DNA from: an uncultured Methanosarcinales archaeon
GTDB taxonomy: Archaea; Nanobdellota; Nanobdellia; Woesearchaeales; GW2011-AR9
Direction: 5' to 3'
NCBI GenBank assembly: GCA_964598745.1
Contig: CAZRCV010000001.1
Coordinates: 1 to 63,052, forward strand
Length of the DNA stretch: 63,052 nucleotides
The translations under genes were made by a program, and so were the position numbers. Shown one piece after another: positions 1 to 63,052 of the stretch. Positions within the stretch are counted from its first letter, which is position 1. The number at the start of each line of letters is the position of its first letter. Below the pieces are notes generated by a model. It was not told the origin of the DNA and searched no databases. It saw only the letters and a list, made by a program, of their open reading frames with translations.

Positions 1-84
1 AATTCATAATCAACAACAACCAAATAGAATAAATAATGTTTGTTTATTTTAGTTATTGCTAATCAAGTTAGTAGTAAAAAACTA

Positions 85-855
85 CTAATATATTTTCAAC
101 AATTTCCTCAATCCCAAACTAAAGATAATCGAAAGAATTATGTATAACCCTAGCCAACCTGGCTGCCAATTAAAGACCGGGACAGTAAAATCTGGCCCTA
201 GCGGCCTTAATTTGTTGTAACCTATTTGGATTTGTTTAATTTCTGAATTATCATAAACTGTTAATGGTTCATCATACCTTAACTCCTTAGTTATTAAAAC
301 AGTTTTATTCTGTTGATCATTGGTTGTTTTTACAGTTATAAGGCTGTCTCCTTCCGCCACTGCTTTAATATTCCATAGTACTTTGCTACTGATTGGCTGT
401 TCAGCTTCACTTAATATTTCCACTTTATCATCTCCAACTAGTTCCACTGGCCCTGTGGCTCCTTCGACGAATTCGGCAGTTAGGCTAAACCTGTCCCCGG
501 GAAAAATTGGTTCGTACATTAAATGAGCAGACATCCAACTAAAAATAATTAAAATTGGCAACATGGTAATCAGCGTGGCTTTGAAAGAGTGTTTCATGTA
601 TTCTAAATTTTTACTCATAGCTTCTTTTTGGACTTTCATCATTTCTTCAGGATTATGACGAAGCTCTTTCAGACGTTTTTGAAACAGCTTTTGCTCTTCT
701 TTTAAGCGTTTCATTTCCTGTTGGTTGGTAGCAAATTTATAGACTAATGTTATAATCAAAGAGATAGCCAAAGCTAGGATAAAGATAGCCCAGAACGGAC
801 CAAAGTTTAGCAAGGGCAGAAAGATTTTACTTAAAGCTGAGTCCAAAAAAGACAT
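85..855 (-). CDS. DUF106/EMC3-TMCO1-like membrane protein (archaeal YidC/Oxa1-type insertase homologue) with a ~120-aa insert before the last TM helix
   Basis: N-terminal TM helix, then a basic coiled-coil (QQEMKRLKEEQKLFQKRLKELR..MMKVQKEAMSKNLEYMK), then further TM helices. This is the DUF106 layout. It lies directly downstream of secY, as in many archaea. Confidence 0.6.
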   Translation of the reverse strand: MSFLDSALSKIFLPLLNFGPFWAIFILALAISLIITLVYKFATNQQEMKRLKEEQKLFQKRLKELRHNPEEMMKVQKEAMSKNLEYMKHSFKATLITMLPILIIFSWMSAHLMYEPIFPGDRFSLTAEFVEGATGPVELVGDDKVEILSEAEQPISSKVLWNIKAVAEGDSLITVKTTNDQQNKTVLITKELRYDEPLTVYDNSEIKQIQIGYNKLRPLGPDFTVPVFNWQPGWLGLYIILSIIFSLGLRKLLKIY

Positions 856-914
856 AAACTTGAATCTTAACCAATAATATATAAAGATTATGTTAATTTA
901 GTTAAAGATAAACT

Positions 915-2300
915 TTATTCCATCAATTTGCGCAAAGCTGGATGCATATCCATCATATGATCCTTAGCTAGTTCTTCATATAATTTGTAAATAATCATTA
1001 CTGACAGAACTACACTGGTACCCTGCGCCAAGGCCCCAGTTAGATCAGCTAAAGCTGCCAGCAAACCAATAGCCGCGCCACCAACCACCGTTAGTGCCCA
1101 GATGTAACGACTTAAGATCTTTTCTAGCACCCGTTCATCCCGCCTAAATCCAGGTATCTGCAATCCTGAAGATAAAATTTGTTTAGCTTGGCTCCGAGCA
1201 TCCATGTTTGCTGTTTGCATCCAAAATATGCTGAACACCACTGAACCTAGAACAAACACCAACACGTAAACTAAAGATTGGCCTAATAATGAAAACGAGA
1301 AGCTGCCTTGAATAAGACTTTTTACCAGGTTGGGAGAATTTAACCAATAAGCTAAACCGCTTACGGCTACCCCATTAGAAAAGTGGCCCAGAATGGGAAC
1401 ACCCCAGCGTTCAAACAAACTGCCAAATAAAGTGATATTAGCTAGCAAGGCAGCTACCAAGATCACCGGAATATTAGACGTATAAAAAAAGCTTAACGGC
1501 CAGCGCATACCATATCCCCTAATTTTTCCAAAGGAAAGAGGAATCTCCACTTTCATGGCTTGGCCATAAACCGCAACCAAGAACACCGCAATGGTAGAAA
1601 CGAGAGCAGCGATCTGCAGTGCAGCTGTAGTAATATCTCCTATAGCCAAAGATTGAAACAAAGCTGGAACTGCTCCGCTAGAAATTTGCGAACCCTGCGG
1701 TTTAATATAATTAAAGGTCCGAACAAATATTTGCTGTGCTACACCCCCAACAATAAACAAAGAAATCCCCGACCCGAAACCCCATTTGGAAATAACTTCA
1801 TCCATAAATAGTATTAAAATGCCGCCAATGAACATTTGTAACACTAATAGCCATTGGAGCTCAGTGTAAAGGTTAGTGCCTATGTAAGATTGTGATGGCG
1901 CCAAACCCCCCATAAATACGTAAATAGACGCTTCAAAAATGATGAACACGAACGACAACAGTTTCTGCAGCCCCTTAAACTTTTTACGGCCTTCTGCTGA
2001 AGACATGTCAAATTTTAAGATCCCTGTTCCAGCTAATAATTGCAGTACAATCGAACCTGTAACTATTGGACCAATACCCAAACTAATAATAGAACCAAAT
2101 GATGCCCCTAAAATTATGGAAAGAAACTCAAACTGCTGAAGTGAGTTCTCACCTAAGCCAAACAAAGGAATTAAACCCATTACAAAAAAAATAACCAGAA
2201 TTATTAAAGTCCACTTAAGTTTTTCTTTAAATGGCAACCTTTTTTGTATTGGCCCTTTCACCTCAGGAAGAAGCGAAAGAATGTAATCTATTTTCCCCAT
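915..2300 (-). CDS. secY: Preprotein translocase subunit SecY
   Basis: 461-aa, ~10-TM protein with SecY-like segments (LGIGPIVTGSIVLQLL, FNYIKPQG, IPGFRRDE). Last gene of the r-protein supercluster, after uL15. Confidence 0.95.
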   Translation of the reverse strand: MGKIDYILSLLPEVKGPIQKRLPFKEKLKWTLIILVIFFVMGLIPLFGLGENSLQQFEFLSIILGASFGSIISLGIGPIVTGSIVLQLLAGTGILKFDMSSAEGRKKFKGLQKLLSFVFIIFEASIYVFMGGLAPSQSYIGTNLYTELQWLLVLQMFIGGILILFMDEVISKWGFGSGISLFIVGGVAQQIFVRTFNYIKPQGSQISSGAVPALFQSLAIGDITTAALQIAALVSTIAVFLVAVYGQAMKVEIPLSFGKIRGYGMRWPLSFFYTSNIPVILVAALLANITLFGSLFERWGVPILGHFSNGVAVSGLAYWLNSPNLVKSLIQGSFSFSLLGQSLVYVLVFVLGSVVFSIFWMQTANMDARSQAKQILSSGLQIPGFRRDERVLEKILSRYIWALTVVGGAAIGLLAALADLTGALAQGTSVVLSVMIIYKLYEELAKDHMMDMHPALRKLME

Positions 2301-2316
2301 GTTATTTTTATTCTAA

Positions 2317-2805
2317 CTAGCCTATCTCTTTGGAAGGTGTAGGCAAATCATCAGCTGACAATGCCCTGCCAACCGTTATCAGCTTAACATTTCCACCAGT
2401 GGAAGAAACCTTTTCTGATGCCTTTTTGCTGCAATACTTGACGATAAATGCTACTTTAACTGTAATTACTCCCGTGCTTAATAACTTATCGTAACCTAGT
2501 TGGTTAAGGTTTACTTGGTAAACATCGTCTTTCTTAGATATTTCTCCTTCTTTTACTAATTGCAATAGGCGATTTTCAGTGAAATAACTTAAATTAATAG
2601 CCTGGCCAGCTCCAAATGACCTACGAGGAATGAATCCATGGCGACCTAACACAATTCCATATTTTTTATGTCCAGCCCGCTTGCCGCTTCCCGCACGCCC
2701 TCTGCCGCCACGGCTACCAGCTCCTCGTCGCTTTTTATGGTGGCCACAACCATGAGAAGTCTGGCCTCGGTATTTCACAACTTTCTTTCTTCTGTTGGTT
2801 ACCAT
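2317..2805 (-). CDS. rpl15: 50S ribosomal protein uL15
   Basis: Gly/Arg-rich N-terminus HGCGHHKKRRGAGSRGGRGRAGSGKRAGHKK. Position between uL30 and secY. Confidence 0.9.
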   Translation of the reverse strand: MVTNRRKKVVKYRGQTSHGCGHHKKRRGAGSRGGRGRAGSGKRAGHKKYGIVLGRHGFIPRRSFGAGQAINLSYFTENRLLQLVKEGEISKKDDVYQVNLNQLGYDKLLSTGVITVKVAFIVKYCSKKASEKVSSTGGNVKLITVGRALSADDLPTPSKEIG

Positions 2806-2843
2806 ATTACTAGTTTTTAGTTAAACGAAGGCGATTCACCTTC

Positions 2844-3302
2844 TTAAAGCATCCTCCTTATTAAATCATTTATTTTGTCTGCGCGATAACCTAAGCCACC
2901 ACCAGAATTAAAAGGTATCTTCATGCCTTTGCGACCAAAACCTTTTCGCGGCGGATTTAACCTAAAATAAGGCTTATATTTCTTGCCCCCAAACTCTAAC
3001 GTTTTATAGGTATATTTTTTCTTAGAATCTTCCGTTGGCCCTTGATACAAAATTCCACGCTGTTCAACTAGTTGCTTAAAGGTGTCATTAGAAATCTCAC
3101 CCCAAGTTACATAATCCTTTACTTTTTTTACCATTCCCCTACTAACAGAATTATTATTAATCACAACACAGTAATTTTTGTGGGTTAGCCTTAACATCTT
3201 CAAAGTATCTTTTATTTTAACTGTAACGCTAACCATCCCACGCACTAACACTACTGCTAACTGGCTGCTGTTTTCATTTGCATTCTTTGTTTTTAATGTC
3301 AT
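2844..3302 (-). CDS. rpl30: 50S ribosomal protein uL30
   Basis: LAVVLVRGMVSV..IKDTLKMLRLTHKN motif. Synteny uS5-uL30-uL15. Confidence 0.9.
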   Translation of the reverse strand: MTLKTKNANENSSQLAVVLVRGMVSVTVKIKDTLKMLRLTHKNYCVVINNNSVSRGMVKKVKDYVTWGEISNDTFKQLVEQRGILYQGPTEDSKKKYTYKTLEFGGKKYKPYFRLNPPRKGFGRKGMKIPFNSGGGLGYRADKINDLIRRML

Positions 3303-3314
3303 ATCACTTCAGAC

Positions 3315-4157
3315 CTATTCTGTATTTTTTGAAGTTGGGATGGTTCCGGCCTGGACTATAGGTATCATACTGTCCACCACGTGGGCCTGCTCTGCAGTAC
3401 GGTCTCGCAGCCGACCCTCAACTAAACCTACTTTAGCCGCATCCTGGCCATGAGTTTTTTGTTCCGATAATTTTTTTAAAGCATCCATCAAGGCATAAAT
3501 TAAGTTTAATTTAGTATTAGTCTGGCCTTCAGTTTTACTCCATACATCCCGAATGCCAGCTAAGGCTAGGATTTTAGCGCATTCTTTTTCCACACATAAG
3601 CCAGTGCCTCGAGGCGCAGGCAAAAGAGTAAGCCGAACTGAACCACATTTACCAGTAATTTGGAACGGAATAGAGTTTGGTTCCATAGAATCTGACTCCC
3701 AACTGCCACAACCGCGCCTGATTTTAATGACATTTAACCTAGCATTCCTTTTGGCCTTGTCCCTAGCCGGAACAGTTTCCTTGCTTTTGCCAATGGCTAC
3801 GCCCACAAACCCGTCCCGGTTGCCAACCACAGCGCAAGTTGTAAATTGAATACGATTCCCTTCGTTGGTTTTTTTCTGAGTTTGACGAAAAATTCTTCGT
3901 TGGCCGCCGCCAAACTTTCCTTTGGCTTGACCAATCAACAACAAGTCTTCTTCTAAATCAGGTAAAAGTCGATTAACTATTTCCGCCTCTTTAATTTTAA
4001 GGCCATGATTAAATATTTCTTCTATATCAGTAATTTCACCAGATTTAACCATGCGACCCACCGCTGTGACTGGCTTCCATTCGCTTTTTAATTCTGGCAC
4101 TTCTTCTATTTCATGGGTGATTTTTTCTATTACTTTTGGAGAGGTTTCTTCTGACAT
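3315..4157 (-). CDS. rps5: 30S ribosomal protein uS5 (longer than is typical for archaea)
   Basis: FTTCAVVGNRDGFVGVAIGKSKE and GTGLCVEKECAKILALAGIRDVWSKT motifs. Synteny. Confidence 0.9.
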   Translation of the reverse strand: MSEETSPKVIEKITHEIEEVPELKSEWKPVTAVGRMVKSGEITDIEEIFNHGLKIKEAEIVNRLLPDLEEDLLLIGQAKGKFGGGQRRIFRQTQKKTNEGNRIQFTTCAVVGNRDGFVGVAIGKSKETVPARDKAKRNARLNVIKIRRGCGSWESDSMEPNSIPFQITGKCGSVRLTLLPAPRGTGLCVEKECAKILALAGIRDVWSKTEGQTNTKLNLIYALMDALKKLSEQKTHGQDAAKVGLVEGRLRDRTAEQAHVVDSMIPIVQAGTIPTSKNTE

Positions 4158-4159
4158 GT

Positions 4160-4660
4160 TTAATTACCTAAGCTCTGCTTAACTTTAGAAAAGTGCTCCT
4201 TAACTGTTGTTTTTAAATGTTGCCCCAGAATTACTTCCAAGCTAGGAAAGATATCTTCCTCGCCTTGAGGGATTAACAAACCACCGTCAATAGCGCCTTT
4301 CAAGAAAGCATAAATTTTTCCTTTACGTTCTGGTGTTTTAAGGCCAGTATCTAAAATAGCTTCTGTTATGCCTGCATGAACTGCTTTCTTAGCTAACCAG
4401 AAGCCAGTAAGGTAAGCTGCTGGAACATTTTTAGGCGAGGCTTTCCATCCTTTTTTGCTAAGAAGATCTGAAGATACGCCCGCCTTAACCAAATCTCCTT
4501 TAGCAGAAAATTCTATTATTTGTCCAATAATTTTATGTCCCGTAAAACGTATTGCCAATCGTGGTTTACGGCTAGCTAATAGTTTTAATCGCTTGTTGTA
4601 ATCAGTCCTTAATTCTCGCTTTCTTCTATACAATACCGTTTTGGGTTTATTGTTAGCCAT
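4160..4660 (-). CDS. rpl18: 50S ribosomal protein uL18
   Basis: RRKRELRTDYNKRLKLLAS..PRLAIRFT N-terminus. Synteny eL19-uL18-uS5. Confidence 0.9.
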   Translation of the reverse strand: MANNKPKTVLYRRKRELRTDYNKRLKLLASRKPRLAIRFTGHKIIGQIIEFSAKGDLVKAGVSSDLLSKKGWKASPKNVPAAYLTGFWLAKKAVHAGITEAILDTGLKTPERKGKIYAFLKGAIDGGLLIPQGEEDIFPSLEVILGQHLKTTVKEHFSKVKQSLGN

Positions 4661-4669
4661 AATGAAATT

Positions 4670-5134
4670 TTATTTATTCTCCTTTGTTTTATTTTCCTGG
4701 ATCAGTTTATGTTCAGAAATAAATAATTTAATATGGCGGCGGCTTCTAAAGTAGCCTCCTTTACATTTAGCATAAAGTAACTTGTAATCTTTTGCGGACA
4801 GCAACTGCTTTTGCTTTAAATCTTGCAACAACCTACGTTGTGTTCTGATAAGCGCCATCCAAGCCTGCTTTCTAGCCACCACGGAATATTTTGATCCCTT
4901 GCGCGACCCAGGTCCTTTTTGCCTGCCTTTTCGTTTTTGGCGAATAATGTGGCGAGCCCTGCTTCGCGAGTGTTCACTTCCCCTAGATTTTATCACTTTT
5001 TTGACTGCAATTAATCCGCGCAAGTCAGACCTAGTAATTGCTTTTTTAATATCTTCCAAAGCCCCAGCAACAAATTTTACTTTCTTAGGCGAAACTTTCA
5101 ACAATTTCCCAGCCAGTTTCTTTTTATTCATCAT
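4670..5134 (-). CDS. rpl19e: 50S ribosomal protein eL19
   Basis: KKLAGKLLKVSPKKVKF..; basic RKGRQKGPGSRKGSK segment. Synteny. Confidence 0.9.
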   Translation of the reverse strand: MMNKKKLAGKLLKVSPKKVKFVAGALEDIKKAITRSDLRGLIAVKKVIKSRGSEHSRSRARHIIRQKRKGRQKGPGSRKGSKYSVVARKQAWMALIRTQRRLLQDLKQKQLLSAKDYKLLYAKCKGGYFRSRRHIKLFISEHKLIQENKTKENK

Positions 5135-5141
5135 TTTTAAT

Positions 5142-5774
5142 TTATTGGCGCTTGATTATCGTCTTCTCCATTTCTTGCTGTTCTTGTTGTTTTTTTTGCT
5201 TTTCCGATTCTGGAATTACTGAATCATCCGTCACCGTGTCTTCTATTGCCTTATCAGTAGCAGCCTCTTTCTTCTTTTTTTCTTCTACTTTTCTTTCTTT
5301 TTCCTTCTGTTTTTCCGTCCTGACAACTAATTTTTGACGTTTTAATTTTTGGCGCTCAGTTATTTTTGCGGTAATTTTCTCGGATAACTTAACCGGATCT
5401 CTAACATTTAACAACTTAATCTTATGCTCAACTGCGTATTTAAGTAGTTGCAATTTTTTCCTGTCGCCAACGGTTCCAGAAAAAACACCGCCTTCCTTTT
5501 CTTTGTTAAGCAACTGCAGATCTTTAACAGAATGGACTATCACTGGTTTAAACCCGGAAGAATGCAAACCGCGCACTACTTTAGGAGAACCATAACCTGG
5601 CGTAGGCAAGGCCGGCCGACCCAAGTGGCATTGCCTAACTTTAGAATGGCGACCTTGGGGGTAACGCCAGCGGCTTTTAATCCTAGCTGAATATTTTGAT
5701 TCTTTAACTAAAAAGTCAGGCAAATGTTTCTTAGCGGCTTTGCGTAAAGATAAGAGAGAGCTAACGGGAGTCAT
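5142..5774 (-). CDS. rpl32e: 50S ribosomal protein eL32 with a Lys/Glu-rich C-terminal tail
   Basis: RIKSRWRYPQGRHSKVR..PGYGSPKVVRGLHSSGF core. Synteny uL6-eL32-eL19. Confidence 0.85.
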   Translation of the reverse strand: MTPVSSLLSLRKAAKKHLPDFLVKESKYSARIKSRWRYPQGRHSKVRQCHLGRPALPTPGYGSPKVVRGLHSSGFKPVIVHSVKDLQLLNKEKEGGVFSGTVGDRKKLQLLKYAVEHKIKLLNVRDPVKLSEKITAKITERQKLKRQKLVVRTEKQKEKERKVEEKKKKEAATDKAIEDTVTDDSVIPESEKQKKQQEQQEMEKTIIKRQ

Positions 5775-6319
5775 ATTGGCGCCTCTCGCCCAGCTTTCTC
5801 AATGATATAACAACCATCCTGAAAGACTCTTAAATCACGATTAGTAATTCTACAAGCTTTCTCAATACGGGCAGCTACCAAACCAGCTTTCTCTTTATCA
5901 ACAGATATTACAGTAATTTCTGAACCGCTTACCTTTACCTTCACATCGTCTAACAAAGATACTTTTCTTGGCACCGCCTCACCTAGGAAATTTTTGATAA
6001 GCAGTTCTTTAGCAGTGACTGAAACATTCATTGGAAAATGGCCAGAACAAATTTTAAGCCGATAAACATAAGGATTGACTACACCCGAAACCATATTTTT
6101 GATGTGTGAAAAAAATGACCCTATCATTTTTTTCTCTCTTTTGGTAGCCCGCTTGGAAAAAACACTGATTTTTCTCTCTCCCAGATGCAATTCAACTTGA
6201 GGATGGGTAAAAGCTCTCGTTATCTGGCCATTAGGCCCGCTAATGCCTAGGACACTATCTTTTAGAGAAGCATTCACTTTTTCTGGTAAAGCTATAACTT
6301 TGATTAATTCTTGTTTCAT
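5771..6319 (-). CDS. rpl6: 50S ribosomal protein uL6
   Basis: Two-domain uL6-like sequence (YVYRLKICSGHFPMNVSV). 4-nt overlap with the eL32 start. Synteny. Confidence 0.9.
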   Translation of the reverse strand: MKQELIKVIALPEKVNASLKDSVLGISGPNGQITRAFTHPQVELHLGERKISVFSKRATKREKKMIGSFFSHIKNMVSGVVNPYVYRLKICSGHFPMNVSVTAKELLIKNFLGEAVPRKVSLLDDVKVKVSGSEITVISVDKEKAGLVAARIEKACRITNRDLRVFQDGCYIIEKAGREAPI

Positions 6320-6326
6320 TGTTAAT

Positions 6327-6725
6327 CTAATAGCAGTAAGCTAATAATTTCCCTCCCAATTTCATTTCCTTAGCCTGATAATGAGTTACTATGCCTTTCG
6401 GTGTGGATACTACCAAAATGCCAAAATCCTTTGCCGGAAGATAGCGTTTTTCCCATTTTTCAAAAGCATTGCATTTTGTTGAAAATCGTGGTTTTATCAC
6501 GCCGCAACTATTAACGCTGCCTAATAAGTTTACCTTAAGCTCGCGGCCATCACTGCTTTCCTCACACCAACCAATGTAGTGACAATCTCTTAATATTTCT
6601 AAAACTATCTTTATCATTTTAGAGTGCTCTTTAATAAGAACCTCTTTCTTGCCTACTTTCTCGGCATTCAAAATTTTTGTCAGGGCTGCTGCTAATGGGT
6701 CATTTAACATTTTTCCTTCCCTCAA
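6327..6725 (-). CDS. rps8: 30S ribosomal protein uS8
   Basis: DPLAAALTKILNAEKVGKKEV N-terminus and GILVVSTPKGIVTHYQAKE..GGKLLAYCY C-terminus. Confidence 0.9.
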   Translation of the reverse strand: MREGKMLNDPLAAALTKILNAEKVGKKEVLIKEHSKMIKIVLEILRDCHYIGWCEESSDGRELKVNLLGSVNSCGVIKPRFSTKCNAFEKWEKRYLPAKDFGILVVSTPKGIVTHYQAKEMKLGGKLLAYCY

Positions 6726-6767
6726 TCAAATTGGCATTATTAATCATATATATCTACTCGCAAGGCC

Positions 6768-6998
6768 TCACGTAAATTTCTTAAACCCCAAACCAACAGC
6801 CATTTCACGAAAGCATTGCCGGCATATATGAAGGCCATACTTTCCAATGTGAGCACGCATACGGCCACAATTTTTACACTTTCTAAGAGCTATACCACAG
6901 CTCCTGGCTTTCGGCTGATTAAATTTAATAAATTTCTGTTTCTTAACAGGCTTGGCGTTAAGTTGGGTAAACATCTTCCGATGATCGCTAGTTGTCAT
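6768..6998 (-). CDS. rps14: 30S ribosomal protein uS14 (zinc-binding type, N-terminally extended)
   Basis: [25 protein letters not shown] zinc-ribbon motif. Synteny uL5-uS14-uS8. Confidence 0.85.
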
Positions 6999-6999
6999 T

Positions 7000-7515
7000 T
7001 TACTGAATCTCTACTCCCAGGGTTTGCTTGGCAAAAGCCATCGCCTCATCCTTACTAATCAAGTGATTGTTTCCTATCGGACTTCTTTTGATGGCACGAT
7101 CTTTTACTCTAAACCCCGGCCTTTGCAAAGTAACAGCCACTTCAAATCCCATAATTTTAAGTTCCGGATCATAATCCATTCCTGGAATGTCGATGTATTC
7201 TTTAACTCCAAATGCAAAATTGCCTTGATCATCAAAGTTACTTTCTGGTAACTTATAATCTAGTGTCGCTAAGAGCCGCTTTAATAACTCTTCCACTTTT
7301 CGCCTAACCGTTACCTTACAACCTATCTTTAGGCCCGGGCGCAGCCCCCACCCGGGAATTCTTTTATGAGTTACCGTAACTATTGGTTTGACTTCTCCAG
7401 ACAGCTTTTGCAACAATTTAAGGCCCCTTTTAAGTAGATCCTCGTCTTTGCCAGCACCTACATTTAGGGTAACCTTAGCTATCTTGATTTTTCTCATAAT
7501 ATTTTCTTTAGACAT
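7000..7515 (-). CDS. rpl5: 50S ribosomal protein uL5
   Basis: [12 protein letters not shown]..; [20 protein letters not shown] motif. Synteny. Confidence 0.9.
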
Positions 7516-7516
7516 C

Positions 7517-8173
7517 TTAATTTACCACGAATAAATAATTTTTAGCAGTAGTGATTTCTTCATCACCAACTTTACAGATGGCCTTTCCTTCTTCAATTTT
7601 TTTTAATTCTCCTGTTAAACCGCTGTGTTTGCCCAAAATTAACATTATTCGGGCTCCTGTCTTTAACGGAAGCACTGAAACTATTTTAAAGGAAGGAACT
7701 TCTAACTTAACACTATCACCAATATGCAGGGAGTTGTCAGCAATAATATTCCGGCCATCATGCAACCTAAATTGCAATAATCCTTTACGCACTAGGTTTT
7801 TGCCAACAACCTTACAAATTTTGTACTTATTTTGTTCCCTATCTGTTAAAGATATTTGCAGCCTACCTTGAGAATCAAGTTTCAATTGGTAATATTTACT
7901 TAATACAGGAATACTAATCGTGTCACCTAAACCAACGATAAAACGATGATCTACTCTTCTTTGCCCATCAACTAGAATTTCATTATCATGAAGCAACCTC
8001 TTTGCTTCACCCATAGTTTGAGCCAAAGCTAAATAATTTCTCAAAATTAATCCCAAAGGCAAGCCTAAATTTAAACTGTGCGCTCCTGAATTGGGTCGAA
8101 CCACAAAGACATTATTTTTTCTGTCGATGAGCCAGGTTTTAGGTGCAGTTATTGCTTTTAAATGATTTTTCAT
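7517..8173 (-). CDS. rps4e: 30S ribosomal protein eS4
   Basis: HLKAITAPKTWLIDRK..FVVRPNSGAHS N-terminus typical of eS4. Synteny. Confidence 0.9.
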   Translation of the reverse strand: MKNHLKAITAPKTWLIDRKNNVFVVRPNSGAHSLNLGLPLGLILRNYLALAQTMGEAKRLLHDNEILVDGQRRVDHRFIVGLGDTISIPVLSKYYQLKLDSQGRLQISLTDREQNKYKICKVVGKNLVRKGLLQFRLHDGRNIIADNSLHIGDSVKLEVPSFKIVSVLPLKTGARIMLILGKHSGLTGELKKIEEGKAICKVGDEEITTAKNYLFVVN

Positions 8174-8661
8174 TTTTGTTCCGCTTGAGCCGGTAATGAT
8201 TTTCTAACTTTTACTGCATTTGCCCCTCCCTTAATTAGTTTAGCTGGTTTTACTGACTTACTTGAAGTGGAGGAAGATATTTTTGCTTTTTCTAATTTAA
8301 GCTTTCTTTTTTTGCCGGCTAAATCCAATTCCACAATCATGACATTAGAAGGAGATATTCCCACTTGAATCTTTGAACCATCTTTCTTGATTATTTCAAT
8401 TCCAGCAAGATGTATTTTCTCTTTCTTCAAATTAACTTTTTCTACCTTTCCCTCCCTGGATTTGAATTGTCCACGCATAACCTTAACTCTATCACCTGTT
8501 TTAACTTGAATATTTCTTAAGCCATATTTATCTCTCAGAACCGGAGCAAGATGAACATGCATAAATTTTTGCTTAATGTGAAGCGGAGCATTATACCTAT
8601 ATTTCCGTTGTTTCCGCAGCTGTGTACTGCTTTTCCAATGTGTTGAAAATTTTATTTTCAT
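8170..8661 (-). CDS. rpl24: 50S ribosomal protein uL24 with a basic/Ser-rich C-terminal tail
   Basis: KOW motif VKTGDRVKVMRGQFKSREGKVEKV. Synteny uL14-uL24-eS4. Confidence 0.85.
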   Translation of the reverse strand: MKIKFSTHWKSSTQLRKQRKYRYNAPLHIKQKFMHVHLAPVLRDKYGLRNIQVKTGDRVKVMRGQFKSREGKVEKVNLKKEKIHLAGIEIIKKDGSKIQVGISPSNVMIVELDLAGKKRKLKLEKAKISSSTSSKSVKPAKLIKGGANAVKVRKSLPAQAEQK

Positions 8662-8666
8662 TTTAT

Positions 8667-9074
8667 TTAAACAACCATGCTAGCCACTTTAGCAATAGCC
8701 GGCCAACGTTCAGCTACTTCTTTGGCAATAGGTCCCTTAAACAAGGTGCCCTTAGGATTGCCTTTTTCATCTTTTAAGACAACTGCAGCATTATCTTCAA
8801 ACTTAATCCTGGTTCCATCTGGCCTGCGATATTCCTTTCTTTGCCGTACAATTACAGCAGGGACCACCGTTTTTCTCATTTCCAATTTGCCCTTCTTCAC
8901 TGAAGCTAAAACTAAGTCGCCAACACCTGCCGATTGAATACGTCCCCTAACTACATTATAACCAATTCCTTTAACAGCAAAAATCTTCAAAACTTTAGCA
9001 CCAGAATTATCACAGGTTGGAACCAGTGCCTCCAATGGCAAAGCCCTGGTGACTCTGCTCCTGAAAGCCTTCAT
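8667..9074 (-). CDS. rpl14: 50S ribosomal protein uL14
   Basis: CDNSGAKVLKIFAVKG..GDLVLASVKKG..FEDNAAVVL motifs. Confidence 0.95.
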   Translation of the reverse strand: MKAFRSRVTRALPLEALVPTCDNSGAKVLKIFAVKGIGYNVVRGRIQSAGVGDLVLASVKKGKLEMRKTVVPAVIVRQRKEYRRPDGTRIKFEDNAAVVLKDEKGNPKGTLFKGPIAKEVAERWPAIAKVASMVV

Positions 9075-9544
9075 ACTAAACCACCCATTGCTTTTTTATC
9101 TTTTGATTTCTTTAAGGCCAGCTTAGCGATAGATTTCTTAGATGTCTTCTCAATTATAGGTTCTGCCAATTTATTTTTTTCCAACTTCCCTTTTTCAAAT
9201 ATTTTTATAATTACGTGGTGTTTGGTCTTGCTAAGCGGCCTGGTTCTGGCTACTAAAACTTCTTGACCAATCTGAGCGTTAACTGCAGGCGGATTGTGCA
9301 CCCTTAACCTAGACCTGTTGATAGCATACCGCTCATATTTAGGAATGAACTTCGATTCAAACCACTCAATGGTCGCAGATTTGTTGGTATCTTTCTTAAT
9401 TACCTTGCCTTTTAGCAATTCTTTTTTTACCACCAAACTGCCAGTAAATGGGCAATTTTTATCATAGTTAGAACTATCATAAGCTCCCTGCGGAGCCGGT
9501 ATCCCCAACACTGTTTCCTTAACTTTGTATGTTTGTGGTTTCAC
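9071..9544 (-). CDS. rps17: 30S ribosomal protein uS17 with a Lys-rich C-terminal tail
   Basis: CPFTGSLVVK..KGKVIKKDTNKSATIEW..YERYAINRSRLRVHNPP..VLVARTRPLSKTK core. Confidence 0.85.
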   Translation of the reverse strand: MKPQTYKVKETVLGIPAPQGAYDSSNYDKNCPFTGSLVVKKELLKGKVIKKDTNKSATIEWFESKFIPKYERYAINRSRLRVHNPPAVNAQIGQEVLVARTRPLSKTKHHVIIKIFEKGKLEKNKLAEPIIEKTSKKSIAKLALKKSKDKKAMGGLV

Positions 9545-9798
9545 TTTCCTTTCAACCTGTCTTCTGGCTTTTTGATTAAATCTACTCCCTTTATTATCTT
9601 ATCATGGTGTTCCAACCTTAAAACTAAACCTGATTTTAATAGGATTGCCTCCTTCCCTTTAGTGAGAACCACCAAAGTAGCTTTAGTTTCATTTATCACT
9701 TTCCCTTGAAGACCAATCAAGCTTCTGTTGGTAGCATTTACAATGATGATTCTTTTGCCGATTAATTCCCCAGGAAAAATTTCCAAGTTAGATTTCAT
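9541..9798 (-). CDS. rnp1: RNase P protein component 1 (Rpp29/Pop4 family)
   Basis: ELIGKRIIIVNATNRSLIGLQGKVINETKATLVV..PEDRLK matches the Rpp29 Sm-like core. Canonical slot between SUI1/uL29 and uS17. Confidence 0.75.
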   Translation of the reverse strand: MKSNLEIFPGELIGKRIIIVNATNRSLIGLQGKVINETKATLVVLTKGKEAILLKSGLVLRLEHHDKIIKGVDLIKKPEDRLKGK

Positions 9799-9837
9799 GA
9801 GTTCTTTTTGCCTTGCACCAAATTAAATTTGGCACAA

Positions 9838-10140
9838 CTACTGGATTTCAATGGTCTCTTCAGGAAAACCTAACTCCGTTAACGCCTGTTTCACGCGAGA
9901 TTTATGGTCTCCTTGCAGTTCGATATTTCCGCTTTTAGCCGTTCCACCACAGGCAAACTTCGATTTCAATTTTTTAAAGATTTCTTCGATGTTAGCCTCA
10001 CGCTTTATACCATTGATAACCGTATACATTTTTCCAAACTTTCTTTTCTCAATTTTAACGGTTATTTTTTGCTGCTCCCGCGCGATCGTCTCACAAACGC
10101 ACAAGTCTAAAGGTAATCCACATTGATTACATACTGCCAT
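9838..10140 (-). CDS. Translation initiation factor aIF1 (SUI1 family)
   Basis: N-terminal CxxC..CxC knuckle, then ITVKIEKRKFGKMYTVINGI and ACGGTAK..IELQGDH, the SUI1 core. Conserved slot in the archaeal cluster. Confidence 0.85.
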   Translation of the reverse strand: MAVCNQCGLPLDLCVCETIAREQQKITVKIEKRKFGKMYTVINGIKREANIEEIFKKLKSKFACGGTAKSGNIELQGDHKSRVKQALTELGFPEETIEIQ

Positions 10141-10341
10141 TTATTTTGCATCACGCTCCAATTTTTTAGCAGCGGTCAAGAGCCTGGCAATATTCTTTTT
10201 AGCTTGTTTTAGGCTACCAGGATTGGAAATGCTCCCTGTTGCCGACTGCACTCTTAACTTTAGCAGTTCCTTTTTAAATTCTCCCAATTTTTCAGCCAAT
10301 GCCACTGGAGAGAGATTTCTTATTTCTTTTGCAGCTTTCAT
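10141..10341 (-). CDS. rpl29: 50S ribosomal protein uL29
   Basis: 66-aa helical protein (LGEFKKELLKLRVQSATG). Follows uS3. Confidence 0.85.
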   Translation of the reverse strand: MKAAKEIRNLSPVALAEKLGEFKKELLKLRVQSATGSISNPGSLKQAKKNIARLLTAAKKLERDAK

Positions 10342-10343
10342 TT

Positions 10344-11237
10344 TTAATTTACTTTAATATCTTTATTATCGAAGGAATTGTTAATAATATTATTAGGTGA
10401 TCTTACTTTAGGCTCATCAGTTAATGAACTAATTTCTTCCTCGTTCTTTTTTTGTGAAGAGGGAAGGGGTGAATTTTCCTCAACAACAGAAAGGGGATTA
10501 GATTTGTCTACCTTAACTTTGTTTCTTGAACCAGCTTTTCGTCCGGAAACTTTGCGTTGAGGTTTAGCCTCAGTGCCGCTTAACGGCTCGGTAACATGGT
10601 CCTTGGAAGGAACGACGGCCTCTTGGGTTATGGTTATCGGTTGATCCAAAATTGTTACCGTGTCAGGCAACACTAAATCAGGTGGCATGATTGATACTTT
10701 TATGCCTATTATCCCGCTCTTAAGCAAAGCACTAGCTTTAGCACTCCTTACACCATAAATAGCAATATCTCCGCATTTTTTTAAATATCCTTGGTAAAAC
10801 CGCCAACTCTTAGCCCTAGCGCCAGGAATTTTTCCGGAAATTACTAATTCTATTCCCAGAGCTCCAGAATTAAGAACATTTTCCATAATTTTGTGGCCAA
10901 TGCTTTTGAACCTAGCCGAACCAAACTTTTCTAGCGAGCTGGCAATTTTTTCAGCTACAATAGCCGCATCAAGAAAAACGTTTTTAACTTCTACAATTTC
11001 AATCTGCGGGTTTTCCAAATTAAAAATTTTCTTTAATTTTTGAGTTAAATCCCTGATGTTGGAACCTTTTGAACCAACAATTAAACTGGGTCGATTAGCA
11101 TGAATGATGACTTTCTCTCCCAAAGGTATTTTTTTAAGAGTGACTTGAGAAATACCGGCTCCTTTAAGGGTGCGTTCTACTTCTTTTCGAATATAATACT
11201 CTTTAGTTTTTTGTTGAATAAATTCTCGTTCAATCAT
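10344..11237 (-). CDS. rps3: 30S ribosomal protein uS3 with a ~90-aa low-complexity C-terminal tail
   Basis: KH-domain segment RPSLIVGSKGSNIRDL and GIELVISGKIPGARAKSWRFYQGYLKKCGD core. Confidence 0.9.
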   Translation of the reverse strand: MIEREFIQQKTKEYYIRKEVERTLKGAGISQVTLKKIPLGEKVIIHANRPSLIVGSKGSNIRDLTQKLKKIFNLENPQIEIVEVKNVFLDAAIVAEKIASSLEKFGSARFKSIGHKIMENVLNSGALGIELVISGKIPGARAKSWRFYQGYLKKCGDIAIYGVRSAKASALLKSGIIGIKVSIMPPDLVLPDTVTILDQPITITQEAVVPSKDHVTEPLSGTEAKPQRKVSGRKAGSRNKVKVDKSNPLSVVEENSPLPSSQKKNEEEISSLTDEPKVRSPNNIINNSFDNKDIKVN

Positions 11238-11806
11238 TTTGAATAGTCTCCAGCGTGATTACTAGACATAGGTTTATGATCATTAACTTTGACCGGGTTT
11301 GTTTTAGCTTTTTCAGAGGAATGAGATTCGTTTCTGTTAGCTGTTTTGGAGCTAGCTTTAGATATTTTTGTTGAATCTTTACCCGCAATTTCACTTACTT
11401 CAATCTCCAAGTTCGTTCGCTTGGTAGCATGGCGAAACCTGCCACCGGTAAAGGGTATTGAAGCTAAATTAGCCATAAGTTTAGTAATTTTTAACCGTGC
11501 TGTGTTCAAGCCTTGGGCTTGAGCATTAGCCTCAACAGAGTGAATTAATTTTAAAAATTGCCGGGCGGCTTTTTCTGGATACCTTCCAGCAGCCATGGTT
11601 CTTTTATGAGCCACATTCTGTTTATATGTTTTGAAAGGAATAGCCCTTCGCAAGGTTACAACATTCTCTAAGATTTTCCTGGCTGCGGCTGTGCTTTTAT
11701 AGCGAATAGCTTTGCTTATTTCTACACTATGCTTAAATGACATGGTTACATCTAGCGATTTGGCCTTAGCCAAATGTCCTTTTTCAACTATAGGTGTAAT
11801 TTTCAT
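11234..11806 (-). CDS. rpl22: 50S ribosomal protein uL22 with a Ser/Lys-rich C-terminal tail
   Basis: SFKHSVEISKAIR..AARKILENV..IPFK..HKR core. Synteny uS19-uL22-uS3. Confidence 0.85.
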   Translation of the reverse strand: MKITPIVEKGHLAKAKSLDVTMSFKHSVEISKAIRYKSTAAARKILENVVTLRRAIPFKTYKQNVAHKRTMAAGRYPEKAARQFLKLIHSVEANAQAQGLNTARLKITKLMANLASIPFTGGRFRHATKRTNLEIEVSEIAGKDSTKISKASSKTANRNESHSSEKAKTNPVKVNDHKPMSSNHAGDYSK

Positions 11807-11808
11807 TT

Positions 11809-12189
11809 TTATCTAGCCGATACAGCTTTACTGGATCTGGTGGCGCCAATACCCGCGGCACTGTGTGTTACAACTTTCCTAGTTAAAGCAAATTCTCCTA
11901 AATAATGGCCTAACATCTCTGAAGTGATTTCCACGCGCTGAAACTCCTTGCCATTGTAAACACCGAGAGTCATCCCTATCATTTTAGGAATAATCACCAT
12001 GTCCCGGCAATGAGTTTTGATATTCTTATCCCCCGCTTCAACCCGTTTTAACAATCTTTTCTGGGCTTCCGTAAAGCCGCGTTTGATCGAACGCCTCATG
12101 CGTGCTGAAACCAGATTAGCAAATATATCCAAGCTCAAAGTTTTAACTTCTTCTTCGCTTCTTCCCTGCCATTTAAATTCTTTTGCCAT
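11809..12189 (-). CDS. rps19: 30S ribosomal protein uS19
   Basis: THCRDMVIIPKMIGMTLGVYNGKEF..ITSEMLGHYLGEFALTRK motif. Confidence 0.9.
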   Translation of the reverse strand: MAKEFKWQGRSEEEVKTLSLDIFANLVSARMRRSIKRGFTEAQKRLLKRVEAGDKNIKTHCRDMVIIPKMIGMTLGVYNGKEFQRVEITSEMLGHYLGEFALTRKVVTHSAAGIGATRSSKAVSAR

Positions 12190-12195
12190 TTTATT

Positions 12196-12621
12196 TTACC
12201 TAAATTTAATTTCACTTCGTCTTGAGTTTGTTTCATCACCATCACTAACTGAAGAAGCACTCACGCCCGGTGTTGGGTGGAATAATTTATTTTTGAAATA
12301 AGCCACACCATTACTAGTGCCAACAAGGCCTCGCCGACAGGAAAAAGTTAAATAAACAGTTCCTACGGGAACCTCATTACCCTGACTATCTCTACTTATT
12401 AAAGTGTCTATTCTCTGGATATTACCATTATACCTTAATCTAAGGTTACTATCAAAATAGCTATCACAAGTATAATTACTGGAAATACCTTTAGCTACTT
12501 GCACTGGATAAAACATTGAGCTAAGATTATTTTCAGTATCCCTTCTTCTAGCTTCCAGCACTCCAGCATATGCCCACACCGTAGCGGCTGCAACAAATCC
12601 TAATTTATGTATCAATGACAT
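12196..12621 (-). CDS. Orphan membrane-anchored/secreted protein (141 aa) embedded between uL2 and uS19
   Basis: The ATG (MSLIHKLGFVAAATVWAYAGVL..) lies 1 nt after the uL2 TAA, and the stop lies 6 nt before the uS19 ATG. There is one N-terminal hydrophobic helix, and I recognise no family. The longer 12654 start in the ORF track would overlap uL2. Confidence 0.6.
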   Translation of the reverse strand: MSLIHKLGFVAAATVWAYAGVLEARRRDTENNLSSMFYPVQVAKGISSNYTCDSYFDSNLRLRYNGNIQRIDTLISRDSQGNEVPVGTVYLTFSCRRGLVGTSNGVAYFKNKLFHPTPGVSASSVSDGDETNSRRSEIKFR

Positions 12622-12622
12622 T

Positions 12623-13324
12623 TTATTTCTTCCTGCCTGTCCTGCGCGGCGCAATTTTCCCTACTTTACGCCCTGGCGGCGCGCTTCTCGGTGATAACGT
12701 TGGCCTACCTTTGATATGCGAACATGAGCCACCAAAGGGGTGGTTAACTGCATTCATGGAAATACCGCACACCCTTGGATAAACTTTATTGCGCGCTTTC
12801 ATTTTATAGTATCTAGCTCCGGCTTTCAAGAAAGGTTTGTCCTTTCGGCCAGAGCCAGCCAAAATTCCCACCGAAGCTCGGCAATCAGGCAATAATAATT
12901 TTTCCTTTCGTGAAGGCAACAATACTCTGATGGCGGTTTCCGACTTAGCAATGACACGAGCCGAAGAACCGGAAGTTCTAACTAATTTTCCTCCATCTCC
13001 TGGCCGCAACTCAATATTGTGAATTAAGGTTCCTTCCGGAATATGTTTTAAAGATAAAACGTTTCCTGGCCTGATTTCTGCTTCAGAACCAACATTAATT
13101 TGATCACCAACAGCAATACCTTCCGGAGCAACAGTTCTGGCTTTAATTCCACTATTAAAATAAGCTACCTCCATTAAGGGAGCAGTATGCGCTGGACAAT
13201 GAATAAGATCGACTATCAAACCGGCTTGGGCGGGATGTTTAGATGGCCCTTTAAATCTAAATTTGGGAGTCTTATAAGTAAGCGAACCGCGCCCTCGTCT
13301 TTGTTGTATTAGTTGCTTACCCAT
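12623..13324 (-). CDS. rpl2: 50S ribosomal protein uL2
   Basis: GNVLSLKHIPEGTLIHNIELRPGDGGKLVRTSG and MNAVNHPFGGS motifs. Confidence 0.95.
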   Translation of the reverse strand: MGKQLIQQRRGRGSLTYKTPKFRFKGPSKHPAQAGLIVDLIHCPAHTAPLMEVAYFNSGIKARTVAPEGIAVGDQINVGSEAEIRPGNVLSLKHIPEGTLIHNIELRPGDGGKLVRTSGSSARVIAKSETAIRVLLPSRKEKLLLPDCRASVGILAGSGRKDKPFLKAGARYYKMKARNKVYPRVCGISMNAVNHPFGGSCSHIKGRPTLSPRSAPPGRKVGKIAPRRTGRKK

Positions 13325-13654
13325 TTATATTAACCCCAGATCCGCGCTTACATCAGAAGCTGATTTATCAGCGCTTAACTTAACATAAGCCTTTTTTTGC
13401 CCGTCAAAGGAATTTTGCAGGTTAACCTTTGTTACTGTTACTTTAAACATTTCTTGCACCGCTCTCTTGATATCCGGCTTGCTAGCTTGCCTATCGACCA
13501 CAAAAACTAGGGTATTGGCAAACTCTATTTTACGGATGTTTTTTTCAGTAGATAAAGGAAATTTAATAATTTGGTAAGGATCAAAACTAGCAGAAACCTT
13601 AGCCTTAACTTCTGATGCTGTTGATTTAGATGATTTTGATTTTTTCGAAGTCAT
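13325..13654 (-). CDS. rpl23: 50S ribosomal protein uL23 (Ser/Lys-rich N-terminal extension)
   Basis: IKFPLSTEKNIRKIEFANTLVFVVDRQASKPDIKRAVQEMFKVTVTKVN core. Confidence 0.85.
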   Translation of the reverse strand: MTSKKSKSSKSTASEVKAKVSASFDPYQIIKFPLSTEKNIRKIEFANTLVFVVDRQASKPDIKRAVQEMFKVTVTKVNLQNSFDGQKKAYVKLSADKSASDVSADLGLI

Positions 13655-13664
13655 TTTTTATAAT

Positions 13665-14474
13665 TCATACAAATAATTTCTCTTTGTCCATAGTTTCGAT
13701 GGCGTTCTTTGTCCATAAAGTAATGCGGCCGGGCATAGTTCCAGGAGCTAACAATTCTATATTTAATGATTTAGCTGAAACAACATCTATCCCGGCAATA
13801 TTAGCTGCCGCACGAATCACAGCACAGTTGTCATCACCCACCACAATTAACAAACCTTTTTTCCGTTGATATCTTCTTCCACGTAATTTTCCTAAGCCTG
13901 CCCGCACTTTTTTAATTAATGACCGTTCTAATTCCTCGCCAAAACCCAATAATATTAATATTCTTTTAACTTGACTGGTTTTGGCCAGAGATTCAAAATC
14001 ATTATCAATAATAAAGGGATAATCTTCGGGAAGATAATGCCCCCTATTTTTTACAATAGCCCTACTCACAACTGCCGATACTGCTGATCTGATGGCCTTA
14101 GAAGCTTCTTTTTTGTTAATTTTTCTTGCCCAAATTCGTTCTGCTTTGGGAGGATGCGCTCTCCTACCGCCAACGGTTTGCGCAGTAAATGCTCCTACCC
14201 ACGAAAATCTTGTTCCGCGGCGAGATAAAATCTTACGCCGCACACGGCTAATGCCGAATCCGTAAGTCCCCCTATATTTGCGGCGCCGTTTGCTAGTTTT
14301 AGAAGAAGAACGCATACCTGCGCCTGGATGTCCCCCATAGGGTTGCCTAGAGGCGCTCTGTAAAGCTTGAACTGCGCGTTTAATTAAATCTGGACGATAA
14401 GCTTCGGAAAATTGTTTAGGTAATTGTTGCTCGCCTATCTTCTTAGATTCGATATTTCGTATTGGTAGTTTCAT
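13665..14474 (-). CDS. rpl4: 50S ribosomal protein uL4
   Basis: RQPYGGHPGAGMRSS..GTYGFGISRVRR..GGRRAHPPK motifs. Synteny uL3-uL4-uL23. Confidence 0.9.
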   Translation of the reverse strand: MKLPIRNIESKKIGEQQLPKQFSEAYRPDLIKRAVQALQSASRQPYGGHPGAGMRSSSKTSKRRRKYRGTYGFGISRVRRKILSRRGTRFSWVGAFTAQTVGGRRAHPPKAERIWARKINKKEASKAIRSAVSAVVSRAIVKNRGHYLPEDYPFIIDNDFESLAKTSQVKRILILLGFGEELERSLIKKVRAGLGKLRGRRYQRKKGLLIVVGDDNCAVIRAAANIAGIDVVSAKSLNIELLAPGTMPGRITLWTKNAIETMDKEKLFV

Positions 14475-14475
14475 A

Positions 14476-15441
14476 TTAATTACTCAAAGATATATAGCGC
14501 ACCTCTGGCGCAGATTTAGGTATTTTAGAGTTAACTCTAATCGCAGAAGTCAACAGCACTGCCCGTTTTTGGGGGCCAATAACTGAACCTTTTAACAATA
14601 AATAATGACTTTTTATTAAACCATAGTGGGTAATGCCCCCGTTAGGATTGATCTTCTTGCCATCCTCACCAAGGCTAATAATCTGCTTATTGTATTCTGT
14701 TCTTAAATGATAACCCATCTTTCCGGCCTGAGCTACAGTAAACTCTACTCGTTTAGGCGTCCATGAGCCCAAAGTAGCTATTCCCCGTTTAGTTTTTTCG
14801 GCCTTGTGTTGCCTTATGGGCACACCAAACCGTTTAACTGTACCTTGCCAACCTTTGCCCTTGCCCACGCCGTGCACATCTACGGACATTCCTGGATCAA
14901 AAACAGAGGAAATGGGAACTTCTTTACCTAACAGGGATTTAGCATAATTTAATTTATCTTCTTTATTGCCGCCTAACGCTATTTCGATCATCTTCGGTTT
15001 TTTTGTGCCAATCCCTGTTTTTTCCGGAGCAGAATAAACTACCAACCGAATGTCGTCAAACTCAAAGCCTGCTTCAAGTGGCTTTGATTTTTTAGCTAAG
15101 GGTATCTTTCTACCCAGTTCTTTGCCTAAATTAGTTCCAAGAACAACATTTATTTTTTTTACACCGTAACTAGTATTTTTATAGAAAGCAACGCCAGCCA
15201 CCCGCAGCGGTGGGCACTCTATTATTGTCACTGGACAGAAAATTTCTTCTCCCTTAGTAAGAGATTTTGGCCGGTTGTCAACTATTTGCAAGTGAGTCAT
15301 GCCTGCTTTGTAACCAATAAAGCCTAATAATTTAACTTTTGATTCAGAAGCCCAAGAGCGCACCCTAACTAGTGAATGCTTAGACCTCTTCCGAGGCCAA
15401 AATTGCATACTTCCTCTTCTGGGATGGCTTACTTTTGGCAT
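14476..15441 (-). CDS. rpl3: 50S ribosomal protein uL3
   Basis: HPRRGSMQFWPRKR..GYKAGMTH..GKGWQGTVKRFGV motifs. First gene of the cluster. Confidence 0.95.
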   Translation of the reverse strand: MPKVSHPRRGSMQFWPRKRSKHSLVRVRSWASESKVKLLGFIGYKAGMTHLQIVDNRPKSLTKGEEIFCPVTIIECPPLRVAGVAFYKNTSYGVKKINVVLGTNLGKELGRKIPLAKKSKPLEAGFEFDDIRLVVYSAPEKTGIGTKKPKMIEIALGGNKEDKLNYAKSLLGKEVPISSVFDPGMSVDVHGVGKGKGWQGTVKRFGVPIRQHKAEKTKRGIATLGSWTPKRVEFTVAQAGKMGYHLRTEYNKQIISLGEDGKKINPNGGITHYGLIKSHYLLLKGSVIGPQKRAVLLTSAIRVNSKIPKSAPEVRYISLSN

Positions 15442-15677
15442 TTAATAAATACAGCGCTTAATTATTCTACGAACAGCTAACCAAGCGCACACATTTTCTT
15501 TGATAAACTGCCTATGGCGGGTATACATCAAGAAAATTTGATGTCAACCTTATCAGGCTTTTACCACAAAATGTATTTAACCGATAAATCGGTCAGTTTA
15601 CATCTCGTCTACACCTGGGTAAGAATGTTATTTATAAAGATTTCTAAAAAAATGAATTAAAACAAAAACATGTTTTC

Positions 15678-15896
15678 TTATTTATTGCAGTTAACGTCAC
15701 AGACTATCCTTACTGCTGATTCTAAACCGCTAATTAGTGTTTCATGCCCCGAGCCGTCTATTGCCGGCTGCCAATTATCGTGGCCGCAGACACATCGCAC
15801 AGACTCGTAACGAAAATCGTCATACCACACTGAAACCCAGCTTTGCCGAGGCAGAGCGACCCCACAATAACTGCAAGGGGGTGGTTCTTCTTCCAT
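15678..15896 (-). CDS. Small Cys-rich protein (72 aa from the ATG), possible zinc ribbon
   Basis: CSYCG..(23)..CVCGH plus C-terminal CDVNC. The ATG at 15896 is preferred over the TTG at 15920. An oligo-T run follows the stop on the coding strand. Confidence 0.4.
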   Translation of the reverse strand: MEEEPPPCSYCGVALPRQSWVSVWYDDFRYESVRCVCGHDNWQPAIDGSGHETLISGLESAVRIVCDVNCNK

Positions 15897-16060
15897 AAAC
15901 AAAGTTAATACTAACAACAAGTTTATAATTGTTTTATTTAACTTAAAAGTTATAACATAACTTACAAAATCTACCAGATAAACATATAAATAATTAAGAT
16001 TAAAGCAATATAAAATAACTAACCTGCTAGATTCGGGTTTAACTAAAATTAAGCATTGCC

Positions 16061-16930
16061 ATGAGATACAAGTTTGTTAACATTCTTGGAAAGTTCCTCT
16101 TTGATGAAAAATTAAATATCATCTCAGTAAAAGACGATTCTTCTGCTTTGCCGCTGCCGCCAGAAAAAATTCCGGCCATTTTGTCCAGTTTTAAAGACAA
16201 AAAGTACTTCGCCAAATTTTATCAGGAAAACCTCAAATTAACTAGAGAAGCCATCAAAAATGCTGTAAATGAGGATCAACTATTAATGCAAACTATTTGT
16301 AACATCGGAGAACTAGATAAAGTTTCTAATTTGTTAATTAAGAGGCTGAGGGAGTGGTACTCATTATACCTGCCAGAACTATCAGAATTAGTTACAGATC
16401 ACGAACAATTCTTAGAGTTGACTAAACAAACTAAAACTGCTCTTTTAAAGAAATTTAACCTTTCTGAGACAATGGGTGCAGATTTGCTACCGGCCCATTT
16501 AGAACAAATGAAATTATTGTGCCAACAGATAATCAACATTTACGAGTTAAGAAAATCTCATGAAACATACCTCAAAAATATCATGCAAAATCATTGTCCA
16601 AATTTGTTAGAGTTGGCTGGAGCAACCATCGGAGCCAAACTTATTGACTTAGCTAATGGTTTGAAACAATTAGCCCTGCTGCCAGCTTCTACTGTGCAAT
16701 TACTAGGAGCTGAAAAGGCCTTATTTAGGCACATTAAAACTGGATCCCGTTCGCCTAAGCATGGTATCATTATTAACCACCCACTAGTACAAGGTGTAAA
16801 TAGAAGCAAAAAAGGCAAAGCTGCGCGCATGCTAGCTGACAAATTATCCTTGTGCGCTAGATTAGATTACTTTAAAGGCGAACTTAAGGCTAAACAATAT
16901 CGCCAGGAGTTAGAAGAGGCTTTAAGATGA
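16061..16930 (+). CDS. nop5: C/D box sRNP core protein Nop5 (Nop56/58 family), short form
   Basis: Nop domain LLGAEKALFRHIKTGSRSPKHGIIINHPLVQ and KGKAARMLADKLSLCARLDYF. Upstream of fibrillarin, as in most archaea. Confidence 0.85.
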   Translation: MRYKFVNILGKFLFDEKLNIISVKDDSSALPLPPEKIPAILSSFKDKKYFAKFYQENLKLTREAIKNAVNEDQLLMQTICNIGELDKVSNLLIKRLREWYSLYLPELSELVTDHEQFLELTKQTKTALLKKFNLSETMGADLLPAHLEQMKLLCQQIINIYELRKSHETYLKNIMQNHCPNLLELAGATIGAKLIDLANGLKQLALLPASTVQLLGAEKALFRHIKTGSRSPKHGIIINHPLVQGVNRSKKGKAARMLADKLSLCARLDYFKGELKAKQYRQELEEALR

Positions 16931-17103
16931 AAGAGATAGAACTTAAAATCTTAGATATTAATCCTCAAGATGTTAGAAAGAAATTACTAGGAATTGGAGC
17001 GCCAACAGAAAAAGAAGTAGAAGAACTCGTACTAAAATTAGGGTATACTATGAAACAAACTACCAACTTAACGATGGAAGAATTAAGAAAACAAAATGCC
17101 TAA
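16927..17103 (+). CDS. 58-aa mini-ORF between nop5 and fibrillarin. Its N-terminus resembles the start of CYTH (class IV adenylate cyclase/triphosphatase) domains.
   Basis: ATGA overlap with the nop5 stop and 8-nt overlap with the fibrillarin ATG. MKEIELKILDINPQDVRKKLLGIGA resembles the ExExK start of CYTH proteins. The rest is too short to form the domain. Confidence 0.35.
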   Translation: MKEIELKILDINPQDVRKKLLGIGAPTEKEVEELVLKLGYTMKQTTNLTMEELRKQNA

Positions 17104-17770
17104 CCAACTTAGACCACACCAAATCTTTGAAATATACCAAGATAAAGACAGCAAGCGCATTTTTACTAAAAGTTGTTTTCCAGGAAAAGTCCATTTTGAG
17201 GAAAAAATTATAACTGAAGATAGTGCTGAATATCGAGAATTTGATCCACGCAGAAGCAAGCTAGCCGCCATGATCATAAAAGGCTGCACTAATGTGGGAA
17301 TAAGAAAAAATGATGTAGTCCTTTACTTGGGAATTTCTCACGGATACACTGCTTCGTTTATTTCTGATATTATTGGCAAAGAGGGTTTAATTTTCGGCAT
17401 TGACCCTGCACCCAGAGTGATGCGCGATTTAGTGTTTTTGGCTGCAGAACGCCCTAATATTGTACCTATTCTAGCTGACGCTAACCATCCAGAAACATAT
17501 CTTACGCGCGTATCACAGACAGATATTTTATATCAGGATGTGGCTCAACGCAACCAGGAAGATATTTTTATCAGAAATTGTAAATTATTTTTAAAACCTG
17601 GCGGTTATGGATTACTGGCGGTAAAGGCTAAAAGCATCAATATTAAAAAAAGGTCCAAAGATATTTTTATTGAAATCAGAAAGAAACTGGAACAAGAATT
17701 TACAGTTATTGACTATAAAATACTTGAACCATTCGAAAAAGACCACTGTTTAATCATTGTCAAGAAATAG
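17096..17770 (+). CDS. flpA: Fibrillarin-like rRNA/tRNA 2'-O-methyltransferase
   Basis: EYREFDPRRSKLAAMI, VLYLGISHGYTASFISDI, ILYQDVAQRNQ motifs. Confidence 0.9.
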   Translation: MPNQLRPHQIFEIYQDKDSKRIFTKSCFPGKVHFEEKIITEDSAEYREFDPRRSKLAAMIIKGCTNVGIRKNDVVLYLGISHGYTASFISDIIGKEGLIFGIDPAPRVMRDLVFLAAERPNIVPILADANHPETYLTRVSQTDILYQDVAQRNQEDIFIRNCKLFLKPGGYGLLAVKAKSINIKKRSKDIFIEIRKKLEQEFTVIDYKILEPFEKDHCLIIVKK

Positions 17771-17819
17771 AGATAGGATTACAACAATCTATTAAAATCC
17801 ATTATTCAAAATTTTAGCA

Positions 17820-18638
17820 GTGGGATTAGGGCATTATTTTTCTATCAAAGGCACTAATGGAACAACTCAACTTTATTTTCTTGAAGAACCAATTTCCAAT
17901 TCTAATCTGTTGCCGGAGGCTAAACAAGTACTACGGTCTCATTGCGCACCAGACCTCAGCGAACAAAATGTAGTTAAGGCTTTAATTTTTGCCATTGCCA
18001 GCCAATCGATGGTTTACGAGAGAGCTGTAGACCTTTTAACTCGGCTACGAACTACCTCTCCGGAACAATTAGAACAAGAAGGGCTGGTGTATTCTTTGGC
18101 TCAGCCCTCATCGCGTTTTCCCGAAGATAGGTTTAGTCCTGCTATTAATTTTGCAGCAAACTACAGTGGAGGAATAGGTCAACTAGTGCAAGATTACTTT
18201 GCTAACCCGGCAGAAACCAGAGGGAAATTAGTGAAAGAAGTTAAGTGGCTAGCGCACAAAACCGCCTCATTCTGGTATTTGTGCTTGGGAGGCACTCAAC
18301 TAATGACGCTGGACATCCATAACATCAGACAAATCGCGGGATTAGCGGAGATAGAAATTGACCGTAAATTTTACAGTGGCGCTTCGCGGCGCGGCGGAAA
18401 AACCAGAGGGAAAAAAATAGTTAATGCGTTAACTCCTGCGGAATACCTTCGCCTAGAAAGAGAAACTCTCTTATTATTGGGACACATTCCAGCTTTGCAG
18501 GATGCTTCTGGCCAACCAAATGGCGCTTTAATTACTACTTTATTTTGGTGGGCAGGAGCAAAAGGCAGACGAGAAAATTTGCGCCAGTTAGTATTACCCA
18601 CTATGTCCATAACCTCTTTTACTTCTCCTTACCGGTGA
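17820..18638 (+). CDS. HhH-GPD superfamily DNA glycosylase-like protein (Ogg2/COG1059-like)
   Basis: HKTASFWYLCLGG..LMTLDIHNIRQI resembles the KEASHFLRN..LAILDRHI Lys/Asp catalytic region of archaeal 8-oxoguanine glycosylases. GTG start with no upstream ATG. Confidence 0.5.
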   Translation: MGLGHYFSIKGTNGTTQLYFLEEPISNSNLLPEAKQVLRSHCAPDLSEQNVVKALIFAIASQSMVYERAVDLLTRLRTTSPEQLEQEGLVYSLAQPSSRFPEDRFSPAINFAANYSGGIGQLVQDYFANPAETRGKLVKEVKWLAHKTASFWYLCLGGTQLMTLDIHNIRQIAGLAEIEIDRKFYSGASRRGGKTRGKKIVNALTPAEYLRLERETLLLLGHIPALQDASGQPNGALITTLFWWAGAKGRRENLRQLVLPTMSITSFTSPYR

Positions 18639-18694
18639 TAACCAAAAAGCTTTAGGCTAAGAATCTTTAAATACATCATTTATTTGTTATTATT

Positions 18695-18979
18695 ATGACC
18701 TTAAGCCAGGAAGCAACCTATCTTTACATTTATTCCAAGGAATTACTAAATATTAACCGACGATTGAAAAAGCTTAGCGGAAGTGCTGAAAAGCAGATTC
18801 ATAAACATTCCATGGCTAGAACAGAGGAAAAGAGACAAAAACATAAAATTAAACATTTAAGAATTTCTTTGGTGATGGAAAGATTAATCCGGGATCATAA
18901 TCGAATGGCGGAAAAACTGCACCATCATTATTCTGCTTTCTCTAATGAACTAAAAAAAGAACACTTAATTAAGAAGTAA
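18695..18979 (+). CDS. Hypothetical basic helical protein (94 aa)
   Basis: ORF with an ATG start. Lys/Arg/His-rich predicted coiled coil. No recognisable family. Confidence 0.4.
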   Translation: MTLSQEATYLYIYSKELLNINRRLKKLSGSAEKQIHKHSMARTEEKRQKHKIKHLRISLVMERLIRDHNRMAEKLHHHYSAFSNELKKEHLIKK

Positions 18980-18989
18980 AAAATTTAAT

Positions 18990-19232
18990 TTATTCTTTCT
19001 TTTTCACATGAATAATATTTACTGGACACACATCGGCAGCTTCTTGATTGGAAACTTTAGCTGCTTCCGTATCAACTTCCAGTTCCCAGTGGTCTCCTTT
19101 GTTTTCCGCACCCTTTAACTGAGCCAGACCTTCCGGATCCATTTCCCAAAACTCCGGATTAATAGCAGCGCAAGCTCCACAACTGATACAATTTTTTTTG
19201 AAATGAATTACTTTATTTTTTCCTTCTTCCAT
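18990..19232 (-). CDS. Small [4Fe-4S]/[3Fe-4S] ferredoxin
   Basis: CISCGACAAINP..(39)..CPVN cluster-binding pattern in an 80-aa acidic protein. Confidence 0.7.
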   Translation of the reverse strand: MEEGKNKVIHFKKNCISCGACAAINPEFWEMDPEGLAQLKGAENKGDHWELEVDTEAAKVSNQEAADVCPVNIIHVKKKE

Positions 19233-19377
19233 AACCCCGTGAAATGAATGTTATTTTATAATTATTGCGAATGTAAAATCACTGAATGATTTTTTAGAAA
19301 AATGGCTTACGAAGCAATCCTAAACCTATCGCTTAACCAAAAGACTTATATACAATTTTTGATTAATCTATGATATA

Positions 19378-20331
19378 ATGTTTATTAGAAAAAGAGCTAC
19401 CTTATTGGCTATAGTTTTACTTTTTGTGTTTCTGGTATCATGTCAAAGAATTCCTGGAGGTTCCAACCCACAAGATACTTCTGCCGCCTTGCAGCAAGTT
19501 AAAATTGGAACACAGGGGTTGGGCTTAAGTTTAGTGCAAAACTATCCTCCCGCGACAATCTATGACCAAAATGAGCTAATTGCTTTATTGGAGGTTAAAA
19601 ATGTCGGCAACTATCCTCTTCAGCCAGAAGAATGTTTCCTACAGGTTACCGGTTTTGATCCAAATATCGTGCGAGGAGGCTTGGAGACGCCACGTTCTTG
19701 TGCAGAAAATTTGGAGTTATTGGAAGGCAAAACTGTTTATAATCTAGATGGTAGTTTAAACCAGATCGAATTCAGAGCGCCCAACATTGCTTTACCCTTT
19801 GGTATTTATGATTACCAGCCTAACTTGAATTTTGTAGCTTGTTATCATTATCAAACTACAGCCAGCCCACAGGTGTGTATCGATCCATTACTCTACCAAG
19901 TTTCTCCCTCACAAAAAGCCTGCAATTACAAAAGAAGCGTAGCCGTAAGTGGCGGCCAAGGCGGTCCGGTCGGGGTAAGCAACGTTAACATAGATATGGT
20001 TGGCAACAGAGCCATAGTAGATATTACTGTATCTAATTTAGGTGGTGGTACCGTTTTAAGTCCTTATTCTAATCTCATCGGCTGCGCTGAAACTGCCATT
20101 GATCGTCAAGATTTCGACAAGGTGGCTTATTCTATTAAGTTGGCTGATGGCAGTGGGGCCTGCAATCCTCGCGATGGTTTAGTAAGGTTAAGCAATGGGC
20201 GTGGAAAGATTATCTGCAGCTTTGACCTTCCCGGGACTAGCGCTTACGAAACGCCATTGTTAGTAGATTTAAGTTATAATTATCTGCAATCTATTTCCAA
20301 ACCAGTAAGAATAATTAAGACGCCGCAGTAA
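19378..20331 (+). CDS. Secreted lipoprotein, paralogue A (Cys-rich, CARDB-like beta domains)
   Basis: Signal peptide with lipobox-like LVSC. Even number of Cys. VDITVSNLGGGTV-type strand motif. Collinear similarity to the next ORF. Confidence 0.7.
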   Translation: MFIRKRATLLAIVLLFVFLVSCQRIPGGSNPQDTSAALQQVKIGTQGLGLSLVQNYPPATIYDQNELIALLEVKNVGNYPLQPEECFLQVTGFDPNIVRGGLETPRSCAENLELLEGKTVYNLDGSLNQIEFRAPNIALPFGIYDYQPNLNFVACYHYQTTASPQVCIDPLLYQVSPSQKACNYKRSVAVSGGQGGPVGVSNVNIDMVGNRAIVDITVSNLGGGTVLSPYSNLIGCAETAIDRQDFDKVAYSIKLADGSGACNPRDGLVRLSNGRGKIICSFDLPGTSAYETPLLVDLSYNYLQSISKPVRIIKTPQ

Positions 20332-20390
20332 ACTTTAAATAGCACAAGGAATTATTTCTTAACTAGTTACAAAATTAAAAGGTCGATTGG

Positions 20391-21296
20391 ATGATAAAAT
20401 CAAAGGTGTGGTTACCGTTATTTCTACTAACTGTTTTGTTATTATTAACCAGCTGCCAGCAGACGCAGAAGAAGCAGCAGAGTGTCAGCGCCTTTTTGGG
20501 TGGCACTCAGGGCATCGTAGCTACATTTGAGCCTTTCGGCGTGGAGGAAGACGGTGTGTACAGCATTTTTGACACCGAAACCTTTCCCATTGAAATAACT
20601 ATCAATAATAAAGGAGAGTATGAATTGCAACCTAATGAAGTTACCGTTGAATTGCAAGGCCCTTCCCAAAGTGAATTTAACAACATTGCTAGCTGGAAGA
20701 AAAATAACCAAGATGTGATTGATAAAATTTCGGAGTTAGTTAAACAAGGCGGGGAAGAAACTATCACCTTTGCTGATGAAGCCAAATATGTCACGCCTGT
20801 AAAAGGAATTACTGAAAGAAATTGGTTTGCTAACATCGAATATAACTACAAAACGTTTATTATTGTGCCTGAAGTGTGCCTTAAATATGACCTAGCGGAT
20901 AAACGAGTTTGCGCGGTGCAAGAAAAAAAGGAGTTTTCTGTTTCCGGAGCGCCGATAATCGTTGAATCTGTAGAAGAAGACACTGCTGGCCGTGGCATTG
21001 CCGCAGTTAAATTCAAGCTTAAGAATGTGGGTGGTGGAAAGGTCACTGTTTTAGGAAGTGATTTTACTGTAACTGACCGATTAAGTTATTCTTTGGATGA
21101 TGCTGGATGGGAATGTAAATCTGGAGGAAAAGTAAATGAAGCTAGGCTGATTGACGGAACAGCTGAGGTTGTTTGTCGCCTTAAAGAAGCCCTGCCTACA
21201 GAGCAAATATCCACTAAACAAATTATTTTAACCTTAAGTTACCGCTACCGTGAAATTGTTCAAGAGAAACTAAGGATAAAAGAATCAGTAAAGTAA
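20391..21296 (+). CDS. Secreted lipoprotein, paralogue B
   Basis: Signal peptide with LLTSC. Shares GTQG.., E(V/I)xNxGxYxLQPxE, VC.., VSG(A/G).., (S/K)N(L/V)GGG(T/K)V and LSY(N/R)Y blocks with ORF 19378..20331. Confidence 0.7.
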   Translation: MIKSKVWLPLFLLTVLLLLTSCQQTQKKQQSVSAFLGGTQGIVATFEPFGVEEDGVYSIFDTETFPIEITINNKGEYELQPNEVTVELQGPSQSEFNNIASWKKNNQDVIDKISELVKQGGEETITFADEAKYVTPVKGITERNWFANIEYNYKTFIIVPEVCLKYDLADKRVCAVQEKKEFSVSGAPIIVESVEEDTAGRGIAAVKFKLKNVGGGKVTVLGSDFTVTDRLSYSLDDAGWECKSGGKVNEARLIDGTAEVVCRLKEALPTEQISTKQIILTLSYRYREIVQEKLRIKESVK

Positions 21297-21307
21297 AGTC
21301 AGTTGTT

Positions 21308-22288
21308 TTATTTGTTGCTTACCAGAACAACATAAGCTAATAAGCTTTCAAGTTGAATATATTCATCAGCGCCCTCGGTCATTCTAAACTCTATCTCGCC
21401 GCATTTGTCAATCAAAGTTACCTTCAGTTTATCATCCAAACTAAGATTCCATATTTCTTTTTGAATTTGCCTGATAAGGTCTAACCCCGACAAACCATAA
21501 TCCAACATCAAGGCCAGCAATTTTTTCCTGGACTCTAAAAAGTTGCCAGCAACGGCTGTAGACAGTACTTCTTTCACTTCCTTGGGCTTGGCTACAGAAG
21601 CCATAGAATAAATGTCCTCCGAAGTTAACTGTTCTCCCGGAACTTTAACTGCCAAACAACTCTGCAGGATATTAGTTAGCCTGCGGCCGTCACCTTCACA
21701 AACCTCATATAATGCTTCCTTAACTTCCGATGAAACTAGTTGTTGGTTCCCTTTAAATTCATTAATAGCGATTTTATCTATTATCTCAAATATTTCCTCC
21801 TTAGATAGTAGTTTGAAACGAAACACAGCACAGCGGCTTTGAATGGGGTCAATAATTTTGGAAGAGTAGTTGCAACTGAGAATAAACCGGCAAGTTCTGG
21901 TATAATTTTCCATTGTTCTGCGCAGAGCTTGCTGCGCATCTTTAGTTAAAGCGTCACTTTCATCAAGATAAATTAGTTTAAATGGCACATTACCTATGGC
22001 TTTAGTGCGTGCAAAATCTTTTACTTTAACCCTAATAATATCTATGCCCCGTTCATCAGAAGCGTTTAATTCTAATGTATTTTGGCGCCAATTTTCGCCA
22101 AACAATTGTTTAGCTATCGTTAGTGATAATGTGGTTTTGCCTACGCCGGCGGGCCCGGAAAATAATAAGTGAGGCATGTTTTTGGATTCAACAAAGGCTT
22201 TGATTTTCTCAACAATATCTTTCTGTCCTTGAATCTCACTAAAGTTAGTTGGCCGATATTTCTCTGTCCAGAGGGTAGAAACCATCAT
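21308..22288 (-). CDS. rfcS: Replication factor C small subunit
   Basis: WTEKYRP, Walker A GPAGVGKTT, Walker B YLDESD, SRC motif PIQSRCAVFRF. Confidence 0.9.
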   Translation of the reverse strand: MMVSTLWTEKYRPTNFSEIQGQKDIVEKIKAFVESKNMPHLLFSGPAGVGKTTLSLTIAKQLFGENWRQNTLELNASDERGIDIIRVKVKDFARTKAIGNVPFKLIYLDESDALTKDAQQALRRTMENYTRTCRFILSCNYSSKIIDPIQSRCAVFRFKLLSKEEIFEIIDKIAINEFKGNQQLVSSEVKEALYEVCEGDGRRLTNILQSCLAVKVPGEQLTSEDIYSMASVAKPKEVKEVLSTAVAGNFLESRKKLLALMLDYGLSGLDLIRQIQKEIWNLSLDDKLKVTLIDKCGEIEFRMTEGADEYIQLESLLAYVVLVSNK

Positions 22289-22369
22289 AAAATGCGAACG
22301 ATAGTACTTTATAAGCTTTTTTACGGCTTCACTGGTTAATGTAACCTGAAAAACCTAACTTAATAACAT

Positions 22370-22564
22370 CTAAAAGACCCATAATAAAATTTCGCGGGTT
22401 ATTTTTAGCAACTCATTGAAAGAGATATCGAATACAAATACTAAAATTAGTGCTGCAATTAGTAGATAGTATAGCGATTTCAAGGCAAAAGAGATGATTT
22501 TTCCCAGAGAGAAAGATAAGGCAATCAAGATCAACACAGTTATTAAAGACAGTATATCGATCAT
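22370..22564 (-). CDS. Small two-TM membrane protein (64 aa)
   Basis: Two hydrophobic helices. No other support. Confidence 0.3.
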   Translation of the reverse strand: MIDILSLITVLILIALSFSLGKIISFALKSLYYLLIAALILVFVFDISFNELLKITREILLWVF

Positions 22565-22693
22565 ATCCCTTATTAAAAATAAAAGGATTATAAGTATTTC
22601 TTTACCCTAGTGGTAGTTAAAATTGAAATTATTGCCTGTGAACGGATAAAATTTAAGATAAGTTTTTAAAAATAGCTGAGAATCAGCAGTTTA

Positions 22694-23221
22694 ATGGAAG
22701 AGTACTCTTATGAACTAAAGATACCATTAGAACGAATTGCGGTATTGATTGGAACGGAAGGAGAAACTAAGAAAGAGTTAGAAAACAATACCAAAAGCAA
22801 AATTGATGTATCTGCAGAAGGGGATGTAACCATTACTGGCAATGATGCTTTGTTGCTTTACACTGCTAGAGATATCGTGCAAGCCATTGCTCGCGGATTT
22901 AATCCCAAGATAGCTCAACTGCTGCTTAAAACAGACTATGTTTTGGAAATTATTGACCTTAGGGGTGTGGCTGGGAAAAGCAAAAACACTCAAGAGCGGT
23001 TGAAAGGCAGGGTTATTGGCAAAGCCGGAAAGTCACGAGAAGAACTAGAGAGACTGACAGATACTCACATTTCTGTTTATGGAAAAACTATAGGGATTAT
23101 AGGAGAAGTTCAACAAGTTGCCGCATCCAGAGAAGCAGTAGCCATGTTATTGTCTGGTTCCATGCACAAAACTGTATTTGCCTTTTTAGAACGAAAGAAA
23201 AAACAGATGTTATTTAGTTAA
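22694..23221 (+). CDS. KH-domain RNA-binding protein (archaeal Dim2/Pno1-like)
   Basis: Two KH-like units (IAVLIGTEGETKKELE and VIGKAGKSREELERLT GxxG loops) in 175 aa. Confidence 0.75.
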   Translation: MEEYSYELKIPLERIAVLIGTEGETKKELENNTKSKIDVSAEGDVTITGNDALLLYTARDIVQAIARGFNPKIAQLLLKTDYVLEIIDLRGVAGKSKNTQERLKGRVIGKAGKSREELERLTDTHISVYGKTIGIIGEVQQVAASREAVAMLLSGSMHKTVFAFLERKKKQMLFS

Positions 23222-23250
23222 TTTTTTATACTTTGAAACAGTTCAAAGTA

Positions 23251-24333
23251 ATGATGTCCAAGAACTTGAGCCAAGCCCCTTTTGTGGCCATCTTTATCAG
23301 TATAAGTTTTATTGTTCTACTAATTATGGTCAGTAATCAAAACTTTACTGGAAAATCTTTTGCAGCTGGACCTTCAGGCCAAGCTTCTACCATAAAATTG
23401 CCGCTGCCTTGTCCAGCTGGAAGCATTGAAATTTCTCAAAAAGATATAGATCAGGCCTTAGCACTAAATTTGCCTTATGTTATTACTGAACCAGCAGAGT
23501 ATTGTTTGAAGGAAGATATTATAGTTGATGGTTCAGATACACGTTATTTTCCTGTAAGTCGTGGAAGGGCGGAAGGAAAAGTAATTCAAACTGCCACCAG
23601 CTCCGTAATACTTGATTTGAATGGTTACTCTATTGTTAATACCGCCGGGTCAAATGCTCTGCGGGGAATTTACAGTCTGATTTATGCTATTGATGTTCCT
23701 GGCGATACCAATAAACCAAATGGAGACATACTCATTAAGAATGGACAGATAAATGGTTTTGACACGGCCGTTTCAAGTGCAGCTAATCGCGTTACCCCGG
23801 GTCTTAATAAACTGACTGTGGAAGGGATTACTTTTGTTGGTAATGCTGATGCTGTTAATATCTTCTTTAATGGTCAAGAGATAGAATTAAACAACAATAT
23901 AGTAACACAAGGTAATCGTGCTCTATATCTTTATCATCGCTATGCAGGATTCAATTTAAAAGAAGTCATTATAAAAGACAATAAGTTCTATGTGCATTCT
24001 GATGGAATAGTAATTACTGCAACTACACCTAATAAAGTTAGAATAAAAAATAATATCATTGAACGGGAAAAATTGTTAATTCCACCGTTAAATCCTCGCG
24101 CCAGCCGTTTTGAAGGAATTCATTTAAGCGGGGGTAGCAGAAATCTTGGTATTATTGATGCCGAAATTGAGGATAACACTATTTCTAATTTTAGATATGG
24201 CATTTCTGCAATAAACTTTGTAACCGCCGGTGCTAGAAATAATAAGGGCTGTAGATTGGGAACACCTATCGACGCCAGACTACCGGCAAGAATCTGGGAT
24301 ATTAACAATAATTGGAACTATCAGAATTGTTAA
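23251..24333 (+). CDS. Membrane-anchored secreted protein with right-handed parallel beta-helix (PbH1-like) repeats
   Basis: N-terminal TM helix. Repeated ~22-aa units with (I/V)xNNx(I/V) or GxxxxG(I/V) periodicity (IKNGQINGFDTAV, LNNNIVTQGNRAL, IKDNKFYVHSDGI, IKNNIIERE, IEDNTISNFRYGI). ATG at 23251 preferred over the TTG at 23233. Confidence 0.55.
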   Translation: MMSKNLSQAPFVAIFISISFIVLLIMVSNQNFTGKSFAAGPSGQASTIKLPLPCPAGSIEISQKDIDQALALNLPYVITEPAEYCLKEDIIVDGSDTRYFPVSRGRAEGKVIQTATSSVILDLNGYSIVNTAGSNALRGIYSLIYAIDVPGDTNKPNGDILIKNGQINGFDTAVSSAANRVTPGLNKLTVEGITFVGNADAVNIFFNGQEIELNNNIVTQGNRALYLYHRYAGFNLKEVIIKDNKFYVHSDGIVITATTPNKVRIKNNIIEREKLLIPPLNPRASRFEGIHLSGGSRNLGIIDAEIEDNTISNFRYGISAINFVTAGARNNKGCRLGTPIDARLPARIWDINNNWNYQNC

Positions 24334-24379
24334 CCTAGATTTTAGAAAATTTTAAAAACCATCTTACTGATTTCTAGTT

Positions 24380-26053
24380 GTGGTCCAGAAAACTGCAGAA
24401 GAATTGGCTAAAAAGCAGCGAGAGATTTCCATTGCCGAGTTCTTTGAAAAAAATAGGCACTTGTTAGGATTTGACAACCAAAGAAAGGCGTTGCTAACTG
24501 CTGTCAAGGAGGGCGTGGATAACGCTCTCGATGCCTGTGAGGAAGCCAGAATCCTGCCAGAAGTAAATGTAGAATTAATCCAGCTTTCTGAAACTAGGTT
24601 TAGGGTGGTGATGGAAGACAATGGTCCGGGGATAATCCGAAAACAAATCCCTAATATCTTTGCTAAGCTGTTGTATGGATCTAAGTTTCATAAACTATCG
24701 GCTACCAGAGGACAACAAGGGATAGGCATTTCCGCAGCGGTATTGTATTCCCAATTAACTACTGGTAAACCTGCCACAATTATTTCTAAAACTGAGAAAA
24801 ATAAACCAGCTATTTTAATGAAATTAAAGATTGATACTGCTACCAATAAACCTGAAATTTTGGAAGATAAAGAACAGCCTTGGAATGATAAAGAACATGG
24901 CACCAGAGTTGAAATTGACTTGGAAGCCAGTTACCAGAAAGGCCGGCAGTCGGTAGACGAATATTTGAAACAAACGGCTATCGTTAACCCCCATGCTACT
25001 ATAATTTACACCGATCCAACGGCTAATCAGATCATCTTCCCTCGCGCGGTAGAAGAACTGCCGCCTGAACCAAAAGAAATCAAGCCGCATCCATATGGAG
25101 TAGAACTAGGCCGGCTGATTCGCATGCTGGAAACAACCATCGCTAAAACACTGCAACAATTTCTAACCACTGAATTTGTCAGGGTTGGTTCGGGCACAGC
25201 CAAGGAAATTTGCCAAAATTCGGCCCTGTTGCCAACTACTAAACCTAATTCCATAACCCGAGAGGTGGCAGAAAACCTGCACAAAGGCATCAATAAAACG
25301 AAAATTATTGCTCCGCCCACGGACTGCATTTCACCGATAGGAGAAGCACAATTAGAAAAAGGCCTTAGAAAAGAGATCAATGCTGAACTCTACGTTGCAA
25401 CTACCAGGCCACCAGCAGTATATCGAGGCAACCCTTTTATCATAGAATGCGCTTTGGCTTACGGTGGTGAACAAGAAGCTGAATCAACAGTCCGGATTAT
25501 GAGGTTCGCCAACCGTGTGCCGCTGCAATACCAACAAGGAGCTTGCGCAATTACTAATGCCATTCAAAACACCTCTTGGAAATCGTATGGAATACAACAA
25601 AGCAAAGGATCCCTGCCTTTAGGCCCATGTACTATTGTAGTGCACATGACCTCTGTGTGGGTTCCTTTCACTTCTGAATCCAAGGAAGCCTTGGCCCATT
25701 ATCCAGAAATAATTAAAGAGATCAAGCTAGCACTACAGGAAGTAGGCAGGAAACTGGCTTCTTATGTTAATAAGAAAAAGAGATTAGGCGAGGAATCCAA
25801 AAAAAGAAGTTATATTGAAAAATATATCCCCTATGTAGCAGAAGCCTTAAAAGAATTACTAGGACTTAACGAAACAAAACAAAAAGAAGTGGAAGATAAT
25901 CTGGCTGAAGTTCTGGAACACGTAAGAGGAGAACTAGAACAGCTAGGCGTAGATAATCCCGATTATGATCCAGAATTGGCTGAGATCGGCAAGGAAGAAT
26001 CGGAAGATGAAGAAGGCCAAGAAAAGCAAACTAAATTAGGAGAAGAATTTTAA
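24380..26053 (+). CDS. top6B: DNA topoisomerase VI subunit B
   Basis: [19 protein letters not shown], Bergerat-fold N box EGVDNALDA and G box EDNGPGI. GTG start. Immediately upstream of top6A. Confidence 0.9.
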
Positions 26054-26064
26054 AAATTTACAAG

Positions 26065-27153
26065 ATGGTCCCCACAAACTCGATAGTTAATAAAATTAAG
26101 CATTTGGCTCAGGAAGTATATGAAAGTATCAAGTTAAAGAAACAGCCGCAGCTAGCCATGCCCATCCGGGCCTTAAGCAATGTTTCTTATGATGAGAAAG
26201 AAGGATTCTTTAAACTGTTAGACAAAGTGAAGACTAGAACTTTAACTGCCGCCACAATCAGGACGTTTGCCCAAACCTTGAAAATGATGAGCTTGTCTAA
26301 ACAGTTGGTAGAAACCGAGGATATTGCCACCAAGAGGGAAGCTTATTATGTCAGTAAAAACTGGGGTGAAGCTAGATTCAGAGAACAACCGGAATCAGAT
26401 GCTGTAATGGACGACATTGAAGCTTCCCTTAGCGTTAATCGTGAACAGATCGGCTTTATTGCAGATGAACACGGCGGGGATGTGGCAGGATCATTAATTG
26501 TTCATGATAAAGACGAAACTGGCAAGGCTATCAAGATTGATTGCACCAAATTTGGTTCAGGAGCTTATTCCATTCCTACCTCAGTAGAAGAATTGCGCTT
26601 CGAAACCAAAGCCAAGTTTATCTTAGCTATTGAAACAAAAGGTATGTTTGAACGATTGAACCGCCATGGTTATTGGAAGACAGCTAATTGCATTTTGGTT
26701 TCTATGGGTGGCGTTCCCTCGCGAGCCTGCCGTAGGTTTATCCGGAAATTAAGCGATGAACAAAAACTGCCGGTATATGTCTTTTGTGATGGAGATTTTT
26801 ATGGTTATTTTAACATTCATCGGACTCTTAAAGTTGGTTCAGGAAATGCAGCTCATATAAATGAGTTTTTCTGTGTACCAAAAGCACAATATATTGGAAT
26901 TACCCCACAGGATATTGAAGACTATAAACTTCCAACGCATCCTCTGAAAGATGTTGATGTAAAACGAGCTAAGGATGCCCTGAAGAACGATCCGTTTGTT
27001 CTTCACTATAAAGAATGGCAAAAAGCTGCTACCAAACAAATACAGATGAAAGCGCGTGCCGAACAGCAAGCCTTAGCTGCCTGGGGTCTTAATTTTGTAA
27101 TTGAAAAGTACCTTCCAGACAAACTTAAGAATCCAAAGACCTGGCTACCTTAA
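26065..27153 (+). CDS. top6A: DNA topoisomerase VI subunit A (Spo11 family)
   Basis: Catalytic-Tyr region KREAYYVS. Toprim motifs LAIETKGMF and VFCDGDFYG. Confidence 0.9.
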   Translation: MVPTNSIVNKIKHLAQEVYESIKLKKQPQLAMPIRALSNVSYDEKEGFFKLLDKVKTRTLTAATIRTFAQTLKMMSLSKQLVETEDIATKREAYYVSKNWGEARFREQPESDAVMDDIEASLSVNREQIGFIADEHGGDVAGSLIVHDKDETGKAIKIDCTKFGSGAYSIPTSVEELRFETKAKFILAIETKGMFERLNRHGYWKTANCILVSMGGVPSRACRRFIRKLSDEQKLPVYVFCDGDFYGYFNIHRTLKVGSGNAAHINEFFCVPKAQYIGITPQDIEDYKLPTHPLKDVDVKRAKDALKNDPFVLHYKEWQKAATKQIQMKARAEQQALAAWGLNFVIEKYLPDKLKNPKTWLP

Positions 27154-27193
27154 AGAAAGTTTTAAATAACCAATAACTGATTTTTAACCTAAA

Positions 27194-27487
27194 ATGTCAA
27201 CATCACTAGAAACTATTATCCAGAAACCTGGTTTTATACCAAAACAGTTTTTTGATCCAAAAGTATTTATTCCTTTTTCTGGCTTGGTTTACAGCGGTTG
27301 TAAAGCTATCTCTGGCACTTTTAAAGAATTGGATCTAAATCTTTCTGATCAAATGGTCGAAGATTGGAAATGGGCCTCCCGGCTAGCTTTGAGATCTGTG
27401 GAGTTAGCTACTATTACTACTTACAATGAGGTTATTTTCTCTCTTTGTTATGCTCTTGGCTACGAACTGTCACAGAAAATATTTTAA
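27194..27487 (+). CDS. Hypothetical protein (97 aa)
   Basis: ATG-initiated ORF in a coding-dense region. No recognisable motif. Confidence 0.35.
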   Translation: MSTSLETIIQKPGFIPKQFFDPKVFIPFSGLVYSGCKAISGTFKELDLNLSDQMVEDWKWASRLALRSVELATITTYNEVIFSLCYALGYELSQKIF

Positions 27488-27512
27488 ATAGTTAATCATT
27501 GTTAAGCCAAAG

Positions 27513-28100
27513 ATGAGAATTAAACTCTTAATGGTTTTAATCTTAAGTTTATTTCTTGTCTCCTGCGGAGGTTCAAACTTGAAAACAGCAATTTTACAAA
27601 CCAACCTTGGAACTATTGAAATTGAATTATTTAGCGAACAAATGCCGATAACTACCAACAATTTTATCGATTTAGCCAAACGTGGATTTTATGATAGTAC
27701 CCGCTTTCACAGGGTGATCGGCCCGAACCAAGTGCCACCAAAAGGGTTCATGATCCAAGGAGGAGATCCGCTCTCTAAAGAACCGTCTAAGAAATTCTTG
27801 TGGGGAACTGGCGGGCCAGGTTATGAGATCAAGGATGAATTTGTAGCTGGTTTATCCAACCTTCGTGGAACAATAGCCATGGCTAACCATGGCCCAAACA
27901 CTGGCGGCAGCCAGTTTTTTATCAATTTGCAAGACAATACTTACTTAGATTTCGATAAACCGCCACTGAGCAGCCAACACCCTGTGTTTGGTAAAGTCGT
28001 TAAAGGCATAGGCATCATAGACAAAATCGCGGCTGTTGATACCGATGAACAAGATAAACCTTTAACTGATGTAATAATAGAAAAAATTATTATTAAGTAA
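27513..28100 (+). CDS. Cyclophilin-type peptidyl-prolyl cis-trans isomerase, lipoprotein-anchored
   Basis: FHRVIG..FMIQGGDP, GTIAMANHGPNTGGSQFFINL motifs. Signal peptide with LVSCGG. Confidence 0.9.
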   Translation: MRIKLLMVLILSLFLVSCGGSNLKTAILQTNLGTIEIELFSEQMPITTNNFIDLAKRGFYDSTRFHRVIGPNQVPPKGFMIQGGDPLSKEPSKKFLWGTGGPGYEIKDEFVAGLSNLRGTIAMANHGPNTGGSQFFINLQDNTYLDFDKPPLSSQHPVFGKVVKGIGIIDKIAAVDTDEQDKPLTDVIIEKIIIK

Positions 28101-28716
28101 CTTTCTTTCCTATAGTCATTTGTTTATAAACACTTAACTCCGTCGGCACTGAAATGGTTTTTAGATTAAACTGCAAGAAACCAGAATCACTAATGATAAT
28201 ACCGCTTGGATTTAATTGAACCATAATTTTTGGTTCATAATCATCATGAATCGTTTTAAATATTGCTAATTTTCTCTCAAAATAGATATCAAAAAATGGC
28301 AGGTCCATGCTGAATACGTCTGCAAGAGTGAAATTCATAGTCACTAAAATATCTTGCCAATAGAAAGTAGTAGTTTGCTTATGGGTGGTAAATGGCACCC
28401 CTATGTTCTTGAGAATAGATTTAATCAATCCTGAACAATCACGTTTATCTACAAACTCCAAAGTAATTTTATTTACAGAGGGAAGCAAGTATTGAACAAA
28501 AAATAATGGATAAAGAATATCTGGCCCGCAACCAGGATAAAATAAAACAGGATTATTCTGAGGAATAGTTAACTTCTCAGAGTAATTTAATTGGTATAAT
28601 AAATTTAATTCTTCTTCAAATAAATAATTTAATAACTTACGGAAAGAAACTGGGCTTCTTTTGATTGCTCCAGAAGGGAAGGCAGTTTCTTCCACATAAC
28701 TAATAAATCCAGCCAC
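28093..28716 (-). CDS. Hypothetical protein (207 aa), weak Rossmann/methyltransferase-like motif
   Basis: VLFYPGCGPD resembles SAM-MTase motif I. No further motif confirmed. Confidence 0.4.
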   Translation of the reverse strand: MAGFISYVEETAFPSGAIKRSPVSFRKLLNYLFEEELNLLYQLNYSEKLTIPQNNPVLFYPGCGPDILYPLFFVQYLLPSVNKITLEFVDKRDCSGLIKSILKNIGVPFTTHKQTTTFYWQDILVTMNFTLADVFSMDLPFFDIYFERKLAIFKTIHDDYEPKIMVQLNPSGIIISDSGFLQFNLKTISVPTELSVYKQMTIGKKVT

Positions 28717-28737
28717 TAACAGTTTGATTCAAGAGAA

Positions 28738-28747
28738 ATATTTAAAA
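28738..28747 (+). promoter_or_regulatory. TATA-box-like element upstream of tRNA-Arg
   Basis: ATATTTAAAA centred about 28 nt upstream of tRNA position 1 (28772). tRNA-Cys and tRNA-Leu show the same spacing. Confidence 0.5.
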
Positions 28748-28771
28748 GTTGTTTACTTATTTAATGTTCAG

Positions 28772-28904
28772 GGGCCAGTAGCCTAGCCTGGAAACTTAGG
28801 GTAAATAGGGCGTCAGCCTTCTATCCTCGCGGAAAGATAGCTGAAGATCGTGGGTTCAAATAGTAGCTGCATTTCGCAGTTTGTTGAAAGTCCCTCCTGG
28901 CCCG
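28772..28904 (+). tRNA. tRNA-Arg(UCU) with three predicted introns (D-loop, 37/38, T-loop)
   Basis: Hand-folded. Acceptor GGGCCAG/CTGGCCC plus G73. D-arm GCCT-AGCCTGG[~28792-28805]TA-GGGC. Anticodon stem TCAGC/GCTGA with loop CTTCTA[28824-28838]A. T-stem GTGGG/CCCTC with ~30 nt (about 28860-28889) inserted in the TTCAA..T loop. Mature length ~74 nt. Confidence 0.7.
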
Positions 28905-28905
28905 C

Positions 28906-28913
28906 TTTTTTTT
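28906..28913 (+). terminator. Oligo-T terminator after tRNA-Arg
   Basis: Run of 8 T starting 2 nt after the discriminator base. Archaeal transcription terminates at oligo-T tracts. Confidence 0.5.
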
Positions 28914-29015
28914 AATTATCAGTTTAATTATTCAAAAATAAAAAAAAACATAACTTATTAAACAAGATTAAATGAATATTATTTTTGCTGTTATTTGCGT
29001 TAAAAAGAGGTCTTT

Positions 29016-30779
29016 ATGAAGGAACCTTATGGTGTAGAAAAGGATATTGGGTTTATGGGAGTTCTGTCAATAACTTTTAGAAGCATGATTCATGCTTTTC
29101 CTTTAATTTTTGCTAGCTTATTACTATTGGCTACAATTGCTGGTATTCTATTAACTGCTGCCCCTAGAATTTTCCAACAGATTATCGACTTTATTATTGC
29201 TGGAGAAAGTAAGGACATTTTTTTAAAATCGTTGATTTTATATGGAGTTTGCCTTTTTGTTGGGCTTATTTGTAAATTTGGAGCTACCAAGATTAGCTTT
29301 TATATTGCTACACAAGTAGAAGATTGTTGGAGATACAAGGGGTTAAATCATTATTACAACCTGCACTTAGCGTGGCATGATAAGCATGATTCCGGAGAAG
29401 TTGCTACTAAAATTGATAAAGGCGGCGGAGCGATTTTTGCATTATTATATGAGCTTTTTGGCCATAATTTGTTAGTTTCATTAATAACTCTTTTATTTGT
29501 GCTAATTTACACTTTTCTAACCTTCCCCTGGTTTGGAATGGCATTACTTCTTCCAATTCCGTTGTATATCGCTGTAACTTTCATTATTTCGCAAAAAATC
29601 GCCAAAGCGCAAGGCAAATTAAACAGGTTGGAAACAAAAGCCAGTCGAGCACTCTATGATGGGGTTTCTAACGTGAGAGCGGTAAAAGCCTTTGGAAAGG
29701 AAGAATTAGAAACAAAATATTATGCCGGACGATGGGATAAGTATCACAGTCATGAATACAAAGTTGAACGGTTATGGTTTACTCAAGAATTCATTCAAAC
29801 CGCGATAGAAGTAATTTTAAGAATTGCCATTCTAACTTACTGCATTTATGCTGTCATTAACAATAAAATAACTATCGGCCAGTTGATTTTAATCATTAGT
29901 TACCAGCAAATGACTTTTGCGCCGTTAGCTCAACTGAATCAATTATTTACAAGAGTGAGGAGAAAAGCCAAACAAGCTTCCCATTTGTTTGAGATCATTA
30001 GCGAACCAGATCTCTTGAGAGATAGAAAAGAGGCAAAAATTATTGAACCATTAAAAGGAAAAATTGAATTTAAAGATGTAACTTTTGAGTATCAAAAAAA
30101 AGCTGCGGCATTGCATAATATCAATCTACAACTACCTGCAGGAACAACTACCGCATTGGTAGGCAGAAGCGGCGCAGGAAAATCAACTTTGGCTTTATTA
30201 TTGCTAAGGTTTTATGATCCTGACAGCGGTGTAATTAGTTATGATGGAGTAGATTTGCGAGATATTAAACGCGCCTCGCTGCGGCAGCAAATGGCCTGGA
30301 TTCCACAAGATACCAGCTTGTTTAATCGAACCATTAAAGAAAATATAGCTTATGGCAAAGCAGGAGTTGTCATGGCACAAATAGAGCAAGCTGCGCGCCT
30401 GGCCCATGCTCACGAATTTATTTTAAACACACCTAATGGATATAATTCAGTTATTGGAGAAAGAGGTGTTAAATTATCTGGAGGACAAAGACAGCGCATT
30501 GCTATTGCCCGTTCGCTGCTGACAAAACCAAGCCTTTTAATTATGGATGAGTCCACTAGCCACTTAGACAGTGAAACTGAAAAGGCTATCAGTGAATCCA
30601 TTCGGGAACTGCATCATAAAACAACGCAAGTAATTATAGCCCACCGCCTTTCAACCATCTTACATGCTGACCAGATTGTTGTTTTAGACCAAGGAAAAAT
30701 TATAGCAGTAGGCAAGCACCCAGAGTTATTAAACAATCAAATATATAAAAAATTATATCAACTGCAGTTTCATCACTAA
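29016..30779 (+). CDS. ABC exporter, fused permease/ATPase (MsbA/MdlB-like)
   Basis: Six-TM N-terminal half. Walker A GRSGAGKST, signature LSGGQRQR, Walker B LLIMDEST, H-loop AHRL. Confidence 0.9.
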   Translation: MKEPYGVEKDIGFMGVLSITFRSMIHAFPLIFASLLLLATIAGILLTAAPRIFQQIIDFIIAGESKDIFLKSLILYGVCLFVGLICKFGATKISFYIATQVEDCWRYKGLNHYYNLHLAWHDKHDSGEVATKIDKGGGAIFALLYELFGHNLLVSLITLLFVLIYTFLTFPWFGMALLLPIPLYIAVTFIISQKIAKAQGKLNRLETKASRALYDGVSNVRAVKAFGKEELETKYYAGRWDKYHSHEYKVERLWFTQEFIQTAIEVILRIAILTYCIYAVINNKITIGQLILIISYQQMTFAPLAQLNQLFTRVRRKAKQASHLFEIISEPDLLRDRKEAKIIEPLKGKIEFKDVTFEYQKKAAALHNINLQLPAGTTTALVGRSGAGKSTLALLLLRFYDPDSGVISYDGVDLRDIKRASLRQQMAWIPQDTSLFNRTIKENIAYGKAGVVMAQIEQAARLAHAHEFILNTPNGYNSVIGERGVKLSGGQRQRIAIARSLLTKPSLLIMDESTSHLDSETEKAISESIRELHHKTTQVIIAHRLSTILHADQIVVLDQGKIIAVGKHPELLNNQIYKKLYQLQFHH

Positions 30780-30890
30780 ATAAAACCAAAAAATGATATT
30801 GGGTTTTATATTTTACTCACTGATTAAAAGTCAAAAAATTGCTTGAACTTTCCCACTTTGGAAAGACTTCCCACGCCCTTCCGCAGGATA

Positions 30891-31022
30891 TCAATAGGCC
30901 TTGCTGCAAACATTATATTTTAGTTTTTGTGCATCCTTTGGGGCATGGTGTTTCACAAAATTGGCCATTCTGCTCAAATCTTGCAACAGTTTTATTTTAT
31001 TATAATTGCAATGACCTAACAT
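30891..31022 (-). CDS. Possible 43-aa small protein
   Basis: ATG preceded by GAGGTGAT with a 4-nt spacer (strong SD-like motif). No homology recognised. Lies in an otherwise unassigned 385-nt gap. Confidence 0.25.
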   Translation of the reverse strand: MLGHCNYNKIKLLQDLSRMANFVKHHAPKDAQKLKYNVCSKAY

Positions 31023-31132
31023 TACTATCACCTCGCTCTCTTAAGAATTAACTTTATTCTTAACAGGTTATAATCATTTTAAAGAGTATAGATAAACCGG
31101 TTAAATTCAAAAGAAATTATCCTCCGCGAAAA

Positions 31133-31142
31133 CTATATAAAG
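31133..31142 (+). promoter_or_regulatory. TATA-box-like element upstream of tRNA-Cys
   Basis: CTATATAAAG centred about 28 nt upstream of tRNA position 1 (31166). Confidence 0.55.
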
Positions 31143-31165
31143 TATTGATTATCTGAATCACTCAG

Positions 31166-31294
31166 GCGCTCGTAGCCAAGCGGCTAAGGCAATCGCCTGC
31201 AGAACCGCTAAGATGAGCCAATGAAATGGTTATGGCTTAGAAGACAGCGATCATTCGAGGGTTCGAGATTTGAGCGAAAATCCCTCCGAGCGCT
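31166..31294 (+). tRNA. tRNA-Cys(GCA) with two predicted introns (43 nt at 37/38, 13 nt in the T-loop)
   Basis: Hand-folded. Acceptor GCGCTCG/CGAGCGC plus U73. D-arm GCCAAGCGGCTAAGGC. Anticodon stem ATCGC/GCGAT with loop CTGCAG[31203-31245]A. T-stem GAGGG/CCCTC with loop TTCGA[31267-31279]AT. Mature length is exactly 73 nt. Confidence 0.8.
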
Positions 31295-31320
31295 TTTAAT
31301 ATCTAATCGATGATAGAGAG

Positions 31321-31761
31321 ATGAGACAAAAAGCTACTTTTGCTTTAGGTTGTTTCTGGGAACCACAAGATTATTTTTCTAAATTACCCGGAGTAATTAC
31401 TATTACTGTAGGTTATATTGGAGGAAAATCCAAAAATCCAACTTACGCAAAAGTTTGCGGGGGTAATACGGGGCATAGTGAAGCAATAGAAATAATCTTT
31501 GACGATGAATTGATTTCCTTTAAGCAGTTATTAAATCACTTTTGGAAATGGCATAACCCTACAGAGAAGAACATCAACCAATACGCTTCAGCTATTTTTT
31601 ACCATAACGAAAACCAAAAAAAACAAGCTAATGATAGTAAAAAATGTATAGAAAACAAGTTAGGATCAAAAGTAGTGACTAAAATTATCAAGGCTACTAT
31701 TTTTTATCAAGCAGAGGAATATCATCAAAGATTTTTGGAGAAAATGACCAGATTTAAATAA
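31321..31761 (+). CDS. msrA: Peptide methionine (S)-sulfoxide reductase MsrA
   Basis: ATFALGCFWEPQ active-site motif, GYIGG..NPTY..VC.G.TGH.E, EEYHQ. Confidence 0.85.
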   Translation: MRQKATFALGCFWEPQDYFSKLPGVITITVGYIGGKSKNPTYAKVCGGNTGHSEAIEIIFDDELISFKQLLNHFWKWHNPTEKNINQYASAIFYHNENQKKQANDSKKCIENKLGSKVVTKIIKATIFYQAEEYHQRFLEKMTRFK

Positions 31762-31796
31762 TTCTCCGGTCTCATTTTTGTTAGAGGTTTATCTGT

Positions 31797-32174
31797 ATGG
31801 CAAATAAGTCTGAAAATAAATATACACGTTCTGATTTTCGCATTACTAGAAACAATGTGTTGGGCGATTATATTAATGCTTGGAATCCCCATTGGTCAGC
31901 TCATGAAGAAATTAAGATTATTACTGCTAAAGGTCTTGTGGCCTTTTCTCAAGATTTAGCGCTCATTAAACAACCTATCCAACGATATAAACAGTATATC
32001 AGTAACAAATATCCAACTAGATTAAAACAACTTTTAGAGGAAAGCGACTCTGCTGTTGTTGAAAAAATAAATGCCTTAGTAGAATTGTTTAACCAAGAAT
32101 TAAAACAAGGGCATCAAGATAAAGAGGTTTTTCTGAAATATTATAATGCAGTAAAAGTCTTGATGGGGAAATAA
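31797..32174 (+). CDS. Hypothetical protein (125 aa)
   Basis: ATG ORF. No recognisable motif. Confidence 0.35.
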   Translation: MANKSENKYTRSDFRITRNNVLGDYINAWNPHWSAHEEIKIITAKGLVAFSQDLALIKQPIQRYKQYISNKYPTRLKQLLEESDSAVVEKINALVELFNQELKQGHQDKEVFLKYYNAVKVLMGK

Positions 32175-32505
32175 TTTAGTAGACTTCCCTTTTTTGTGAA
32201 GTTTATATAATTTTAACACTTACTTTAACAAAATATTTTCTTAATAGAGCGGGAAAACAGGCATCAACAGCGCCATAGATTGCATCATTATCACCAGCAA
32301 AAAACGTATTTTTCAAAACTTAGGCCCATATTGTTTCTTCTTTGCTGGGGGCTATTTTTGATGGTTTGATTATAATGGGAGTATTATTGTACTAACTAAA
32401 CAATTCTGACTACAATCGAAGTTAGTAAAAATTTAGAGTAGAATCGCACCATTTAGCCGAAAATAGAGAAAATAGATATAAATAAACAGAACATTCAAGA
32501 CAACA

Positions 32506-33591
32506 ATGAAAAAGAACTCTTTAGCCTCATTAGAATTGGCAGCTATTATTAATGAACTGCAGTTTTTAAAAAATGGCAAGATTTCCCAGATTTATCACCA
32601 AAATGAAGAATTATTGCTGCAGTTGCATACACCTAGCTTACGCAAGCAATTTTTGAAAATTATTCCCGGCAAGTTACTTTGTTTAACCATCAATAAAAAT
32701 CCACCCTTAAGACCTTCTGGATTTTGCATGCAGCTGCGCAAATACTTAGATAATGCTGTTATAACAGATCTTTACCAAAAAGACGCTCAAAGAATAGTGG
32801 TGTTGGAATTAGAAAAAAAAGAGGCCTATTTTTTAATCATAGAATTATTTTCTAAAGGGAACATTATTTTAACTAACCACGCCTTTAATATTATCGGGGT
32901 TCTGCAGCCACAAATTTGGAAAGATCGAGTAGTTAAAGCAAAACAAGATTATGTTTTCCCATTGCCGGGAGTTAATTGGAAGGGACTAAAACTAGCTGAA
33001 TTTGAGAAAATTATTAAAATAAGCGATAAAAAAAATATTGCTACAACTTTAGCTACGGAATTAAATCTAGGCGGAGTTTACGCAGAAGAAATTTGCGCTA
33101 TGGCTGGTGTTGATAAAAACTTGCTAGCTACAAATTTAACTTTGATGCAGTGTCAGCTCCTCTACAGCGAACTGAAAGAGGCATTAAGAAAAATCTTGCA
33201 TCCGCAGGGATTTATCTACGTAGAACAAATTACCCCCTTTAAACTGGCTGGCCCAGAACCGATTACTGTCACTAAAACCTATAATGAAGCCATTGATTCT
33301 TTAAATCCTTTTCAAAGAACTACCCCGCTTGAAAGGAAGATTAATACTATCAACAGGAGAATTATTGAACAGGAGGATGTGATTAAATCTCTGGGACAGA
33401 AGATAACTGTCGCCCAAAGAAGCGGGGAATTGATTTATGAAAATTACACTTCATTAAAAACGTTATTACAATTGGTTGCAGAGTTAAAGGTTAACCACAA
33501 CTGGATTGAAATGATGGATGAGTTAAAACGACAAAATAGGATTACTCAATTTAATCTTAAACATAAAACAGTAGTAGTAAATTTATCTTAA
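32506..33591 (+). CDS. NFACT-N domain protein (Rqc2/FbpA homologue), C-terminally short
   Basis: N-terminus LELAAIINELQFLKNGKISQIYHQNEELLLQL.. and a later HhH-like LNLGGVYAEEIC segment match the NFACT-N architecture. It ends in the coiled-coil region, and no DUF814/NFACT-R part was recognised. Confidence 0.6.
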   Translation: MKKNSLASLELAAIINELQFLKNGKISQIYHQNEELLLQLHTPSLRKQFLKIIPGKLLCLTINKNPPLRPSGFCMQLRKYLDNAVITDLYQKDAQRIVVLELEKKEAYFLIIELFSKGNIILTNHAFNIIGVLQPQIWKDRVVKAKQDYVFPLPGVNWKGLKLAEFEKIIKISDKKNIATTLATELNLGGVYAEEICAMAGVDKNLLATNLTLMQCQLLYSELKEALRKILHPQGFIYVEQITPFKLAGPEPITVTKTYNEAIDSLNPFQRTTPLERKINTINRRIIEQEDVIKSLGQKITVAQRSGELIYENYTSLKTLLQLVAELKVNHNWIEMMDELKRQNRITQFNLKHKTVVVNLS

Positions 33592-33628
33592 GAAAAAACT
33601 AAGGTAAAGATTATGAAATAAATAGCTT

Positions 33629-34372
33629 ATGATTAAAAATTCTTTTATATTTCTAGATAAAATCGGTGAAAACGGCGAGTTTAATCTTTGGAAGAATAAA
33701 ATTACTAATTGGCAGGAATTCTTAGCAGCAAAACAAATTAAAGGCATCTCTTCCCTGCGCAAGGAACACTACAACAGAAGATTGTTGCAAGCTTCGCGAG
33801 CCTTGCAAGATGAAGATTATGATTATTTTGTAGGAAAACTTCCCCCTAAGGAAATGTGGAGGCTGTACCCCCAATGCCGCGAAACCTGCTGCTTCTTGGA
33901 TGTGGAAGTTGATAGCGCGGGGTCAATCATCCTGGTGGGAGTTTCCGATTATTTTCATACTAATTTTTTTGTAAAAGGAATAAACTTAACTAAGAAGCAG
34001 CTAGAAAAAGAATTAGACCAATACCAGCTGATTATTACTTTTAATGGTTCGGCTTTTGATTTGCCTAAATTAACCAAACAATTTGCTGTCAGCAACAAAG
34101 CCCATATTGACCTTAAGCCACTATGCGCCAGTTTAGGATTAACTGGAGGCTTAAAAGACATTGAAAAAAGGCTCAATCTTAAACGACCACCTCACCTTTA
34201 TGGCAATCCTATTAGCTTGTGGAAATCTTTTAAGGCCTCTGGAGACAAAGAGTATTTAGATTTGTTAATCGAATACAACCGCGAGGATGTAGAAAATCTC
34301 AAATTAATTATAGAGTGGGTGTACAAGAACAAAAGTGAACTTCTGCAAAGAAAGGTTGTGTCAATTAAATAA
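33629..34372 (+). CDS. RNase H-like superfamily 3'-5' exonuclease (YprB/PolB-exo-like)
   Basis: DEDD-like motifs FLDVEVD, ITFNGSAFDLPKL, EYNREDVENL. Confidence 0.6.
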   Translation: MIKNSFIFLDKIGENGEFNLWKNKITNWQEFLAAKQIKGISSLRKEHYNRRLLQASRALQDEDYDYFVGKLPPKEMWRLYPQCRETCCFLDVEVDSAGSIILVGVSDYFHTNFFVKGINLTKKQLEKELDQYQLIITFNGSAFDLPKLTKQFAVSNKAHIDLKPLCASLGLTGGLKDIEKRLNLKRPPHLYGNPISLWKSFKASGDKEYLDLLIEYNREDVENLKLIIEWVYKNKSELLQRKVVSIK

Positions 34373-34410
34373 AGAAAAAGATTAAAAAGAATTAGATATC
34401 TATAACTGTT

Positions 34411-35529
34411 ATGAAGTATACTGTCACGCCGTGGGAAGTAAAAGGAAATGTTGATTATGATAAATTGATTAAAGAGTTTGGCCTAAAACCTTTAAATGAT
34501 TTACCGAAGGTATTCTTGAATGAACTATTGTTTCGAAGAGGTCTAGTTTTTGCAGGACGCGATTTTGGTCAGATTATCGATTGCATTACAAATAATAAAC
34601 CTTTTGCAATGATAACCGGCCTTATGCCATCAGGAAAATTTCATTTTGGGCATATGATGGTAGCAAAACAAATTAATTTTTATCAGAAATTGGGTGCTAA
34701 AGTGTATTTAGCAGTTGCCGATATTGAAGCATATAACTCCAGAAATCCTAATCTTAAAGAGCTACATAAGACCGCAATCGAAGAATACCTTATGAATTAT
34801 GTTGCACTGGGACTTGATCTTTCTAAGTGTGATTTCTATTTCCAATCTAAGAGATCTAAAGATGGAAGAAAAGCAAGTGCATATTACAGTTTGGCTGGTA
34901 TGCTCGCAAGACACGTTACTTTTAATGAATTAAGAGCTATTTACGGCGATATTGAACCAGGAAAAATGGCCGCAGCATTGCTACAAGCAGCAGATATGCT
35001 GCATCCACAACTACCTGATTTTAGTGGAACAATTCCAGTCCTAGTTCCAGTAGGTGCCGATCAAGATCCGCACTTGCGGTTAGCGAGGGATTTGTCAAAG
35101 CGATATAATGTCCACAAGTTTTTACCCCTTAGTTCAACAATCCATAAGTTTATGATGGGGCTTAAAGGAGGAAAAATGTCTTCTTCTGATGAGAATTCTT
35201 ATATTGCATTGACTGACAGCCCTAGTGTTGCTGCTAAAAAAATTAACAAATATGCTTTTTCGGGAGGTCAACCAACTATTGAAGAGCATCGCAAAAAAGG
35301 AGGAAATCCTGATATCGATGTTAGTTTTCAAATGTTGTTGTATGGTTTTGAAGAAGATGACAATAAGTTAAGCAAGATTTATAAGAATTACACCGCAGGA
35401 AAGATGCTTACTGGTGAGTTGAAAAAGTATCTGATAGAGAAAGTTACTGTATTTTTAGAGGAACATCAGCGAAAAAGAAAAAGGGCCGAAAATATTGTTA
35501 ATAAGTATGTAAAAGATAACTTCCTTTAA
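34411..35529 (+). CDS. trpS: Tryptophanyl-tRNA synthetase
   Basis: Class I motifs PSGKFHFGH (HIGH) and KMSSS (KMSKS). ADIEAY and the overall length fit archaeal/eukaryotic-type TrpRS. A separate TyrRS lies at 61159..62190. Confidence 0.8.
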   Translation: MKYTVTPWEVKGNVDYDKLIKEFGLKPLNDLPKVFLNELLFRRGLVFAGRDFGQIIDCITNNKPFAMITGLMPSGKFHFGHMMVAKQINFYQKLGAKVYLAVADIEAYNSRNPNLKELHKTAIEEYLMNYVALGLDLSKCDFYFQSKRSKDGRKASAYYSLAGMLARHVTFNELRAIYGDIEPGKMAAALLQAADMLHPQLPDFSGTIPVLVPVGADQDPHLRLARDLSKRYNVHKFLPLSSTIHKFMMGLKGGKMSSSDENSYIALTDSPSVAAKKINKYAFSGGQPTIEEHRKKGGNPDIDVSFQMLLYGFEEDDNKLSKIYKNYTAGKMLTGELKKYLIEKVTVFLEEHQRKRKRAENIVNKYVKDNFL

Positions 35530-35609
35530 AAAATTGGTGGTTAAGTAAAACTTAACAAAAGATAGGTTTAAATAACCTTTTGACTTTCTGAAAGTTAGAG
35601 GTGATTTAA

Positions 35610-35966
35610 ATGACAAACAATTTAAGCAGTTCTGCACCATACCTAGTCATAGTTGCTGTGGTGGCTGTTGTCGCTGTCGCTACTTTGGTAACCAATAACA
35701 CTTCGGGTAGTAACCTTGGCTTAAACGTGCAAGGCGCGCCCGTGGCTGATTTTGTTGACGGCTGTTACGAATCTGACCCAGACTACAAGTTTGAAGAGAA
35801 AGGGTTTGTGCAAGTTGGCAGTGATAAAAAATTTGATTACTGCGTTGGCGATGTTTTGCACCAATACAGCTGCGAAGGTAAAGTAGCGCGGCTATTAAGG
35901 CCTATTGACTGTCAATTTGGGTGTGAGAATGGCATCTGTCTAAGCGAGCCTAAATATGGACAATAA
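35610..35966 (+). CDS. Small membrane-anchored/secreted Cys-rich protein (118 aa)
   Basis: GAGGTGAT SD-like motif 5 nt upstream of the ATG. N-terminal TM helix (VIVAVVAVVAVATLV). Six Cys in the extracytoplasmic part. Confidence 0.55.
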   Translation: MTNNLSSSAPYLVIVAVVAVVAVATLVTNNTSGSNLGLNVQGAPVADFVDGCYESDPDYKFEEKGFVQVGSDKKFDYCVGDVLHQYSCEGKVARLLRPIDCQFGCENGICLSEPKYGQ

Positions 35967-36008
35967 GAAAAATATTTTATTTTATTATAAATTTAATGAT
36001 ATTTGGTC

Positions 36009-36230
36009 ATGAAAACTGCCAAACAATTTCCGGATAAAAAACATGCGCAGAAATGGCATGCCGCTCCTTTAAAGGGTAGCTTTATGGTTTTTGCTATTTT
36101 AGGTTTTTTTATTTCAGCTTACTTAATTAATAATTCCGCTTGGAGATTAGCTTTTTTAATAGTGTTTGCGGCGATGTTTATAGCCTCGTTAATCAGTTTG
36201 AGCAAAGCTGATCTTATGCTAGAGAAATAA
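36009..36230 (+). CDS. Small two-TM membrane protein
   Basis: Two hydrophobic helices. ATG at 36009 (the track start at 36003 is TTG). Confidence 0.35.
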   Translation: MKTAKQFPDKKHAQKWHAAPLKGSFMVFAILGFFISAYLINNSAWRLAFLIVFAAMFIASLISLSKADLMLEK

Positions 36231-36268
36231 CTTTCTATAAGCTAATTAAAAAAATTAATAAAGGATTA

Positions 36269-36574
36269 TTATTTAAACATTTGATCAAATTTTTCCTTAG
36301 CTTTGCTTTCCTTCCAGAATACAGCGTGGCTGGCTTTTTTCTCAAATAAGGCAATAGCCAACTTTATCCTATTTTCATCGGTATTAATTCCATGCTTTAT
36401 TGCCATTACCTTGGCTTCCCGCAAGCAGTTATTAAGAATTCGCACATTTTCATGAGAACAAACTTCTTCTGCCTCCTGTTCTTCTTGCTCTGTTAAGTAA
36501 ACTTCCTCCCAAATAGGGTAAGTAGTTCCAGGATCCTTTTTCGGAAAGGTTTTGGAAAACATTTCCTTAATCAT
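36269..36574 (-). CDS. Hypothetical acidic protein (101 aa from an internal ATG)
   Basis: ORF on the minus strand. The long 36679 start would overlap the divergent GTPase gene, so the ATG at 36574 (MIKEMFSK..) is preferred. Confidence 0.35.
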   Translation of the reverse strand: MIKEMFSKTFPKKDPGTTYPIWEEVYLTEQEEQEAEEVCSHENVRILNNCLREAKVMAIKHGINTDENRIKLAIALFEKKASHAVFWKESKAKEKFDQMFK

Positions 36575-36631
36575 CCCCCGACTAAATAAAAAAGTTGTGA
36601 AATAAGCAGGTTTAAAAAGAATAAATTGTTT

Positions 36632-37399
36632 ATGCCGTTTATGCCCTCTTTCTGGAAACATGTAAATTTGGTGTTGCAAGGAGCTGAAATTGTTATTGAA
36701 GTTCTCGATGCCAGGATGGTAGAAGAAACCAGAAACAAGGAAATAGAAGATAAAATAACTAGATTAGGTAAAAAAATTATTTATGCGATAACCAAATCAG
36801 ATTTGGTGGATAAACAAGAGAGCGAGTCTTGGAAAAGAAGGCTGAACCCTTGCGTGTTTATTTCGGGAAAAGACCGCACCGGTACAACTATCCTAAAAAA
36901 GAAAATTCTGGAAATTTCCAGAGGCCAAAACGTAATCGTAGGGGTGGTAGGGTACCCCAATGTTGGTAAATCATCATTAATTAATGCTTTAGCTGGAAGA
37001 CACAAGACCAGAACTTCTACTGAAAGCGGCTATACTAAAGGCTTACAGAAAGTCAGGGTTGGCCCTAAAATAACTTTACTGGATACTCCTGGTGTTTTTC
37101 CGAACCTAGAAAAAGACTTGTTGAAACATGGTAAAATTGGCGCCATTGATTATTCTAAAATAAAAGATCCAGAATTAGCAGCATTACAATTGATTAATGA
37201 TGAAAAAAAATTAGTATTGTCTTATTATCAAGTAACTGATGGTGATCCTGAACAAATTCTAGAACAGATAGCTATAAAACACCACCGGCTGCGCAAGGGC
37301 CAGGAAGCAGACCTGGAAGCTACAGCTAGGTTGGTGTTAAAAGATTGGCAGACCGGAAGAATCAACTTGAAAGCTGTGCAAACCAGTAAACTTAAATAG
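36632..37399 (+). CDS. Circularly permuted GTPase of the YlqF/YawG (RbgA/Nug1-like) family
   Basis: Motif order G4 (TKSDL), then G1 (GYPNVGKSSLIN), then G3 (DTPG). N-terminal EVLDARM motif. Confidence 0.8.
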   Translation: MPFMPSFWKHVNLVLQGAEIVIEVLDARMVEETRNKEIEDKITRLGKKIIYAITKSDLVDKQESESWKRRLNPCVFISGKDRTGTTILKKKILEISRGQNVIVGVVGYPNVGKSSLINALAGRHKTRTSTESGYTKGLQKVRVGPKITLLDTPGVFPNLEKDLLKHGKIGAIDYSKIKDPELAALQLINDEKKLVLSYYQVTDGDPEQILEQIAIKHHRLRKGQEADLEATARLVLKDWQTGRINLKAVQTSKLK

Positions 37400-37434
37400 C
37401 TTTTTGTTCTTTTCGGCTAAGGAGGTGAACATTT

Positions 37435-37824
37435 ATGGGAAAATTAGAACCGTTGATTAACCAAGCCGGGTCGGCATTCTACTTGATATTCAGATTGCTA
37501 GTTGGGCTGTTATTCTTCCTTCATGGATGGAGCAAATTCTCTGGACAACAAGCTCCAATGGGGTTGATATTAGTAGCGGGCATTATCGAGTTAGCAGCAG
37601 GAATTGGCATTTTCTTAGGCTTGCTTACCCGTGGACTGGCCTTGATCGCAGCCATTCAAATGATTGTTGCTTATTTCAAAGTACATGTCGGCCAAGGTTG
37701 GAATCCATTAGTAAACGGAGGAGAATTAGCGCTAATGTTTTTAGCAGCTTTCCTAATATTGCTCATTTACGGAGCACAAAAATGGAGCCTAGAAACAAAG
37801 TTGCTTAAGAAAGAACTATTTTAA
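37435..37824 (+). CDS. DoxX-family membrane protein
   Basis: AGGAGGTGA SD 6 nt upstream. Four-TM protein with RLLVGLLFFLHGWSKF, typical of DoxX. Confidence 0.7.
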   Translation: MGKLEPLINQAGSAFYLIFRLLVGLLFFLHGWSKFSGQQAPMGLILVAGIIELAAGIGIFLGLLTRGLALIAAIQMIVAYFKVHVGQGWNPLVNGGELALMFLAAFLILLIYGAQKWSLETKLLKKELF

Positions 37825-37852
37825 TTATAGTAATTTACTATAATCTTTTTTT

Positions 37853-40054
37853 TTAATTTTTTAGATTAAGGTCTTCATAATCTTTCTCAAAAATGCCAAT
37901 TAGTTTCTGAGCCATAATTTCACCTACTCCCGGGGTTTGCAGTAAATCTTCCCTAGAAGCATTAGTTAAATTTCTTATAGATTTAAACTTTTTAAGCAAG
38001 TTTCGAGCAGTAACCATGCCTATCATTGGCAAGGAAGAAACAATGAACTCCTGCTGTTCACGAATGGATAATGGTTTTTTCTCCGGATAAAAAAAATTCT
38101 GGCTCTGGCCTTGTTCTCTTTTAGCCATGATAGCTAATAGTGCTGCTGTATCTTTTGGGTTCTTAGTATAAAGTACCGGTACCTTAAAATCTAAGGTAAT
38201 AGAAGCCAGCATACCACGTATAGCATTAGCATGTACCTTCCTAACAGTATAGATATCTTCTTCTCCTTCTACAACTAGGATTGCTTTATCAAAATTAGTT
38301 TTAAGATCTTTTACTTGATGAAGTAATCGACCGTCAACTATAGAATTTACAAAGTCTGTAATTGTTTTTAGTTCTACACCTACTTTTTCAGATAAAATGT
38401 AATCGGCAGAATTAAGTTGAGCCGTCTTTACACTTATCCCCAGCTCTATTAATTCCTTAACTATTCTGTTATCTTTCTCCCGGTGGTCGGCTAAAATAGC
38501 TACTACTTGATCTTTAGGAATAAAGCGATTTAATGAGTTATCTGTAACCGGCTTTTCTAAAACTAAATCTGTTTTTATTTTCTCTAAATTAGAATACATT
38601 CTTTTTTCCTTGTGATGAGAGACCCAGCGATATATTTCATCTCGCGTTCCTTCAGTTACTAACACTGTAACTTGTCCGCCTTGTAACCTTCCTGTTCTGC
38701 CACGCCGCTGGATAGCTCTAATAGCGCTAGGTATTGGTTCGTAGAAAATAACTTCTTCGACTTTAGGAATATCCAATCCTTCTTCTGCTACAGAAGTAGC
38801 TACCAACACTCTAAATTCACCTTGGCGAAAACGATCTAAAATTTGTTTTTGCTCTTTCTGAGAAAAACCCAGGCCGTTCTTCCTAGTTTGTCCGACAAAA
38901 ATATGGCTAGTTATTTTTATCTCAGACAGAACCTTGATAATTTGTTCAGCCGAATCGCGAAACTGTGTGAAGATAATAGTTTTACTATCTCCATTGCTTT
39001 CGGCCATAATCTGCTTTAGTTTAATTAATTTAGGATGCTGTAAATTAGAATCAGCCAACGCGGTAGTGGAGTGAACTGCTAATTTAAAATTAGCATCCAA
39101 ACTGAGATTTTTAGCCGCTTTAGTTTTGGAATTAACTGCTTCTAACTGAAGTTTTTTAAAGTAAGAATCTAATGGCTTAATACCTTGTGTTTCTAGCAAT
39201 TCAATAGCATGATCAACTTTCAAAGCTTCGGCAATTAATGATAACGATCTTAATAATTCAAAATCACGATAACCGCTATTAAGCTTTTTTTGCAAATCTC
39301 TTTGTAATAATAATAGTTGCCCTTTAGTTAATTCCAGATTATTGCAATAACCTAAATTCTTAGCTTCGATTAACTTGCTTTTTTTACAATTAAGTAACTG
39401 TTGCTGAATAACCTTTAATTGGGACGGGAAAGCTACTTTTTGCCAATTAATTTTAACTTTTTGTAAATAATCCTTAACATCAGGATCTTTTTCGGTTCTA
39501 ACTTCTACTTTTTCAATCTGCAAATTTTTACATATTTCTTTAATCTGTTCTAAATCGCTGCCAGGAGAAGCAGTAAGTGCCAGAATTCGGGAATACTTGC
39601 TTAGTCCAGCATATTGACGAGCTAACCAGACATAAGCATAATCTCCCGTAGCATGATGGGCTTCATCAAAAACTAACAAAGAAACTTCTTGTAAATTTAT
39701 TCTTTGGTTTATTAAATCGTTCTGCAATCCCTGGGGCGTAGAAATAATAACTTTACCAGATTTCCATAGTTCAGCTCGGCGTTCTGGTTTGACATCTCCA
39801 GTAAACAAAGTAAAACTTTCTTCAGGCAAGTCTAAATGATTTTTAAAAGTAAGCCAATGTTGCTCACAGAGTGGTTTAGTTGGAGCTAGTATTAATACCT
39901 TCGAATTTGGATAGTGGTTAAAACGTTGAGCTGCTAACAGAAAAGCTATGGCTGTTTTGCCTAAACCTGTAGGTAAGACTACTAACGTATTATAACGGGC
40001 AGCAGTGCCTAAAATGGTCTGTTGGTATAACCTAGGTTGAAAATTTTTAATCAC
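37853..40054 (-). CDS. hef: Hef-type helicase/nuclease (SF2 helicase fused to ERCC4/XPF nuclease and HhH2)
   Basis: Walker A PTGLGKT, DEAH box VFDEAHHA, motif VI QRRGRTGR. C-terminal ERCC4 motif ADHREK..GVELKTITDF..DGRL and terminal (HhH)2. Confidence 0.85.
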   Translation of the reverse strand: MIKNFQPRLYQQTILGTAARYNTLVVLPTGLGKTAIAFLLAAQRFNHYPNSKVLILAPTKPLCEQHWLTFKNHLDLPEESFTLFTGDVKPERRAELWKSGKVIISTPQGLQNDLINQRINLQEVSLLVFDEAHHATGDYAYVWLARQYAGLSKYSRILALTASPGSDLEQIKEICKNLQIEKVEVRTEKDPDVKDYLQKVKINWQKVAFPSQLKVIQQQLLNCKKSKLIEAKNLGYCNNLELTKGQLLLLQRDLQKKLNSGYRDFELLRSLSLIAEALKVDHAIELLETQGIKPLDSYFKKLQLEAVNSKTKAAKNLSLDANFKLAVHSTTALADSNLQHPKLIKLKQIMAESNGDSKTIIFTQFRDSAEQIIKVLSEIKITSHIFVGQTRKNGLGFSQKEQKQILDRFRQGEFRVLVATSVAEEGLDIPKVEEVIFYEPIPSAIRAIQRRGRTGRLQGGQVTVLVTEGTRDEIYRWVSHHKEKRMYSNLEKIKTDLVLEKPVTDNSLNRFIPKDQVVAILADHREKDNRIVKELIELGISVKTAQLNSADYILSEKVGVELKTITDFVNSIVDGRLLHQVKDLKTNFDKAILVVEGEEDIYTVRKVHANAIRGMLASITLDFKVPVLYTKNPKDTAALLAIMAKREQGQSQNFFYPEKKPLSIREQQEFIVSSLPMIGMVTARNLLKKFKSIRNLTNASREDLLQTPGVGEIMAQKLIGIFEKDYEDLNLKN

Positions 40055-40174
40055 CTAACCTCTGTATAACAATCCTTTAAATATTTTTACTGCACTGTTG
40101 TCTAGTGGCAAGTGCTTAAATTGGGGAGATTAGTACAGTTAACCCTGAACCAAACTGCTTTGAGAAACCCATTA

Positions 40175-40492
40175 TTACTTAGGCAAATTTTGCTTTCCAG
40201 TTATAGTAAGAATATGTTCTTCTGGTTGCAGAATAGAAACTTCTTCCAAATTATTAATAACGATATCATTGCCTAACAAATAGTAAGAGATGTTACGAAG
40301 TTCGCGAATCCTAACCTTCTCAATATCCTTAACTTCTATCACTTCAAACGGAGCTTGCCCTTTAAGGTGAGGATTATTTTCATTGAACAAACCAATAAAG
40401 GCTGTTTTAAAGCTATTTTCATCCTTTCCCGGCTTGCGGCTGATGGTAATACTCTTAGCCCTAAATTTTTTATTAAGAAGCTTTTTAACCAT
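40175..40492 (-). CDS. Hypothetical protein (105 aa)
   Basis: ATG ORF, 4 nt after the stop of the upstream membrane ORF. No family recognised. Confidence 0.4.
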   Translation of the reverse strand: MVKKLLNKKFRAKSITISRKPGKDENSFKTAFIGLFNENNPHLKGQAPFEVIEVKDIEKVRIRELRNISYYLLGNDIVINNLEEVSILQPEEHILTITGKQNLPK

Positions 40493-40496
40493 AAAC

Positions 40497-40829
40497 TTAT
40501 TTAAGAAAGTCTGGGCTTTTAAAATTTCCTACTATTTTTTTAAAATGAAGATAAAAAGAGATAGCTGCGCCAAAAGCAAAAACAGCAAAACCATATAATT
40601 GAGAAAATGGCGCCAGCCAGATAGTTATTAATGCCAGTAAGACTAATGATACCGAAAAATAATATCTTTTGGATCGGTTAAGATAAACTGCCCTTCCGTT
40701 GATTATGCCTAGCAACAACAACAAAAAATAAAAACTAACAGTTAACCTAAAGGTTACTGCAATTAATAAAACTATTACAAAAAACAACAAGATTAAAAAT
40801 TCGGTGGTTCTACGCGTTATTAGGCTCAT
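40497..40829 (-). CDS. Hypothetical three/four-TM membrane protein (110 aa)
   Basis: 4-nt ATGA-type overlap with the upstream ORF (40826..41563). Strongly hydrophobic. Confidence 0.4.
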   Translation of the reverse strand: MSLITRRTTEFLILLFFVIVLLIAVTFRLTVSFYFLLLLLGIINGRAVYLNRSKRYYFSVSLVLLALITIWLAPFSQLYGFAVFAFGAAISFYLHFKKIVGNFKSPDFLK

Positions 40830-41563
40830 TTTTCTGAACTTTTAAGCATTCTTGTTATTACAATCAGGGTAATGATAATAATAGCTAAAATTAACCCGAT
40901 TCTTGTTTTGGAAATCAGCAATAGCCAATATATAGCCGTTAAACCTAAGTAAAAAAAATAGTTAATCCTATCACCAAAGAACAGATTTAAACCGTCCATC
41001 TGTTTGATAGGAACCAATGAACATATAGCCATAACCAAGTTCAACAGCAGAGCTTGCCCTAAGAGATAGCTGTCAGGCACAAAATACCAGCCAATAGCTG
41101 AAAGTGTAGCCAAGGAAAGATTAGAAATTATACCTGTTGAAGCTATGGATGCATTATCAGTATAGGAAAAACCATACCTGAATTCACCCAATCGCTGCTT
41201 AACTATGAAGGTATTAGTTATAGTTCCGATTAACACCAGAGGAATTCTACCCGCAGAAATAACTGCAAAAACCAGTGCTGCTGCCAACCCGGACCACCAC
41301 GGCTTAAATTCGCCGCGATACCCTTCGTTAAGGCCCTTAATTTTTTGTGCTGATAATTTTACTAAAATTGTAACCAAAACAACAAGGCCAGTAACAAATA
41401 AATTTCTTATCCCTGTAGTAGCATTAAACTGTCCTATCCCCCAGTCGCGGAAGGAGAATACAAACGCAGTTACTAGTACTACTGCTACCAGGCCAAATAA
41501 TTCCCCTTTGTCAAACTTAAAAAATTCCTGTACCTGGGCTAATTTTTCTTGCCGACTGACCAT
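40826..41563 (-). CDS. Polytopic membrane protein, M50 (site-2 protease)-like but lacking HExxH
   Basis: LLNLVMAICSLVPIKQMDGLNLF resembles the NLxxAxxNLLPxxPLDGG motif of S2P peptidases. VKLSAQ sits where HExxH would be expected. Confidence 0.4.
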   Translation of the reverse strand: MVSRQEKLAQVQEFFKFDKGELFGLVAVVLVTAFVFSFRDWGIGQFNATTGIRNLFVTGLVVLVTILVKLSAQKIKGLNEGYRGEFKPWWSGLAAALVFAVISAGRIPLVLIGTITNTFIVKQRLGEFRYGFSYTDNASIASTGIISNLSLATLSAIGWYFVPDSYLLGQALLLNLVMAICSLVPIKQMDGLNLFFGDRINYFFYLGLTAIYWLLLISKTRIGLILAIIIITLIVITRMLKSSEK

Positions 41564-41601
41564 AAAACTACAAGAAGCTAAGGAATATATAAAAGATTCT
41601 G

Positions 41602-42834
41602 TTATTTAGAAAAGGTGGTTTGAATCCTGCCTTTATATTGAGATCCCAAAGAAGCAGAACCATAAGATCTGTTCACTCCGCTAGGAAAGAAAAATACTTG
41701 TCCATAGCCAACTACATCGCCGGGATAGATAGTTCTGCCAGTCAACCATTTAGGCTGACGGGAAAAACCACCGCTATATCCTGGATCCACCCAACCATCA
41801 GTAAGGCCCAATAAACCAACATTGGAAATAATCCGATCAGGCCTATCCACTGGAGCATACCTTCCGCCAGAATTTTCTACCACCACATTAGCTAAATTGT
41901 CCCAAAATAGTATGCCCACATGTTCAGACAATTCTAATTGTTCTAGTGTTTCAATAATGACGTGCTCAAAAGGTTTTACAGTATAGCCTCTAGAAATATC
42001 GATTGGTTCCAATAAATCTTCCTTAGCATATTTATCCCTGTCAGAAAAATCTAGGCCTCCAGCAATTTTTTTCATCCTATAAGCAGTTGAACTAGCGTGA
42101 ACAGTAATTTTCCCTTGTCTAGTTGTTAGGCGAGGTGAAACAACCATATATTCTGACTGTTGCAGATAATTAAGATAATGGCTAATGGTTATCTCTACAC
42201 CCATGGGCAAAGCTCTCACCCGCTCGCCTAAGGAATCAATTTTAGGTTTGGTTGAATCTAGTTCAGCTAATCTTTCATCAGCAAAAGGTTTAACTGTAAA
42301 GAATAATTGAGCTAGCCGCTCACCCGGACTAAAATGAAGATCATTACAGCTAAAATTGCCTATTTCTAAAGTGCTGCAGTCTGGGCCAGAAAAAAAGTAA
42401 GCCCCGGAATTCGCCATGAAACAGCCAAGTCGTCTTACACTGCTCCTTAACTCAGCCCTCACCCCAAAAAATTTAGCCTGCCCAGAAGAGGAAGACAATT
42501 GTCCAAAGTTTATTAGTTCAGTTAAATTAATCGTAGAGACATAACCTGATCTTAGAATAGCTTCTCCTGAAAGAAAATGCTGGTATGGGCGACCAACACT
42601 GGCGGAATTAAAAAAATCCCCAGTTAAAGGGTCCACTTCATCAACATCCTTTATTTTTACATCTAAAGATGCTGGTTGAACTCTTTTGCTATCTTTACTT
42701 GATTCCAGAGGCGGAGTAATGGAAATAAGACCAAAATCTATGGCGCTTTGAATTCCCGCATCATTTAACAGCCGCAAAGGAGAACTGCCAGATAAATCTA
42801 AGGTTTTATTTAATGGATTTAAGAAAAATCTCAT
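41602..42834 (-). CDS. dCTP deaminase-like protein with two tandem dUTPase-fold domains
   Basis: N-terminal LLNDAGIQSAIDFGLISITP..VQPASLDVKI, then STLEIGNFS..LHFSPGERLAQLFF (Glu-containing catalytic strand). The second half has GWVDPGYSG..IYPGDVVGYGQVFFF. The ATG at 42834 forms an ATGA overlap with the upstream stop. Confidence 0.6.
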   Translation of the reverse strand: MRFFLNPLNKTLDLSGSSPLRLLNDAGIQSAIDFGLISITPPLESSKDSKRVQPASLDVKIKDVDEVDPLTGDFFNSASVGRPYQHFLSGEAILRSGYVSTINLTELINFGQLSSSSGQAKFFGVRAELRSSVRRLGCFMANSGAYFFSGPDCSTLEIGNFSCNDLHFSPGERLAQLFFTVKPFADERLAELDSTKPKIDSLGERVRALPMGVEITISHYLNYLQQSEYMVVSPRLTTRQGKITVHASSTAYRMKKIAGGLDFSDRDKYAKEDLLEPIDISRGYTVKPFEHVIIETLEQLELSEHVGILFWDNLANVVVENSGGRYAPVDRPDRIISNVGLLGLTDGWVDPGYSGGFSRQPKWLTGRTIYPGDVVGYGQVFFFPSGVNRSYGSASLGSQYKGRIQTTFSK

Positions 42835-43772
42835 TTTTTCTTCATTAACCACACATTGTAACCATTATCCCCTTTTTGAACAAAAATTTTGTTAAGCAAA
42901 CTAAATTTATCCGAAACGAATAATTCCCAACCGGGCCGCCCAATAAACTGCAGTATCCCACCGGGCTTAAGGATGTAATTAATTTGATGATATACTTCGT
43001 TTAATCTTTTCTCATCTTTAGAAGTAACGTAAAAAATGCAAAAATCAAAATAAGATTCATTAAAATTAATATCCAGATCTTCCAAAAAACATTTTTTAAC
43101 CTCTACTTCTGTTTTAGATATCTTAACATTTTTTCTAGCTGCAGTAACGTTAGTAGATCTTTCGTCAAAAGCAAATATCTTTTGTTGAGCAAACTGCCCT
43201 GCCTCGATAGCTAGCGCTGCATCTTTACAAAAGCCGATTAATAATTTGCGATTAGGGGAAAATCCAGACTGCCGTATTAAGTGATAAGCTAAATCTCCCT
43301 TAAATTAAGCCGAATGGGGAAAAACACGATAACTGCGGTTATTGGCCTCTCGAATAGAGTTATCAATCCCCACAAAATATTCTGTTCCATTGTAGAATGC
43401 AATGACCAATAATTTGGGCTGCTTGAGATCTAAAACTGGATTAACAGGGTGTAAGAACCGAAATAGTTTTTCTGCCACTATCTTAGCTGCATTTAACCTA
43501 TTCTCTTGGCCGCTTACTCCTTCTATCAAGATCTTAAAACGAGTATTATTAGTAAATAGGCCTGCATCCAAATTATGGAAATCTAGATTCAACAAATCTT
43601 TTGTTCTGGTTACTGCTACCAGCAGCCTACGCACTGATTGCAGATTTAATTGGTTGTCAGAAATAAACTCCAAAACATTTTTTTCCACCAAGGGATTAAT
43701 ATTTATCTTCTCTTTAATTTCCAATGCCGCTGTAGGTTCAAGTCCGTCGTTGACTAAAGCAAAAAATTTCAT
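42831..43772 (-). pseudogene. THUMP-domain RNA methyltransferase (Trm14/COG0116-like) interrupted by one in-frame TAA
   Basis: ORFs 43305..43772 (THUMP-like, ending ..RSYRVFPHSA*) and 42831..43304 are in the same frame, with a single TAA at 43305-43307. Hand translation continues FKGDLAYHLI..LLIGFCKDAALAIEAG..ILKPGGIL (class I MTase fold). The motif I glycines are degenerate. Confidence 0.6.
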
Positions 43773-43918
43773 ATTGCATTAAAATTAATTGTATTTTATA
43801 AAATAGTTCTAGAAAAGTTTATAACTTTGTTTAAATAAGTTAGGTTATGCCTCTTTTTCAAAAAGAAGAAAGAATTCTTAACTTGATAAAGATCCACCCC
43901 GACAACGTATAACCGCGT

Positions 43919-46546
43919 TCAAACTCCTGGACTAAGTTTATCATCGCTTTGTATCTTCTCTAAATGTTCGTCAACAACTTTTTCACTTTCTGAACCTGAG
44001 CTAGGCTGTGATTGTTCTGAACTAGGCAAATTTAAATTCGTAACAGAATTAGGCTCATCAAAATTACTGCCATCAGTAGGACTAAAACTACCCCGAGTTA
44101 ATTCTAAAGGAACTTCTTCATCAACAACTATTGCTGCGGCAGCCAATTTATCACCTGGGCTTAATCTAATAACGCGGACGCCTTGAGTGGCCCTGCCAAT
44201 TAAAGAAATTTCTGAACAACGAACCCGGATGGCAATTCCCTTTTCAGTAACTAGCATCAGCCCCTCTGAACCATTAACTAATTTAATAGCTTTAACTGGC
44301 CCATTCTTTTCTGTTATTTTGATATTAGTTACGCCTCTTCCACCACGATTGCAAAGCCGATAATCCTCCACTGAAGTTCGTTTTCCATAACCATTTTCTG
44401 TTAAGGTTAACACCTGTTTAGTTTGTTCAGCGGTAATCATGCCTATCACCTCATCCTCTTTGGTTAAGCGAATACCTCTTACTCCGCCTGCGGTACGTCC
44501 CATAGTTCGCACCATTTGTTCATTAAAGCGATTGGCATAACCATTTTTGGTAGCTAAAATTATCTCCTCATTGCCAGAAGTGTATTTAACACTAACTAGT
44601 GTATCCTGATTTTCTAAAGTTATGGCTCTGATTCCTCCTTTTCTAGGATGAGAAAATTCTAGCAGGCTTGTCTTTTTAACTGTGCCGCGCTTGGTAGCCA
44701 TAAACAAATTGCCTTCCTTAAAATTAAGGACTGGAATAACTGCTGAAATTTGTTCGCCTTCTTCTAGTTCCAGTACATTAGAAACATGTTTTCCTTTAGC
44801 TTGCCTGCTACCTTCCGGAAGAGAATAAACTTTCTTCCAATAAACTTGGCCCCTGTCTGTAAAAAATAGTAAATAGTCATGAGTTGAAGTAATGTAAAGG
44901 CTCTTAACAAAATCCTCCTCATTAATTCCCGCTGCTTTAACGCCTTTTCCACCACGGCTTTGTGTTTTATATGTATCAAGGGGAATTCTTTTAATATAAC
45001 CAGAGTTGGTAATGGTAACTGCCATGGTAGCCTCTTCAATCAATTCTTCCATATCGACTTCTTCATCATCGTCATTAGGCACAATCGTCGATCTACGAAC
45101 ATCGCCATAACTTAGTTTTAATTCTGATAACTCTTCCTTGATTAAAGAAAGAACTTTTGCTACAGAACCAAGAATCTCTAAATAATAATTAATCCTTTCT
45201 AGAAGTTCAGTATGTTCCATTTTAATCTTTTCTTGTTCCAAGGAAGCCAACTTTTGCAGCCGCAGTTCTAGGATAGCTTTAACTTGGGTTTCAGATAAAG
45301 AATAATTTTGCATTAAAAACCTGGCTGCGTCCTCCACAGTTCGAGAATTTCTGATTCCGGGAATGACTTGATCTAAATTTGCGAGAGCTACCAATAATCC
45401 TTCCAATACTTGAACCCGCTTCTGGGCTTGCTCTAATTCATATTTAGTTCTTCGGACAATCACTGTTTTACGGTGGTCAATGTGAGCCTCGATAATTTGT
45501 TTAAGGCTTAGAATTTGTGGCTGTGAGTTAACCAAGGCTAACATAATTATTCCAAAAGAAACTTTCAACCGGCTAAATTTATACAGCTGATTTAGTATAA
45601 CTTGCGGATCAGTTTCTTTTTTAAGTTCTATTACAATGCGAATACCTTCCCGATCAGATTCGTCATTAATATTTTTGATCCCATCGACAGTTTTATCCTT
45701 AACCAAATCAGCAATTTGCTTAATTAGCTCCTCTTTGTTTACCTGATAAGGAATTTCAGTGACAATTATCTTATCACTAATTATTTTGCAGACCGACATT
45801 ATTGTAACTTTTCCCCGGCCATTAACATAAGCAGAAATTAAAGGCGAGCCACAACCAACTTCACCGCCAGTAGGGAAATCTGGGCCAGGGATGATTTTGA
45901 TCAATTCTTCAGTATTAATTTCTGGGTTGTCGATAGTAGCGATAATAGCATTACAGACTTCAGAAAGGTTGTGTGGCGGCAGATTAGTAGCCATTCCCAC
46001 GGCAATGCCGGAAGAGCCATTAACCAATAAATTTGGCACTAAAGAAGGCAAAACCTCTGGCTCTTTCAGCGATCCATCAAAATTATCTTTGAAATCAACA
46101 GTGTTCTTGTCTATATCTATTAATATCTCCTCAGCCAATTTTTGCAGTTTGGCCTCAGTGTAACGCATCGCTGCTGCAGAATCTCCATCAATAGACCCAA
46201 AGTTACCCTGTCCCCTAATTAATGGATAACGCAAAGAAAAGTCTTGGGCCATGCGCACTAGTGAATCATAAACTGCCGTATCACCATGAGGATGATACTT
46301 GCCTAAACAGTCTCCAACAATACGAGCGCATTTTTTGAATGGTTTGTTGCTCATAAGCCCCATTTCGTACATACTGTAAAGAATTCTTCTATGCACCGGC
46401 TTCAATCCATCGCGCACATCAGGCAAAGCCCGGCCCACAATCACCGACATGGCATAATTAATATAAGCTGTTTTCATTTCCTCTTCAATTACACGAGAAA
46501 AGATGTGATTGTTTTCAGCAGGAGGATCAGCTGGTAGAGTTGCCAT
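43919..46546 (-). CDS. gyrA: DNA gyrase subunit A
   Basis: [26 protein letters not shown], catalytic-Tyr motif [12 protein letters not shown]-terminal beta-pinwheel repeats and an acidic/Ser tail. Confidence 0.95.
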
Positions 46547-46678
46547 TTTATAGTAAATTTAACGTAGTCTTTAACTGCCGCCAGGGTTTAATTTACCGAC
46601 GACAAAAGTCAAGAAAGCTCCTTCTTTTTTACTTTATAAATGTTATGGTGATTTTAGTTTTTCAGAACCAAGCTTACA

Positions 46679-47329
46679 TTATTTGACACTTTCTGTAGCT
46701 CTTTTGATTTCTTCTTTAGATTGCCCTTCCTTCTTTCCTAATTCTATTAATCGTTCGACCTCGTCCGTTTCTTTGCTTACTTCTTCGGCTTCCTTTAAAA
46801 TCTCAGAGGGGACTTCCTTTAAGAAGGCTTGCTTAGCTTGTTCGCTGGGAAGATCAAAATATTCAAAGAATTTTTTGGTTAGCCTGACTCTAAAGGTTCT
46901 TCCATGCCTTTCTTTAGCAATAAAGCCCTGCTCTTCCAGCTGCCTCATATGGCCATAAGCCGCCGGGGTTCTAAGCTTGATTACTTCTGACTGAACAATC
47001 GGGTATTTCCAAGCAATAACCGCTAGCGTTTCCATCAAAGGTTTTTCTAGTTCGGTGGATGTTACAATCGAACTTACCAAGGGAAGATAGTCATCCTTTA
47101 TGGACAATTTCCAACCATTATCTTTAGCAATCAAGTAAAAAGAAAGATTTAACTCCTGATAGCGTTGCTGCAAAATATCCAAAGCAACCTTAACCTCTGG
47201 TTCTGTTAAGGAACACAAACAAGCCAGGCGCTCAATAGTAACTTCCTTGCCAATGGCAAATAAGACTGCTTCAACCTTTTGTATATTACCATTTAAGGTT
47301 TCACTGGGTGTGTTTGATTCCACTGCCAT
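46679..47329 (-). CDS. scpB: Segregation and condensation protein B
   Basis: VEAVLFAIGKEVTIERLA.. N-terminus, LMETLAVIAWKYPIVQSEVIKLR and GHMRQLEEQGFI winged-helix repeats. Confidence 0.8.
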   Translation of the reverse strand: MAVESNTPSETLNGNIQKVEAVLFAIGKEVTIERLACLCSLTEPEVKVALDILQQRYQELNLSFYLIAKDNGWKLSIKDDYLPLVSSIVTSTELEKPLMETLAVIAWKYPIVQSEVIKLRTPAAYGHMRQLEEQGFIAKERHGRTFRVRLTKKFFEYFDLPSEQAKQAFLKEVPSEILKEAEEVSKETDEVERLIELGKKEGQSKEEIKRATESVK

Positions 47330-47330
47330 T

Positions 47331-47915
47331 TTATATGCTAACCTCCTTTTTTAAGATATAAATGCCTTCTTTAAGGTCAATTTTGCCTTCATCTATCAGC
47401 TGATCTAAAAAATCTTCTAATTTGTCTTTGTTAACACCAGTCAAAAGGCTTATCTGCTCCGAAGTTAAGTTCTGGCGGCTGAGGATTAAAGTAACATAGT
47501 TTTTCAACAAAGAACCCAAACTGCGTGTTAAGAATTGATTTTCAGCTTGAAATTGTTTAGCTACCATGTCTACCTGATGTAGTTTTGCTTGTAAATCGCT
47601 TAAAAACTCAGAAGCATTGCTATCATTGAACTTAACTTCAGTAGGAGAAATTATTTCAATCATGGAGGGCATATAGTTAAAACAAAAATCTATCAGATGC
47701 TTTAGAGAAGGCGTTTTCATTTCCAATTCAGCAAAAGTAGCCCACATCTCACTATTCGGCTGTTGTTCTGCCGGCATAAGCTGCTGCGTCGTTATCAAAA
47801 AATGCTTATCCTGTTCTAAATCCTTAATGTAACCTTTTAATGCTTCCTCTACATACAGCCTAGGTTTGCCCAAAACCTCAATAATACTGCGGAAAGCTAT
47901 TTCCTGCTCCATCAA
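47331..47915 (-). CDS. Hypothetical protein with a C-terminal winged-helix-like domain, coupled to scpB
   Basis: The stop is 1 nt before the scpB ATG. The C-terminus LTSEQISLLTGVNKDKLEDFLDQLIDEGKIDLKEGIYILK looks like a wHTH. Canonical ScpA N-terminal motifs were not recognised. Confidence 0.45.
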   Translation of the reverse strand: MMEQEIAFRSIIEVLGKPRLYVEEALKGYIKDLEQDKHFLITTQQLMPAEQQPNSEMWATFAELEMKTPSLKHLIDFCFNYMPSMIEIISPTEVKFNDSNASEFLSDLQAKLHQVDMVAKQFQAENQFLTRSLGSLLKNYVTLILSRQNLTSEQISLLTGVNKDKLEDFLDQLIDEGKIDLKEGIYILKKEVSI

Positions 47916-48143
47916 ATTAAGTCTAGTAGTGCTGGTTTTTAAGCCTATCGATCATCTTTCTTTAAAATTAATACCCTTGCTGTTAAGCTTACAGGAGCCA
48001 CTACAATGTAAGAAATCAGTTTTTTGATTTTTTCATCCCTGGAATATAGGTTGTTAAAATAAATTACTGCACGTTAAACTATTACTTTACTATTTTATAA
48101 TAATAAATAAAGTTTTTAAACCGTGTTACCCTTGATAAAAAAT

Positions 48144-48620
48144 ATGGGCTGGTTATTCAAAAAGAAAAAAGTAATTCCGAAGGTACCATTTCCTGAAACT
48201 ATTCCTAGCAGTTATGGAACTCTAAGGTTTCCAGAAAAGTTAAAGGAGCGGATAATTGAACCTGAAGACATTCAAAGTGCTGCCGGGCTAACGGAAGAAT
48301 CGTCTGAGCCTGCAGGCCAGGACTTAGATCTAGACGAAAATAACCGTAATATCGGCGCGCAAGAAGAACTGCCACCCTTGCCAGAAGCGCCAGCTGTTAT
48401 TACACGAAGCGAACCATTGTATGTTAAAAAAGATGTTTATCAAAGGATATTAGGAGAAATTGGAAACTTGAAGGACGATTTATTGGGGTTAAGTGAAACT
48501 AACGGAGTTCTAGAAAATTCAGAGTATAATGAAGAAAGTAACTTTGAAAAGTTGCGTAAAGCGATGAAAAATATCCATGATCGTTTACTGCAAGTGGACA
48601 AAGTATTATTCAAATCGTAA
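48144..48620 (+). CDS. Coiled-coil protein, paralogue 1 (N-terminal amphipathic basic segment, acidic/Pro linker)
   Basis: The ATG at 48144 (MGWLFKKKKV) is preferred over the GTG at 48123. The C-terminal module PLYVKKDVYQRILGEIGNLKDDL..LRKAMKNIHDRLLQVDKVL is shared with the next ORF. Confidence 0.45.
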   Translation: MGWLFKKKKVIPKVPFPETIPSSYGTLRFPEKLKERIIEPEDIQSAAGLTEESSEPAGQDLDLDENNRNIGAQEELPPLPEAPAVITRSEPLYVKKDVYQRILGEIGNLKDDLLGLSETNGVLENSEYNEESNFEKLRKAMKNIHDRLLQVDKVLFKS

Positions 48621-48631
48621 GGTGATTTCAT

Positions 48632-48859
48632 ATGGAAAGGATGCCGGTTTTTATAAAGGTGGATGATTATGAGGCTGTTCTTAGCTTGGTCAAAATGGTA
48701 CGCAAAAAATTAGATGAGGCTAAAGAAACTATCCTAAAAGTCAATGATCTAAAAAATGAAGAAGATCACCAATTAGAAACTTGGCAGAATTCCTTAGCTG
48801 AAATTGAGAAGAAAGTTGATTTCATAGATCATTCCCTTAGTGAGCCTGAAGAATTTTGA
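48632..48859 (+). CDS. Coiled-coil protein, paralogue 2 (75 aa, module only)
   Basis: AGGTGAT SD 5 nt upstream. PVFIKVDDYEAVLSLVKMVRKKL..WQNSLAEIEKKVDFIDHSL aligns with the C-terminus of ORF 48144..48620. Confidence 0.5.
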   Translation: MERMPVFIKVDDYEAVLSLVKMVRKKLDEAKETILKVNDLKNEEDHQLETWQNSLAEIEKKVDFIDHSLSEPEEF

Positions 48860-49362
48860 AAAGGAGTTCGAAATTGAGCCATAAAAAAACTAAGCATAAG
48901 CCTAGCAGCAGGAAGAGTGCTCCCAAAAATCTCCTTTCTGAACGAGCACCAGAGTATATGATTCAAATTAATGACCCTAAGATGCTGCGAAAAGACATCC
49001 TGGAATCGCTTCGCGAGGTTATTATTTTTATGCAAAGTTATGAAAAGTTCAGAAAAATACAAGAAGAGAAAATATCTTTGTTCTCTTCTTTGAAAACTAG
49101 TGTAAAGGAATTGAATTCTTTAATAGATAATAAGCTGCGAAGTTATCTTCCTAAAGGAAAGTTAAGGCCAGTAATGGACAACAGGCCAGAAGCAGAATCC
49201 AGTACTGAAATAGCCAAAGAGCAGGAAATCCCTCCAGCTAAGAAGGTAATTAAGCCAGAACCAAAGAAAGAGCCAGAAGAAGAGTACAAACCAAGAGATA
49301 CCTTAGAAGAATTAGAAACACAGCTCAGTGATATAGAAGCACAGTTGAAACGAATGGATTAA
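48856..49362 (+). CDS. Coiled-coil protein, paralogue 3 (basic N-terminus, Pro/Lys/Glu-rich tail)
   Basis: The TTG start overlaps the upstream stop (TTGA). An alternative TTG at 48874 is preceded by AAGGAG. The central helical module is a looser match to the two upstream ORFs. Confidence 0.45.
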   Translation: MKRSSKLSHKKTKHKPSSRKSAPKNLLSERAPEYMIQINDPKMLRKDILESLREVIIFMQSYEKFRKIQEEKISLFSSLKTSVKELNSLIDNKLRSYLPKGKLRPVMDNRPEAESSTEIAKEQEIPPAKKVIKPEPKKEPEEEYKPRDTLEELETQLSDIEAQLKRMD

Positions 49363-49376
49363 TAAATTTTAGTTAG

Positions 49377-49386
49377 TTTTATAAAA
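49377..49386 (+). promoter_or_regulatory. TATA-box-like element upstream of tRNA-Leu
   Basis: TTTTATAAAA centred about 28 nt upstream of tRNA position 1 (49410). Confidence 0.55.
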
Positions 49387-49409
49387 TAGCTTTTTTTAAA
49401 CTGTCTAAA

Positions 49410-49565
49410 GCGGACGTGCCGGAGTGGTCAAACGGGATAGCTTGTTTGGCAATAATGCTAAACGAATCCAAACTCAAGTCCTAGAAGTGAGACTAACGAT
49501 CCTAACGTGCAAAGGAGTCATCTATTGGCTTAGTGCCTACGCAGGTTCGAACCCTGCCGTCCGCA
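49410..49565 (+). tRNA. tRNA-Leu(CAA), class II, with two predicted introns (about 30/31 and 37/38)
   Basis: Hand-folded. Acceptor GCGGACG/CGTCCGC plus A73. D-arm CCG-GAGTGGTCAAA-CGG with G13.A22. Long variable arm TGGCTTAGTGCCTAC. T-arm GCAGG-TTCGAAC-CCTGC. The only CU-NNN-R loop is CTCAAG (49473-49478). Model: stem ATAG[49441-49471]A / TCTAT, with a second intron at 49479-49519. Mature length 84 nt. Boundaries are uncertain. Confidence 0.6.
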
Positions 49566-49598
49566 TACCTTTTTAAATTAATAAACTTTCTTTCTATT

Positions 49599-50933
49599 AT
49601 GTCATTAGATGTCTGCGCCATTGGCGGCTTTTCTAAAACTGAAGGCAACTCTGTAGCGATTAAGGTTGATAATGAAGTAGTAATTCTAGACATGGGATTG
49701 AGTATGGCTGATTATGTTAAATTTCAAGAAGATTTTGAAGACATTAGCAATAGAAATTATAAAACACTGTTGAAAGTTAAGGCTGTGCCCGATTACAGTT
49801 TTATTGATGACTGGAAAGATTTGGTTATAGCCATTATTCCAAGCCACGGGCACTTAGATCACGTTGGAGCGATCCCTTTTGCTGCGCCGTTGTTTCCGAG
49901 GGTACCCATAATTTCTACGCCCTATTCCATTGAAGTGCTTAAAACTATTCTACAAGACGAACAAATTCAATTGCCTAACAAACTAATCACTGTGAACTTA
50001 AACGATAGTTATCAAATTTCTAGTAAAATTACTATCGAAATGGTTAACGTTACTCATTCCATTCCCCATACAGCAATCGTAATAATACATACCCCTTATG
50101 GAAAAATCATGTATGCCAATGATTTTAAGTTGGATGATACTCCCGTCTTGGGTAAAAAACCAAACTATAGCCGCATTAAGGAGCTGGGAGAAGAAGGGAT
50201 AAAATTATTGATTATGAATTGCCTGTATGCCCATGAAAAAAAGAAATGCCCTTCTGAATCCGTAGCCCGGCAGATGTTAAAGGAAGTTATGCTCAGCACA
50301 GAGTCGGATGGAAAAGCCATTGTTGTAACTACTTTTTCTTCACATATCGCTAGGCTAAAAAGTATTATTGAAATGGGCAAGAAACTTAACCGCGCTGTTG
50401 TCTTCTTGGGAAGATCGCTAGATAAATACGTTACTGCTGCTGAAAGATTAGGTTTAGTGCAGTTTAGCCAAGAAGTGGAAATAGAAAAATATAACGACAA
50501 AATAGTTAAAAAACTTAAACAAATCCAAAAGAATGGCCGAGAAAAATATGTCATTGTCTGCACTGGGCACCAAGGCGAGCCGCGAGCAATTTTATCGCGA
50601 ATAGCTAGAAAAGAATTGCCCTTTATTTTTCAGGACAACGATTTAGTTATTTTTAGTTGCACCGTGATACCCGTTGAGGCCAATCTTAAAAATAGAGAGC
50701 AACTGGAACGGTCATTAAGTAAATATAATGTAAGATTGTTCAAAGATGTACACGTTTCTGGCCATGGCGCATTAGAAGACCATCACGAGTTAATTGCCAT
50801 GGTCAAGCCGCAGCACATTATGCCCGTACACGCCGAACCAGCTAAAGCCAAAATGGTTCAAGAGTTAGCTACAAAAATGGGTTATCAAAATACGCACATT
50901 ATGGAAGACGGGAAAAGAATTTCTTTAGACTAA
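49599..50933 (+). CDS. rnj: Archaeal RNase J (beta-CASP metallo-beta-lactamase ribonuclease)
   Basis: HGHLDHVGAIP (HxHxDH), beta-CASP layout, C-terminal VHVSGHG and PVHAEP motifs. The ATG at 49599 was chosen because the track start at 49533 overlaps tRNA-Leu. Confidence 0.8.
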   Translation: MSLDVCAIGGFSKTEGNSVAIKVDNEVVILDMGLSMADYVKFQEDFEDISNRNYKTLLKVKAVPDYSFIDDWKDLVIAIIPSHGHLDHVGAIPFAAPLFPRVPIISTPYSIEVLKTILQDEQIQLPNKLITVNLNDSYQISSKITIEMVNVTHSIPHTAIVIIHTPYGKIMYANDFKLDDTPVLGKKPNYSRIKELGEEGIKLLIMNCLYAHEKKKCPSESVARQMLKEVMLSTESDGKAIVVTTFSSHIARLKSIIEMGKKLNRAVVFLGRSLDKYVTAAERLGLVQFSQEVEIEKYNDKIVKKLKQIQKNGREKYVIVCTGHQGEPRAILSRIARKELPFIFQDNDLVIFSCTVIPVEANLKNREQLERSLSKYNVRLFKDVHVSGHGALEDHHELIAMVKPQHIMPVHAEPAKAKMVQELATKMGYQNTHIMEDGKRISLD

Positions 50934-51078
50934 AAATAAAGAACTTTGAAAAACGGTTCCATTAAGAAAATTCCATTTCTAAAACATTAGAACAGAGAAT
51001 GATTATAAAATAGTTGTTTTAAGATAACAAACTTTATAAAGAATTTCCTCAGCAGAAGACAAAGAAGGGGTTAAAATT

Positions 51079-51825
51079 ATGAAGCTAGTGTTAACAGAGC
51101 CAAAATACTTCAAAGAAAGTATCTCTATTATTTCAGAGCTAGTTTCAGAAGCCAAATTTAAGATAAACAAGGATGGCTTAGAGCTGATTGCTATGGATCC
51201 TGCTAATGTGGCCTTGGTTGTCTTCAAGCTTTTAAGCAGTTCTTTTACGGAATATGGAGTTAAAGAACCGGAAGAGGTAGCGATCAACCTTAACAGCCTG
51301 AAACAAATTCTGCGAAGAGCTAAGGGAGATGATATCCTTAAGATTGAAACAACAGAAGACAGCAAGTTAAAGATTGAAATGAAAGGCTCGACTGTTAGAT
51401 CTTTCTCCCTTCCTACCTTAGAAACAGACAGCCACGAACAAAAAGTTCCGGACTTAAATTTTCCCATAACTATTCAAACAGAAGCAGAGATTTTAACAGA
51501 ATCAATCGAAGATGTTAGTGTAGTGGCTGAATCTGTTACCTTTTTGGCAGAGAAAACAAAGTTATTCATAAAGGCAGAAGGTGATTTATCTAAGGCCTTT
51601 ATTGAAATTAAAGCAGATGACTTGACTAGTATAAATACAGATTCTAGCGACAAATTTAAAGGAAAATATTCCTTAGAATATCTCAAAAAAATGATAGCTG
51701 GAGGCAAATTAAGCGATAAGGTAAGTTTATGTTTTAATACAGATTATCCCTTAAAATTAGAATATAAAGTCACTGATCGGTTTTTACTTAGTTTTATTTT
51801 AGCACCAAGGGTAGATAATGACTAA
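51079..51825 (+). CDS. pcn: DNA polymerase sliding clamp (PCNA)
   Basis: 248-aa two-domain protein (..GLELIAMDPANVALVVFKL.., ..KYSLEYLKKM..). GGGGT SD-like motif upstream. Confidence 0.9.
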   Translation: MKLVLTEPKYFKESISIISELVSEAKFKINKDGLELIAMDPANVALVVFKLLSSSFTEYGVKEPEEVAINLNSLKQILRRAKGDDILKIETTEDSKLKIEMKGSTVRSFSLPTLETDSHEQKVPDLNFPITIQTEAEILTESIEDVSVVAESVTFLAEKTKLFIKAEGDLSKAFIEIKADDLTSINTDSSDKFKGKYSLEYLKKMIAGGKLSDKVSLCFNTDYPLKLEYKVTDRFLLSFILAPRVDND

Positions 51826-51916
51826 ATAACTAGATCCTATCTCCTCCAAGAAATCACAATTATTATATATTAGGTGTTTCTCCCCGTAATAATTAAAAAG
51901 AGTTGGAGGGGTATGT

Positions 51917-52678
51917 ATGGAAGAACAAAAAACCGAGAGCAAAGCTGAGCCGGCTAACACCACCCAGCTTAATCAGGCAGCTCAAAAACAAAAGCCAGAT
52001 TTCTTTTGGAAAATAACTACGGTAGTATTGATTGTGATATTAGCTTTCTTCGCTTTTAGAGGACCAAATCTTACTGGTAGCCTTACAGGAAACGCGGTTA
52101 AAGATACTGCAGATAACAACAATGTTCTTGGAGCTGCTGCACCCGCACGTGTTGACTTTCAAAAAGTGATTTACACTAATGACCATATACTGGGAAATGA
52201 AAATGCACCAGTAACAATCATTGAATGGAGTGATTTTGAATGTCCGTTCTGCGCTAGGTTTCATTTAGAAACGTCTGGAGCATTGAAAGACCAATATGTC
52301 AAGTCAGGAAAAGTTAAATTCATCTACAAAAACTTTCCTTTAAATTTCCACCAAAATGCTCAGAAAGCTGCAGAGGCTGCTGAATGTGCCTCTGATCAAG
52401 AAAAGTTCTGGGAAATGCATGATCTGTTGTTTGAACAAGGAGTTCAAGGTGGAGTTGTGACCTTCAAGCAGTATGCTAAACAACTTGGATTGGACACTGC
52501 TAAGTTCGACAAGTGTTTAGATTCGGGAGACAAAATTGCTAAAATTCAGAAGGACATGGCTGATGGAGGGAAATCTGGAATTCAAGGAACACCAGGATTT
52601 TTAGTTAACGGCTTAATGGTCAGCGGAGCACAGCCGTTGGTTGTATTCCAACAAGCCATAGAAGCTGAACTAAATTAA
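51917..52678 (+). CDS. Membrane-anchored DsbA-like thiol:disulfide oxidoreductase
   Basis: GGAGGGGT SD upstream. One TM helix. WSDFECPFCARF CxxC motif and GTPGFLVNG cis-Pro region typical of the DsbA/Thioredoxin_4 family. Confidence 0.75.
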   Translation: MEEQKTESKAEPANTTQLNQAAQKQKPDFFWKITTVVLIVILAFFAFRGPNLTGSLTGNAVKDTADNNNVLGAAAPARVDFQKVIYTNDHILGNENAPVTIIEWSDFECPFCARFHLETSGALKDQYVKSGKVKFIYKNFPLNFHQNAQKAAEAAECASDQEKFWEMHDLLFEQGVQGGVVTFKQYAKQLGLDTAKFDKCLDSGDKIAKIQKDMADGGKSGIQGTPGFLVNGLMVSGAQPLVVFQQAIEAELN

Positions 52679-52761
52679 AATTATTTTCCTTTCTTATCTT
52701 TTTAATTTTTTTTATGTAGTGTTAGTTATTAATGCGGAAACAGTTCTGACACAAAAAAAGT

Positions 52762-53127
52762 TTAATCTAATGGACAGTTTGTTTTAGCGCTTAGGGCTTC
52801 TAAAGAAAGTTGCCCAGCAACTCTATCTCCTGGTGCAAATTCCCATGTAGGATATGATTCAATTCCAGCCTGCTTGCACACTTCAGTTTGGCTTTTACCA
52901 TCCGGCAAAGAACATTCTACATAACTTATTTTATCCCAGGCATCACCAAATAACTTTTTCTGTTGTTGACAATGAGAACACCAAAAGGCTCCGAACATTA
53001 CTACTCCTTTTTCTGAAAGACAAGATGCCAGATTCTCCTTAGCCTGCTTAGAAATATTATCAGAACAACCAGTAATTGAAACTAAGAAAATAGTTATTAA
53101 AACGAAGCCTATTGATTTCCTAATCAC
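52762..53127 (-). CDS. Thioredoxin-like lipoprotein (resembles VKOR-associated Trx-like domains)
   Basis: Signal peptide with ITGCS. FGAFWCSHCQQQKKLFG CxxC motif and YPTWEF cis-Pro loop. Confidence 0.6.
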   Translation of the reverse strand: MIRKSIGFVLITIFLVSITGCSDNISKQAKENLASCLSEKGVVMFGAFWCSHCQQQKKLFGDAWDKISYVECSLPDGKSQTEVCKQAGIESYPTWEFAPGDRVAGQLSLEALSAKTNCPLD

Positions 53128-53197
53128 AGTATACTGCTTAACTGAAAACAGATATTTAAAGCTTTCTTCAAAGTTATATAAAAAAATTAGTTTTTAA

Positions 53198-53611
53198 CTA
53201 AATCTTCAAAATTAACTGTTTTAATTTAGAACTTTTTTGTCTGTTTTGACAATAGGAAGGTATGCGTTTAATCTCTGGAGCTAAGCCCAAAGACATTAAT
53301 TTCTGGCGAAGTTCCAATTCTGATACTGGGTGGTCATAACCTAAACAAATAACGTCTGGTTTTCTTTGTAAAATAATTTTGAAGTGATCTGTCTGGTCAC
53401 CAAGAACTGCTTCGTCAACTGCCTTAAGGCTTTGAATAAGTTTTAGCCGCTCTCGTTCTTGAAAAATAATCGGTTTTTTTTGTTTTTGTTTAGTTTTGTC
53501 CCTGGCAATTACCACAATAAGATAATCTCCTTGTTTCCTAGCTTGTTCCAAATAATAAAGATGGCCTAAGTGAAGAAGATCAAACGTTCCAAAGCACATC
53601 ACTGTTTTCAT
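53198..53611 (-). CDS. ribL: Cytidylyltransferase-family nucleotidyltransferase, probably FAD synthase RibL
   Basis: CFGTFDLLHLGHLYYLEQA.. (HxGH), VVIARD, and overall collinearity with archaeal RibL (~140 aa). Confidence 0.65.
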   Translation of the reverse strand: MKTVMCFGTFDLLHLGHLYYLEQARKQGDYLIVVIARDKTKQKQKKPIIFQERERLKLIQSLKAVDEAVLGDQTDHFKIILQRKPDVICLGYDHPVSELELRQKLMSLGLAPEIKRIPSYCQNRQKSSKLKQLILKI

Positions 53612-53645
53612 GGTTTATTATAGCAAGACTTCGCGAGGTTGTAGT

Positions 53646-55712
53646 TTAGCCCTTCTTTTCCACCAACCGGGCCTGTTTAATTATTAATCTTCCGCTGTTA
53701 CGAGAATCCATCATTTTATCAGAAGCAGTAATTTCAATTCGCCTATTAAACAAAGGACCGTCTAATACTAGACTCTCATATTCCCCCCCTTCACCAGCCA
53801 TGTTGCTGTGAATCAAGGATTTAAGTTTTATTAACGATTCCGAATTAATTTCTCTACCCAACCATGTTTCATCCATGCCATCAGCAGCAATAGCCGTAAT
53901 AATAACTACAAATCCTGCCTTAATTACTTCCTGCAGGTGTGTTTCCTGTTGTTTATGCCATAAAGGAGCAAAAATTTTCAAGCCTAACTTGTCACAAATC
54001 TTTTCTATCCTGTCTCTTTGATAAGTGGAAAATAAGGCTCCTGAAACAATCCCCGTAAGAGCATATTGTCCTTTAGCTCTTTTAAGAGCTATTTCTAAGT
54101 CTATTAATTCTTCTTCTTTTTCGCCGTTGGTTTCTTGAACTAGCAAAGGAATCCCCATCGCCTCAGACTGCAATTGCACCAACTCTGTCCCTGCCTTCTG
54201 AAACATATAAGAGTGCTGATTTTTAGGTTTTAAAGTAATTAAACAAGCAATATCATAATTTTGTTTTTTCATGATATAAGCCGCAGATGTAGAATCCTTT
54301 CCAGAAGAAAATAAAACGCCTAATTTCTGGTTAGGCTTAGAATAAAAAGTTTTAAGGTACTGTGATTTTGAAGAAATTTTATGTTGTTTGGCTAATTTAC
54401 CCAAGGCCCAGTCAAATCTAGACCCATACTGGGCAGCTGTTTTTTTACGGAAGGCAACCTGCTCCGGCAAGCCTTTTTCTAAAGCTAGATGGCGAAGAAT
54501 GAGCTTAGTGACTGGTTCTTTTATTTTATAGCGGCCAGGAATTTTCAGAACATAACTTACCAACTCTTGGTCTAGATATGGAAGACGTAATTCTAATCCA
54601 TTTTCCATAGTTATCACGTCATCGCGGTAAAGGTCGCGTTCATATAATTTTAATAAACCAGAAAGACATTCCTGGTTAATGTTAGAAGATGATTTATGAC
54701 GATCATAACCAGCAAATATTTCTTCACTGCCTAATCCAGAAAAAATAACCTTGCATCCCGCATTCCCAGCAGCTTGGCAAGCTATAAAAAATGGCAAAGC
54801 CACACCAACTTTAACTACATTAGAATCTTCAATTAATGGCACAATTTGCTGTAAATAGAACGGAATTTCCTTAAGCTTTATTGCAACTATAACTAAATTT
54901 AACCCTAGCTTTTCCGCTGCTAACTTAGCTGCAATTAAATCTGGAGCTTGGGAGTTACCATCTTCTAAAATGGCAGTATAACAAGTGAAATCATAATTAT
55001 GGTCTTTAAAATATTTAGCTAAATAAGTCGAATCAACACCACCTGAAAACAGCAAGCCAAATTTATGGGCTGGCACTCTTTTTTGAATGGCTTTATCCAA
55101 CAAAAGAGAGGTATGCTGTTTAATCTGTAAGTAAGTTTCTTTATGCTCTGGCAGATAACTAAAAAATTCACGGTATTGGAATAACAAAGTATTTGTAGGC
55201 GGGATATAAGTAGCGATTTGCCGAGGATTAAGTTCTATAATGTCAGTATAACCTAACTGTTGTAAAACTTTGGCTTCAGAAGCAAAAGCAAAATTACCTT
55301 GGTTATGGCTATACCATAAGGGCTTTTCGCCAAGGATGTCCCTAACCAATATTAACCGTTGATTTTGATAATACGCCAGTGCAAATACCCCCTCCAGTTC
55401 ACCTATTTTCTGCAAACCAAAGCGATCCAGAAACCTTAACAACAATTCTGCGTCATTTCTGGCATTGAAACTATATTTTTTATCTAATTCTTGCCAATTA
55501 TAGATTTCACAATTAGTAGTTATGGCCCCGCCCTCCTGCAGCGGCTGCGGAACTTTGTTTACCACTGCATGCAAAGTATGGCCCATTACCGCCGTGGAAT
55601 TTAACTTTAAACAAGCTGAGCCATCTCTGCCCCTATTTTTAAGCAAAACCAAAGCTTGTTGTACCTGCTCCAAGGCTAGATGGTGATTAAATACTCCTAT
55701 TATGCCACACAT
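53646..55712 (-). CDS. Fusion protein: class II glutamine amidotransferase + asparagine-synthase-type PP-loop domain + Dph6/MJ0570-type diphthine-ammonia ligase domain
   Basis: MCGIIGV (Cys2 Ntn nucleophile). First PP-loop LLFSGGVDSTYLA. C-terminal ~220 aa has a second PP-loop VLFSSGKDSTSAAY, GIVSGALFSTYQRDRIEKICDKLGLKIFAPLW and GEGGEYESLVLDGP, typical of Dph6. Confidence 0.75.
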   Translation of the reverse strand: MCGIIGVFNHHLALEQVQQALVLLKNRGRDGSACLKLNSTAVMGHTLHAVVNKVPQPLQEGGAITTNCEIYNWQELDKKYSFNARNDAELLLRFLDRFGLQKIGELEGVFALAYYQNQRLILVRDILGEKPLWYSHNQGNFAFASEAKVLQQLGYTDIIELNPRQIATYIPPTNTLLFQYREFFSYLPEHKETYLQIKQHTSLLLDKAIQKRVPAHKFGLLFSGGVDSTYLAKYFKDHNYDFTCYTAILEDGNSQAPDLIAAKLAAEKLGLNLVIVAIKLKEIPFYLQQIVPLIEDSNVVKVGVALPFFIACQAAGNAGCKVIFSGLGSEEIFAGYDRHKSSSNINQECLSGLLKLYERDLYRDDVITMENGLELRLPYLDQELVSYVLKIPGRYKIKEPVTKLILRHLALEKGLPEQVAFRKKTAAQYGSRFDWALGKLAKQHKISSKSQYLKTFYSKPNQKLGVLFSSGKDSTSAAYIMKKQNYDIACLITLKPKNQHSYMFQKAGTELVQLQSEAMGIPLLVQETNGEKEEELIDLEIALKRAKGQYALTGIVSGALFSTYQRDRIEKICDKLGLKIFAPLWHKQQETHLQEVIKAGFVVIITAIAADGMDETWLGREINSESLIKLKSLIHSNMAGEGGEYESLVLDGPLFNRRIEITASDKMMDSRNSGRLIIKQARLVEKKG

Positions 55713-55767
55713 AAGTGACTAATTTACTAAGTTCTTTTAAAAGTTTAGCCTAAATTTTTAATAATAA

Positions 55768-56868
55768 TTATTTTAAATGAATTTCCAGAATGTCATTATC
55801 AGCCAAGGAATGGTCCAATCTTCTGAATTGTTGGCCGGGAAACTTAGCGCTCTTTCCCCAAAGCCTGGCAAACTTAAATCTAGACACAAAATCTTTATGC
55901 GTTTTTTCGCAAACATCTTTAATAGTAGACTTTTGTTTTAATATCATTGGTTCCTGCAAATCAGCCTCTTTCCTTGGTTCTTTTAGGTAAATTCTGATAA
56001 AATTTAACTTTTGAAAAATTAATTCTTTTAAATTATCAATATTAAGATTTAGTTCTGCAGAAACAGCAATATCAGCATTTAATTGTTTTTTTATTTCTGA
56101 AACTTGTGCTGCAGTAGCCAAGTCAGCTTTGCTAATACAGGTGATAGCAGGCAAATATTTTCTGTTGCTTTCAATGCAGTCAATGAAATCATCCACATCA
56201 ATCGGACTTCTGATTAATACTTCTGCATTCATAATTCTGAACTCACGCAAAATCTCTTTTATGGTGTTATCATCTAAATCGATAACTACCGTTTTGCCTA
56301 CTTGGATGCCGCCTGAACTTTTCCTCTTTATGAAAACTTCAGGTTTAGTTTTGTTTAACCTAATTCGCGATTCCCATACTTCTTTCAACATTGCTGGATA
56401 ATGCTCCGGGTGGTTAATATCAACAATAATCAACACCATATCAGCATTTTGAATTACCGCTAGAACCTCTTTTCCCCTGCCACGGCCGGAAGCAGCCCCG
56501 GAAACTATTCCAGGCACATCCAATATTTGAATCTTAGCTAGATTATAATTAAGCATGCCTGGAATTACCGTTAGCGTAGTAAAAGCATAGGCTGCAACTT
56601 CAGAGTTTGTTCCAGTAAGGGTGTTTAAAAGAGTTGATTTTCCGGAGGAAGGAAACCCAAGCAACAGCACTGTAGCATCGCCAGACTTGCGAACAGAATA
56701 ACCATGTTCAGATTTGCCTGTTTTTTGACTTGAACGCAACTCCTGTTTTTCCCTAAGCTGAGAAATTTTAGCTTTTACTATGCCAATATGCCCCTGTGTT
56801 GCCTTGTTATATTTGGTTTTTTTTAACTCTTCTTGTAATTCCTTAATTTTTTTAGTATAGTCAACCAT
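55768..56868 (-). CDS. DRG-family (Obg-like) GTPase with a C-terminal TGS domain
   Basis: G1 GFPSSGKSTLLN, G3 DVPG, G4 CISKADL. N-terminal helical KATQGHIG..KAKISQLR. C-terminal TGS-like ..DNDILEIHLK. Confidence 0.85.
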   Translation of the reverse strand: MVDYTKKIKELQEELKKTKYNKATQGHIGIVKAKISQLREKQELRSSQKTGKSEHGYSVRKSGDATVLLLGFPSSGKSTLLNTLTGTNSEVAAYAFTTLTVIPGMLNYNLAKIQILDVPGIVSGAASGRGRGKEVLAVIQNADMVLIIVDINHPEHYPAMLKEVWESRIRLNKTKPEVFIKRKSSGGIQVGKTVVIDLDDNTIKEILREFRIMNAEVLIRSPIDVDDFIDCIESNRKYLPAITCISKADLATAAQVSEIKKQLNADIAVSAELNLNIDNLKELIFQKLNFIRIYLKEPRKEADLQEPMILKQKSTIKDVCEKTHKDFVSRFKFARLWGKSAKFPGQQFRRLDHSLADNDILEIHLK

Positions 56869-56976
56869 GATTCCTCTGTTTAAGAAGAAAAGGTATTTTT
56901 AACCTTTTGGTATCAGATAAGTTACATCCATTTATATTCGATACGTTTATATATAATTATAACCGCAAGTCAGCTT

Positions 56977-57510
56977 GTGGTCGCTTGGTTATGGGGATTA
57001 ATACAAACTTATTTTTATAACCTAGCCGCAGGAATTGGATTTCTTTTAATTGGGTTGGCTTTGGGTATTCTCGTAAAAAAAATAACTTACAGAGTTTTAA
57101 AAGAAATTGAACTAAACAGAATTATGAGCAAGGTTGGTGTAAACTACAATTTGGATCATGGGATCAGCTCAATCCTTTCTTACTTGGTATATTTGATTGC
57201 CGTTACTTTTTTCTTAAGGCAGCTAAACATAACTTCGATTGTGTTATACTTGATCCTGGGGGCCTTGTTGATGTTACTAATTTTAACTGTAATCGTCGGC
57301 TTAAAAGATGTTATACCTAATTTCGTAGCATGGATACTAATACAGAAAAGAGGGAAAATTAAAGAAGGGTATCAAGTAAATGTAAGAGAAATTGAAGGAA
57401 AGATTGAAAAGATTGGATTTTTAGAAACAGAAATACAAACTGAAAAAGGAGACTTACTTTACGTGCCCAATACTCTGTTTTTAAAAAGTAAATTTTGGGT
57501 TAAAAACTAG
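56977..57510 (+). CDS. Small MscS-like mechanosensitive channel protein
   Basis: Three TM helices, then GYQVNVREIEGKIEKIGFLETEIQTEKGDLLYVPNTLF (MscS beta-domain motif). GTG start. Confidence 0.55.
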   Translation: MVAWLWGLIQTYFYNLAAGIGFLLIGLALGILVKKITYRVLKEIELNRIMSKVGVNYNLDHGISSILSYLVYLIAVTFFLRQLNITSIVLYLILGALLMLLILTVIVGLKDVIPNFVAWILIQKRGKIKEGYQVNVREIEGKIEKIGFLETEIQTEKGDLLYVPNTLFLKSKFWVKN

Positions 57511-57516
57511 TGTAAA

Positions 57517-57756
57517 CTATTTTAGGCTTTCTAACAAACTAATAACATCCCAAACTTGAGTCCGATAATATGATGACAGTTCTAAAGAACTTAGTTCTTC
57601 CAACTCTAGTAAGGCTTTATCAATAGCTAAATCTGGGCCTTGTTCTAATATCTTGATAGCCTGTTTGGCCTTCTCTTTAAACAATTTGCTTGTATCTGGA
57701 TCCTCTATCATAGCGTGAAGGTGACTTATTACTTCATAGTAAGGAGAGTTATTCAT
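57517..57756 (-). CDS. UPF0147-family small helical protein
   Basis: 79-aa helical-repeat protein (..MIEDPDTSKLFKEKAKQAIKIL..YYRTQVWDVISLLE) that overlaps the prefoldin beta stop. Matches the archaeal UPF0147 pattern by eye. Confidence 0.5.
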   Translation of the reverse strand: MNNSPYYEVISHLHAMIEDPDTSKLFKEKAKQAIKILEQGPDLAIDKALLELEELSSLELSSYYRTQVWDVISLLESLK

Positions 57757-58070
57757 TTTGTTTTAGTTTCCTTTAGCAGTTCATTCTGCAAGCTTTCGAT
57801 AACCTGGTTAAGATTTTCTTCTTGCCTAATAAAGTTTTTTAGACGAATTTGCAACAAGTTCTTTTTTTCAAGAAGCTCTACCTTTAATGCTTCAGGAGAA
57901 GCCAAAACCATAATTTTACCAATAATCTTAAAAGTTTTCTTAGCAACAGGGATATTTTCTAAAGCAGAGTCTAGTTCTGACAGCTGTGAATGTAATTGCT
58001 GTTTCTGTGCAACTACAGATTGCAAGTTCTGCTGAGTAAGTTGAAGCTGACTAACTTTTTCAGAGGGCAT
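57753..58070 (-). CDS. pfdB: Prefoldin beta subunit
   Basis: 105-aa coiled-coil/beta-hairpin/coiled-coil layout (QLQLTQQNLQSV..FKIIGKIMV..LKNFIRQEENL). Conserved neighbourhood with eL43 and rpoP. Confidence 0.75.
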   Translation of the reverse strand: MPSEKVSQLQLTQQNLQSVVAQKQQLHSQLSELDSALENIPVAKKTFKIIGKIMVLASPEALKVELLEKKNLLQIRLKNFIRQEENLNQVIESLQNELLKETKTK

Positions 58071-58084
58071 ATTTTCTTAAGCTG

Positions 58085-58219
58085 CTAACGAGCCTTTATT
58101 TTATTGGGGATTTTTCGATCCTTAAATAGAATTTTTCCACCGCAGTAAGGGCAACGAACTTTAGTTTTAACGTATTCTTCTTCCACTTTTTTACCACAAT
58201 CAAAGCAAATGTAATACAT
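58085..58219 (-). CDS. rpoP: DNA-directed RNA polymerase subunit P (Rpo12)
   Basis: Hand-translated 44-aa ORF missing from the track: MYYICFDCGKKVEEEYVKTKVRCPYCGGKILFKDRKIPNKIKAR. It has the CxxC..CxxC zinc ribbon and the typical position after eL43. Confidence 0.8.
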   Translation of the reverse strand: MYYICFDCGKKVEEEYVKTKVRCPYCGGKILFKDRKIPNKIKAR

Positions 58220-58224
58220 TTTTA

Positions 58225-58419
58225 TTATACCGGCATATAAGCCTTCCCTGTAAATTTCTTTTTTGTTTTAGTGCAATACCAGATGCCAGAAGCTAAACGC
58301 TTAACGGAGTTTTTATTACAAAACGGACTTTTGTGGGGTTTGCGCTGTTCTATTTCTATTTTGGCAAACTTAGCTTTTGGCTTTCTGCCATACCGAGCAC
58401 CGAATCGTTTTGTAGGCAT
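58225..58419 (-). CDS. rpl37ae: 50S ribosomal protein eL43 (L37Ae), zinc-free variant
   Basis: TKRFGARYG..IEIEQRK..VKRLASGIWYC..FTGKAY matches eL43. Only one Cys remains in each of the two usual CxxC knuckles. Confidence 0.8.
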   Translation of the reverse strand: MPTKRFGARYGRKPKAKFAKIEIEQRKPHKSPFCNKNSVKRLASGIWYCTKTKKKFTGKAYMPV

Positions 58420-58454
58420 AAATAAATTCCGTCTAAACTTTAATTTAAAGAGTA

Positions 58455-58608
58455 TGGGGCTGCCCGGATTTGAACCGGGGTTCAGTGGTTTTTTTGTTTT
58501 CGGTCATCGCCGAGGGCTCACCCAAACCACTAGTGATAAATTACTCGAAGCGGGAGTGCAGTTCACTTAAATCAGCATCCCGCCATCACCAAGCTACACT
58601 ACAGCCCC
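58455..58608 (-). tRNA. tRNA-Pro(UGG) with two predicted introns (~50 nt in the D-loop, 31 nt at 37/38)
   Basis: Hand-folded on the minus strand. Acceptor GGGGCTG/CAGCCCC plus A73. D-arm GTGT-AGCTTGGT[58587-58538]A-TCAC. Anticodon stem AGTGG/CCACT with loop TTTGGG[58520-58490]A. T-arm CCCGG-TTCAAAT-CCGGG. Mature length 73 nt. Confidence 0.7.
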
Positions 58609-58628
58609 AAAGACATTTATAAACTTAT

Positions 58629-58640
58629 CGAATATTTTTG
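58629..58640 (-). promoter_or_regulatory. A/T-rich TATA-like element upstream of tRNA-Pro
   Basis: Minus-strand CAAAAATATTCG centred about 27 nt upstream of tRNA position 1 (58608). A second TTTATAAA at 58617-58624 is too close to serve this start. Confidence 0.35.
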
Positions 58641-58745
58641 GATGTTTCACCAAATTTGTTGGCCCGTATTTGCATCTTAAGAGAACAGGATTTTAGCGAT
58701 TTAAAAGATTTGTGGTTTGAATATTAAGCTTGACAGTTAACTGCG

Positions 58746-59786
58746 TTAGAAGGATATATTTAACCACTCTCGACTAGCTTTAGTTAATATATATGGTTTT
58801 TCCCTAAACAAAACTGTGTCTTCAATTCTTAGCCCAAATTTACCGGCAAAGTAGACCCCCGGTTCAACAGTAAAAATTATGTTATTTCTTACGAGATATT
58901 TCTTGTTTGAAAATACGGGTGGTTCATGTACTTCTAAACCTATCCCGTGTCCTAGGGAGTGAATAAAACGATTGGAAAGCCTGCCTAGATTCTTTCTAGA
59001 AAACTGTTCTAATTCAAAAAATGATTTCCCTGGCTGTGTAAATGTAACTGTTTTCTGTTGAGAATTTAATAAGGAAAAGTAATATTCTCTTTCTGGTTTA
59101 GTTGGATGTCCTAAATACAATGTCCTAGTCATATCTGAACAATAATTTTTGAATTGTGCGCCAAAATCAACCACCAAAAATCCTTTCCTCAACTTGGAGG
59201 TGGAAGTAATGTGATGGGGAATAGCCGTATGCTTACCGCTAGCGACTATAGTAGGAAAAGCTAGCTGGCCTCCGCTGTTTTTGATCTCTGTTTCTAAAAC
59301 ATTAGCCGCATCTTGTTCAGTAAAAACTTTATGTTTAGACAGCTGATCCACTAACATATTAAATGCTTTATCAGTAATCTTACAAGCTTCACCCATTAAC
59401 CTTATTTCTGATGCCGTCTTGGTTAACCTTAATTCCTCTAGAAATTCAGAAACATCAACAATCGGAGAAGCAGGAAATTTTTTCTTAAGTTTTTCTAAAT
59501 AACTAATTGTTAAACAGCGGTAATTTATGCCGATCTTTCTCGCAGGCAACAGACAATTTTCCCAATCTTTATCCAAGAACGAGGTAGAAATTGATTTCAA
59601 TCTTTCCGGAGGCAAATCAAGAGGAGTGATTAGTAGGCGAGCTGTTCTTTGGTACACTAATAATAAAGCTTTAGAAAAACTGAGCTGAGTAAAGTAAGTT
59701 ACACTTTGGTCCGGTGTAGCCAAGAAAACTAAATCTATGTTTTGTTCAATCATTCTACTTTGAAACTCTTTTAATTTCATAATCAA
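58746..59786 (-). CDS. M24-family Xaa-Pro aminopeptidase/dipeptidase
   Basis: Pita-bread-fold metal ligands: VVDFGAQFKNYCSDMTRT, HSLGHGIGLEVHE, TVEPGVY, RIEDTV. Confidence 0.8.
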   Translation of the reverse strand: MIMKLKEFQSRMIEQNIDLVFLATPDQSVTYFTQLSFSKALLLVYQRTARLLITPLDLPPERLKSISTSFLDKDWENCLLPARKIGINYRCLTISYLEKLKKKFPASPIVDVSEFLEELRLTKTASEIRLMGEACKITDKAFNMLVDQLSKHKVFTEQDAANVLETEIKNSGGQLAFPTIVASGKHTAIPHHITSTSKLRKGFLVVDFGAQFKNYCSDMTRTLYLGHPTKPEREYYFSLLNSQQKTVTFTQPGKSFFELEQFSRKNLGRLSNRFIHSLGHGIGLEVHEPPVFSNKKYLVRNNIIFTVEPGVYFAGKFGLRIEDTVLFREKPYILTKASREWLNISF

Positions 59787-59934
59787 ACCAAGTACACCTA
59801 ATGCAAATTAATTAAAAAATGTTGCTATTTTAGGTTAATACCCTTATCATTTTAAGTTAATAGTGTGCTTAAGCAGATTTATGGTTCAATGCCTAAAACA
59901 TGCCTGATTCAAAAGGATTATAAATCATTAAAAA

Positions 59935-61149
59935 ATGCTTAACATCATGCAAAAGGTTAAATTGTCTAACGGATTAACAGCTATATATAAGGAAAAGAAA
60001 GGGAATTCTGTAGTAGTAGAGCTGTTGGTTAATGTAGGCAGTAATGATGAACACGAAGGAGAGCGTGGCATCTCTCATTTTTTAGAACACCTGTTGTTTG
60101 AAGGCACAGAAACAAGGCCCACCAACCAACTTATATCTAATGAGATAGAAAGTATCGGCGGAGATTTCAATGCTTACACTACCAATGAAAGAACTTGTTT
60201 TTATATCAAGGTTCTCAAAAGACATTTTTCCAAGGCAGTGGAAATATTAAGTGATATTATGTTAAATTCTCTTTTTAAGACGGAGCATATTGAAAGGGAA
60301 AAAAACGTAATCTTAAAGGAAATAGATATGATAAATGATGAACCAAGATTTTATCAATGGCTATTCCTGCAACAAAATTTATTCAAGAATCATCCCTGCC
60401 GCCACCCTACTTATGGAGATAAAAAACACATCAAGAATCTCACCAAAGAAAATATTTTTTCTTATTTCAAAAAACATTATATCCCCCAGAATATGACTAT
60501 CTCTGTTGTTGGTGAAGTTAATCGGTGGAAGGAAGAGATCTCAGAGAAGTTTGTATTAGAAAAGCTTCCTGTGCCCGGAAAAATAGTATTTAAAGAATCT
60601 CTTGACCAGCGAGAAACTACCGCCGTTGAAAAGAGGAAAATTGCCAATACCTACACCGTCCTGGGGTTCAAAACCGTTCCAAGATCGCATCCAGATTCCT
60701 ATGTTTTAGAAGTTATTAACGGCATTCTTGGACGAGGACAAAGTGGCAGAATGTTTGCTGAAATTCGCAGTAAACATGGATTGGCTTATGACGTGGGATC
60801 ACAAAATGTGGGAGAAGTAACTTTTGGGTACTTCGCAGTCTATGCCACTGTCGATAAAAAAAATGTAAAGTTAGTTAAGGCCCTAATTCAGAAGGAATTG
60901 GCAAAACTAAGTAAGGTAAACAAAAAAGACCTCCAAGAAGCTAAAGATTTCATTGAAGGTGATTACCTCCTAGAACTAGAGGATACACAAAAAGTAGCTG
61001 ACCAGATTTTGTTCTGGGAACAGGTGGGCCAAGCCAAACTGATGAATTCATTTATTTCACAAATTAAAAAAGTTACAACCAACGACTTGGCAAGGGTAGC
61101 CAAAAAATATTTTAAAAACGGCACCTTTATAGTAATAAAAGGAAAATAA
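59935..61149 (+). CDS. M16-family (pitrilysin-like) zinc peptidase
   Basis: Inverted zinc motif GISHFLEHLLFEGT (HxxEH). Downstream E in NAYTTNE. Typical ~400-aa two-lobe size. Confidence 0.85.
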   Translation: MLNIMQKVKLSNGLTAIYKEKKGNSVVVELLVNVGSNDEHEGERGISHFLEHLLFEGTETRPTNQLISNEIESIGGDFNAYTTNERTCFYIKVLKRHFSKAVEILSDIMLNSLFKTEHIEREKNVILKEIDMINDEPRFYQWLFLQQNLFKNHPCRHPTYGDKKHIKNLTKENIFSYFKKHYIPQNMTISVVGEVNRWKEEISEKFVLEKLPVPGKIVFKESLDQRETTAVEKRKIANTYTVLGFKTVPRSHPDSYVLEVINGILGRGQSGRMFAEIRSKHGLAYDVGSQNVGEVTFGYFAVYATVDKKNVKLVKALIQKELAKLSKVNKKDLQEAKDFIEGDYLLELEDTQKVADQILFWEQVGQAKLMNSFISQIKKVTTNDLARVAKKYFKNGTFIVIKGK

Positions 61150-61158
61150 AAATAAGAT

Positions 61159-62190
61159 CTAGTTATAACCAAGTTTAGCTATCTTTTCTAACTTACCTTT
61201 CTGTTTTTGGAATGGCTTTAACAGTTTATTTATCTCCTTAGCCACTGCCATTTTTAAATCTAAAGGATGAAGCTGTTTTTTTACAAAATCTTCTTCTATC
61301 TTTAAGTACGTTTTGTAAACAATATTGCCACCAAAATTTGCCGGCCTTTCGACTACCAATGGTTCGCCGAGATCTTCTTTTAGAACCATAATTACATATT
61401 TTAAAAAAGCTAAGACCCCGTTATCTTCGACAACTCCTTCCGGACAATGCGCCTTATGTAGTTTTTGTTTGACATCCTGCGGAGAATATAACAAATCTAT
61501 TTTTGAGGCTGGTTCCGAAGCAGACATCTTTTTACCTAACAATCCGGGTATCAAAGGAGTCATTACTTCGATTCTTCGTTTATAACCAAGTCTGCTTAAA
61601 TTCTCGCGGGCAAACATTAAGATTTTCCTCTGGTCTATTCCACCCCCCTGGATATCAACTTGTAGGTATTCCTCATCCAAAGCTTGCATTAGGGGGTACA
61701 TCAAACTGCTTAACTTAGGATTATCACTAGATTTAACTACTTCCGAACCTGCGTGACGAGCTTCATTAACAGAAGTATACGTAGACAACTTAAGAACATC
61801 AAACCAGTAATTCTTACTTAACTGGAAATCGGAACCTTTTACAATCTCAAATTCTGCTAAGTCTGAGTTAATCGCCTTAAACATCAGCAAGATAGTATTT
61901 TTATAATGCTGAAACCGATGCTCCAATACATCCCAAGGAGTTTTATCTAGTGCGCCGTGGATATCGGCCAGCAACAGCTTAACTTTGAACCCCGCCTTAA
62001 GAAAGTCAGCCAATTTTAATACTGGCACAAAATAACCTATGTGTGGCCGGCCAGTTATGGACCAGCCCCAGAAGACTGACGGCTTTTTTTTGTTTTTTAA
62101 CAAATTTTTAAGCTCTTCTTCCGTAACTATCTCCTGCGTATTACGCTTAATTAACTGAAACCGATATTCTAAATCCATGAAATCTAGCAA
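61159..62190 (-). CDS. tyrS: Tyrosyl-tRNA synthetase
   Basis: GRPHIGYFVPVLKLADFLKAGFKVKLLLADIHGALD (HIGH region typical of archaeal TyrRS) and KMSAS. Confidence 0.85.
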   Translation of the reverse strand: MLDFMDLEYRFQLIKRNTQEIVTEEELKNLLKNKKKPSVFWGWSITGRPHIGYFVPVLKLADFLKAGFKVKLLLADIHGALDKTPWDVLEHRFQHYKNTILLMFKAINSDLAEFEIVKGSDFQLSKNYWFDVLKLSTYTSVNEARHAGSEVVKSSDNPKLSSLMYPLMQALDEEYLQVDIQGGGIDQRKILMFARENLSRLGYKRRIEVMTPLIPGLLGKKMSASEPASKIDLLYSPQDVKQKLHKAHCPEGVVEDNGVLAFLKYVIMVLKEDLGEPLVVERPANFGGNIVYKTYLKIEEDFVKKQLHPLDLKMAVAKEINKLLKPFQKQKGKLEKIAKLGYN

Positions 62191-62314
62191 AACACTTTAA
62201 TTTTATATAGTTATGTATTTATAATTCGAATAAATAACCATAATATAAAATATTAAATTTAATAGCAAAATATAAATAATCTTATTTTGATGATTATTAA
62301 GGAAGGACTTTGTT

Positions 62315-62947
62315 ATGACTAAGGCAATATTATTTGATTTTTGGGGCACGCTGGTTGAAGCAGGGGTGTGGAGCCCATTAAAGCAAGTGAAAGGTATTTT
62401 AGAAGTTAAAATTCCTTTTTCAAATTTTGTAAACCGAGTTGAAACCGCGATGATGACCAAACCTTATGAATCACTAACTGAGGCATTCAAAAATGTACTA
62501 AAGGAGTTTGAAATAAAGCCAGATCAAACTAAAATAGAAACTTTGATCGGAATGTGGAACAAATCTTGGATGTTGGCCCGCCCCTATGAAGAAACCATTG
62601 AAATATTGACGGAATTGAAAAAAAAGTATAAGCTTATTTTGATTAGCAACAGCGATAGCATTTCCCTTCCCTTGACTTTAAAGAAATTTGATCTAGCCCA
62701 ATATTTTCACAAAATGTTTTTTTCCTTTGAGTTAGGGATGATTAAAACGGATAGCTTTTTTTTACAGAACGTATTGAGCGGATTAAAATTGCTGCCAAGA
62801 GATTGTTTGGTAGTGGGTGATAGTTTAGAAAGCGACATAGCTGCGGCAGTGGCTGCCGGAATTCCCGCTATCCTGATAGATCGGAAAGACACTAGAACTT
62901 ACATTAATAAAATAAAAACTCTGCGGGAGATTTATTCTTTTTTATGA
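62315..62947 (+). CDS. HAD-superfamily hydrolase
   Basis: Motif I ILFDFWGTL, motif II LISNS, motif IV VGDSLESDI. Confidence 0.8.
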   Translation: MTKAILFDFWGTLVEAGVWSPLKQVKGILEVKIPFSNFVNRVETAMMTKPYESLTEAFKNVLKEFEIKPDQTKIETLIGMWNKSWMLARPYEETIEILTELKKKYKLILISNSDSISLPLTLKKFDLAQYFHKMFFSFELGMIKTDSFFLQNVLSGLKLLPRDCLVVGDSLESDIAAAVAAGIPAILIDRKDTRTYINKIKTLREIYSFL

Positions 62948-63052
62948 TAGAGATCACTTTTCTTGGAACGGGCTGCATGCAGCCAACTAAAACCAGGCAT
63001 CACTCTGGAATTTTGTGGTTGTACAACAAAGAACTGCTTTTACTTGATTGCG
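62944..63052 (+). CDS. rnz: Ribonuclease Z (N-terminal fragment, runs off the window)
   Basis: ATGA overlap with the HAD stop. MIEITFLGTGCMQPTKTRHHSGILW..LLLLDC matches the RNase Z/MBL N-terminus. Confidence 0.6.
   Translation, partial: MIEITFLGTGCMQPTKTRHHSGILWLYNKELLLLDC

Follow-up and report, generated by a model that had tools for sequence, protein, structure and literature searches.

Operons of bacteria are known to change by the insertion of ORFans beside native genes, whose promoter the newcomers use (Price, Arkin and Alm 2006, PLoS Genet, PMC1480536). The same authors warn against inferring the function of an ORFan from its operon address (PMC1480536). Non-ribosomal genes are also embedded, in the same orientation, in the S10-spc cluster of Archaea, namely those for SUI1/aIF1, the RNase P protein Rpp29 and SecY, all of which belong to known families and are kept across Archaea. 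A third point of comparison is provided by phage 'morons', unrelated extra genes lying between genes that are neighbours in relatives and showing a patchy presence. Morons typically carry their own promoter and terminator.

The case described here, a 141-codon open reading frame (ORF) between uL2 and uS19 in the ribosomal-protein operon of a Woesearchaeales (DPANN) archaeon, belongs to the first of these kinds, the ORFans in native operons. As in the cases of PMC1480536, the ORF is without homologues beyond very close relatives, lies on the same strand as its neighbours at operon spacing, and is flanked by two genes which are adjacent in relatives without it, pointing to insertion and not rearrangement. 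The adjacency of the two genes in relatives is most simply explained by one insertion event, and the ORF would likewise depend on the native promoter for its expression. The ORF differs from the ORFans of that study in that it is located in the middle of a core ribosomal-protein operon rather than at an operon end, with stop-to-start distances of 1 and 6 nt. In addition, it resides in a DPANN archaeon, whose lineage has gathered many unrelated inserts in this operon. This lineage-wide cassette traffic is more interesting than the membership of the ORF in a known kind. Similarly to SUI1, Rpp29 and SecY, the ORF is embedded and co-oriented in the S10-spc cluster, but it occurs in a single species and has no place in any family. 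Similarly to a moron, it is an extra gene between neighbours of relatives with patchy presence, but it leaves no room for a promoter or terminator and has a cellular operon as host; no PHROG, phage or IMG/VR match pointing to a phage origin was found.

Our preferred explanation, to which we assign a probability of about 0.6, is that the ORF represents an accessory ('passenger') gene of recent origin, specific to one species. Such a gene would be expressed by read-through and translational coupling, and its product would combine a signal-like N-terminus with a domain of ~120 residues containing two cysteines.

The reading frame between uL2 and uS19

The window, i.e. the whole stretch of DNA that was analysed, is 63,052 nt long. 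The ORF is encoded on the (-) strand, as is the compact archaeal ribosomal-protein operon around it. The features of the two junctions, followed by two of the embedded non-ribosomal genes, are:

12623..13324, (-): uL2 gene (233 aa), Pfam Ribosomal_L2_C 4e-39, with its TAA stop at 12623-12625
12622..12622, (-): single nucleotide separating the uL2 stop from the ORF start (TAA-A-ATG), read from the sequence
12196..12621, (-): orphan ORF encoding protein P0001, 141 codons plus TAA, an intact frame beginning MSLIHKLGFVAAATVWAYAGVLEARRRD...
12198..12201, (-): AGGT, resembling a Shine-Dalgarno motif, 8 nt upstream of the uS19 ATG and overlapping the last codon and the stop of the ORF
12190..12195, (-): 6 nt separating the ORF stop from the uS19 ATG, read from the sequence
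11809..12189, (-): uS19 gene (126 aa), Pfam Ribosomal_S19 3e-30, with an intact N-terminus (MAKEFKWQG)
9838..10140, (-): SUI1, identified within the window by Pfam
9541..9798, (-): Rpp29, identified within the window by Pfam

The TAA of the ORF occupies 12196-12198 and the ATG of uS19 12187-12189. The sequence-only reading had described a 141-aa ORF between uL2 and uS19 with an ATG 1 nt past the uL2 TAA and a stop 6 nt before the uS19 ATG, and the locus is exactly so arranged. The C-terminus of uL2 is intact (...APRRTGRKK*) and agrees with the C-termini of relatives, and uS19 shares 75-78% identity with its same-genus orthologues. Pfam identified uL3, uL4, uL23, uL2, uS19, uL22, uS3, uL29, SUI1, Rpp29, uS17 and uL14 as members of the operon; downstream of this Pfam-checked part, up to SecY, consecutive ORFs are spaced by at most 59 nt. 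The ORF is the sole non-canonical gene of the cluster, the members from uL3 to uL14 being otherwise standard. Both uL22 (190 aa, window 11234-11806) and uS3 (297 aa, window 10344-11237) have long low-complexity C-terminal tails.

Two circumstances might lead one to doubt that the segment is a gene: the genome is metagenome-assembled, and the protein has no homologues. The segment would then be an assembly chimera, or else a non-coding RNA or regulatory spacer that is open by chance. We regard this as hardly credible. Logan contig L033 (run SRR12113430, 952 nt), which comes from a second assembly, covers the 3' end of uL2, the ORF and the 5' end of uS19 with 4 differences, and because this independent contig reproduces both junctions, the arrangement is not an assembly error. 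An open run of the length of the ORF appeared in 1 of 20,000 dinucleotide-preserving shuffles of the 433-nt gap (~5e-5), and the analytic estimate for a chance open frame of this length is about 1e-5. Furthermore, Rfam returned nothing for the region at E<=1, and the GC content of the ORF shows no anomaly. The strain copy differs from the ORF by one synonymous and one non-synonymous change, and the uS19 fragment likewise by one of each; two substitutions in the ORF give no power to test selection or dN/dS.

According to the preferred explanation, the uL2-uS19 junction of this Woesearchaeales (DPANN) archaeon was ancestrally tight and would later have received a passenger gene. Spacings of 1 and 6 nt are too short to hold a separate promoter, so the ORF is presumably transcribed within the operon, from the promoter of the uL3...uS17 ribosomal-protein operon. 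A scan for sigma-70 promoters and terminators gave nothing useful; the model does not apply to an archaeon. Ribosomes ending on uL2 may restart 1 nt later at the ATG of the ORF, the TAA-A-ATG spacer being a putative site of termination-reinitiation coupling. Translation of uS19 would in turn restart 6 nt past the ORF stop, helped by AGGT, which we take to serve the uS19 start as a Shine-Dalgarno-like motif. Insert-free relatives have GGAG or GGT motifs in their uL2-uS19 spacer.

Homology searches and properties of the encoded protein

P0001 is an orphan. A word-indexed search of 5.8 billion proteins retrieved as the sole match P0002, a 99% identical strain copy (G119D). No match was found in Pfam (even at E<=1), NCBIfam, PHROGs, PADLOC or PDB sequences, the PADLOC search covering anti-phage defence families. 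Likewise, none was found in GTDB genome contigs, JGI metagenome contigs, IMG/VR, GenBank phages or PLSDB plasmids. Nor did 60 related genomes, two of them of the same genus, yield a match; a 17-bit hit in one of the 60 (G052, E=0.005) was dismissed as noise. Within the 1.0-Mb genome itself, blastn and tblastx detected neither a paralogue nor source DNA for the ORF in any frame, and derivation from a duplicated uS19, uL2 or other DNA of the genome was rejected. A transposable element, MITE or IS was also discarded, as the segment is not bounded by terminal inverted repeats and is present only once in the genome (blastn, tblastx).

An exhaustive HMMER search of 1.84 billion representatives returned the strain copy and four repeat proteins, P0003-P0006 (E 3e-24 to 5e-6). 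The latter were rejected as homologues. Each consists of 7-17 tandem repeats, every one of which scores at most 15 bits, and the significance of the whole-protein match arises because scores are summed over these repeats. The four proteins fall into three unrelated groups (SCAN-like helical, PF16403 Ig-like and Big_1/invasin repeats), which align to different 30-40-residue pieces of P0001. Short motifs of P0001 do resemble bacterial Ig-like surface domains (Big_1 / Invasin_D3; Bact_surface_Ig-like PF16403), namely SRDSQGNEVPVGTVYLTFS compared to ARDANGNQEPVGGSTVVFS and FHPTPGVSASSVSDGDETN compared to FDPTTGVTASDTQDGDLTN, but P0001 differs from Big_1 and PF16403 proteins in having no single-domain profile match, either in Pfam at E<=1 or above 15 bits per repeat. 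At most, these matches hint that the C-terminal part of P0001 is beta-rich and surface-protein-like; they are a lead, not family membership.

The main features of the protein map as follows:

12556..12621, (-): signal-peptide-like or anchor segment, codons 1-22, defined by hydropathy and manual application of the von Heijne -3/-1 rule
12466..12468, (-): codon of Cys52, from the translation
12337..12339, (-): codon of Cys95, from the translation

Both the two cysteines and the N-terminal stretch LGFVAAATVWAYAGVL noted in the sequence-only reading are present in the translation. By manual rules, the N-terminus is laid out in order and in three parts, like a signal peptide: a positively charged MSLIHK is followed by a hydrophobic core (LGFVAAATVW), a possible cleavage site (AYA-G, cut between A and G) and then EARRRD. 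The protein has a single N-terminal hydrophobic stretch (residues 7-22) with a Kyte-Doolittle mean of 1.63 over 15 residues and 1.35 over 19. Being short and of moderate hydrophobicity (1.35 over 19), this stretch favours a cleavable signal over a full transmembrane helix. An uncleaved N-out/C-in anchor fits equally well with the RRR at +5 to +7, just past the hydrophobic segment. Of the membrane-anchor helix claimed earlier, the one hydrophobic stretch thus stands, while its hydropathy is closer to a signal-peptide core than to a full transmembrane helix. Crude rules assign a signal-like N-terminus to 3% of the spurious ORFs in the same genome and to 6% of its other ORFs. Since spurious ORFs have them too, such an N-terminus is weak evidence for a real gene and tells more about the destination of the product, in this case presumably the membrane or the cell exterior, to which the signal-like N-terminus, possibly cleaved at AYA-G, would send this small protein.

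Compared to the proteome, P0001 is low in Lys, Glu, Ile and Leu and high in Ser, Arg, Asn, Gly and Val; Lys makes up 3.5% of its residues against a proteome mean of 7.6%. The portion past the N-terminus would form a domain of ~120 residues with two Cys, rich in Ser, Arg, Asn, Gly and Val and poor in Lys and Glu. This domain probably acts at the cell surface, not at the ribosome. AlphaFold2 run on the single sequence without an alignment gave no confident fold (mean pLDDT 36).

Coding potential was scored with a frame-specific fourth-order Markov model trained on the 438 long ORFs of the genome. The ORF reaches 0.106 bits per codon; with this score it exceeds 96% of spurious ORFs nested in real genes, falls within the lowest 17% of the other 100-200-aa ORFs of the same genome and compares with 0.16-0.28 bits per codon for ribosomal-protein genes. 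Its coding score is thus only intermediate. Together with the orphan status, which holds even inside the genus, and the lack of a confident fold, such a score would also suit a functionless translated 'bridge' ORF, consisting of foreign or scrambled DNA whose frame is open either because a premature stop, if distant from the start of uS19, would uncouple uS19 translation or because it is too young to have decayed. This is the main rival of the preferred explanation, and we consider it unlikely. The uS19 gene has its own AGGT at normal distance and may therefore not depend on coupling. The codon usage of the ORF is nearer to that of real genes than in 96% of spurious ORFs, and the ordered, signal-like layout of the N-terminus also argues against a mere bridge. 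The remaining evidence on this point comes from the related genomes.

Junctions of the ribosomal-protein operon in related genomes

To place the ORF among its relatives, we collected 30 + 71 loci of related genomes, corresponding to 91 non-redundant genomes, and measured the uL2-uS19 spacer:

spacer of at most 60 nt: 75 of 91 genomes
spacer of 61-200 nt: 9 of 91 genomes
spacer of more than 300 nt: 7 of 91 genomes

The median spacer is 17 nt. In the two same-genus genomes compared, SMAG_U8137 and RIFCSPHIGHO2_02_FULL_39_16, it is 49 and 100 nt. As the spacers of relatives are short, the tight uL2-uS19 junction is ancestral and the 432-nt segment is an insertion. A recent, tolerated insertion was one of the two alternatives considered in the sequence-only reading, and it agrees with the fact that none of the other genomes searched has the ORF, not even those of the genus's two other species, as well as with relatives' spacers being mostly 1-60 nt. 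The same reading had taken the junction to be universally tight, which it is not: 7 of the 91 related genomes have inserts of more than 300 nt. Moreover, a survey of Archaea distinguishes uL3-uL4-uL23-uL2 and uS19...uL15 as two separate universal core clusters (PMC10833476), so that the uL2-uS19 boundary, where the two cores meet, is less inviolable than had been assumed.

The inserts themselves are diverse. Unrelated ORFs of 116-294 aa occupy the uL2-uS19 junction in 7 of the 91 genomes, the window included. Neighbouring junctions hold inserts as well, in 6 of 71 cases for uL4-uL23, 10 of 73 for uL23-uL2 and 2 of 68 for uS19-uL22. The uL22-uS3 junction was excluded from these counts, because low-complexity C-terminal tails inflate apparent gaps in tblastn-based surveys. 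Within the genus of the window, three species have three different orphans in three different junctions:

window species: 141 aa, in uL2-uS19
G001: L034:1962-2267, 101 aa, lipoprotein-like with a lipobox-like LAALASC, in uS19-uL22
G002: L035:1580-1999, 139 aa, in uL23-uL2

In addition, G015, which represents another genus of the family, has a 116-aa ORF with four Cys in the uL2-uS19 junction, which also starts at TAA-A-ATG. This ORF lies at 1108-1458 of L011 (G015:C40) in uS19-forward orientation and begins MAKKQTKLVDTLPHCTYL...; its first residues, MAK, copy the start of uS19 (MAKEF). Kinship of P0001 with the G015 ORF, with the 241-294-aa cassette family described below or with the same-genus orphans was considered and rejected on the basis of all-against-all BLASTP and genome searches. 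The motif (E/D)DLDxLxxGD of the G002 ORF recurs in small uL23-uL2 ORFs of L040, L051, L060, L066 and L076. Literature searches turned up no paper on insertions into the ribosomal-protein operons of DPANN archaea or into the uL2-uS19 junction.

Judging from these comparisons, the ORF is best read as one case of a habit of the lineage, in which unrelated, fast-turnover ORFs come to lie in junctions of the ribosomal-protein operon. Such turnover would be shared by the bridge ORF discussed above, and some inserts do appear to be decaying: L056 has a visibly decaying insert with a split C-terminal module, and G015 retains, about 100 nt upstream of uL2, a weak, stop-interrupted homologue of the G002 uL23-uL2 ORF (E=1.2e-4). 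On the other hand, relatives tolerate untranslated uL2-uS19 spacers of 88-176 nt, an observation that speaks against a need for an open frame at this position.

The same comparisons bear on the other alternative of the sequence-only reading, a lineage-specific ribosome- or translocon-associated factor whose operon position would link its amount to that of the ribosomal proteins. Distances of 1 and 6 nt to uL2 and uS19 imply co-expression with these genes, and a membrane anchor could put the product near SecY, whose gene belongs to the cluster as well. Yet the ORF is not conserved in the lineage: none of the 60 relatives has it, the two other species of its genus included, and apart from the strain copy no homologue exists elsewhere among 5.8 + 1.84 billion proteins. 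Relatives fill the same slot, and neighbouring ones, with unrelated ORFs, and P0001 differs in composition from the ribosomal proteins, which are Lys-rich in this genome (K 3.5% in P0001 vs the proteome mean of 7.6%). Orphans in native operons have, furthermore, often wrongly been given the function of the operon (Price et al., PMC1480536). This alternative is therefore very improbable. For annotation, it follows that the ORF is not to be called a ribosomal or translocon protein by its address, but a hypothetical, probably exported, species-specific protein.

A direct repeat at the two ends of the segment might bear on how the passenger gene arrived:

12616..12628, (-): copy 1 of a 13-nt direct repeat, AAATAAAATGTCA, spanning the ORF start
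12184..12196, (-): copy 2, AAATAAAATGGCA, spanning the uS19 start

The two copies (AAATAAAATG[T/G]CA) are identical at 12 of 13 bases and spaced by 432 nt, i.e. 144 codons, so that the ORF and uS19 are in the same frame. The repeat may be an insertion footprint or just a common A-rich start context, and we treat it as a lead only. Its reading as a target-site duplication is weakened by a control with 19 inserts, in which only the ORF and L034 show exact identity over 10 nt spanning the start codon and in which TAAAATG start contexts, rich in A, are the norm.

A cassette family shared among junctions

In six of the related genomes the uL2-uS19 junction is occupied by an ORF of 241-294 aa. Five of these ORFs form one family (METLQTS..RTVEPIVLD..SGKRPYIWTP..GRARGVR), and the sixth (L040) has a distinct N-terminal domain, only its C-terminal module being common with the family. 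In different genomes, members of this cassette family were found at four junctions:

uL2-uS19: L050:2705-3547, L052, L054, L056, L060
uL23-uL2: L038, L052
uL4-uL23: L040, L046
uL6-eL32: L114:10001-10765

Three paralogues of the family are present within one operon of GCA_038045005.1, and C-terminal modules have been swapped among members. In the 5.8 billion proteins the family comprises 11 clusters, and those with a named source all come from Nanoarchaeota or Nanoarchaeia MAGs. It has no match in Pfam, PHROG, NCBIfam or PADLOC, and its AlphaFold2 model, obtained from aligned sequences (mean pLDDT 59), matched nothing in the PDB at E<=0.001. One member, P0017, has a J-domain-like HPD motif at its N-terminus.

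The ribosomal-protein operon is held to be the most stable gene array of prokaryotes and serves as a block of phylogenetic markers; in this DPANN family it is a recurrent landing site for fast-evolving orphans, and a single cassette family fills up to three junctions of one operon. If the passengers are expressed at the level of ribosomal proteins, they would rank near the top in abundance among the lineage-specific proteins made by these tiny symbionts, which would make them natural candidates for host-interaction factors. Passengers so expressed would also offer a tractable system for the study of gene birth or capture. A bolder version of the preferred explanation, which we put forward tentatively and consider doubtful as a whole, is that junctions of the Woesearchaeales ribosomal-protein superoperon act as a general expression slot in which small genes are gained, moved, duplicated, recombined and lost, inserts starting 0-4 nt past the upstream stop. 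The product of the ORF would then be a surface protein that an episymbiont has only recently captured, possibly of de novo origin, and that it makes in parallel with its ribosomes; the 13-nt repeat would be the footprint of the insertion mechanism.

One sub-clade has a further conserved sequence in the same spacer, a non-coding element of ~95 nt (..GGAGGGAAGTNTGNTC..GTGACTAAGC..GCGCATGTCGCCCTAATGATCAAACTTTTAGAAGTTTGTG) located directly 5' of a uS19 that starts with GTG:

L045:2706-2873
L047:2706-2824
L050:3548-3655
L054:2891-3015
L060:3459-3575

The element occurs with or without an upstream cassette, and the ancestral spacer with the old ATG (TAAGGAGATAACAATCAAAAATG) is kept just upstream of it. 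It may represent an RNA leader or an insertion scar.

Follow-up and report, generated by a model that had tools for sequence, protein, structure and literature searches.

Split and permuted tRNA genes, as in Nanoarchaeum equitans, Caldivirga and Thermofilum, are disruptions that are resolved by EndA at BHB motifs, and they occur within the same broad Nanoarchaeota grouping as the genome studied here. Genes with several introns are described for Thermoproteales (Pyrobaculum, Thermofilum, Caldivirga) (Sugahara et al. 2008, via PMC4033280; PMC8450103). Pyrobaculum calidifontis has 71 introns in 46 genes, and the average for Thermoproteales is 0.84 introns per gene. For ARMAN-1/2, the introns have been suggested to co-evolve with an EndA of relaxed specificity (PMC3239211). 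The epsilon2 architecture with the ASL (L2) loop has been reported only for the Micrarchaeum/Mancarchaeum group, and DPANN lineages including a Woesearchaeon are reported to have an EndA of the alpha4 type that bears an additional 'L3' loop, a feature linked to more frequent disruption of tRNA genes and to predicted tRNA sets that are incomplete (PMC5829648). Kaneta et al. 2018, whose sample had a single genome each from Woesearchaeota and Pacearchaeota, reported multiple-intron tRNAs in DPANN, gave proportions in a figure only, took incomplete tRNA sets as a hint of undetected disrupted genes and called for manual curation (PMC5829648).

In this study, we analysed a 63,052-nt stretch of DNA (the window) whose gene content is that of an ordinary core genome: ribosomal proteins, Nop5, fibrillarin, RFC, topoisomerase VI, GyrA, Hef, PCNA and RNase J. 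The window holds four tRNA genes, each of them interrupted, with three introns in Arg and two each in Cys, Leu and Pro. The introns are 13-48 nt long and lie at 19/20 (D-loop), 30/31, 37/38 and 59/60 (T-loop); nine introns in four genes give 2.25 introns per gene in the window. On sequence comparison, we estimate a probability of about 0.9 that the four loci are real functional archaeal tRNA genes with two or three short introns each. A first-pass annotation had placed four tRNA loci here, and all four were found at its positions. In-silico splicing, BHB motifs and orthologues that have or lack each intron support its claim of two or three endonuclease-type introns per gene, and on the same evidence its division into four canonical and five non-canonical introns holds. 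The non-canonical sites that it gave as D-loop, about 30/31 and T-loop are correct and are now fixed as 19/20, 30/31 and 59/60. Its mature lengths of 73 nt for Cys and 84 nt for Leu stand, and those of 74 nt for Arg and 73 nt for Pro give way to 75 nt and most likely 75 nt (or 73 nt).

No tRNA was called in the 63 kb by ARAGORN at default settings, and none by Rfam at gathering thresholds. With permissive filters, Rfam gave RF00005 matches at 49410-49565 (38.6 bits) and 58455-58608 (36.6 bits), both containing large internal insertions (56 and 34 nt in the second). Nine segments were cut out in silico and ARAGORN was rerun on the products. All four spliced forms were called, as tRNA-Arg(tct), Cys(gca), Leu(caa) and Pro(tgg) with the expected anticodons. 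The spliced sequences carry the identity elements A20 (Arg), which arises at the splice junction, U73 (Cys), A73 (Leu) and G37 (Leu and Pro). No additional tRNAs were found in the window, where a loose cloverleaf scan returned AT-rich noise at about twice the shuffled-sequence level, and Rfam gave no group I or group II signal at the loci. The nine introns are mutually dissimilar within the window, and no further copies of them occur there, which gives no sign of intron transposition.

Comparison with orthologues, numbered as L loci on related Woesearchaeota, Pacearchaeota and Nanoarchaeota contigs, is the strongest evidence for the predicted interruption of these tRNA genes. Exon identity to orthologues is 93-100% for Arg, Cys and Leu and 88-92% for Pro, and the orthologues have or lack introns at exactly the junctions of the window genes.

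The tRNA-Arg(UCU) gene (28772..28904, plus strand; 133 nt) has three introns and a mature length of 75 nt. Its spliced exons are identical to the intron-less orthologue L079 at 70 of 75 positions. Both have the T stem GTGGG/CCCTC with a common U50.U64 mismatch, and they differ by a compensatory acceptor-stem change (A6:U67 versus U6:A67). Two orthologues, L036 and L033, share all three intron sites and have three introns each. Intron 1 (28792..28804; 13 nt, AAACTTAGGGTAA) lies in the D-loop at 19/20, between G19 and A20, and its excision leaves the D arm GCCTAGCCTGGATAGGGC, identical to that of the intron-less L004 and L016. The mature D-loop is AGCCTGGATA, matching the orthologues, and a length of 74 nt was rejected in favour of 75 nt. 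GCCT/GGGT forms the central helix H at the intron 1 junction, next to an outer helix of 4 bp, and the intron is of the bulge-helix-loop type because the inner helix is absent. Intron 2 (28824..28838; 15 nt, TCCTCGCGGAAAGAT) is at the canonical 37/38 site, where three of four H positions pair (C35.A mismatch), the inner helix has 2 bp and the anticodon stem acts as a 5-bp outer helix. The homologous L036 intron, TCCTTCAAGGGAAAGAG, shows the same 3/4 pairing, and A38 is present in the Arg orthologues. Intron 3 (28861..28890; 30 nt) is in the T-loop at 59/60, with H = TTCA/TGAA (4 bp), bulges AA↓T and AG↓T (the arrow marks the junction) and the T stem as outer helix; the ViennaRNA MFE fold recovers this motif. 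Intron-less Arg orthologues have the T-loop TTCAAAT, and introns ending GAAAG↓T occupy this site in L036, L033, L073 and L124.

The tRNA-Cys(GCA) gene (31166..31294, plus strand; 129 nt, two introns) yields a mature form of 73 nt with the discriminator U73. Its spliced exons are 73/73 identical to an intron-less tRNA-Cys at L002:21780-21853(-), which has a syntenic context and the same TATA box. Intron 1 (31203..31245; 43 nt) is at canonical 37/38, with a boundary that slides by 1 nt (A on either side), and is missing from L002 at exactly the same junction; H pairs at three of four positions (internal G.A mismatch) beside a 5-bp outer helix. Intron 2 (31268..31280; 13 nt, ATTTGAGCGAAAA) is in the T-loop at 59/60 and is likewise missing from L002, where the T-loop is TTCGAGT. 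Its junction has H = TTCG/CGAA (4 bp), a bulge AA↓T and the 5-bp T stem as outer helix, and was recovered by the MFE fold.

The tRNA-Leu(CAA) gene (49410..49565, plus strand; 156 nt, two introns, mature 84 nt) is class II, with a long variable arm. Its spliced exons are identical to L164 at 83 of 84 positions after excision of the single L164 intron. Intron 1 (49441..49471; 31 nt) lies in the anticodon stem at 30/31, with H = GGAT/ATCC (4 bp), bulges AG↓C and AA↓A and an inner helix of at least 6 bp (6, or 8 when a longer maximum is allowed), and its motif appears exactly in the MFE fold. L164, L195 and L201 lack it, with the uninterrupted sequence GGGATAG↓ACTCAAG. An intron at 30/31 is present in about 17 related tRNA-Leu genes, ending RTCCNN↓ in nearly all of them, and one related genome has a four-intron tRNA-Leu gene. 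Intron 2 (49479..49519; 41 nt) is at canonical 37/38 with 3/4 H pairs (A35.G mismatch). The introns of L166, L128, L139 and L181 end TGAGCC↓ and form a perfect H, CTCA/TGAG; by eye, Leu intron 2 looks like a decayed relative of these. Its outer helix is complete only after intron 1 has been removed or folded out.

The tRNA-Pro(UGG) gene (58455..58608, minus strand; 154 nt, two introns) has spliced exons 66/75 identical to intron-less orthologues and 69/75 to an orthologue with the D-loop intron alone, and it shows conserved synteny with L37Ae, the gene downstream. Among 30 genes with its 5' exon, 22 are interrupted, eight by D-loop plus anticodon introns in the same positions as in the window gene and three by three introns. 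Intron 1 (58541..58588; 48 nt; 58538-58587 in the first-pass version) is in the D-loop at 19/20. Its 3' splice site is ambiguous, with a product of 73, 75 or 77 nt. In about 12-13 of 17 relatives with a D-loop intron, the 5' site directly follows AGCYTGG, and a strict hBHBh' forms at the junction. In the matching register the window gene has H = GCTT/GAGT (two G.U pairs) with weak flanking helices, and the D-loop is AGCTTGGTTTA versus AGCTTGGTCTA in the intron-less L102; the mature tRNA is most likely 75 nt long with the D-loop AGCTTGGTTTA. Intron 2 (58490..58520; 31 nt) is at canonical 37/38. L100 lacks it and reads TTTGGGACCATT, and homologues occur in L025, L039, L094 and L109. Its motif is relaxed (3/4 H pairs, or a 4-bp H with a 4-nt 3' bulge), with the strict form in the orthologues L099 and L080.

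As the first-pass annotation had proposed to check, BHB or relaxed BHB motifs form at the exon-intron junctions. A 4-bp central helix with a flanking helix of at least 3 bp is present at 4/9 junctions, compared with 0.25% of random junction pairs in the loci, and unconstrained MFE folds recover three of the four 4-bp-H junctions. Five of the nine deviate from the strict BHB by an H mismatch or by two G.U pairs with weak flanks. All four canonical introns have 3/4 H pairs, and this relaxed pattern is kept in orthologues. Because of the orthologue exon identity and the BHB rate against the 0.25% null, the spliced products are more than chance.

In the upstream regions of 192 related tRNA genes, TATA-like hexamers are most frequent at -30 to -27. 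The boxes of Arg (28741..28746, plus; TTTAAA), Cys (31134..31141, plus; TATATAAA) and Leu (49378..49386, plus; TTTATAAAA), all centred at about -28, fit this peak, and AAAACTATATAAAG upstream of the L002 orthologue is the same box as that of Cys. Pro has a weak A/T-rich element at -27 (58631-58639, minus). The three boxes and the weak element of the first-pass annotation are all present, and its argument that the boxes indicate expressed genes gains support from the peak. A strong TATA-like element of Pro, TTTATAAA (58616..58623, minus; -15 to -8), is at an atypical distance, and its location at -12 instead of -28 counts against our preferred explanation. TTTATAAAT is conserved at this distance in 11 Pro orthologues, several visibly followed by L37Ae.

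The exon-intron architecture, junction structures, exon conservation, intron presence/absence polymorphism and promoter position are established by this analysis. In the mechanism that we propose, each gene would be transcribed from its own TATA-box promoter into a long precursor terminating at a T-run, and the precursor would fold into a BHB or a relaxed version (hBH, HBh', bulge-helix-loop) at each junction. EndA would cut in both bulges and an RtcB-type ligase would join the exons into standard tRNAs of 75, 73, 84 and 75 nt. The Leu 30/31 intron would probably leave, or be folded away, before the 37/38 motif gains its outer helix. The introns are probably passed on vertically, with rapid gain and loss; a relative with a 70% identical Hef protein has an intron-less tRNA-Cys with identical exons. 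A broad-specificity EndA, which the first-pass annotation linked to such intron density, is putative for this genome: neither endA nor rtcB was found in the window or in any of the related loci compared.

Alternatively, the loci could be tRNA pseudogenes in decay, or debris full of insertions, with working copies elsewhere in the genome. The analysis of this genome covered the window, and several junction motifs are imperfect. However, the exons retain the above identities to functional-looking orthologues while the insertion sequences are unconstrained, the compensatory acceptor-stem change in Arg was found, promoters and T-runs are intact, and dozens of genomes have the same intron positions. 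The Arg U50.U64 mismatch could also be taken for decay, but intron-less orthologues have it too. Small genomes of these archaea usually have one gene per anticodon (PMC4307357). We consider such decay very improbable. An artefact of assembly or chimerism, conceivable for a contig from a metagenome-assembled genome, has a negligible chance: the nine insertions are independent and each falls exactly in a BHB register, across four separate genes; introns homologous to them are present in assemblies made independently from other samples, and neighbouring genes are intact and syntenic with relatives.

It is also improbable that some non-canonical inserts (the 13-nt inserts of the Arg D-loop and Cys T-loop, and the Pro D-loop insert) are retained or removed without EndA. 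The two 13-nt inserts have no inner helix, the flanks of the Pro D-loop junction are weak, and EndA was not found in the window or fetched loci. Yet the D-loop/T-loop tertiary core (G18G19 with psi55C56) would be destroyed if any of the inserts were retained, the inserts are missing from close orthologues precisely at the predicted bulge cleavage sites, and an H helix with a 3-nt bulge is at the required register. In ARMAN-2 and Crenarchaeota, EndA is known to act on introns of the bulge-helix-loop and hBH types (PMC4033280). Removal by a ribozyme is opposed by the lack of Rfam group I/II signal at the loci and by lengths of 13-48 nt, which are far too short.

The first-pass annotation had likened the intron density to that of Thermoproteales and a few other archaea. 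The kind of interruption is indeed known from there, but the host is a DPANN archaeon of the Woesearchaeota and not one of the Thermoproteales. In both, a gene can hold as many as three introns with BHB or relaxed-BHB motifs, at canonical as well as non-canonical sites; multiple introns occur in more than half of the genes in extreme cases, and standard finders miss genes in both. Thermoproteales are hyperthermophilic crenarchaeotes with an (alpha-beta)2 EndA bearing a CSL loop, whereas the window host is a mesophilic, low-GC Woesearchaeon in which alpha4 with an L3 loop is expected from the literature. The Woesearchaeon introns also differ in giving no sign of transposition, and the density over the four window genes exceeds the Thermoproteales average (2.25 versus 0.84). 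ARMAN-1/2 (Micrarchaeota; Fujishima et al. 2011, PMC3239211) are likewise DPANN hosts with multiple non-canonical BHL and hBH introns, but have an epsilon2 EndA and belong to another DPANN phylum. Nuclear tRNA genes of Cyanidioschyzon merolae also have D-loop, T-loop and anticodon-loop introns with relaxed BHB, in a eukaryotic genome where some genes are permuted (PMC3728597); none is permuted in the window. Unlike split or permuted genes, the window genes have contiguous, colinear exons in one transcription unit, with no trans-splicing or permutation. Kaneta et al. 2018 gave neither gene-level architecture, nor the recurrent sites 19/20, 30/31, 37/38 and 59/60, nor the intron presence/absence comparison across about 100 orthologues that is made here (PMC5829648). 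Multi-intron archaeal tRNAs are already known, yet they are unusually dense in these Woesearchaeon genes, which routine tRNA finders miss and whose intron density matches the most extreme known cases.

No tRNA was found in the 63,052-bp window by ARAGORN at default settings or by Rfam at gathering thresholds. With a permissive filter, the Rfam tRNA model gave two loci above the 29-bit gathering score, each aligned across large insertions. One, on the plus strand at 49410-49565, scored 38.6 bits; the other, on the minus strand at 58455-58608, scored 36.6 bits and contains a D-loop insertion of 56 nt and an anticodon-loop insertion of 34 nt. The single-intron option of ARAGORN (-i, one intron at most) missed the Arg and Cys loci and misassigned the other two, Leu and Pro, as Glu(ttc) and Phe(gaa). 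The first-pass annotation had regarded different, uninterrupted structures from intron-aware predictors as evidence against its reading; both single-intron calls are contradicted by the orthologues and were rejected. The four tRNA loci it had proposed were all confirmed on the sequence.

The exon-intron map was based on a scan of each locus for bulge-helix-bulge (BHB) geometry and on orthologue comparison. In this geometry, the 4-bp central helix (H) pairs exon a-5..a-2 with intron b-6..b-3, and cleavage was placed after nucleotide 2 of each 3-nt bulge. An established pairing, between position 32 and the intron residue lying 3 nt upstream of the 3' splice site, agrees with the geometry used. 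tRNA-Arg(UCU) at 28772-28904 has introns at 28792-28804 (13 nt, 19/20), 28824-28838 (15 nt, 37/38) and 28861-28890 (30 nt, 59/60). tRNA-Cys(GCA) at 31166-31294 has introns at 31203-31245 (43 nt, 37/38) and 31268-31280 (13 nt, 59/60). In tRNA-Leu(CAA) at 49410-49565, they lie at 49441-49471 (31 nt, 30/31) and 49479-49519 (41 nt, 37/38). In tRNA-Pro(UGG) at 58608-58455 on the minus strand, they lie at 58588-58541 (48 nt, 19/20) and 58520-58490 (31 nt, 37/38). Removal of the insertions restored the canonical cloverleaf, as had been claimed. After in-silico splicing, ARAGORN called each of the four with a normal cloverleaf: tRNA-Arg(tct), Cys(gca), Leu(caa) and Pro(tgg). A14, G18G19, U33 and TTCRA were present in the spliced forms, as were the identity elements U73 of Cys, A73 of Leu and G37 of Leu and Pro; the Arg identity element A20 arises at the splice junction. 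The mature lengths first assigned to Cys (73 nt) and Leu (84 nt) were retained. Those of Arg and Pro were revised, from 74 to 75 nt and from 73 to preferably 75 nt.

A loose completeness scan, using the acceptor stem and T arm with T-loop introns allowed, recovered the four genes. It gave 26 hits in the window against 5-13 in shuffled sequence, and the hits beyond the four genes were all AT-rich with weak stems. The claim that every tRNA gene in the window is interrupted therefore holds, at four of four. A GC-rich intergenic island at 15722-15897 was also considered as a hidden RNA gene and rejected, as it is an 80-aa Cys-rich ORF (CxxC ... CxC) at 15678-15920 on the minus strand. This ORF lies in an AT-rich 620-nt gap between an L3-like ribosomal protein gene and Nop5.

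The decisive part of the case for introns is comparative, and it was made at the level of sequence with loci fetched from related archaea (numbered L001 to L201). For eight of the nine window introns, this set includes an orthologue that has no intron at the exactly matching junction. Both Cys introns are absent from L002, a locus in which Hef is 70% identical and the local gene order is kept. Its intron-less tRNA-Cys (L002:21780-21853, minus strand) is a 73-nt gene that equals the spliced Cys exons of the window exactly, and the upstream TATA box is also the same.

Relatives of the Arg and Pro genes were collected by a metagenome scan with a degenerate 5'-exon pattern covering both, which gave 120 loci; scans of viral contigs for the two 5' exons gave no match. 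All three Arg introns are lacking in the orthologues L079 (70/75 identical), L016 and L004, whose D arm is GCCTAGCCTGGATAGGGC and whose T arm is GTGGG-TTCAAAT-CCCTC. A U50.U64 mismatch in the window Arg gene, at first suspicious, is common to these three orthologues, and the acceptor stem shows a compensatory change (A6:U67 versus U6:A67). The tRNA-Arg of L112 has the canonical intron only, and those of L036 and L033 have three introns at sites identical to those of the window. The canonical Arg introns are visibly related (TCCTTCAAGGGAAAGAG in L036, TCCTCGCGGAAAGAT in the window). In several relatives among those compared (L016, L036, L079, L112), tRNA-Arg(UCU) and tRNA-Cys(GCA) are directly adjacent; in the window (28772-31294) they are parted by an ABC-transporter gene at 29016-30779. 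In another relative, L098, the last ~30 nt of tRNA-Arg(UCU), GCGGGTTCAAATCCCGCCTGGCCCGGA, are repeated ~70 nt downstream, with repeat starts ~106 nt apart. This looks like an attachment-site duplication from an element integrated in the tRNA gene.

The Pro 5' exon is common to 30 genes. Their introns were counted by reading the sequences directly, because the aligner splits some D-loop introns in two. Introns are absent from eight genes and single in five; another eight contain D-loop and anticodon-loop introns as in the window, four have two introns elsewhere, three (L042, L071, L073) have three introns, and two were not assignable. The Pro 37/38 intron is absent from L100, which has a D-loop intron only and a mature anticodon loop TTTGGGA. 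The Pro D-loop intron is absent from L102 and L074. Anticodon introns homologous to that of the window occur in L025, L039, L094 and L109, and the gene order tRNA-Pro to L37Ae is conserved.

For Leu, a D-arm/anticodon-stem pattern scan of GTDB species-representative genomes gave 78 loci. These belong to metagenome-assembled genomes (MAGs) labelled Woesearchaeota, Pacearchaeota or Nanoarchaeota, and for about one fifth the label in GenBank reads 'uncultured Methanosarcinales archaeon'. The Leu genes of L164, L195 and L201 read GGGATAG|ACTCAAG, without the 30/31 intron and with the canonical intron. With its single intron removed, L164 is identical to the mature window Leu at 83/84 positions. 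Both introns are present, as in the window, in L166, L172, L139, L181, L128, L124 and L168. The Leu 37/38 intron is the exception among the nine, since every orthologue of this Leu type has it; other tRNA-Leu(CAA) genes among the scanned loci are intron-less. Introns at 30/31 occur across isoacceptors in ~17 genes, nearly all ending RTCCNN|, which comprises the H strand and two bulge nucleotides, exactly as the geometry predicts. Among 72 resolved tRNA-Leu genes, introns are absent from 29; 28 contain a single intron, 14 contain two, and at least one gene contains a larger number.

A BHB or relaxed form was seen at all nine junctions, and most of the window junctions do not have the strict form (hBHBh'). 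Strict motifs were found in relatives at matching sites. Four of the nine junctions (Arg 19/20, Arg 59/60, Cys 59/60 and Leu 30/31) combine a 4-bp H with a flanking helix that is 3 bp or longer, compared with 0.25% of random junction pairs from the same loci. Three of these motifs, at Leu 30/31, Arg 59/60 and Cys 59/60, also appeared in unconstrained minimum-free-energy folds of the unspliced loci. Both 13-nt introns (Arg 19/20 and Cys 59/60) lack an inner helix and are thus of the bulge-helix-loop type. All four canonical introns have an H with three of four pairs plus the anticodon stem. This relaxed pattern is common to the window Arg gene and L036. In the Pro family, the anticodon introns have C at -7 and not at -6, alternatively readable as a 4-nt 3' bulge, and the Pro genes of L099 and L080 have the strict BHB form at this intron. 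Because the pattern recurs in orthologues, the relaxed canonical motifs appear to be tolerated and not decayed.

The weakest case is the Pro D-loop junction, where H is GCTT/GAGT, 4 bp with two G.U pairs, and the flanks are weak. Relatives with this intron mostly show strict hBHBh', with the 5' site directly after AGCYTGG. The register matching these relatives gives an 11-nt D-loop, AGCTTGGTTTA, near that of the intron-less L102, AGCTTGGTCTA. Since this D-loop resembles that of L102 and the 73-nt register has no BHB support, 75 nt is the preferred mature length of tRNA-Pro on sequence grounds, among candidate lengths of 73, 75 and 77 nt.

Upstream regions were compared for 192 related tRNA genes. 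TATA-like hexamers peaked sharply at -30 to -27, with 103 in that 4-nt bin against 6-54 elsewhere. The window Arg, Cys and Leu genes have TATA-like boxes within this peak, near the -28 proposed earlier, and each of the four genes is followed by a run of at least three T. The Pro gene has a weak A/T-rich stretch at -27, also as proposed, and a strong TTTATAAA at -15 to -8 (58616-58623, minus strand). The latter is conserved in 11-12 Pro orthologues (L015, L025, L039, L073, L076, L082, L094, L100, L102, L109, L118 and L122), which carry it within about -16 to -8 in place of the usual TATA at about -28. The window and all of these except L094 have the TTTATAAAT form, at -12, and several of the orthologues visibly have L37Ae downstream. 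This element sits too close for a normal tRNA promoter. In 10 of the 12 orthologues, a second motif, ACCACAAATCTTTTAAA or its shorter core CTTTTAAA, is found 42-54 nt upstream; in the window it is ~100 nt upstream (near 58700-58716).

Cloverleaf restoration, junction motifs and intron-less orthologues jointly indicate that the insertions are archaeal BHB tRNA introns, and other classes were weighed against this assignment. Introns of groups I and II contain a ribozyme core and are typically longer than 200 nt. Self-splicing introns of these groups were rejected, as the insertions are 13-48 nt, and no Rfam intron family matched in the window at gathering thresholds or at E <= 10. Split or permuted tRNA genes would also yield interrupted exons; here the exons are colinear within 129-156 nt and run from one promoter to one T-run. 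Decayed pseudogenes were rejected on the pattern of conservation, with exons 88-100% identical to the orthologues and introns unalignable or absent, and they are also countered by the compensatory stem change and by the TATA boxes being in place. As for mobile or duplicated introns, none of the nine has another copy in the window or similarity to the others; in the similarity search, the Pro anticodon intron alone matched a relative.

No convincing C/D-box set was seen by eye in the nine window introns. In many Woesearchaeal tRNA-Leu(CAA) genes, the canonical intron has GATGA-type motifs (GTGATGA ... CGATGA) around a hairpin (L129, L134, L159, L164, L192, L195, L199, L201, L166, L128, L139 and L181), an arrangement resembling a tandem-G.A or K-turn element. 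TTGAGT just upstream pairs with the anticodon loop, and C34 lies opposite the fifth nucleotide before AUGA. This arrangement recalls the intron-borne C/D-box Cm34 guide of Haloferax pre-tRNA-Trp; those Leu introns have no clean terminal C and D boxes. In the window Leu intron at 49479-49519, the GATGA motifs are lost. Nop5 (Pfam Nop, 16061-16930) and fibrillarin (17096-17770) are encoded side by side in the window, and the organism therefore has the C/D-box methylation machinery.

The window has a G+C content of 35-40%. Its Hef helicase is encoded at 37853-40054 on the minus strand, and relatives of this protein at 64-70% identity bear the names Candidatus Woesearchaeota, Nanoarchaeota or Nanoarchaeia; the host is therefore a DPANN archaeon and not a member of the Thermoproteales. 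Core-gene neighbours are Nop5, fibrillarin, RFC, topoisomerase VI A/B, GyrA, Hef, PCNA, RNase J and MsrA, together with two Trp/Tyr-family aminoacyl-tRNA synthetases of class I. The short co-oriented ORFs at 85-15441 on the minus strand look like a ribosomal-protein cluster. This archaeon has both gyrase and topoisomerase VI. The window GyrA (43919-46546, 875 aa) has no intein, and the GyrA of L001 (L001:3618-6968) contains one (Pfam Intein_splicing). A 688-aa protein encoded at 53646-55712 on the minus strand fuses an asparagine-synthase-like amidotransferase with a Diphthami_syn_2 (diphthamide-synthase) domain.

The proposed pathway would lead from transcription through folding into BHB-type motifs to cleavage by the splicing endonuclease EndA and ligation by RtcB. 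Neither endA (PF01974) nor rtcB was found in the window or the 201 fetched loci. tblastn with M. jannaschii EndA (validated against PDB 1a79) and an HMM from 28 EndA sequences gave no match in either set; a weak match in L138 was rejected because it is RNase J. In a protein search with the catalytic domain of ARMAN-2 EndA, all named matches were from Micrarchaeota. A study of DPANN archaea that included one Woesearchaeon reported EndA of the alpha4 type with an additional 'L3' loop at the C-terminus, which was associated with increased tRNA gene disruption, and incomplete tRNA predictions in DPANN were taken to point to undetected disrupted genes (PMC5829648). The interrupted tRNAs of the window would fit this report. 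From the conserved relaxed motifs, broad specificity is predicted for the Woesearchaeal EndA (alpha4 plus L3, as reported), and this prediction is directly testable in vitro.

The finding is well supported and unusually dense, and it matters for annotation; the mechanism is not new and this kind of feature is well known. ARAGORN and default Rfam give zero tRNAs where 63 kb holds four. Because of this intron load, 'missing tRNAs' and tRNA-count grades of MAGs in such lineages would be artefacts. Recurrent sites (19/20, 30/31, 37/38 and 59/60) and the sharp presence/absence contrast between close relatives offer a clean system for BHB intron gain and loss outside the Thermoproteales. A bolder reading, which we consider unlikely, is that Woesearchaeales, and particularly this genome, have the heaviest tRNA-intron load of any organism, here with at least two introns per gene genome-wide, through an alpha4-type EndA without the crenarchaeal and ARMAN specificity loops. 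If that were true, intron proliferation would have no fixed link to either the (alpha-beta)2 or the epsilon2 EndA architecture, and the tRNA counts used to grade DPANN MAGs would be systematically too low.

The genes of the window are not described in the literature that we searched on tRNA introns and Woesearchaeota, and no report of a four-intron tRNA gene was found in the literature searched. tRNA genes with multiple introns are well documented from Crenarchaeota, especially Thermoproteales, from N. equitans, M. kandleri, Korarchaeum and ARMAN-1/2, and from the red alga C. merolae, with three introns per gene as the stated maximum (PMC4033280; PMC8450103). P. calidifontis has 71 introns in 46 genes, and the mean in Thermoproteales is 0.84 per gene (PMC8450103). 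The window, with nine introns in a sample of four genes, has 2.25 per gene and is at or above these published extremes. A 230-nt tRNA-Leu(UAG) of Candidatus Woesearchaeota archaeon NC_groundwater_1984 (L174:2952-3181, minus strand) has four BHB-type introns, at 15/16 (42 nt), 30/31 (26 nt), 37/38 (49 nt) and 54/55 (29 nt), with a 4-bp H in three of the four. Its spliced product is an 84-nt tRNA accepted by ARAGORN, and the identical 42-nt D-arm intron occurs in a tRNA-Leu(CAA) of the same MAG (L196). This single gene thus has four introns, compared with the published maximum of three.

Follow-up and report, generated by a model that had tools for sequence, protein, structure and literature searches.

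Is the interval 28772–28904 on the forward strand a working tRNA gene, and where exactly would its introns begin and end? The question arises because a first-pass annotation of the window, by which we mean the whole 63,052-nt stretch of DNA analysed here, had proposed in this interval a tRNA-Arg(UCU) gene with introns in the D-loop, at position 37/38 and in the T-loop. ARAGORN called neither the unspliced gene nor any other tRNA in the window, and 28772–28904 had no match to the Rfam tRNA family (RF00005), whether searched at the gathering threshold or, with permissive filters, at E ≤ 5. This failure is to be expected of a gene with three insertions that total 58 nt. After in-silico removal of the three introns, ARAGORN called a 75-nt tRNA-Arg(tct) with a clean cloverleaf and all four arms. 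We are highly confident that 28772–28904 (+) holds a functional tRNA-Arg(UCU) gene from an archaeon of the Woesearchaeota type (DPANN), made up of four exons and three short introns.

Gene structure and identity

The gene and its flanking signals are laid out as follows.

28737..28749, +, putative TATA-like box AAATATTTAAAAG, A/T-rich, centre ~27 nt upstream of the first tRNA base
28772..28791, +, exon 1: acceptor 5' strand GGGCCAG, U8 A9, D-stem 5' strand GCCU, D-loop AGCCUGG through G19
28792..28804, +, intron 1: 13 nt, AAACUUAGGGUAA, in the D-loop after G19
28805..28823, +, exon 2: AUA, D-stem 3' strand GGGC, G26, anticodon stem 5' strand UCAGC, loop CUUCUA
28824..28838, +, intron 2: 15 nt, UCCUCGCGGAAAGAU, canonical 37/38 position
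28839..28860, +, exon 3: A38, anticodon stem 3' strand GCUGA, variable loop AGAUC, T-stem 5' strand GUGGG, T-loop UUCAAA (54–59)
28861..28890, +, intron 3: 30 nt, UAGUAGCUGCAUUUCGCAGUUUGUUGAAAG, T-loop position 59/60
28891..28904, +, exon 4: U60, T-stem 3' strand CCCUC, acceptor 3' strand CUGGCCC, discriminator G73
28906..28913, +, run of eight T, beginning one base past the discriminator

The anticodon UCU lies at 28820–28822, and the gene encodes no CCA. In the spliced product the acceptor stem has 7 bp, and the conserved U8, A14, G18-G19, A21, U33 and purine 37 are readable, as are T54-Psi55-C56, A58 and G53-C61; the D-loop is AGCCUGGAUA, the anticodon loop CUUCUAA and the T-loop UUCAAAU. 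The spliced cloverleaf is iso-energetic with the minimum-free-energy fold of the same molecule. One mismatch, U50.U64, interrupts the T-stem GUGGG/CCCUC; it is common to many Woesearchaeota-type genes, including those without introns, and reads as a lineage feature rather than a sign of decay. Upstream, a purine-rich stretch visible in the sequence precedes the TATA-like box, which, judging from the usual archaeal TATA spacing, is a putative archaeal promoter. Downstream, the T8 run is likely the transcription stop, oligo-T being a known termination signal for archaeal RNA polymerase.

The intron positions were recovered without prior assumptions. All position pairs in the 133-nt interval that fit the bulge-helix-bulge geometry were scanned. 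This geometry, which agrees with the motif as published (PMC4090602), has a 4-bp helix and, on either strand, a 3-nt bulge 3' of the helix that is cut behind its second base. Every compatible combination of candidate cuts was spliced and passed to ARAGORN. The procedure recovers the intron triple (20,33), (52,67), (89,119), in gene coordinates, whose 75-nt product matches the orthologues, whereas the identical procedure yielded a full-length tRNA in 0 of 300 dinucleotide shuffles and 0 of 300 random 133-nt segments of the window. Another pair of cuts in the anticodon region, after 28827 and 28841 (central helix 4/4, outer helix 4 bp), gave a product without an anticodon arm and no ARAGORN isotype, and was rejected. 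The gene is thus a multi-intron tRNA gene in which three intervening sequences each have a splice motif of their own and whose joint removal restores a single tRNA. The tRNA-Arg(UCU) identity and the three introns of the first-pass annotation are borne out, the latter by the agreement of motif scan, ARAGORN and relatives, and the exon segments that it quoted can be read from the sequence at 28772–28791, 28806–28823, 28839–28859 and 28892–28904.

Splice junctions and their motifs

The comparison with relatives was chosen as the basis for placing the junctions, because folding alone misses the D-arm register and shows the T-arm only partly. A pattern scan of species-representative genomes returned at least 119 tRNA-Arg(UCU) genes, 110 of them fully parsed. 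A further 38 genes, each with an insert in the D-loop, came from a second scan, which covered metagenomes and brings the related genes from both scans together to at least 157. The D-arm part of exon 1 agrees base for base with the 5' part of the at least 119 genes. A metagenome scan with the exact exons 1 and 2 of this gene had no match, and thus found no near-identical strain. Among the matches listed, intron-less relatives have the D-loop sequence GCCTAGCCTGG-ATA-GGGC (GG-ATA-GGGC) and the T-loop sequence TTCRAAT; across the 110 parsed genes listed, the D-loop is GGATAGGGC, or GGAA, GGACA, GGAGA or GGATT. These loops lead to a mature D-loop AGCCUGGAUA and T-loop UUCAAAU, in agreement with the motif-derived cuts. 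On the combined evidence of motif and intron-less orthologues, two introns of the first-pass annotation need a correction of one base. Its D-loop intron, given as approximately 28792–28805 (14 nt), is at the right site but runs from 28792 to 28804 (13 nt), and its T-loop intron, given as approximately 28860–28889, keeps its length of 30 nt but runs from 28861 to 28890. The boundaries of the 15-nt intron at 37/38, 28824–28838, are unchanged.

The motif around the T-loop intron is a strict bulge-helix-bulge. In the central helix, UUCA (28855–28858) pairs with UGAA (28885–28888) at four of four positions, between the bulges AA^U (28859–28861) and AG^U (28889–28891); the T-stem forms the outer helix, and the inner helix consists of an A-U pair followed by a 6-bp hairpin, AGCUGC (28865–28870)/GCAGUU (28876–28881). 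The 59/60 intron was found in at least 25 distinct genes. The central helix is fully paired in 23, position 57 covaries with its partner in the intron (A-U in 10 of the 25, G-C in 13, G-U in 1 and G.A in 1), and the 3' bulge is AGU in 20/25. In a 15-gene alignment 94% of the cells are paired, the covariation score is 0.436 as against 0.205 in shuffles, with 0/500 reaching the observed value, and all shifted registers are far worse. The first-pass annotation had placed this intron in a bulge-helix-bulge context, with a helix stacked on the T-stem and a hairpin inside the intron. The motif scan bears this out, as does covariation for the central helix, and the details that it listed are all present (TTCA 28855–28858 facing TGAA 28885–28888, the AGT bulge at 28889–28891, the hairpin and the U50.U64 mismatch).

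The D-loop intron has a relaxed, bulge-helix-loop form of the motif, which, like hBH and HBh', is among the accepted relaxed forms. Exon GCCU (28786–28789) pairs with intron GGGU (28799–28802) at four of four positions, two of them G.U; the 3' bulge is AA^A at 28803–28805, there is no inner helix, and the 5' splice site falls within a 9-nt hairpin loop instead of a bulge. The outer helix has 4 bp (C11-G, C12-G, U13-A, A14-U) and is one base off the register of the mature D-stem. At least 39 distinct genes carry an intron of 13–39 nt at this site after G19. Every one of the 39 has at least 3/4 pairs in the central helix, and all end with a 4-nt complement of exon GCCU (at most one mismatch), exactly two bases, and then ATAGGGC. 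In a register test, 98.4% of cells are paired as proposed, as against 34–62% when shifted by one column, and 8/8 aligned genes keep the register; the variation behind this figure is one-sided, since the search pattern fixed the exon side. L007 was left out of the alignment, its D-arm insert lying off the common site and probably at another position.

At 37/38, the central helix CUUC/AAAG has 3/4 pairs and a C35.A mismatch, flanked by bulges UA^U and AU^A of 3 nt each, with the 5-bp anticodon stem as outer helix and CC/GG as inner helix. We class this as a predicted relaxed form of the bulge-helix-bulge. The first two anticodon bases are known to belong to the 4-bp helix of the motif (PMC4090602). 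The intron is carried by at least 28 related genes, and its AAAG variant occurs also in L006, L033, L109 and L116.

The strict motifs do not emerge from minimum-free-energy folding: the structure with all motifs has −35.8 kcal/mol, 13.7 higher than the −49.5 kcal/mol of the optimum. Of the checks that the first-pass annotation had suggested, folding is therefore answered only in part, since the T-arm motif is partly reproduced but the D-arm prefers CCUGG/UUAGG, one base out of the proposed register. The same holds for the demand that a bulge-helix-bulge-like motif exist at the D-loop junction, which the comparative register test satisfies and the fold, with its shifted helix, does not. With the sites, their motifs, the conservation and covariation of these and a conserved mature sequence demonstrated, we infer that the three segments are excised.

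Orthologues with zero to three introns

By intron content, the fully parsed genome matches listed, 110 in all, fall into the following classes.

No intron: 74 genes
37/38 only: 19 genes
59/60 only: 6 genes
37/38 and 59/60: 4 genes
D-loop and 37/38: 2 genes
D-loop only: 1 gene
D-loop and 59/60: 2 genes
All three introns: 2 genes (L074, L106)

In the metagenome set, the D-loop intron stands alone in 18 loci, with the 59/60 intron in six, with the 37/38 intron in six, and with both in a further six, among which L132 has the same gene sequence as L106. Introns at the identical three sites are thus found in L074, L106, L122, L128, L132, L145, L149 and L154, and close relatives cover every presence/absence combination of the three. 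Introns at the D-loop and 59/60 sites are also present in Asgard-type (Promethearchaeota) genes, such as L025, L123 and L137. Once spliced, the window gene is identical at 70/75 positions to spliced L004 and at 69/75 to the intron-less Woesearchaeota gene L036, and the stem differences from both are compensated (27-43, for example, is U-A as against A-U).

The neighbourhood of the gene is conserved as well. The order Top6B-Top6A-cyclophilin-207-aa ORF-tRNA recurs in loci labelled Woesearchaeota or Nanoarchaeia, which can be ranked by the identity of their Top6A to that of the window.

L074: Top6A 81% identical, all three introns
L049: 76%, 59/60 intron
L027: 75%, 59/60 intron
L063: 75%, 37/38 intron
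L101: 74%, 37/38 intron
L111: 74%, 37/38 and 59/60 introns
L057: 72%, 59/60 intron
L056: 71%, 59/60 intron
L041: 71%, no introns
L002: 61%, no introns

The shared synteny indicates that these are true orthologues of one tRNA-Arg(UCU) gene with zero to three introns, and they form a tidy data set on intron turnover. It would be tempting to regard the positions after G19, at 37/38 and at 59/60 in this one orthologous, syntenic gene as recurrent insertion hot spots or as ancient intron positions. This idea is speculative and, in our judgement, rather unlikely; if it were true, the locus would be a natural series for studying the gain and loss of tRNA introns and their co-evolution with a broad-specificity EndA.

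Several further observations concern these loci. The 207-aa ORF (28093–28716, −) has no Pfam match and lies beside the tRNA-Arg gene, at 33–49% identity, in at least 13 related loci; it is a predicted lineage-specific protein. Inserts at other places occur in the tRNA-Arg(UCU) genes of L048 (between T-stem and T-loop, about 53/54) and of L078 and L081 (in the anticodon stem, within its 3' strand). The Top6B/Top6A and the tRNA-Arg(UCU) of L114 are archaeal, although the record is titled 'Acidobacteriota bacterium'. Among the contigs titled 'uncultured Methanosarcinales archaeon' (L004, L006, L007, L009, L048, L051, L054, L062, L101), several share with the Woesearchaeota-type locus at least one gene flanking the tRNA; L004 and L006 have no flanking-protein match and resemble the Woesearchaeota-type group in tRNA sequence only. 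The taxonomic labels of L114 and of the Methanosarcinales-titled contigs look unreliable, through mis-binning or mislabelling.

Alternative readings

Three other accounts of the interval have to be weighed. The gene might be cut where the first-pass annotation placed its junctions (28792–28805 and 28860–28889), which would leave a D-loop AGCCUGGUA and a T-loop UUCAAGU. ARAGORN accepts the resulting 74-nt product, too, as tRNA-Arg(tct), but none of the 110 fully parsed relatives listed reads GGTAGGGC or TTCAAGT, the rule of cutting two bases into each 3-nt bulge gives the corrected sites instead, and the D-loop sites so placed have, as read from the sequence, only 2/4 pairs in their central helix; we consider this account very unlikely. 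Alternatively, only the 37/38 and T-loop inserts might be introns, the 13-nt D-loop insert being kept in a 23-nt D-loop. Such a loop would far exceed the 9–10 nt of intron-less relatives, and some syntenic orthologues have the insert and others lack it, with identical flanking D-loop sequence in both. Nor would retention account for at least 39 distinct inserts of 13–39 nt at the exact site, each with the GCCU complement, 2 nt and ATAGGGC. A relaxed motif that lacks an inner helix and has G.U at 2/4 central pairs, together with a fold that prefers another register, does speak for retention, which we nevertheless regard as the least credible of the three.

The remaining possibility, which strikes us as hardly credible, is that of a decaying pseudogene, in which three insertions in a tRNA-Arg gene go unremoved while a working copy is found elsewhere in the genome. 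Against decay, the insertions lie exactly at the insert sites of the relatives, with motif pairing and covariation preserved, the exons are intact, and the differences from orthologues are compensated. That standard detectors miss the gene could be taken as a sign of it, as could the U.U mismatch of the T-stem, but the GUGGG/CCCUC stem with this mismatch is shared by many relatives, intron-less ones included. Our view is limited to 63 kb, and an intact second tRNA-Arg(UCU) copy could sit elsewhere in the genome; against this, the syntenic locus holds a tRNA-Arg(UCU) across the lineage, a promoter-like box and a T-run stand on either side of the gene, and the two other tRNA genes of the window are multi-intron as well. 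We therefore retain the reading of a functional gene with four exons and three introns.

Proposed transcription and splicing, and a predicted EndA

A functional gene of this kind would be transcribed from the A/T-rich promoter ~27 nt upstream, and transcription would stop at the T8 run. In the precursor, each junction pair would fold into a motif of the bulge-helix-bulge type, with a 4-bp helix and cuts two bases into the 3-nt bulges; sequence and comparison support such a fold at the T-loop and D-loop sites, and at 37/38 it would be relaxed. EndA would cut after 28791/28804, 28823/28838 and 28860/28890, an RtcB-type ligase would join the exons, and RNase P and a 3' nuclease would trim the ends. 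CCA would be added post-transcriptionally, because the gene encodes none. The steps from EndA cleavage through ligation and trimming to CCA addition are modelled on established archaeal tRNA processing.

The 13-nt D-loop intron, with its 5' site in a 9-nt loop, leads us to predict that the organism has a broad-specificity EndA. According to PMC5829648, bulge-helix-loop substrates need broad-specificity forms of EndA, and DPANN EndA variants with an inserted loop are linked to more tRNA disruption. Neither EndA nor RtcB was found in the 40 of the window's 68 ORFs of at least 120 aa that were scanned against Pfam. ORFs without any Pfam match are located at 19378–20331, 28093–28716, 31797–32174, 40826–41563, 43305–43772, 48123–48620 and 48856–49362.

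Other hidden tRNA genes in the window

The window encodes archaeal housekeeping genes, among them a ribosomal-protein block including L3, L4 and SecY, as well as Nop5, fibrillarin, RFC, PCNA, Hef and topoisomerase VI A and B. It has both a DNA gyrase A subunit (43919–46546, −) and topoisomerase VI A and B (24380–27153, +). Two further tRNA genes are hidden in it and were matched by Rfam with permissive filters only.

49410–49565, +, tRNA-Leu(CAA), 38.6 bits (threshold 29)
58455–58608, −, tRNA-Pro(UGG), 36.6 bits

The tRNA-Leu gene has a 31-nt intron at 30/31 within the anticodon stem (49441–49471; strict motif, 10-bp inner helix) and a 41-nt intron at 37/38 (49479–49519); once it is spliced, ARAGORN recognises an 84-nt tRNA-Leu(caa). 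The tRNA-Pro gene has a D-loop intron of ~48 nt (58541–58588, ±1) that, like the one in the Arg gene, directly follows G18-G19, and a second intron, of 31 nt, at 37/38 (58490–58520); ARAGORN calls the spliced 75-nt product tRNA-Pro(tgg). All three tRNA genes of the window are thus multi-intron, with seven introns in total. The Leu and Pro genes exceed the Rfam gathering score yet are absent from the default gathering run and appear with permissive filters, which indicates that the speed filters, and not the score threshold, hide intron-rich tRNAs. An ORF for an RNase J / beta-CASP protein (49533–50933, +; GTG start) shares 33 nt with the 3' end of the tRNA-Leu gene, and the true start codon of this ORF is probably further downstream. 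Weak Rfam matches to snR11, snoU54, Yfr1 and IS009 were far below their thresholds and were taken as chance.

Comparison with known systems

The main value of these results is one of annotation, and no new mechanism is implied. Neither ARAGORN nor Rfam with default filters reports any of the three tRNA genes of the window, and for the Arg gene even permissive filters do not help. As a result of such hidden tRNAs, genomes of the lineage look tRNA-deficient unless intron-aware tools or manual curation are used. This apparent loss distorts inferences on completeness and codon usage, and matches a warning given by Kaneta et al. 2018 (PMC5829648), namely that incomplete DPANN tRNA sets point to undetected disrupted genes. 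The same paper reports a marked rise in tRNA disruption, with a multiple-intron class, in DPANN including Woesearchaeota and Pacearchaeota. What the parts considered here offer for this superphylum are genome-level counts, and they treat neither the Arg gene nor a syntenic series nor three recurring sites.

Three-intron tRNAs, the 59/60 site and heavy tRNA disruption in DPANN have all been published, and the gene is ordinary for its lineage; the 59/60 and D-loop positions, for instance, are already on record, as are intron lengths of 11–129 nt (PMC4090602). What may be new is the recurrence of the three sites in a syntenic tRNA-Arg(UCU) across Woesearchaeota-type genomes, with the D-loop and 59/60 sites also in Asgard-type genes; a limited literature search found no paper on such a recurring three-site syntenic series.

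Methanopyrus kandleri pre-tRNA-Glu(UUC), as presented in PMC5829648, has a relaxed D-loop intron together with a canonical intron. It is like the Arg gene in pairing a relaxed D-loop intron with one at 37/38 and in that cleavage in the D-loop depends on the breadth of EndA; it differs in having two introns, in coming from a euryarchaeon, and in an HBh' motif as against the bulge-helix-loop. A eukaryotic nuclear gene also has introns in the same three arms, but a different splicing enzyme acts there and no evolutionary link is implied.

The three-intron tRNAs of Thermoproteales offer another parallel, as illustrated by tRNA-Pro(UGG) of Pyrobaculum islandicum, whose introns lie at 25/26, 37/38 and 56/57 (Sugahara et al. 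2007, as cited in PMC4090602). Like the Arg gene, such tRNAs combine one canonical with two non-canonical introns in bulge-helix-bulge or relaxed motifs, with removal by EndA, and are missed by ordinary tRNA finders. In contrast to these genes of Crenarchaeota, the Arg gene belongs to DPANN/Woesearchaeota, has 37% GC and no sign of thermophily, and places its introns in another tRNA and at other sites, after G19, at 37/38 and at 59/60.

Follow-up and report, generated by a model that had tools for sequence, protein, structure and literature searches.

The closest described counterpart of the gene reported here is the pre-tRNA-Cys(GCA) of ARMAN-2 (Candidatus Micrarchaeum acidiphilum), which carries a 13-nt hBH intron at position 59/60 that was cleaved in vitro by the cognate epsilon2 enzyme (Fujishima et al. 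2011, PMC3239211). In Thermoproteales and other Crenarchaeota one to three introns per tRNA gene have been described (Marck & Grosjean 2003; Sugahara et al. 2008; reviewed in PMC4090602), and the sites 53/54, 56/57 and 59/60, multiple introns and the hBH/HBh' motifs are established in Crenarchaeota, Nanoarchaeota and ARMAN (PMC4090602). The disruption of tRNA genes was surveyed against the type of the splicing endonuclease EndA by Kaneta et al. 2018 (PMC5829648), including one Woesearchaeota and one Pacearchaeota genome; that study reports a marked rise in disrupted tRNA genes in DPANN lineages with an L3-loop alpha4-type EndA, and incompletely predicted tRNA sets for these lineages. Heterogeneity in intron content has furthermore been described for the tRNA-Thr(GGU) gene of a Caldiarchaeum subterraneum population, where the authors interpreted it as introns having been gained recently (Sugahara et al. 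2012, PMC3293823).

The 63,052-nt stretch of DNA analysed here (the window) contains at positions 31166-31294 of the forward strand a tRNA-Cys(GCA) gene with two introns, one of which is located in the T-loop; such an arrangement is uncommon. The window has a G+C content of about 37% and encodes topoisomerase VI subunit A, Nop5, fibrillarin and a long ribosomal protein operon. Based on these archaeal markers and on a TrpRS (34411-35529) sharing 70-83% identity with proteins labelled Woesearchaeota, Nanoarchaeota or Nanoarchaeia, the host is a Woesearchaeota-type DPANN archaeon. The features of the tRNA-Cys locus are as follows:

31135-31141, forward strand: TATA-like box ATATAAA, presumed archaeal promoter, starting at -31 from the mature 5' end
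31166-31294, forward strand: whole tRNA-Cys(GCA) gene, a 129-nt precursor body predicted to be spliced to 73 nt, CCA not encoded
31166-31202, forward strand: exon 1, tRNA positions 1-37, comprising the acceptor 5' strand, the D arm, the anticodon stem 5' strand and the loop CUGCAG with G37
31197-31200, forward strand: top strand of the central helix of the intron 1 motif, nucleotides 32-35 (CUGC), facing GAAG at 31240-31243
31203-31245, forward strand: intron 1, 43 nt, canonical position 37/38 (ARAGORN intron mode: 37-38, 43 nt)
31208-31240, forward strand: internal hairpin of intron 1, formed by CUAAG (31208-31212) and CUUAG (31236-31240) plus an inner helix
31246-31267, forward strand: exon 2, positions 38-59, comprising A38, the anticodon stem 3' strand, the variable loop CAUUC, the T stem 5' strand and UUCGAG of the T-loop
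31262-31281, forward strand: hBH (bulge-helix-loop) splice motif with UUCG/CGAA helix, AAU 3' bulge and 9-nt loop
31268-31280, forward strand: intron 2, 13 nt (AUUUGAGCGAAAA), most likely position 59/60 (cleavage rule applied to the T-arm fold; an intron-less gene corresponds to the same product)
31281-31294, forward strand: exon 3, positions 60-73, comprising U60, the T stem 3' strand, the acceptor 3' strand and the discriminator U73
31294-31297, forward strand: four consecutive T, made up of the discriminator and TTT, which presumably act as an oligo-T terminator

ARMAN-2 represents a near-identical case that has already been published (PMC3239211). Both are DPANN archaea, ARMAN-2 with many disrupted tRNA genes, and the two T-loop introns agree in isoacceptor, in the 59/60 site, in the length of 13 nt and in the relaxed hBH (BHL) motif; the likeness concerns isoacceptor, site, length and motif and is not a claim of sequence homology. 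ARMAN-2, however, belongs to the Micrarchaeota, whereas the window is Woesearchaeota-like, and its gene is presented in the accessible part of that report with the 59/60 intron only, while the gene in the window additionally contains a 43-nt intron at 37/38. The enzymes differ as well, since ARMAN-2 is described as using a three-unit epsilon2 endonuclease in contrast to the 193-aa alpha-type EndA encoded beside a related tRNA-Cys gene (locus L132). Beyond the ARMAN-2 case, the present data contribute a further lineage, the co-occurrence with a 37/38 intron and a comparative view of the locus.

The Crenarchaeota share with the present gene the feature that a canonical and a non-canonical intron can reside in one gene (PMC4090602), but they belong to another superphylum and possess a heterotetrameric (alpha-beta)2 enzyme with a Crenarchaea-specific loop, and they are hyperthermophiles with G+C-rich genomes as opposed to 37% G+C here. 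The study of Kaneta et al. is a genome-level tally, the accessible part of which describes neither the gene of the window nor the family of its introns nor how 59/60 varies across Woesearchaeota (PMC5829648). As in C. subterraneum (PMC3293823), the same tRNA gene differs in intron content between related genomes. That case, however, concerns one population and a mobile element with a recombinase, whereas the carriers of the tRNA-Cys gene considered here differ by 23-34% in the neighbouring genes; no mobile element was seen beside the tRNA-Cys gene of the window.

The assignment as tRNA-Cys(GCA), already proposed in the initial annotation of the sequence, was borne out by ARAGORN on the spliced sequence and by the Rfam tRNA model. 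The latter (RF00005) aligned to 31166-31294 in a local search of 601 nt over model positions 1-71 of 71 with 39.9 bits (E 5.5e-7), the gathering score being 29. In this alignment 46 nt are placed in the anticodon loop (3 expected) and 15 nt in the T-loop (2 expected), which are exactly the two intron positions that had been proposed. Deletion of both inserts resulted in an ARAGORN call of a 73-nt tRNA-Cys(GCA) with either of the two cuts considered for the short intron, in agreement with the perfect 73-nt cloverleaf expected from the initial annotation. The spliced sequence has GCA at positions 34-36, G37 and U73. The same tRNA was called if insert 2 was deleted and the intron mode was used; no call was obtained on the intact precursor or after deletion of insert 1 alone.

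All stems, loops and helices that had been listed for the gene were recovered in a direct check of the sequence. The acceptor stem consists of GCGCTCG (31166-31172) and CGAGCGC (31287-31293), the anticodon stem of ATCGC (31192-31196) and GCGAT (31247-31251) and the T stem of GAGGG (31257-31261) and CCCTC (31282-31286), while the anticodon loop is composed of CTGCAG (31197-31202) and the A at 31246, and the discriminator U73 corresponds to the T at 31294. The sequence of exon 1 is the same as in the intron-less genes of loci L128 and L138, and exon 3 is present as a single copy within the 63-kb window. The 129-nt precursor folds with -46.9 kcal/mol (z = -3.3), a value equalled by none of 200 shuffled sequences, and the exons have a G+C content of 63%, compared with 42% and 31% in the introns and 32% in the flanks.

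The gene is flanked by an ABC transporter ORF (29016-30779) and an msrA ORF (31321-31761), which are 541 nt apart. The TATA-like box is directly preceded by the purine-rich CGAAAA and was also found upstream of the tRNA-Cys genes of L001 and L002. Among 98 distinct regions preceding related tRNA-Cys genes, 63 have a WTATAWA box at a distance of 30-37 nt, in most cases at -31 to -34. T-rich tails follow most of these related genes, and the run of four T at the end of the gene in the window may accordingly represent a terminator.

Syntenic loci were reached through TrpRS homologs on long contigs. Uninterrupted 73-nt tRNA-Cys(GCA) genes were detected at L001:6216-6288, L002:6394-6466 and L003:635-707, with the same neighbours as in the window (topoisomerase VI subunits B and A, PPIase, NFACT_N and TrpRS); their T-loops read TTCGAGT in L001 and TTCAAGT in L002 and L003. 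A scan of metagenome contigs with a D-loop-to-anticodon pattern yielded at least 120 loci, the proportions among which describe a sample and not a census. More than 20 of the listed loci agree in their neighbouring genes, with a DNA identity of 66-77%, and are positional orthologs from different species. Partial copies of tRNA-Cys adjoin the gene in L162, L175 and L177.

Among the matches listed, 85 distinct complete genes could be parsed, 40 of which have no intron. A 37/38 intron alone occurs in 20 of these listed genes (counting L098), a 37/38 intron together with a T-loop insert in 13, a T-loop insert alone in eight and an insert between positions 53 and 54 in four. Rule-based splicing produced six groups with an identical mature body, and four of the six include an intron-less gene; identical mature tRNA bodies were found with zero, one or two introns. 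Polymorphism within a species was considered as a source of this variation and discarded, as the genomes in which the intron-less gene with identical exons occurs reach no more than 66-73% DNA identity in the neighbouring genes.

In the T arm of the precursor UUCG (31262-31265) pairs with CGAA (31275-31278), forming a helix with four of four pairs that is stacked on the T stem. The helix is followed by AGA (31266-31268) on the 5' side and by the 3' bulge AAT (31279-31281), and the 9-nt loop (31266-31274) contains the predicted 5' cut after G31267. This layout, which the initial annotation had drawn with the same AAT bulge, is also the minimum-energy structure obtained when the T arm is folded by itself, (((((((((.........))))...))))), comprising the T stem, the 4-bp helix and the 3-nt 3' bulge, and the extended T arm recurs when the full 129-nt precursor is folded. 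Taken by itself, the T arm folds no better than shuffled sequences (z = -1.3), and the weight therefore rests on the covariance model and on the comparative data. The strict hBHBh' arrangement was not found in intron 2, its 5' site lying in the 9-nt loop where there is room for at most one U.G pair. The relaxed hBH arrangement was found, with an exon helix, a 3-nt bulge holding the 3' site, a 4-bp helix and the 5' site 2 nt beyond it in the loop. According to the predicted fold the motif is thus a minimal relaxed hBH and not a full BHB, and of the 'textbook' bulge-helix arrangement claimed initially the helix and the 3' bulge stand, while the word itself overstated a motif whose 5' cut falls in a 9-nt loop.

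The cut sites were derived from the rule that EndA cleaves each 3-nt bulge after its second nucleotide, which was taken from the canonical 37/38 geometry and is consistent with PMC4090602. Applied to the UUCG/CGAA helix and the bulges AGA and AAU, the rule predicts cuts after G31267 and after A31280. Intron 2 is therefore most likely 31268-31280 at position 59/60, leaving a mature T-loop TTCGAGT. Three observations agree with this junction, namely the prevalence of TTCGAGT among relatives with an uninterrupted T-loop (37 of 59 among the matches listed, against three of 59 with TTCGAAT), the intron-less genes of L128 and L138, which are identical in 73 of 73 positions to the product of removing 31203-31245 and 31268-31280, and the groups of identical mature bodies mentioned above. 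The 59 genes with uninterrupted T-loops were drawn from the 85 distinct genes, and some of them have a 37/38 intron.

Among the matches listed, 21 distinct T-loop inserts of 13-78 nt, belonging to several sequence families, were compared. In these inserts nucleotides 54-57 pair with the four nucleotides preceding a 3-nt bulge next to the T stem at a mean of 3.71 of 4 pairs, compared with 1.0-2.6 of 4 in six other registers. In the trimmed alignment of the T-loop inserts 96.9% of the cells are paired, whereas slid controls reach 46-78%, and the pair at position 57 changes from G-C to A-U in three sequences in a compensatory manner (UUCA/UGAA). Inserts of 17 nt or more have an outer helix of 3-10 bp right after the 3-nt 5' bulge and thus a full hBHBh' motif. 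In the four shortest inserts (the window, L062, L167 and L087) such an outer helix does not fit, and they form a bulge-helix-loop.

Intron 1 could alternatively be cut as 31204-31246 with an identical product; the homologous intron of L098, which is free of this junction ambiguity, places the site at 37/38, one nucleotide 3' of the anticodon. Its central helix CUGC/GAAG consists of C-G, U-A, G.A and C-G, i.e. three of four pairs with one mismatch, and the 3' bulge ACA (31244-31246) abuts the anticodon stem correctly. No base pair follows the 5' bulge, so that an outer helix is missing and the motif is not a strict hBHBh'. The BHB register yields a mean of 3.09 of 4 pairs in 34 distinct related 37/38 introns, other registers 0.7-2.1; nearly all of these introns have exactly one inner mismatch, and their outer helix mostly comprises 0-1 bp. 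Intron 1 is consequently canonical by position but relaxed by motif, and the term 'canonical' used for it initially applies to the position 37/38 and not to the motif with its G.A mismatch and lack of an outer helix.

The CTAAG/CTTAG helix noted earlier in the large intron is present at 31208-31212/31236-31240 and was recovered when the intron was folded on its own (-9.3 kcal/mol, z = -2.5). This helix and the central helix of the BHB compete for G31240. Intron 1 belongs to a family of homologous 37/38 introns that have the conserved ends A-UCCGCUAG-GAUGAGC ... GAUGA-CAAGAAGAC, of which the copy in the window has diverged in the 3' half of its middle part. The family also includes AGCGAU, which duplicates the 3' strand of the anticodon stem. 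RNAalifold computed a weak rod-like consensus for the family (-5.7 kcal/mol) with one covarying pair; this rod neither supports nor replaces the relaxed BHB. A function of the 37/38 intron as box C/D guide RNA was considered as well. A perfect AUGAUGA is present in some copies, but a D box (CUGA) is missing near the 3' end, and complementarity does not reach guide length, amounting to 4-5 bp with the D loop or the anticodon stem. This reading was therefore rejected.

Two further tRNA genes were detected in the window by a permissive Rfam scan:

49410-49565: tRNA-Leu(CAA), two introns
58455-58608, reverse strand: tRNA-Pro(UGG), two introns

Their introns were assigned by hand and then checked, since brute-force deletion combined with the ARAGORN intron mode proved too permissive, and a BLAST of their exons against the collected loci returned nothing useful. 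With default ARAGORN and with Rfam at the gathering threshold and default filters no tRNA was reported across the 63 kb, and the permissive Rfam scan of the whole window missed the tRNA-Cys gene, which was caught by the local 601-nt search only. All three tRNA genes of the window are thus doubly disrupted, which fits a lineage with a permissive endonuclease.

The short intron could instead comprise 31267-31279 (58/59 or 57/58), which was the first choice of the initial annotation and would leave a mature T-loop UUCGAAU. ARAGORN accepts this product too, and UUCGAAU is the generic T-loop consensus, present in three of the 59 uninterrupted T-loops among the matches listed. Symmetric cleavage of the bulges, however, gives 31267|31268 and 31280|31281, UUCGAGU is the loop in 37 of the same 59 listed genes as well as in the L128/L138 gene with its otherwise identical exons, and ARMAN-2 provides a precedent at 59/60 (PMC3239211). 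A cut one nucleotide further upstream is therefore improbable, and the shift towards TTCGAGT, which had been mentioned initially as an alternative, is favoured by rule and orthologs alike. It is hardly credible that the 13-nt insert is retained and that the tRNA works with a 20-nt T-loop or an extended T arm. The stable 4-bp helix lengthening the T stem would suit such a molecule, though nothing speaks for it directly. The inserts found at this site vary in length between 13 and 78 nt and have unrelated interiors, and what they always preserve is the geometry for cleavage and no feature of a T-loop; furthermore, the intron-less orthologs were regarded as the majority form (40 of 85 genes among the matches listed), and the equivalent insert of ARMAN-2 is cut by EndA (PMC3239211).

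Since a strict BHB is present in neither insert and 63 kb of the genome were read, leaving room for a second, intact copy elsewhere, one might also regard the gene as a decaying or silent pseudogene with acquired insertions, the tRNA-Cys being supplied by another gene. Yet the stems are all perfectly formed, no identity element is damaged, a gene of another lineage has identical exons, and the promoter box lies where it is expected. Each of the two inserts preserves, in its specific register, the helix and the bulge needed by EndA, a constraint common to dozens of orthologs, and the locus is the conserved syntenic position of tRNA-Cys. Small DPANN genomes, moreover, usually contain one gene per tRNA, and the double disruption of all three tRNA genes of the window likewise makes decay an unlikely explanation. 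Taken together, we consider a pseudogene very unlikely. The whole of the data is best explained by a tRNA-Cys(GCA) gene that is very probably functional and whose body would carry two protein-spliced introns.

For this probably functional gene the sequence suggests transcription, cleavage by EndA at exactly the bonds given above, and ligation. The gene would be transcribed from the TATA-like box at 31135-31141, an indirect sign of its expression, and the ends of the precursor would be processed. EndA would cut intron 1 at the relaxed BHB formed by the anticodon stem, the ACA bulge and the CUGC/GAAG helix, and intron 2 at the hBH formed by the T stem, the AAU bulge, the UUCG/CGAA helix and the 9-nt loop. 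An RtcB-type ligase would presumably join the three exons to the 73-nt tRNA with the T-loop UUCGAGU, and as CCA is not encoded it would be added post-transcriptionally.

In a check comprising a motif search and ten ORFs no gene for EndA or RtcB was found in the window, and a search with an EndA sequence motif yielded none in the window or in 832 kb of the loci. A phmmer search, using an M. jannaschii EndA sequence as query, identified a 193-aa alpha-type EndA at L132:2306-2884, right after a related tRNA-Cys gene, and Pfam and PDB confirmed it independently. Euryarchaeal alpha4 enzymes are reported to need strict BHB motifs (PMC3239211); cleavage of both relaxed motifs would consequently depend on a putative enzyme of broad specificity. 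An alpha4-type EndA with an extra L3 loop is associated with more disrupted tRNA genes in DPANN archaea (PMC5829648).

The inserts at position 59/60 are diverse, with at least 21 distinct ones of 13-78 nt that fall into several unrelated sequence families, and further inserts occur at 53/54. In addition, a GA-stem-loop-stem-NNN-GA pattern occurs in 28 of the 34 distinct 37/38 introns, where 4.6 would be expected; a literature search yielded no account of K-turns in the tRNA introns of DPANN archaea. We tentatively propose that the syntenic tRNA-Cys of Woesearchaeota may undergo unusually fast intron turnover and that the 37/38 family may contain a conserved K-turn-like module that could bind L7Ae. 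Given the partial copies in L162, L175 and L177, the turnover might be linked to mobile elements integrating into the 3' half of tRNA-Cys. Integration scars were also looked for in the window, where no partial copies of tRNA-Cys are present.

The gene described here places a second DPANN lineage beside the one with an experimentally validated 13-nt hBH intron at 59/60 of tRNA-Cys, and it leaves the current understanding of archaeal tRNA splicing unchanged. It also illustrates that the tRNA complements of DPANN archaea look incomplete unless the tools handle non-canonical introns. The 59/60 site accepts many different inserts provided that the 4-bp helix and the 3-nt bulge abut the T stem, and the set of inserts collected there constitutes a clean natural read-out of what the splicing endonuclease of this lineage requires. 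If the K-turn-like module is real, it would represent a new kind of structured tRNA intron, and if the fast turnover holds true, the locus would be a natural system in which archaeal BHB introns can be watched as they are gained, swapped and lost.

The stretch at 49410-49565 is the second hidden tRNA gene of the window. In its raw form it was mis-typed as tRNA-Glu by ARAGORN in intron mode, and the excision of 49442-49472 and 49479-49519 leaves a class II tRNA-Leu(CAA) of 84 nt, a product which the program accepted. The third hidden tRNA gene is located at 58455-58608 on the opposite strand and encodes a tRNA-Pro(UGG), the D loop of which holds a second insert of about 48-50 nt with an approximate junction.

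49410-49565, forward strand: tRNA-Leu(CAA) gene (Rfam tRNA, 38.6 bits)
49442-49472, forward strand: tRNA-Leu intron of 31 nt at position 31/32, containing a UUUGG/CCAAA helix
49479-49519, forward strand: tRNA-Leu intron of 41 nt at position 37/38
58455-58608, reverse strand: tRNA-Pro(UGG) gene (Rfam tRNA, 36.6 bits)
58490-58520, reverse strand: tRNA-Pro intron of 31 nt at position 37/38

Since the tRNA-Leu and the tRNA-Pro each carry two inserts, three of the three tRNA genes of the window are doubly interrupted.

Position 53/54 is a third intron site of the tRNA-Cys gene related to that of the window. Among the matches listed, inserts of 29-31 nt between the T stem and T54, the first nucleotide of the T-loop, were detected in the related genes at the loci L111, L160, L169 and L173, and the truncated gene at L081 was grouped with L160 as a further carrier. 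The 3' end of each insert reads ...CUCGAA and immediately precedes UUCGAGU, the mature T-loop predicted for the tRNA-Cys of the window. According to two publications (PMC4090602, PMC3239211) this intron site is already known from the tRNA-Pro of ARMAN-2 and from Thermoproteales.

Three other loci (L162, L175 and L177) were found to harbour a partial second copy of the tRNA-Cys gene approximately 10-20 nt downstream of the complete one. These copies extend from the D loop or the anticodon arm to the 3' end, that of L175 including the beginning of a T-loop intron, and they resemble the direct repeats that an element would leave behind on integrating into the tRNA gene. No partial tRNA-Cys fragments were found in the window.

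A splicing endonuclease gene was identified on a 3.2-kb metagenome contig, its start lying about 80 nt past an intron-less tRNA-Cys gene.

L132:2306-2884, forward strand: splicing endonuclease gene, 193 aa (Pfam tRNA_int_endo_N and tRNA_int_endo)

The closest solved structures are the alpha subunit of N. equitans (3IEY_A) and the enzymes of M. kandleri (5X89) and M. jannaschii (1A79).

Two further features of the window were noted.

16061-17770, forward strand: adjacent Nop5 and fibrillarin genes (Pfam Nop, E 1.9e-56; fibrillarin, E 1.4e-72)
42517-42649, forward strand: weak match to the yeast H/ACA snoRNA snR11 (Rfam, 25.2 bits, E 0.037; cut-off 42 bits)

The presence of the Nop5 and fibrillarin genes indicates that the organism possesses box C/D RNP proteins, of which L7Ae is a further partner. 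The snR11 match falls within an ORF on the opposite strand (41602-42834) and most probably arose by chance.

Among the matches listed, 28 of the 34 distinct introns at position 37/38 of the tRNA-Cys family carry a K-turn-like signature, compared to 4.6 expected from shuffles. Two GA dinucleotides frame a hairpin with a stem of at least 3 bp, three nucleotides separating the 3' strand of the stem from the second GA, and most copies have the form AUGA-stem-[G/A]AU-GA.

tRNA-Cys 37/38 introns of L062, L066, L078, L082, L088, L104, L125, L161 and others: signature carriers

The signature also occurs in the 37/38 intron of the tRNA-Pro gene in the window (UGA-GCC-CUC-GGC-GAU-GA), and it is degenerate in the tRNA-Cys intron at 31203-31245, where UAUGG stands in place of the 3' GAUGA. 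We found no literature on such a signature in DPANN tRNA introns. Its stems covary and its GA dinucleotides are invariant; the signature may represent a binding site for L7Ae.
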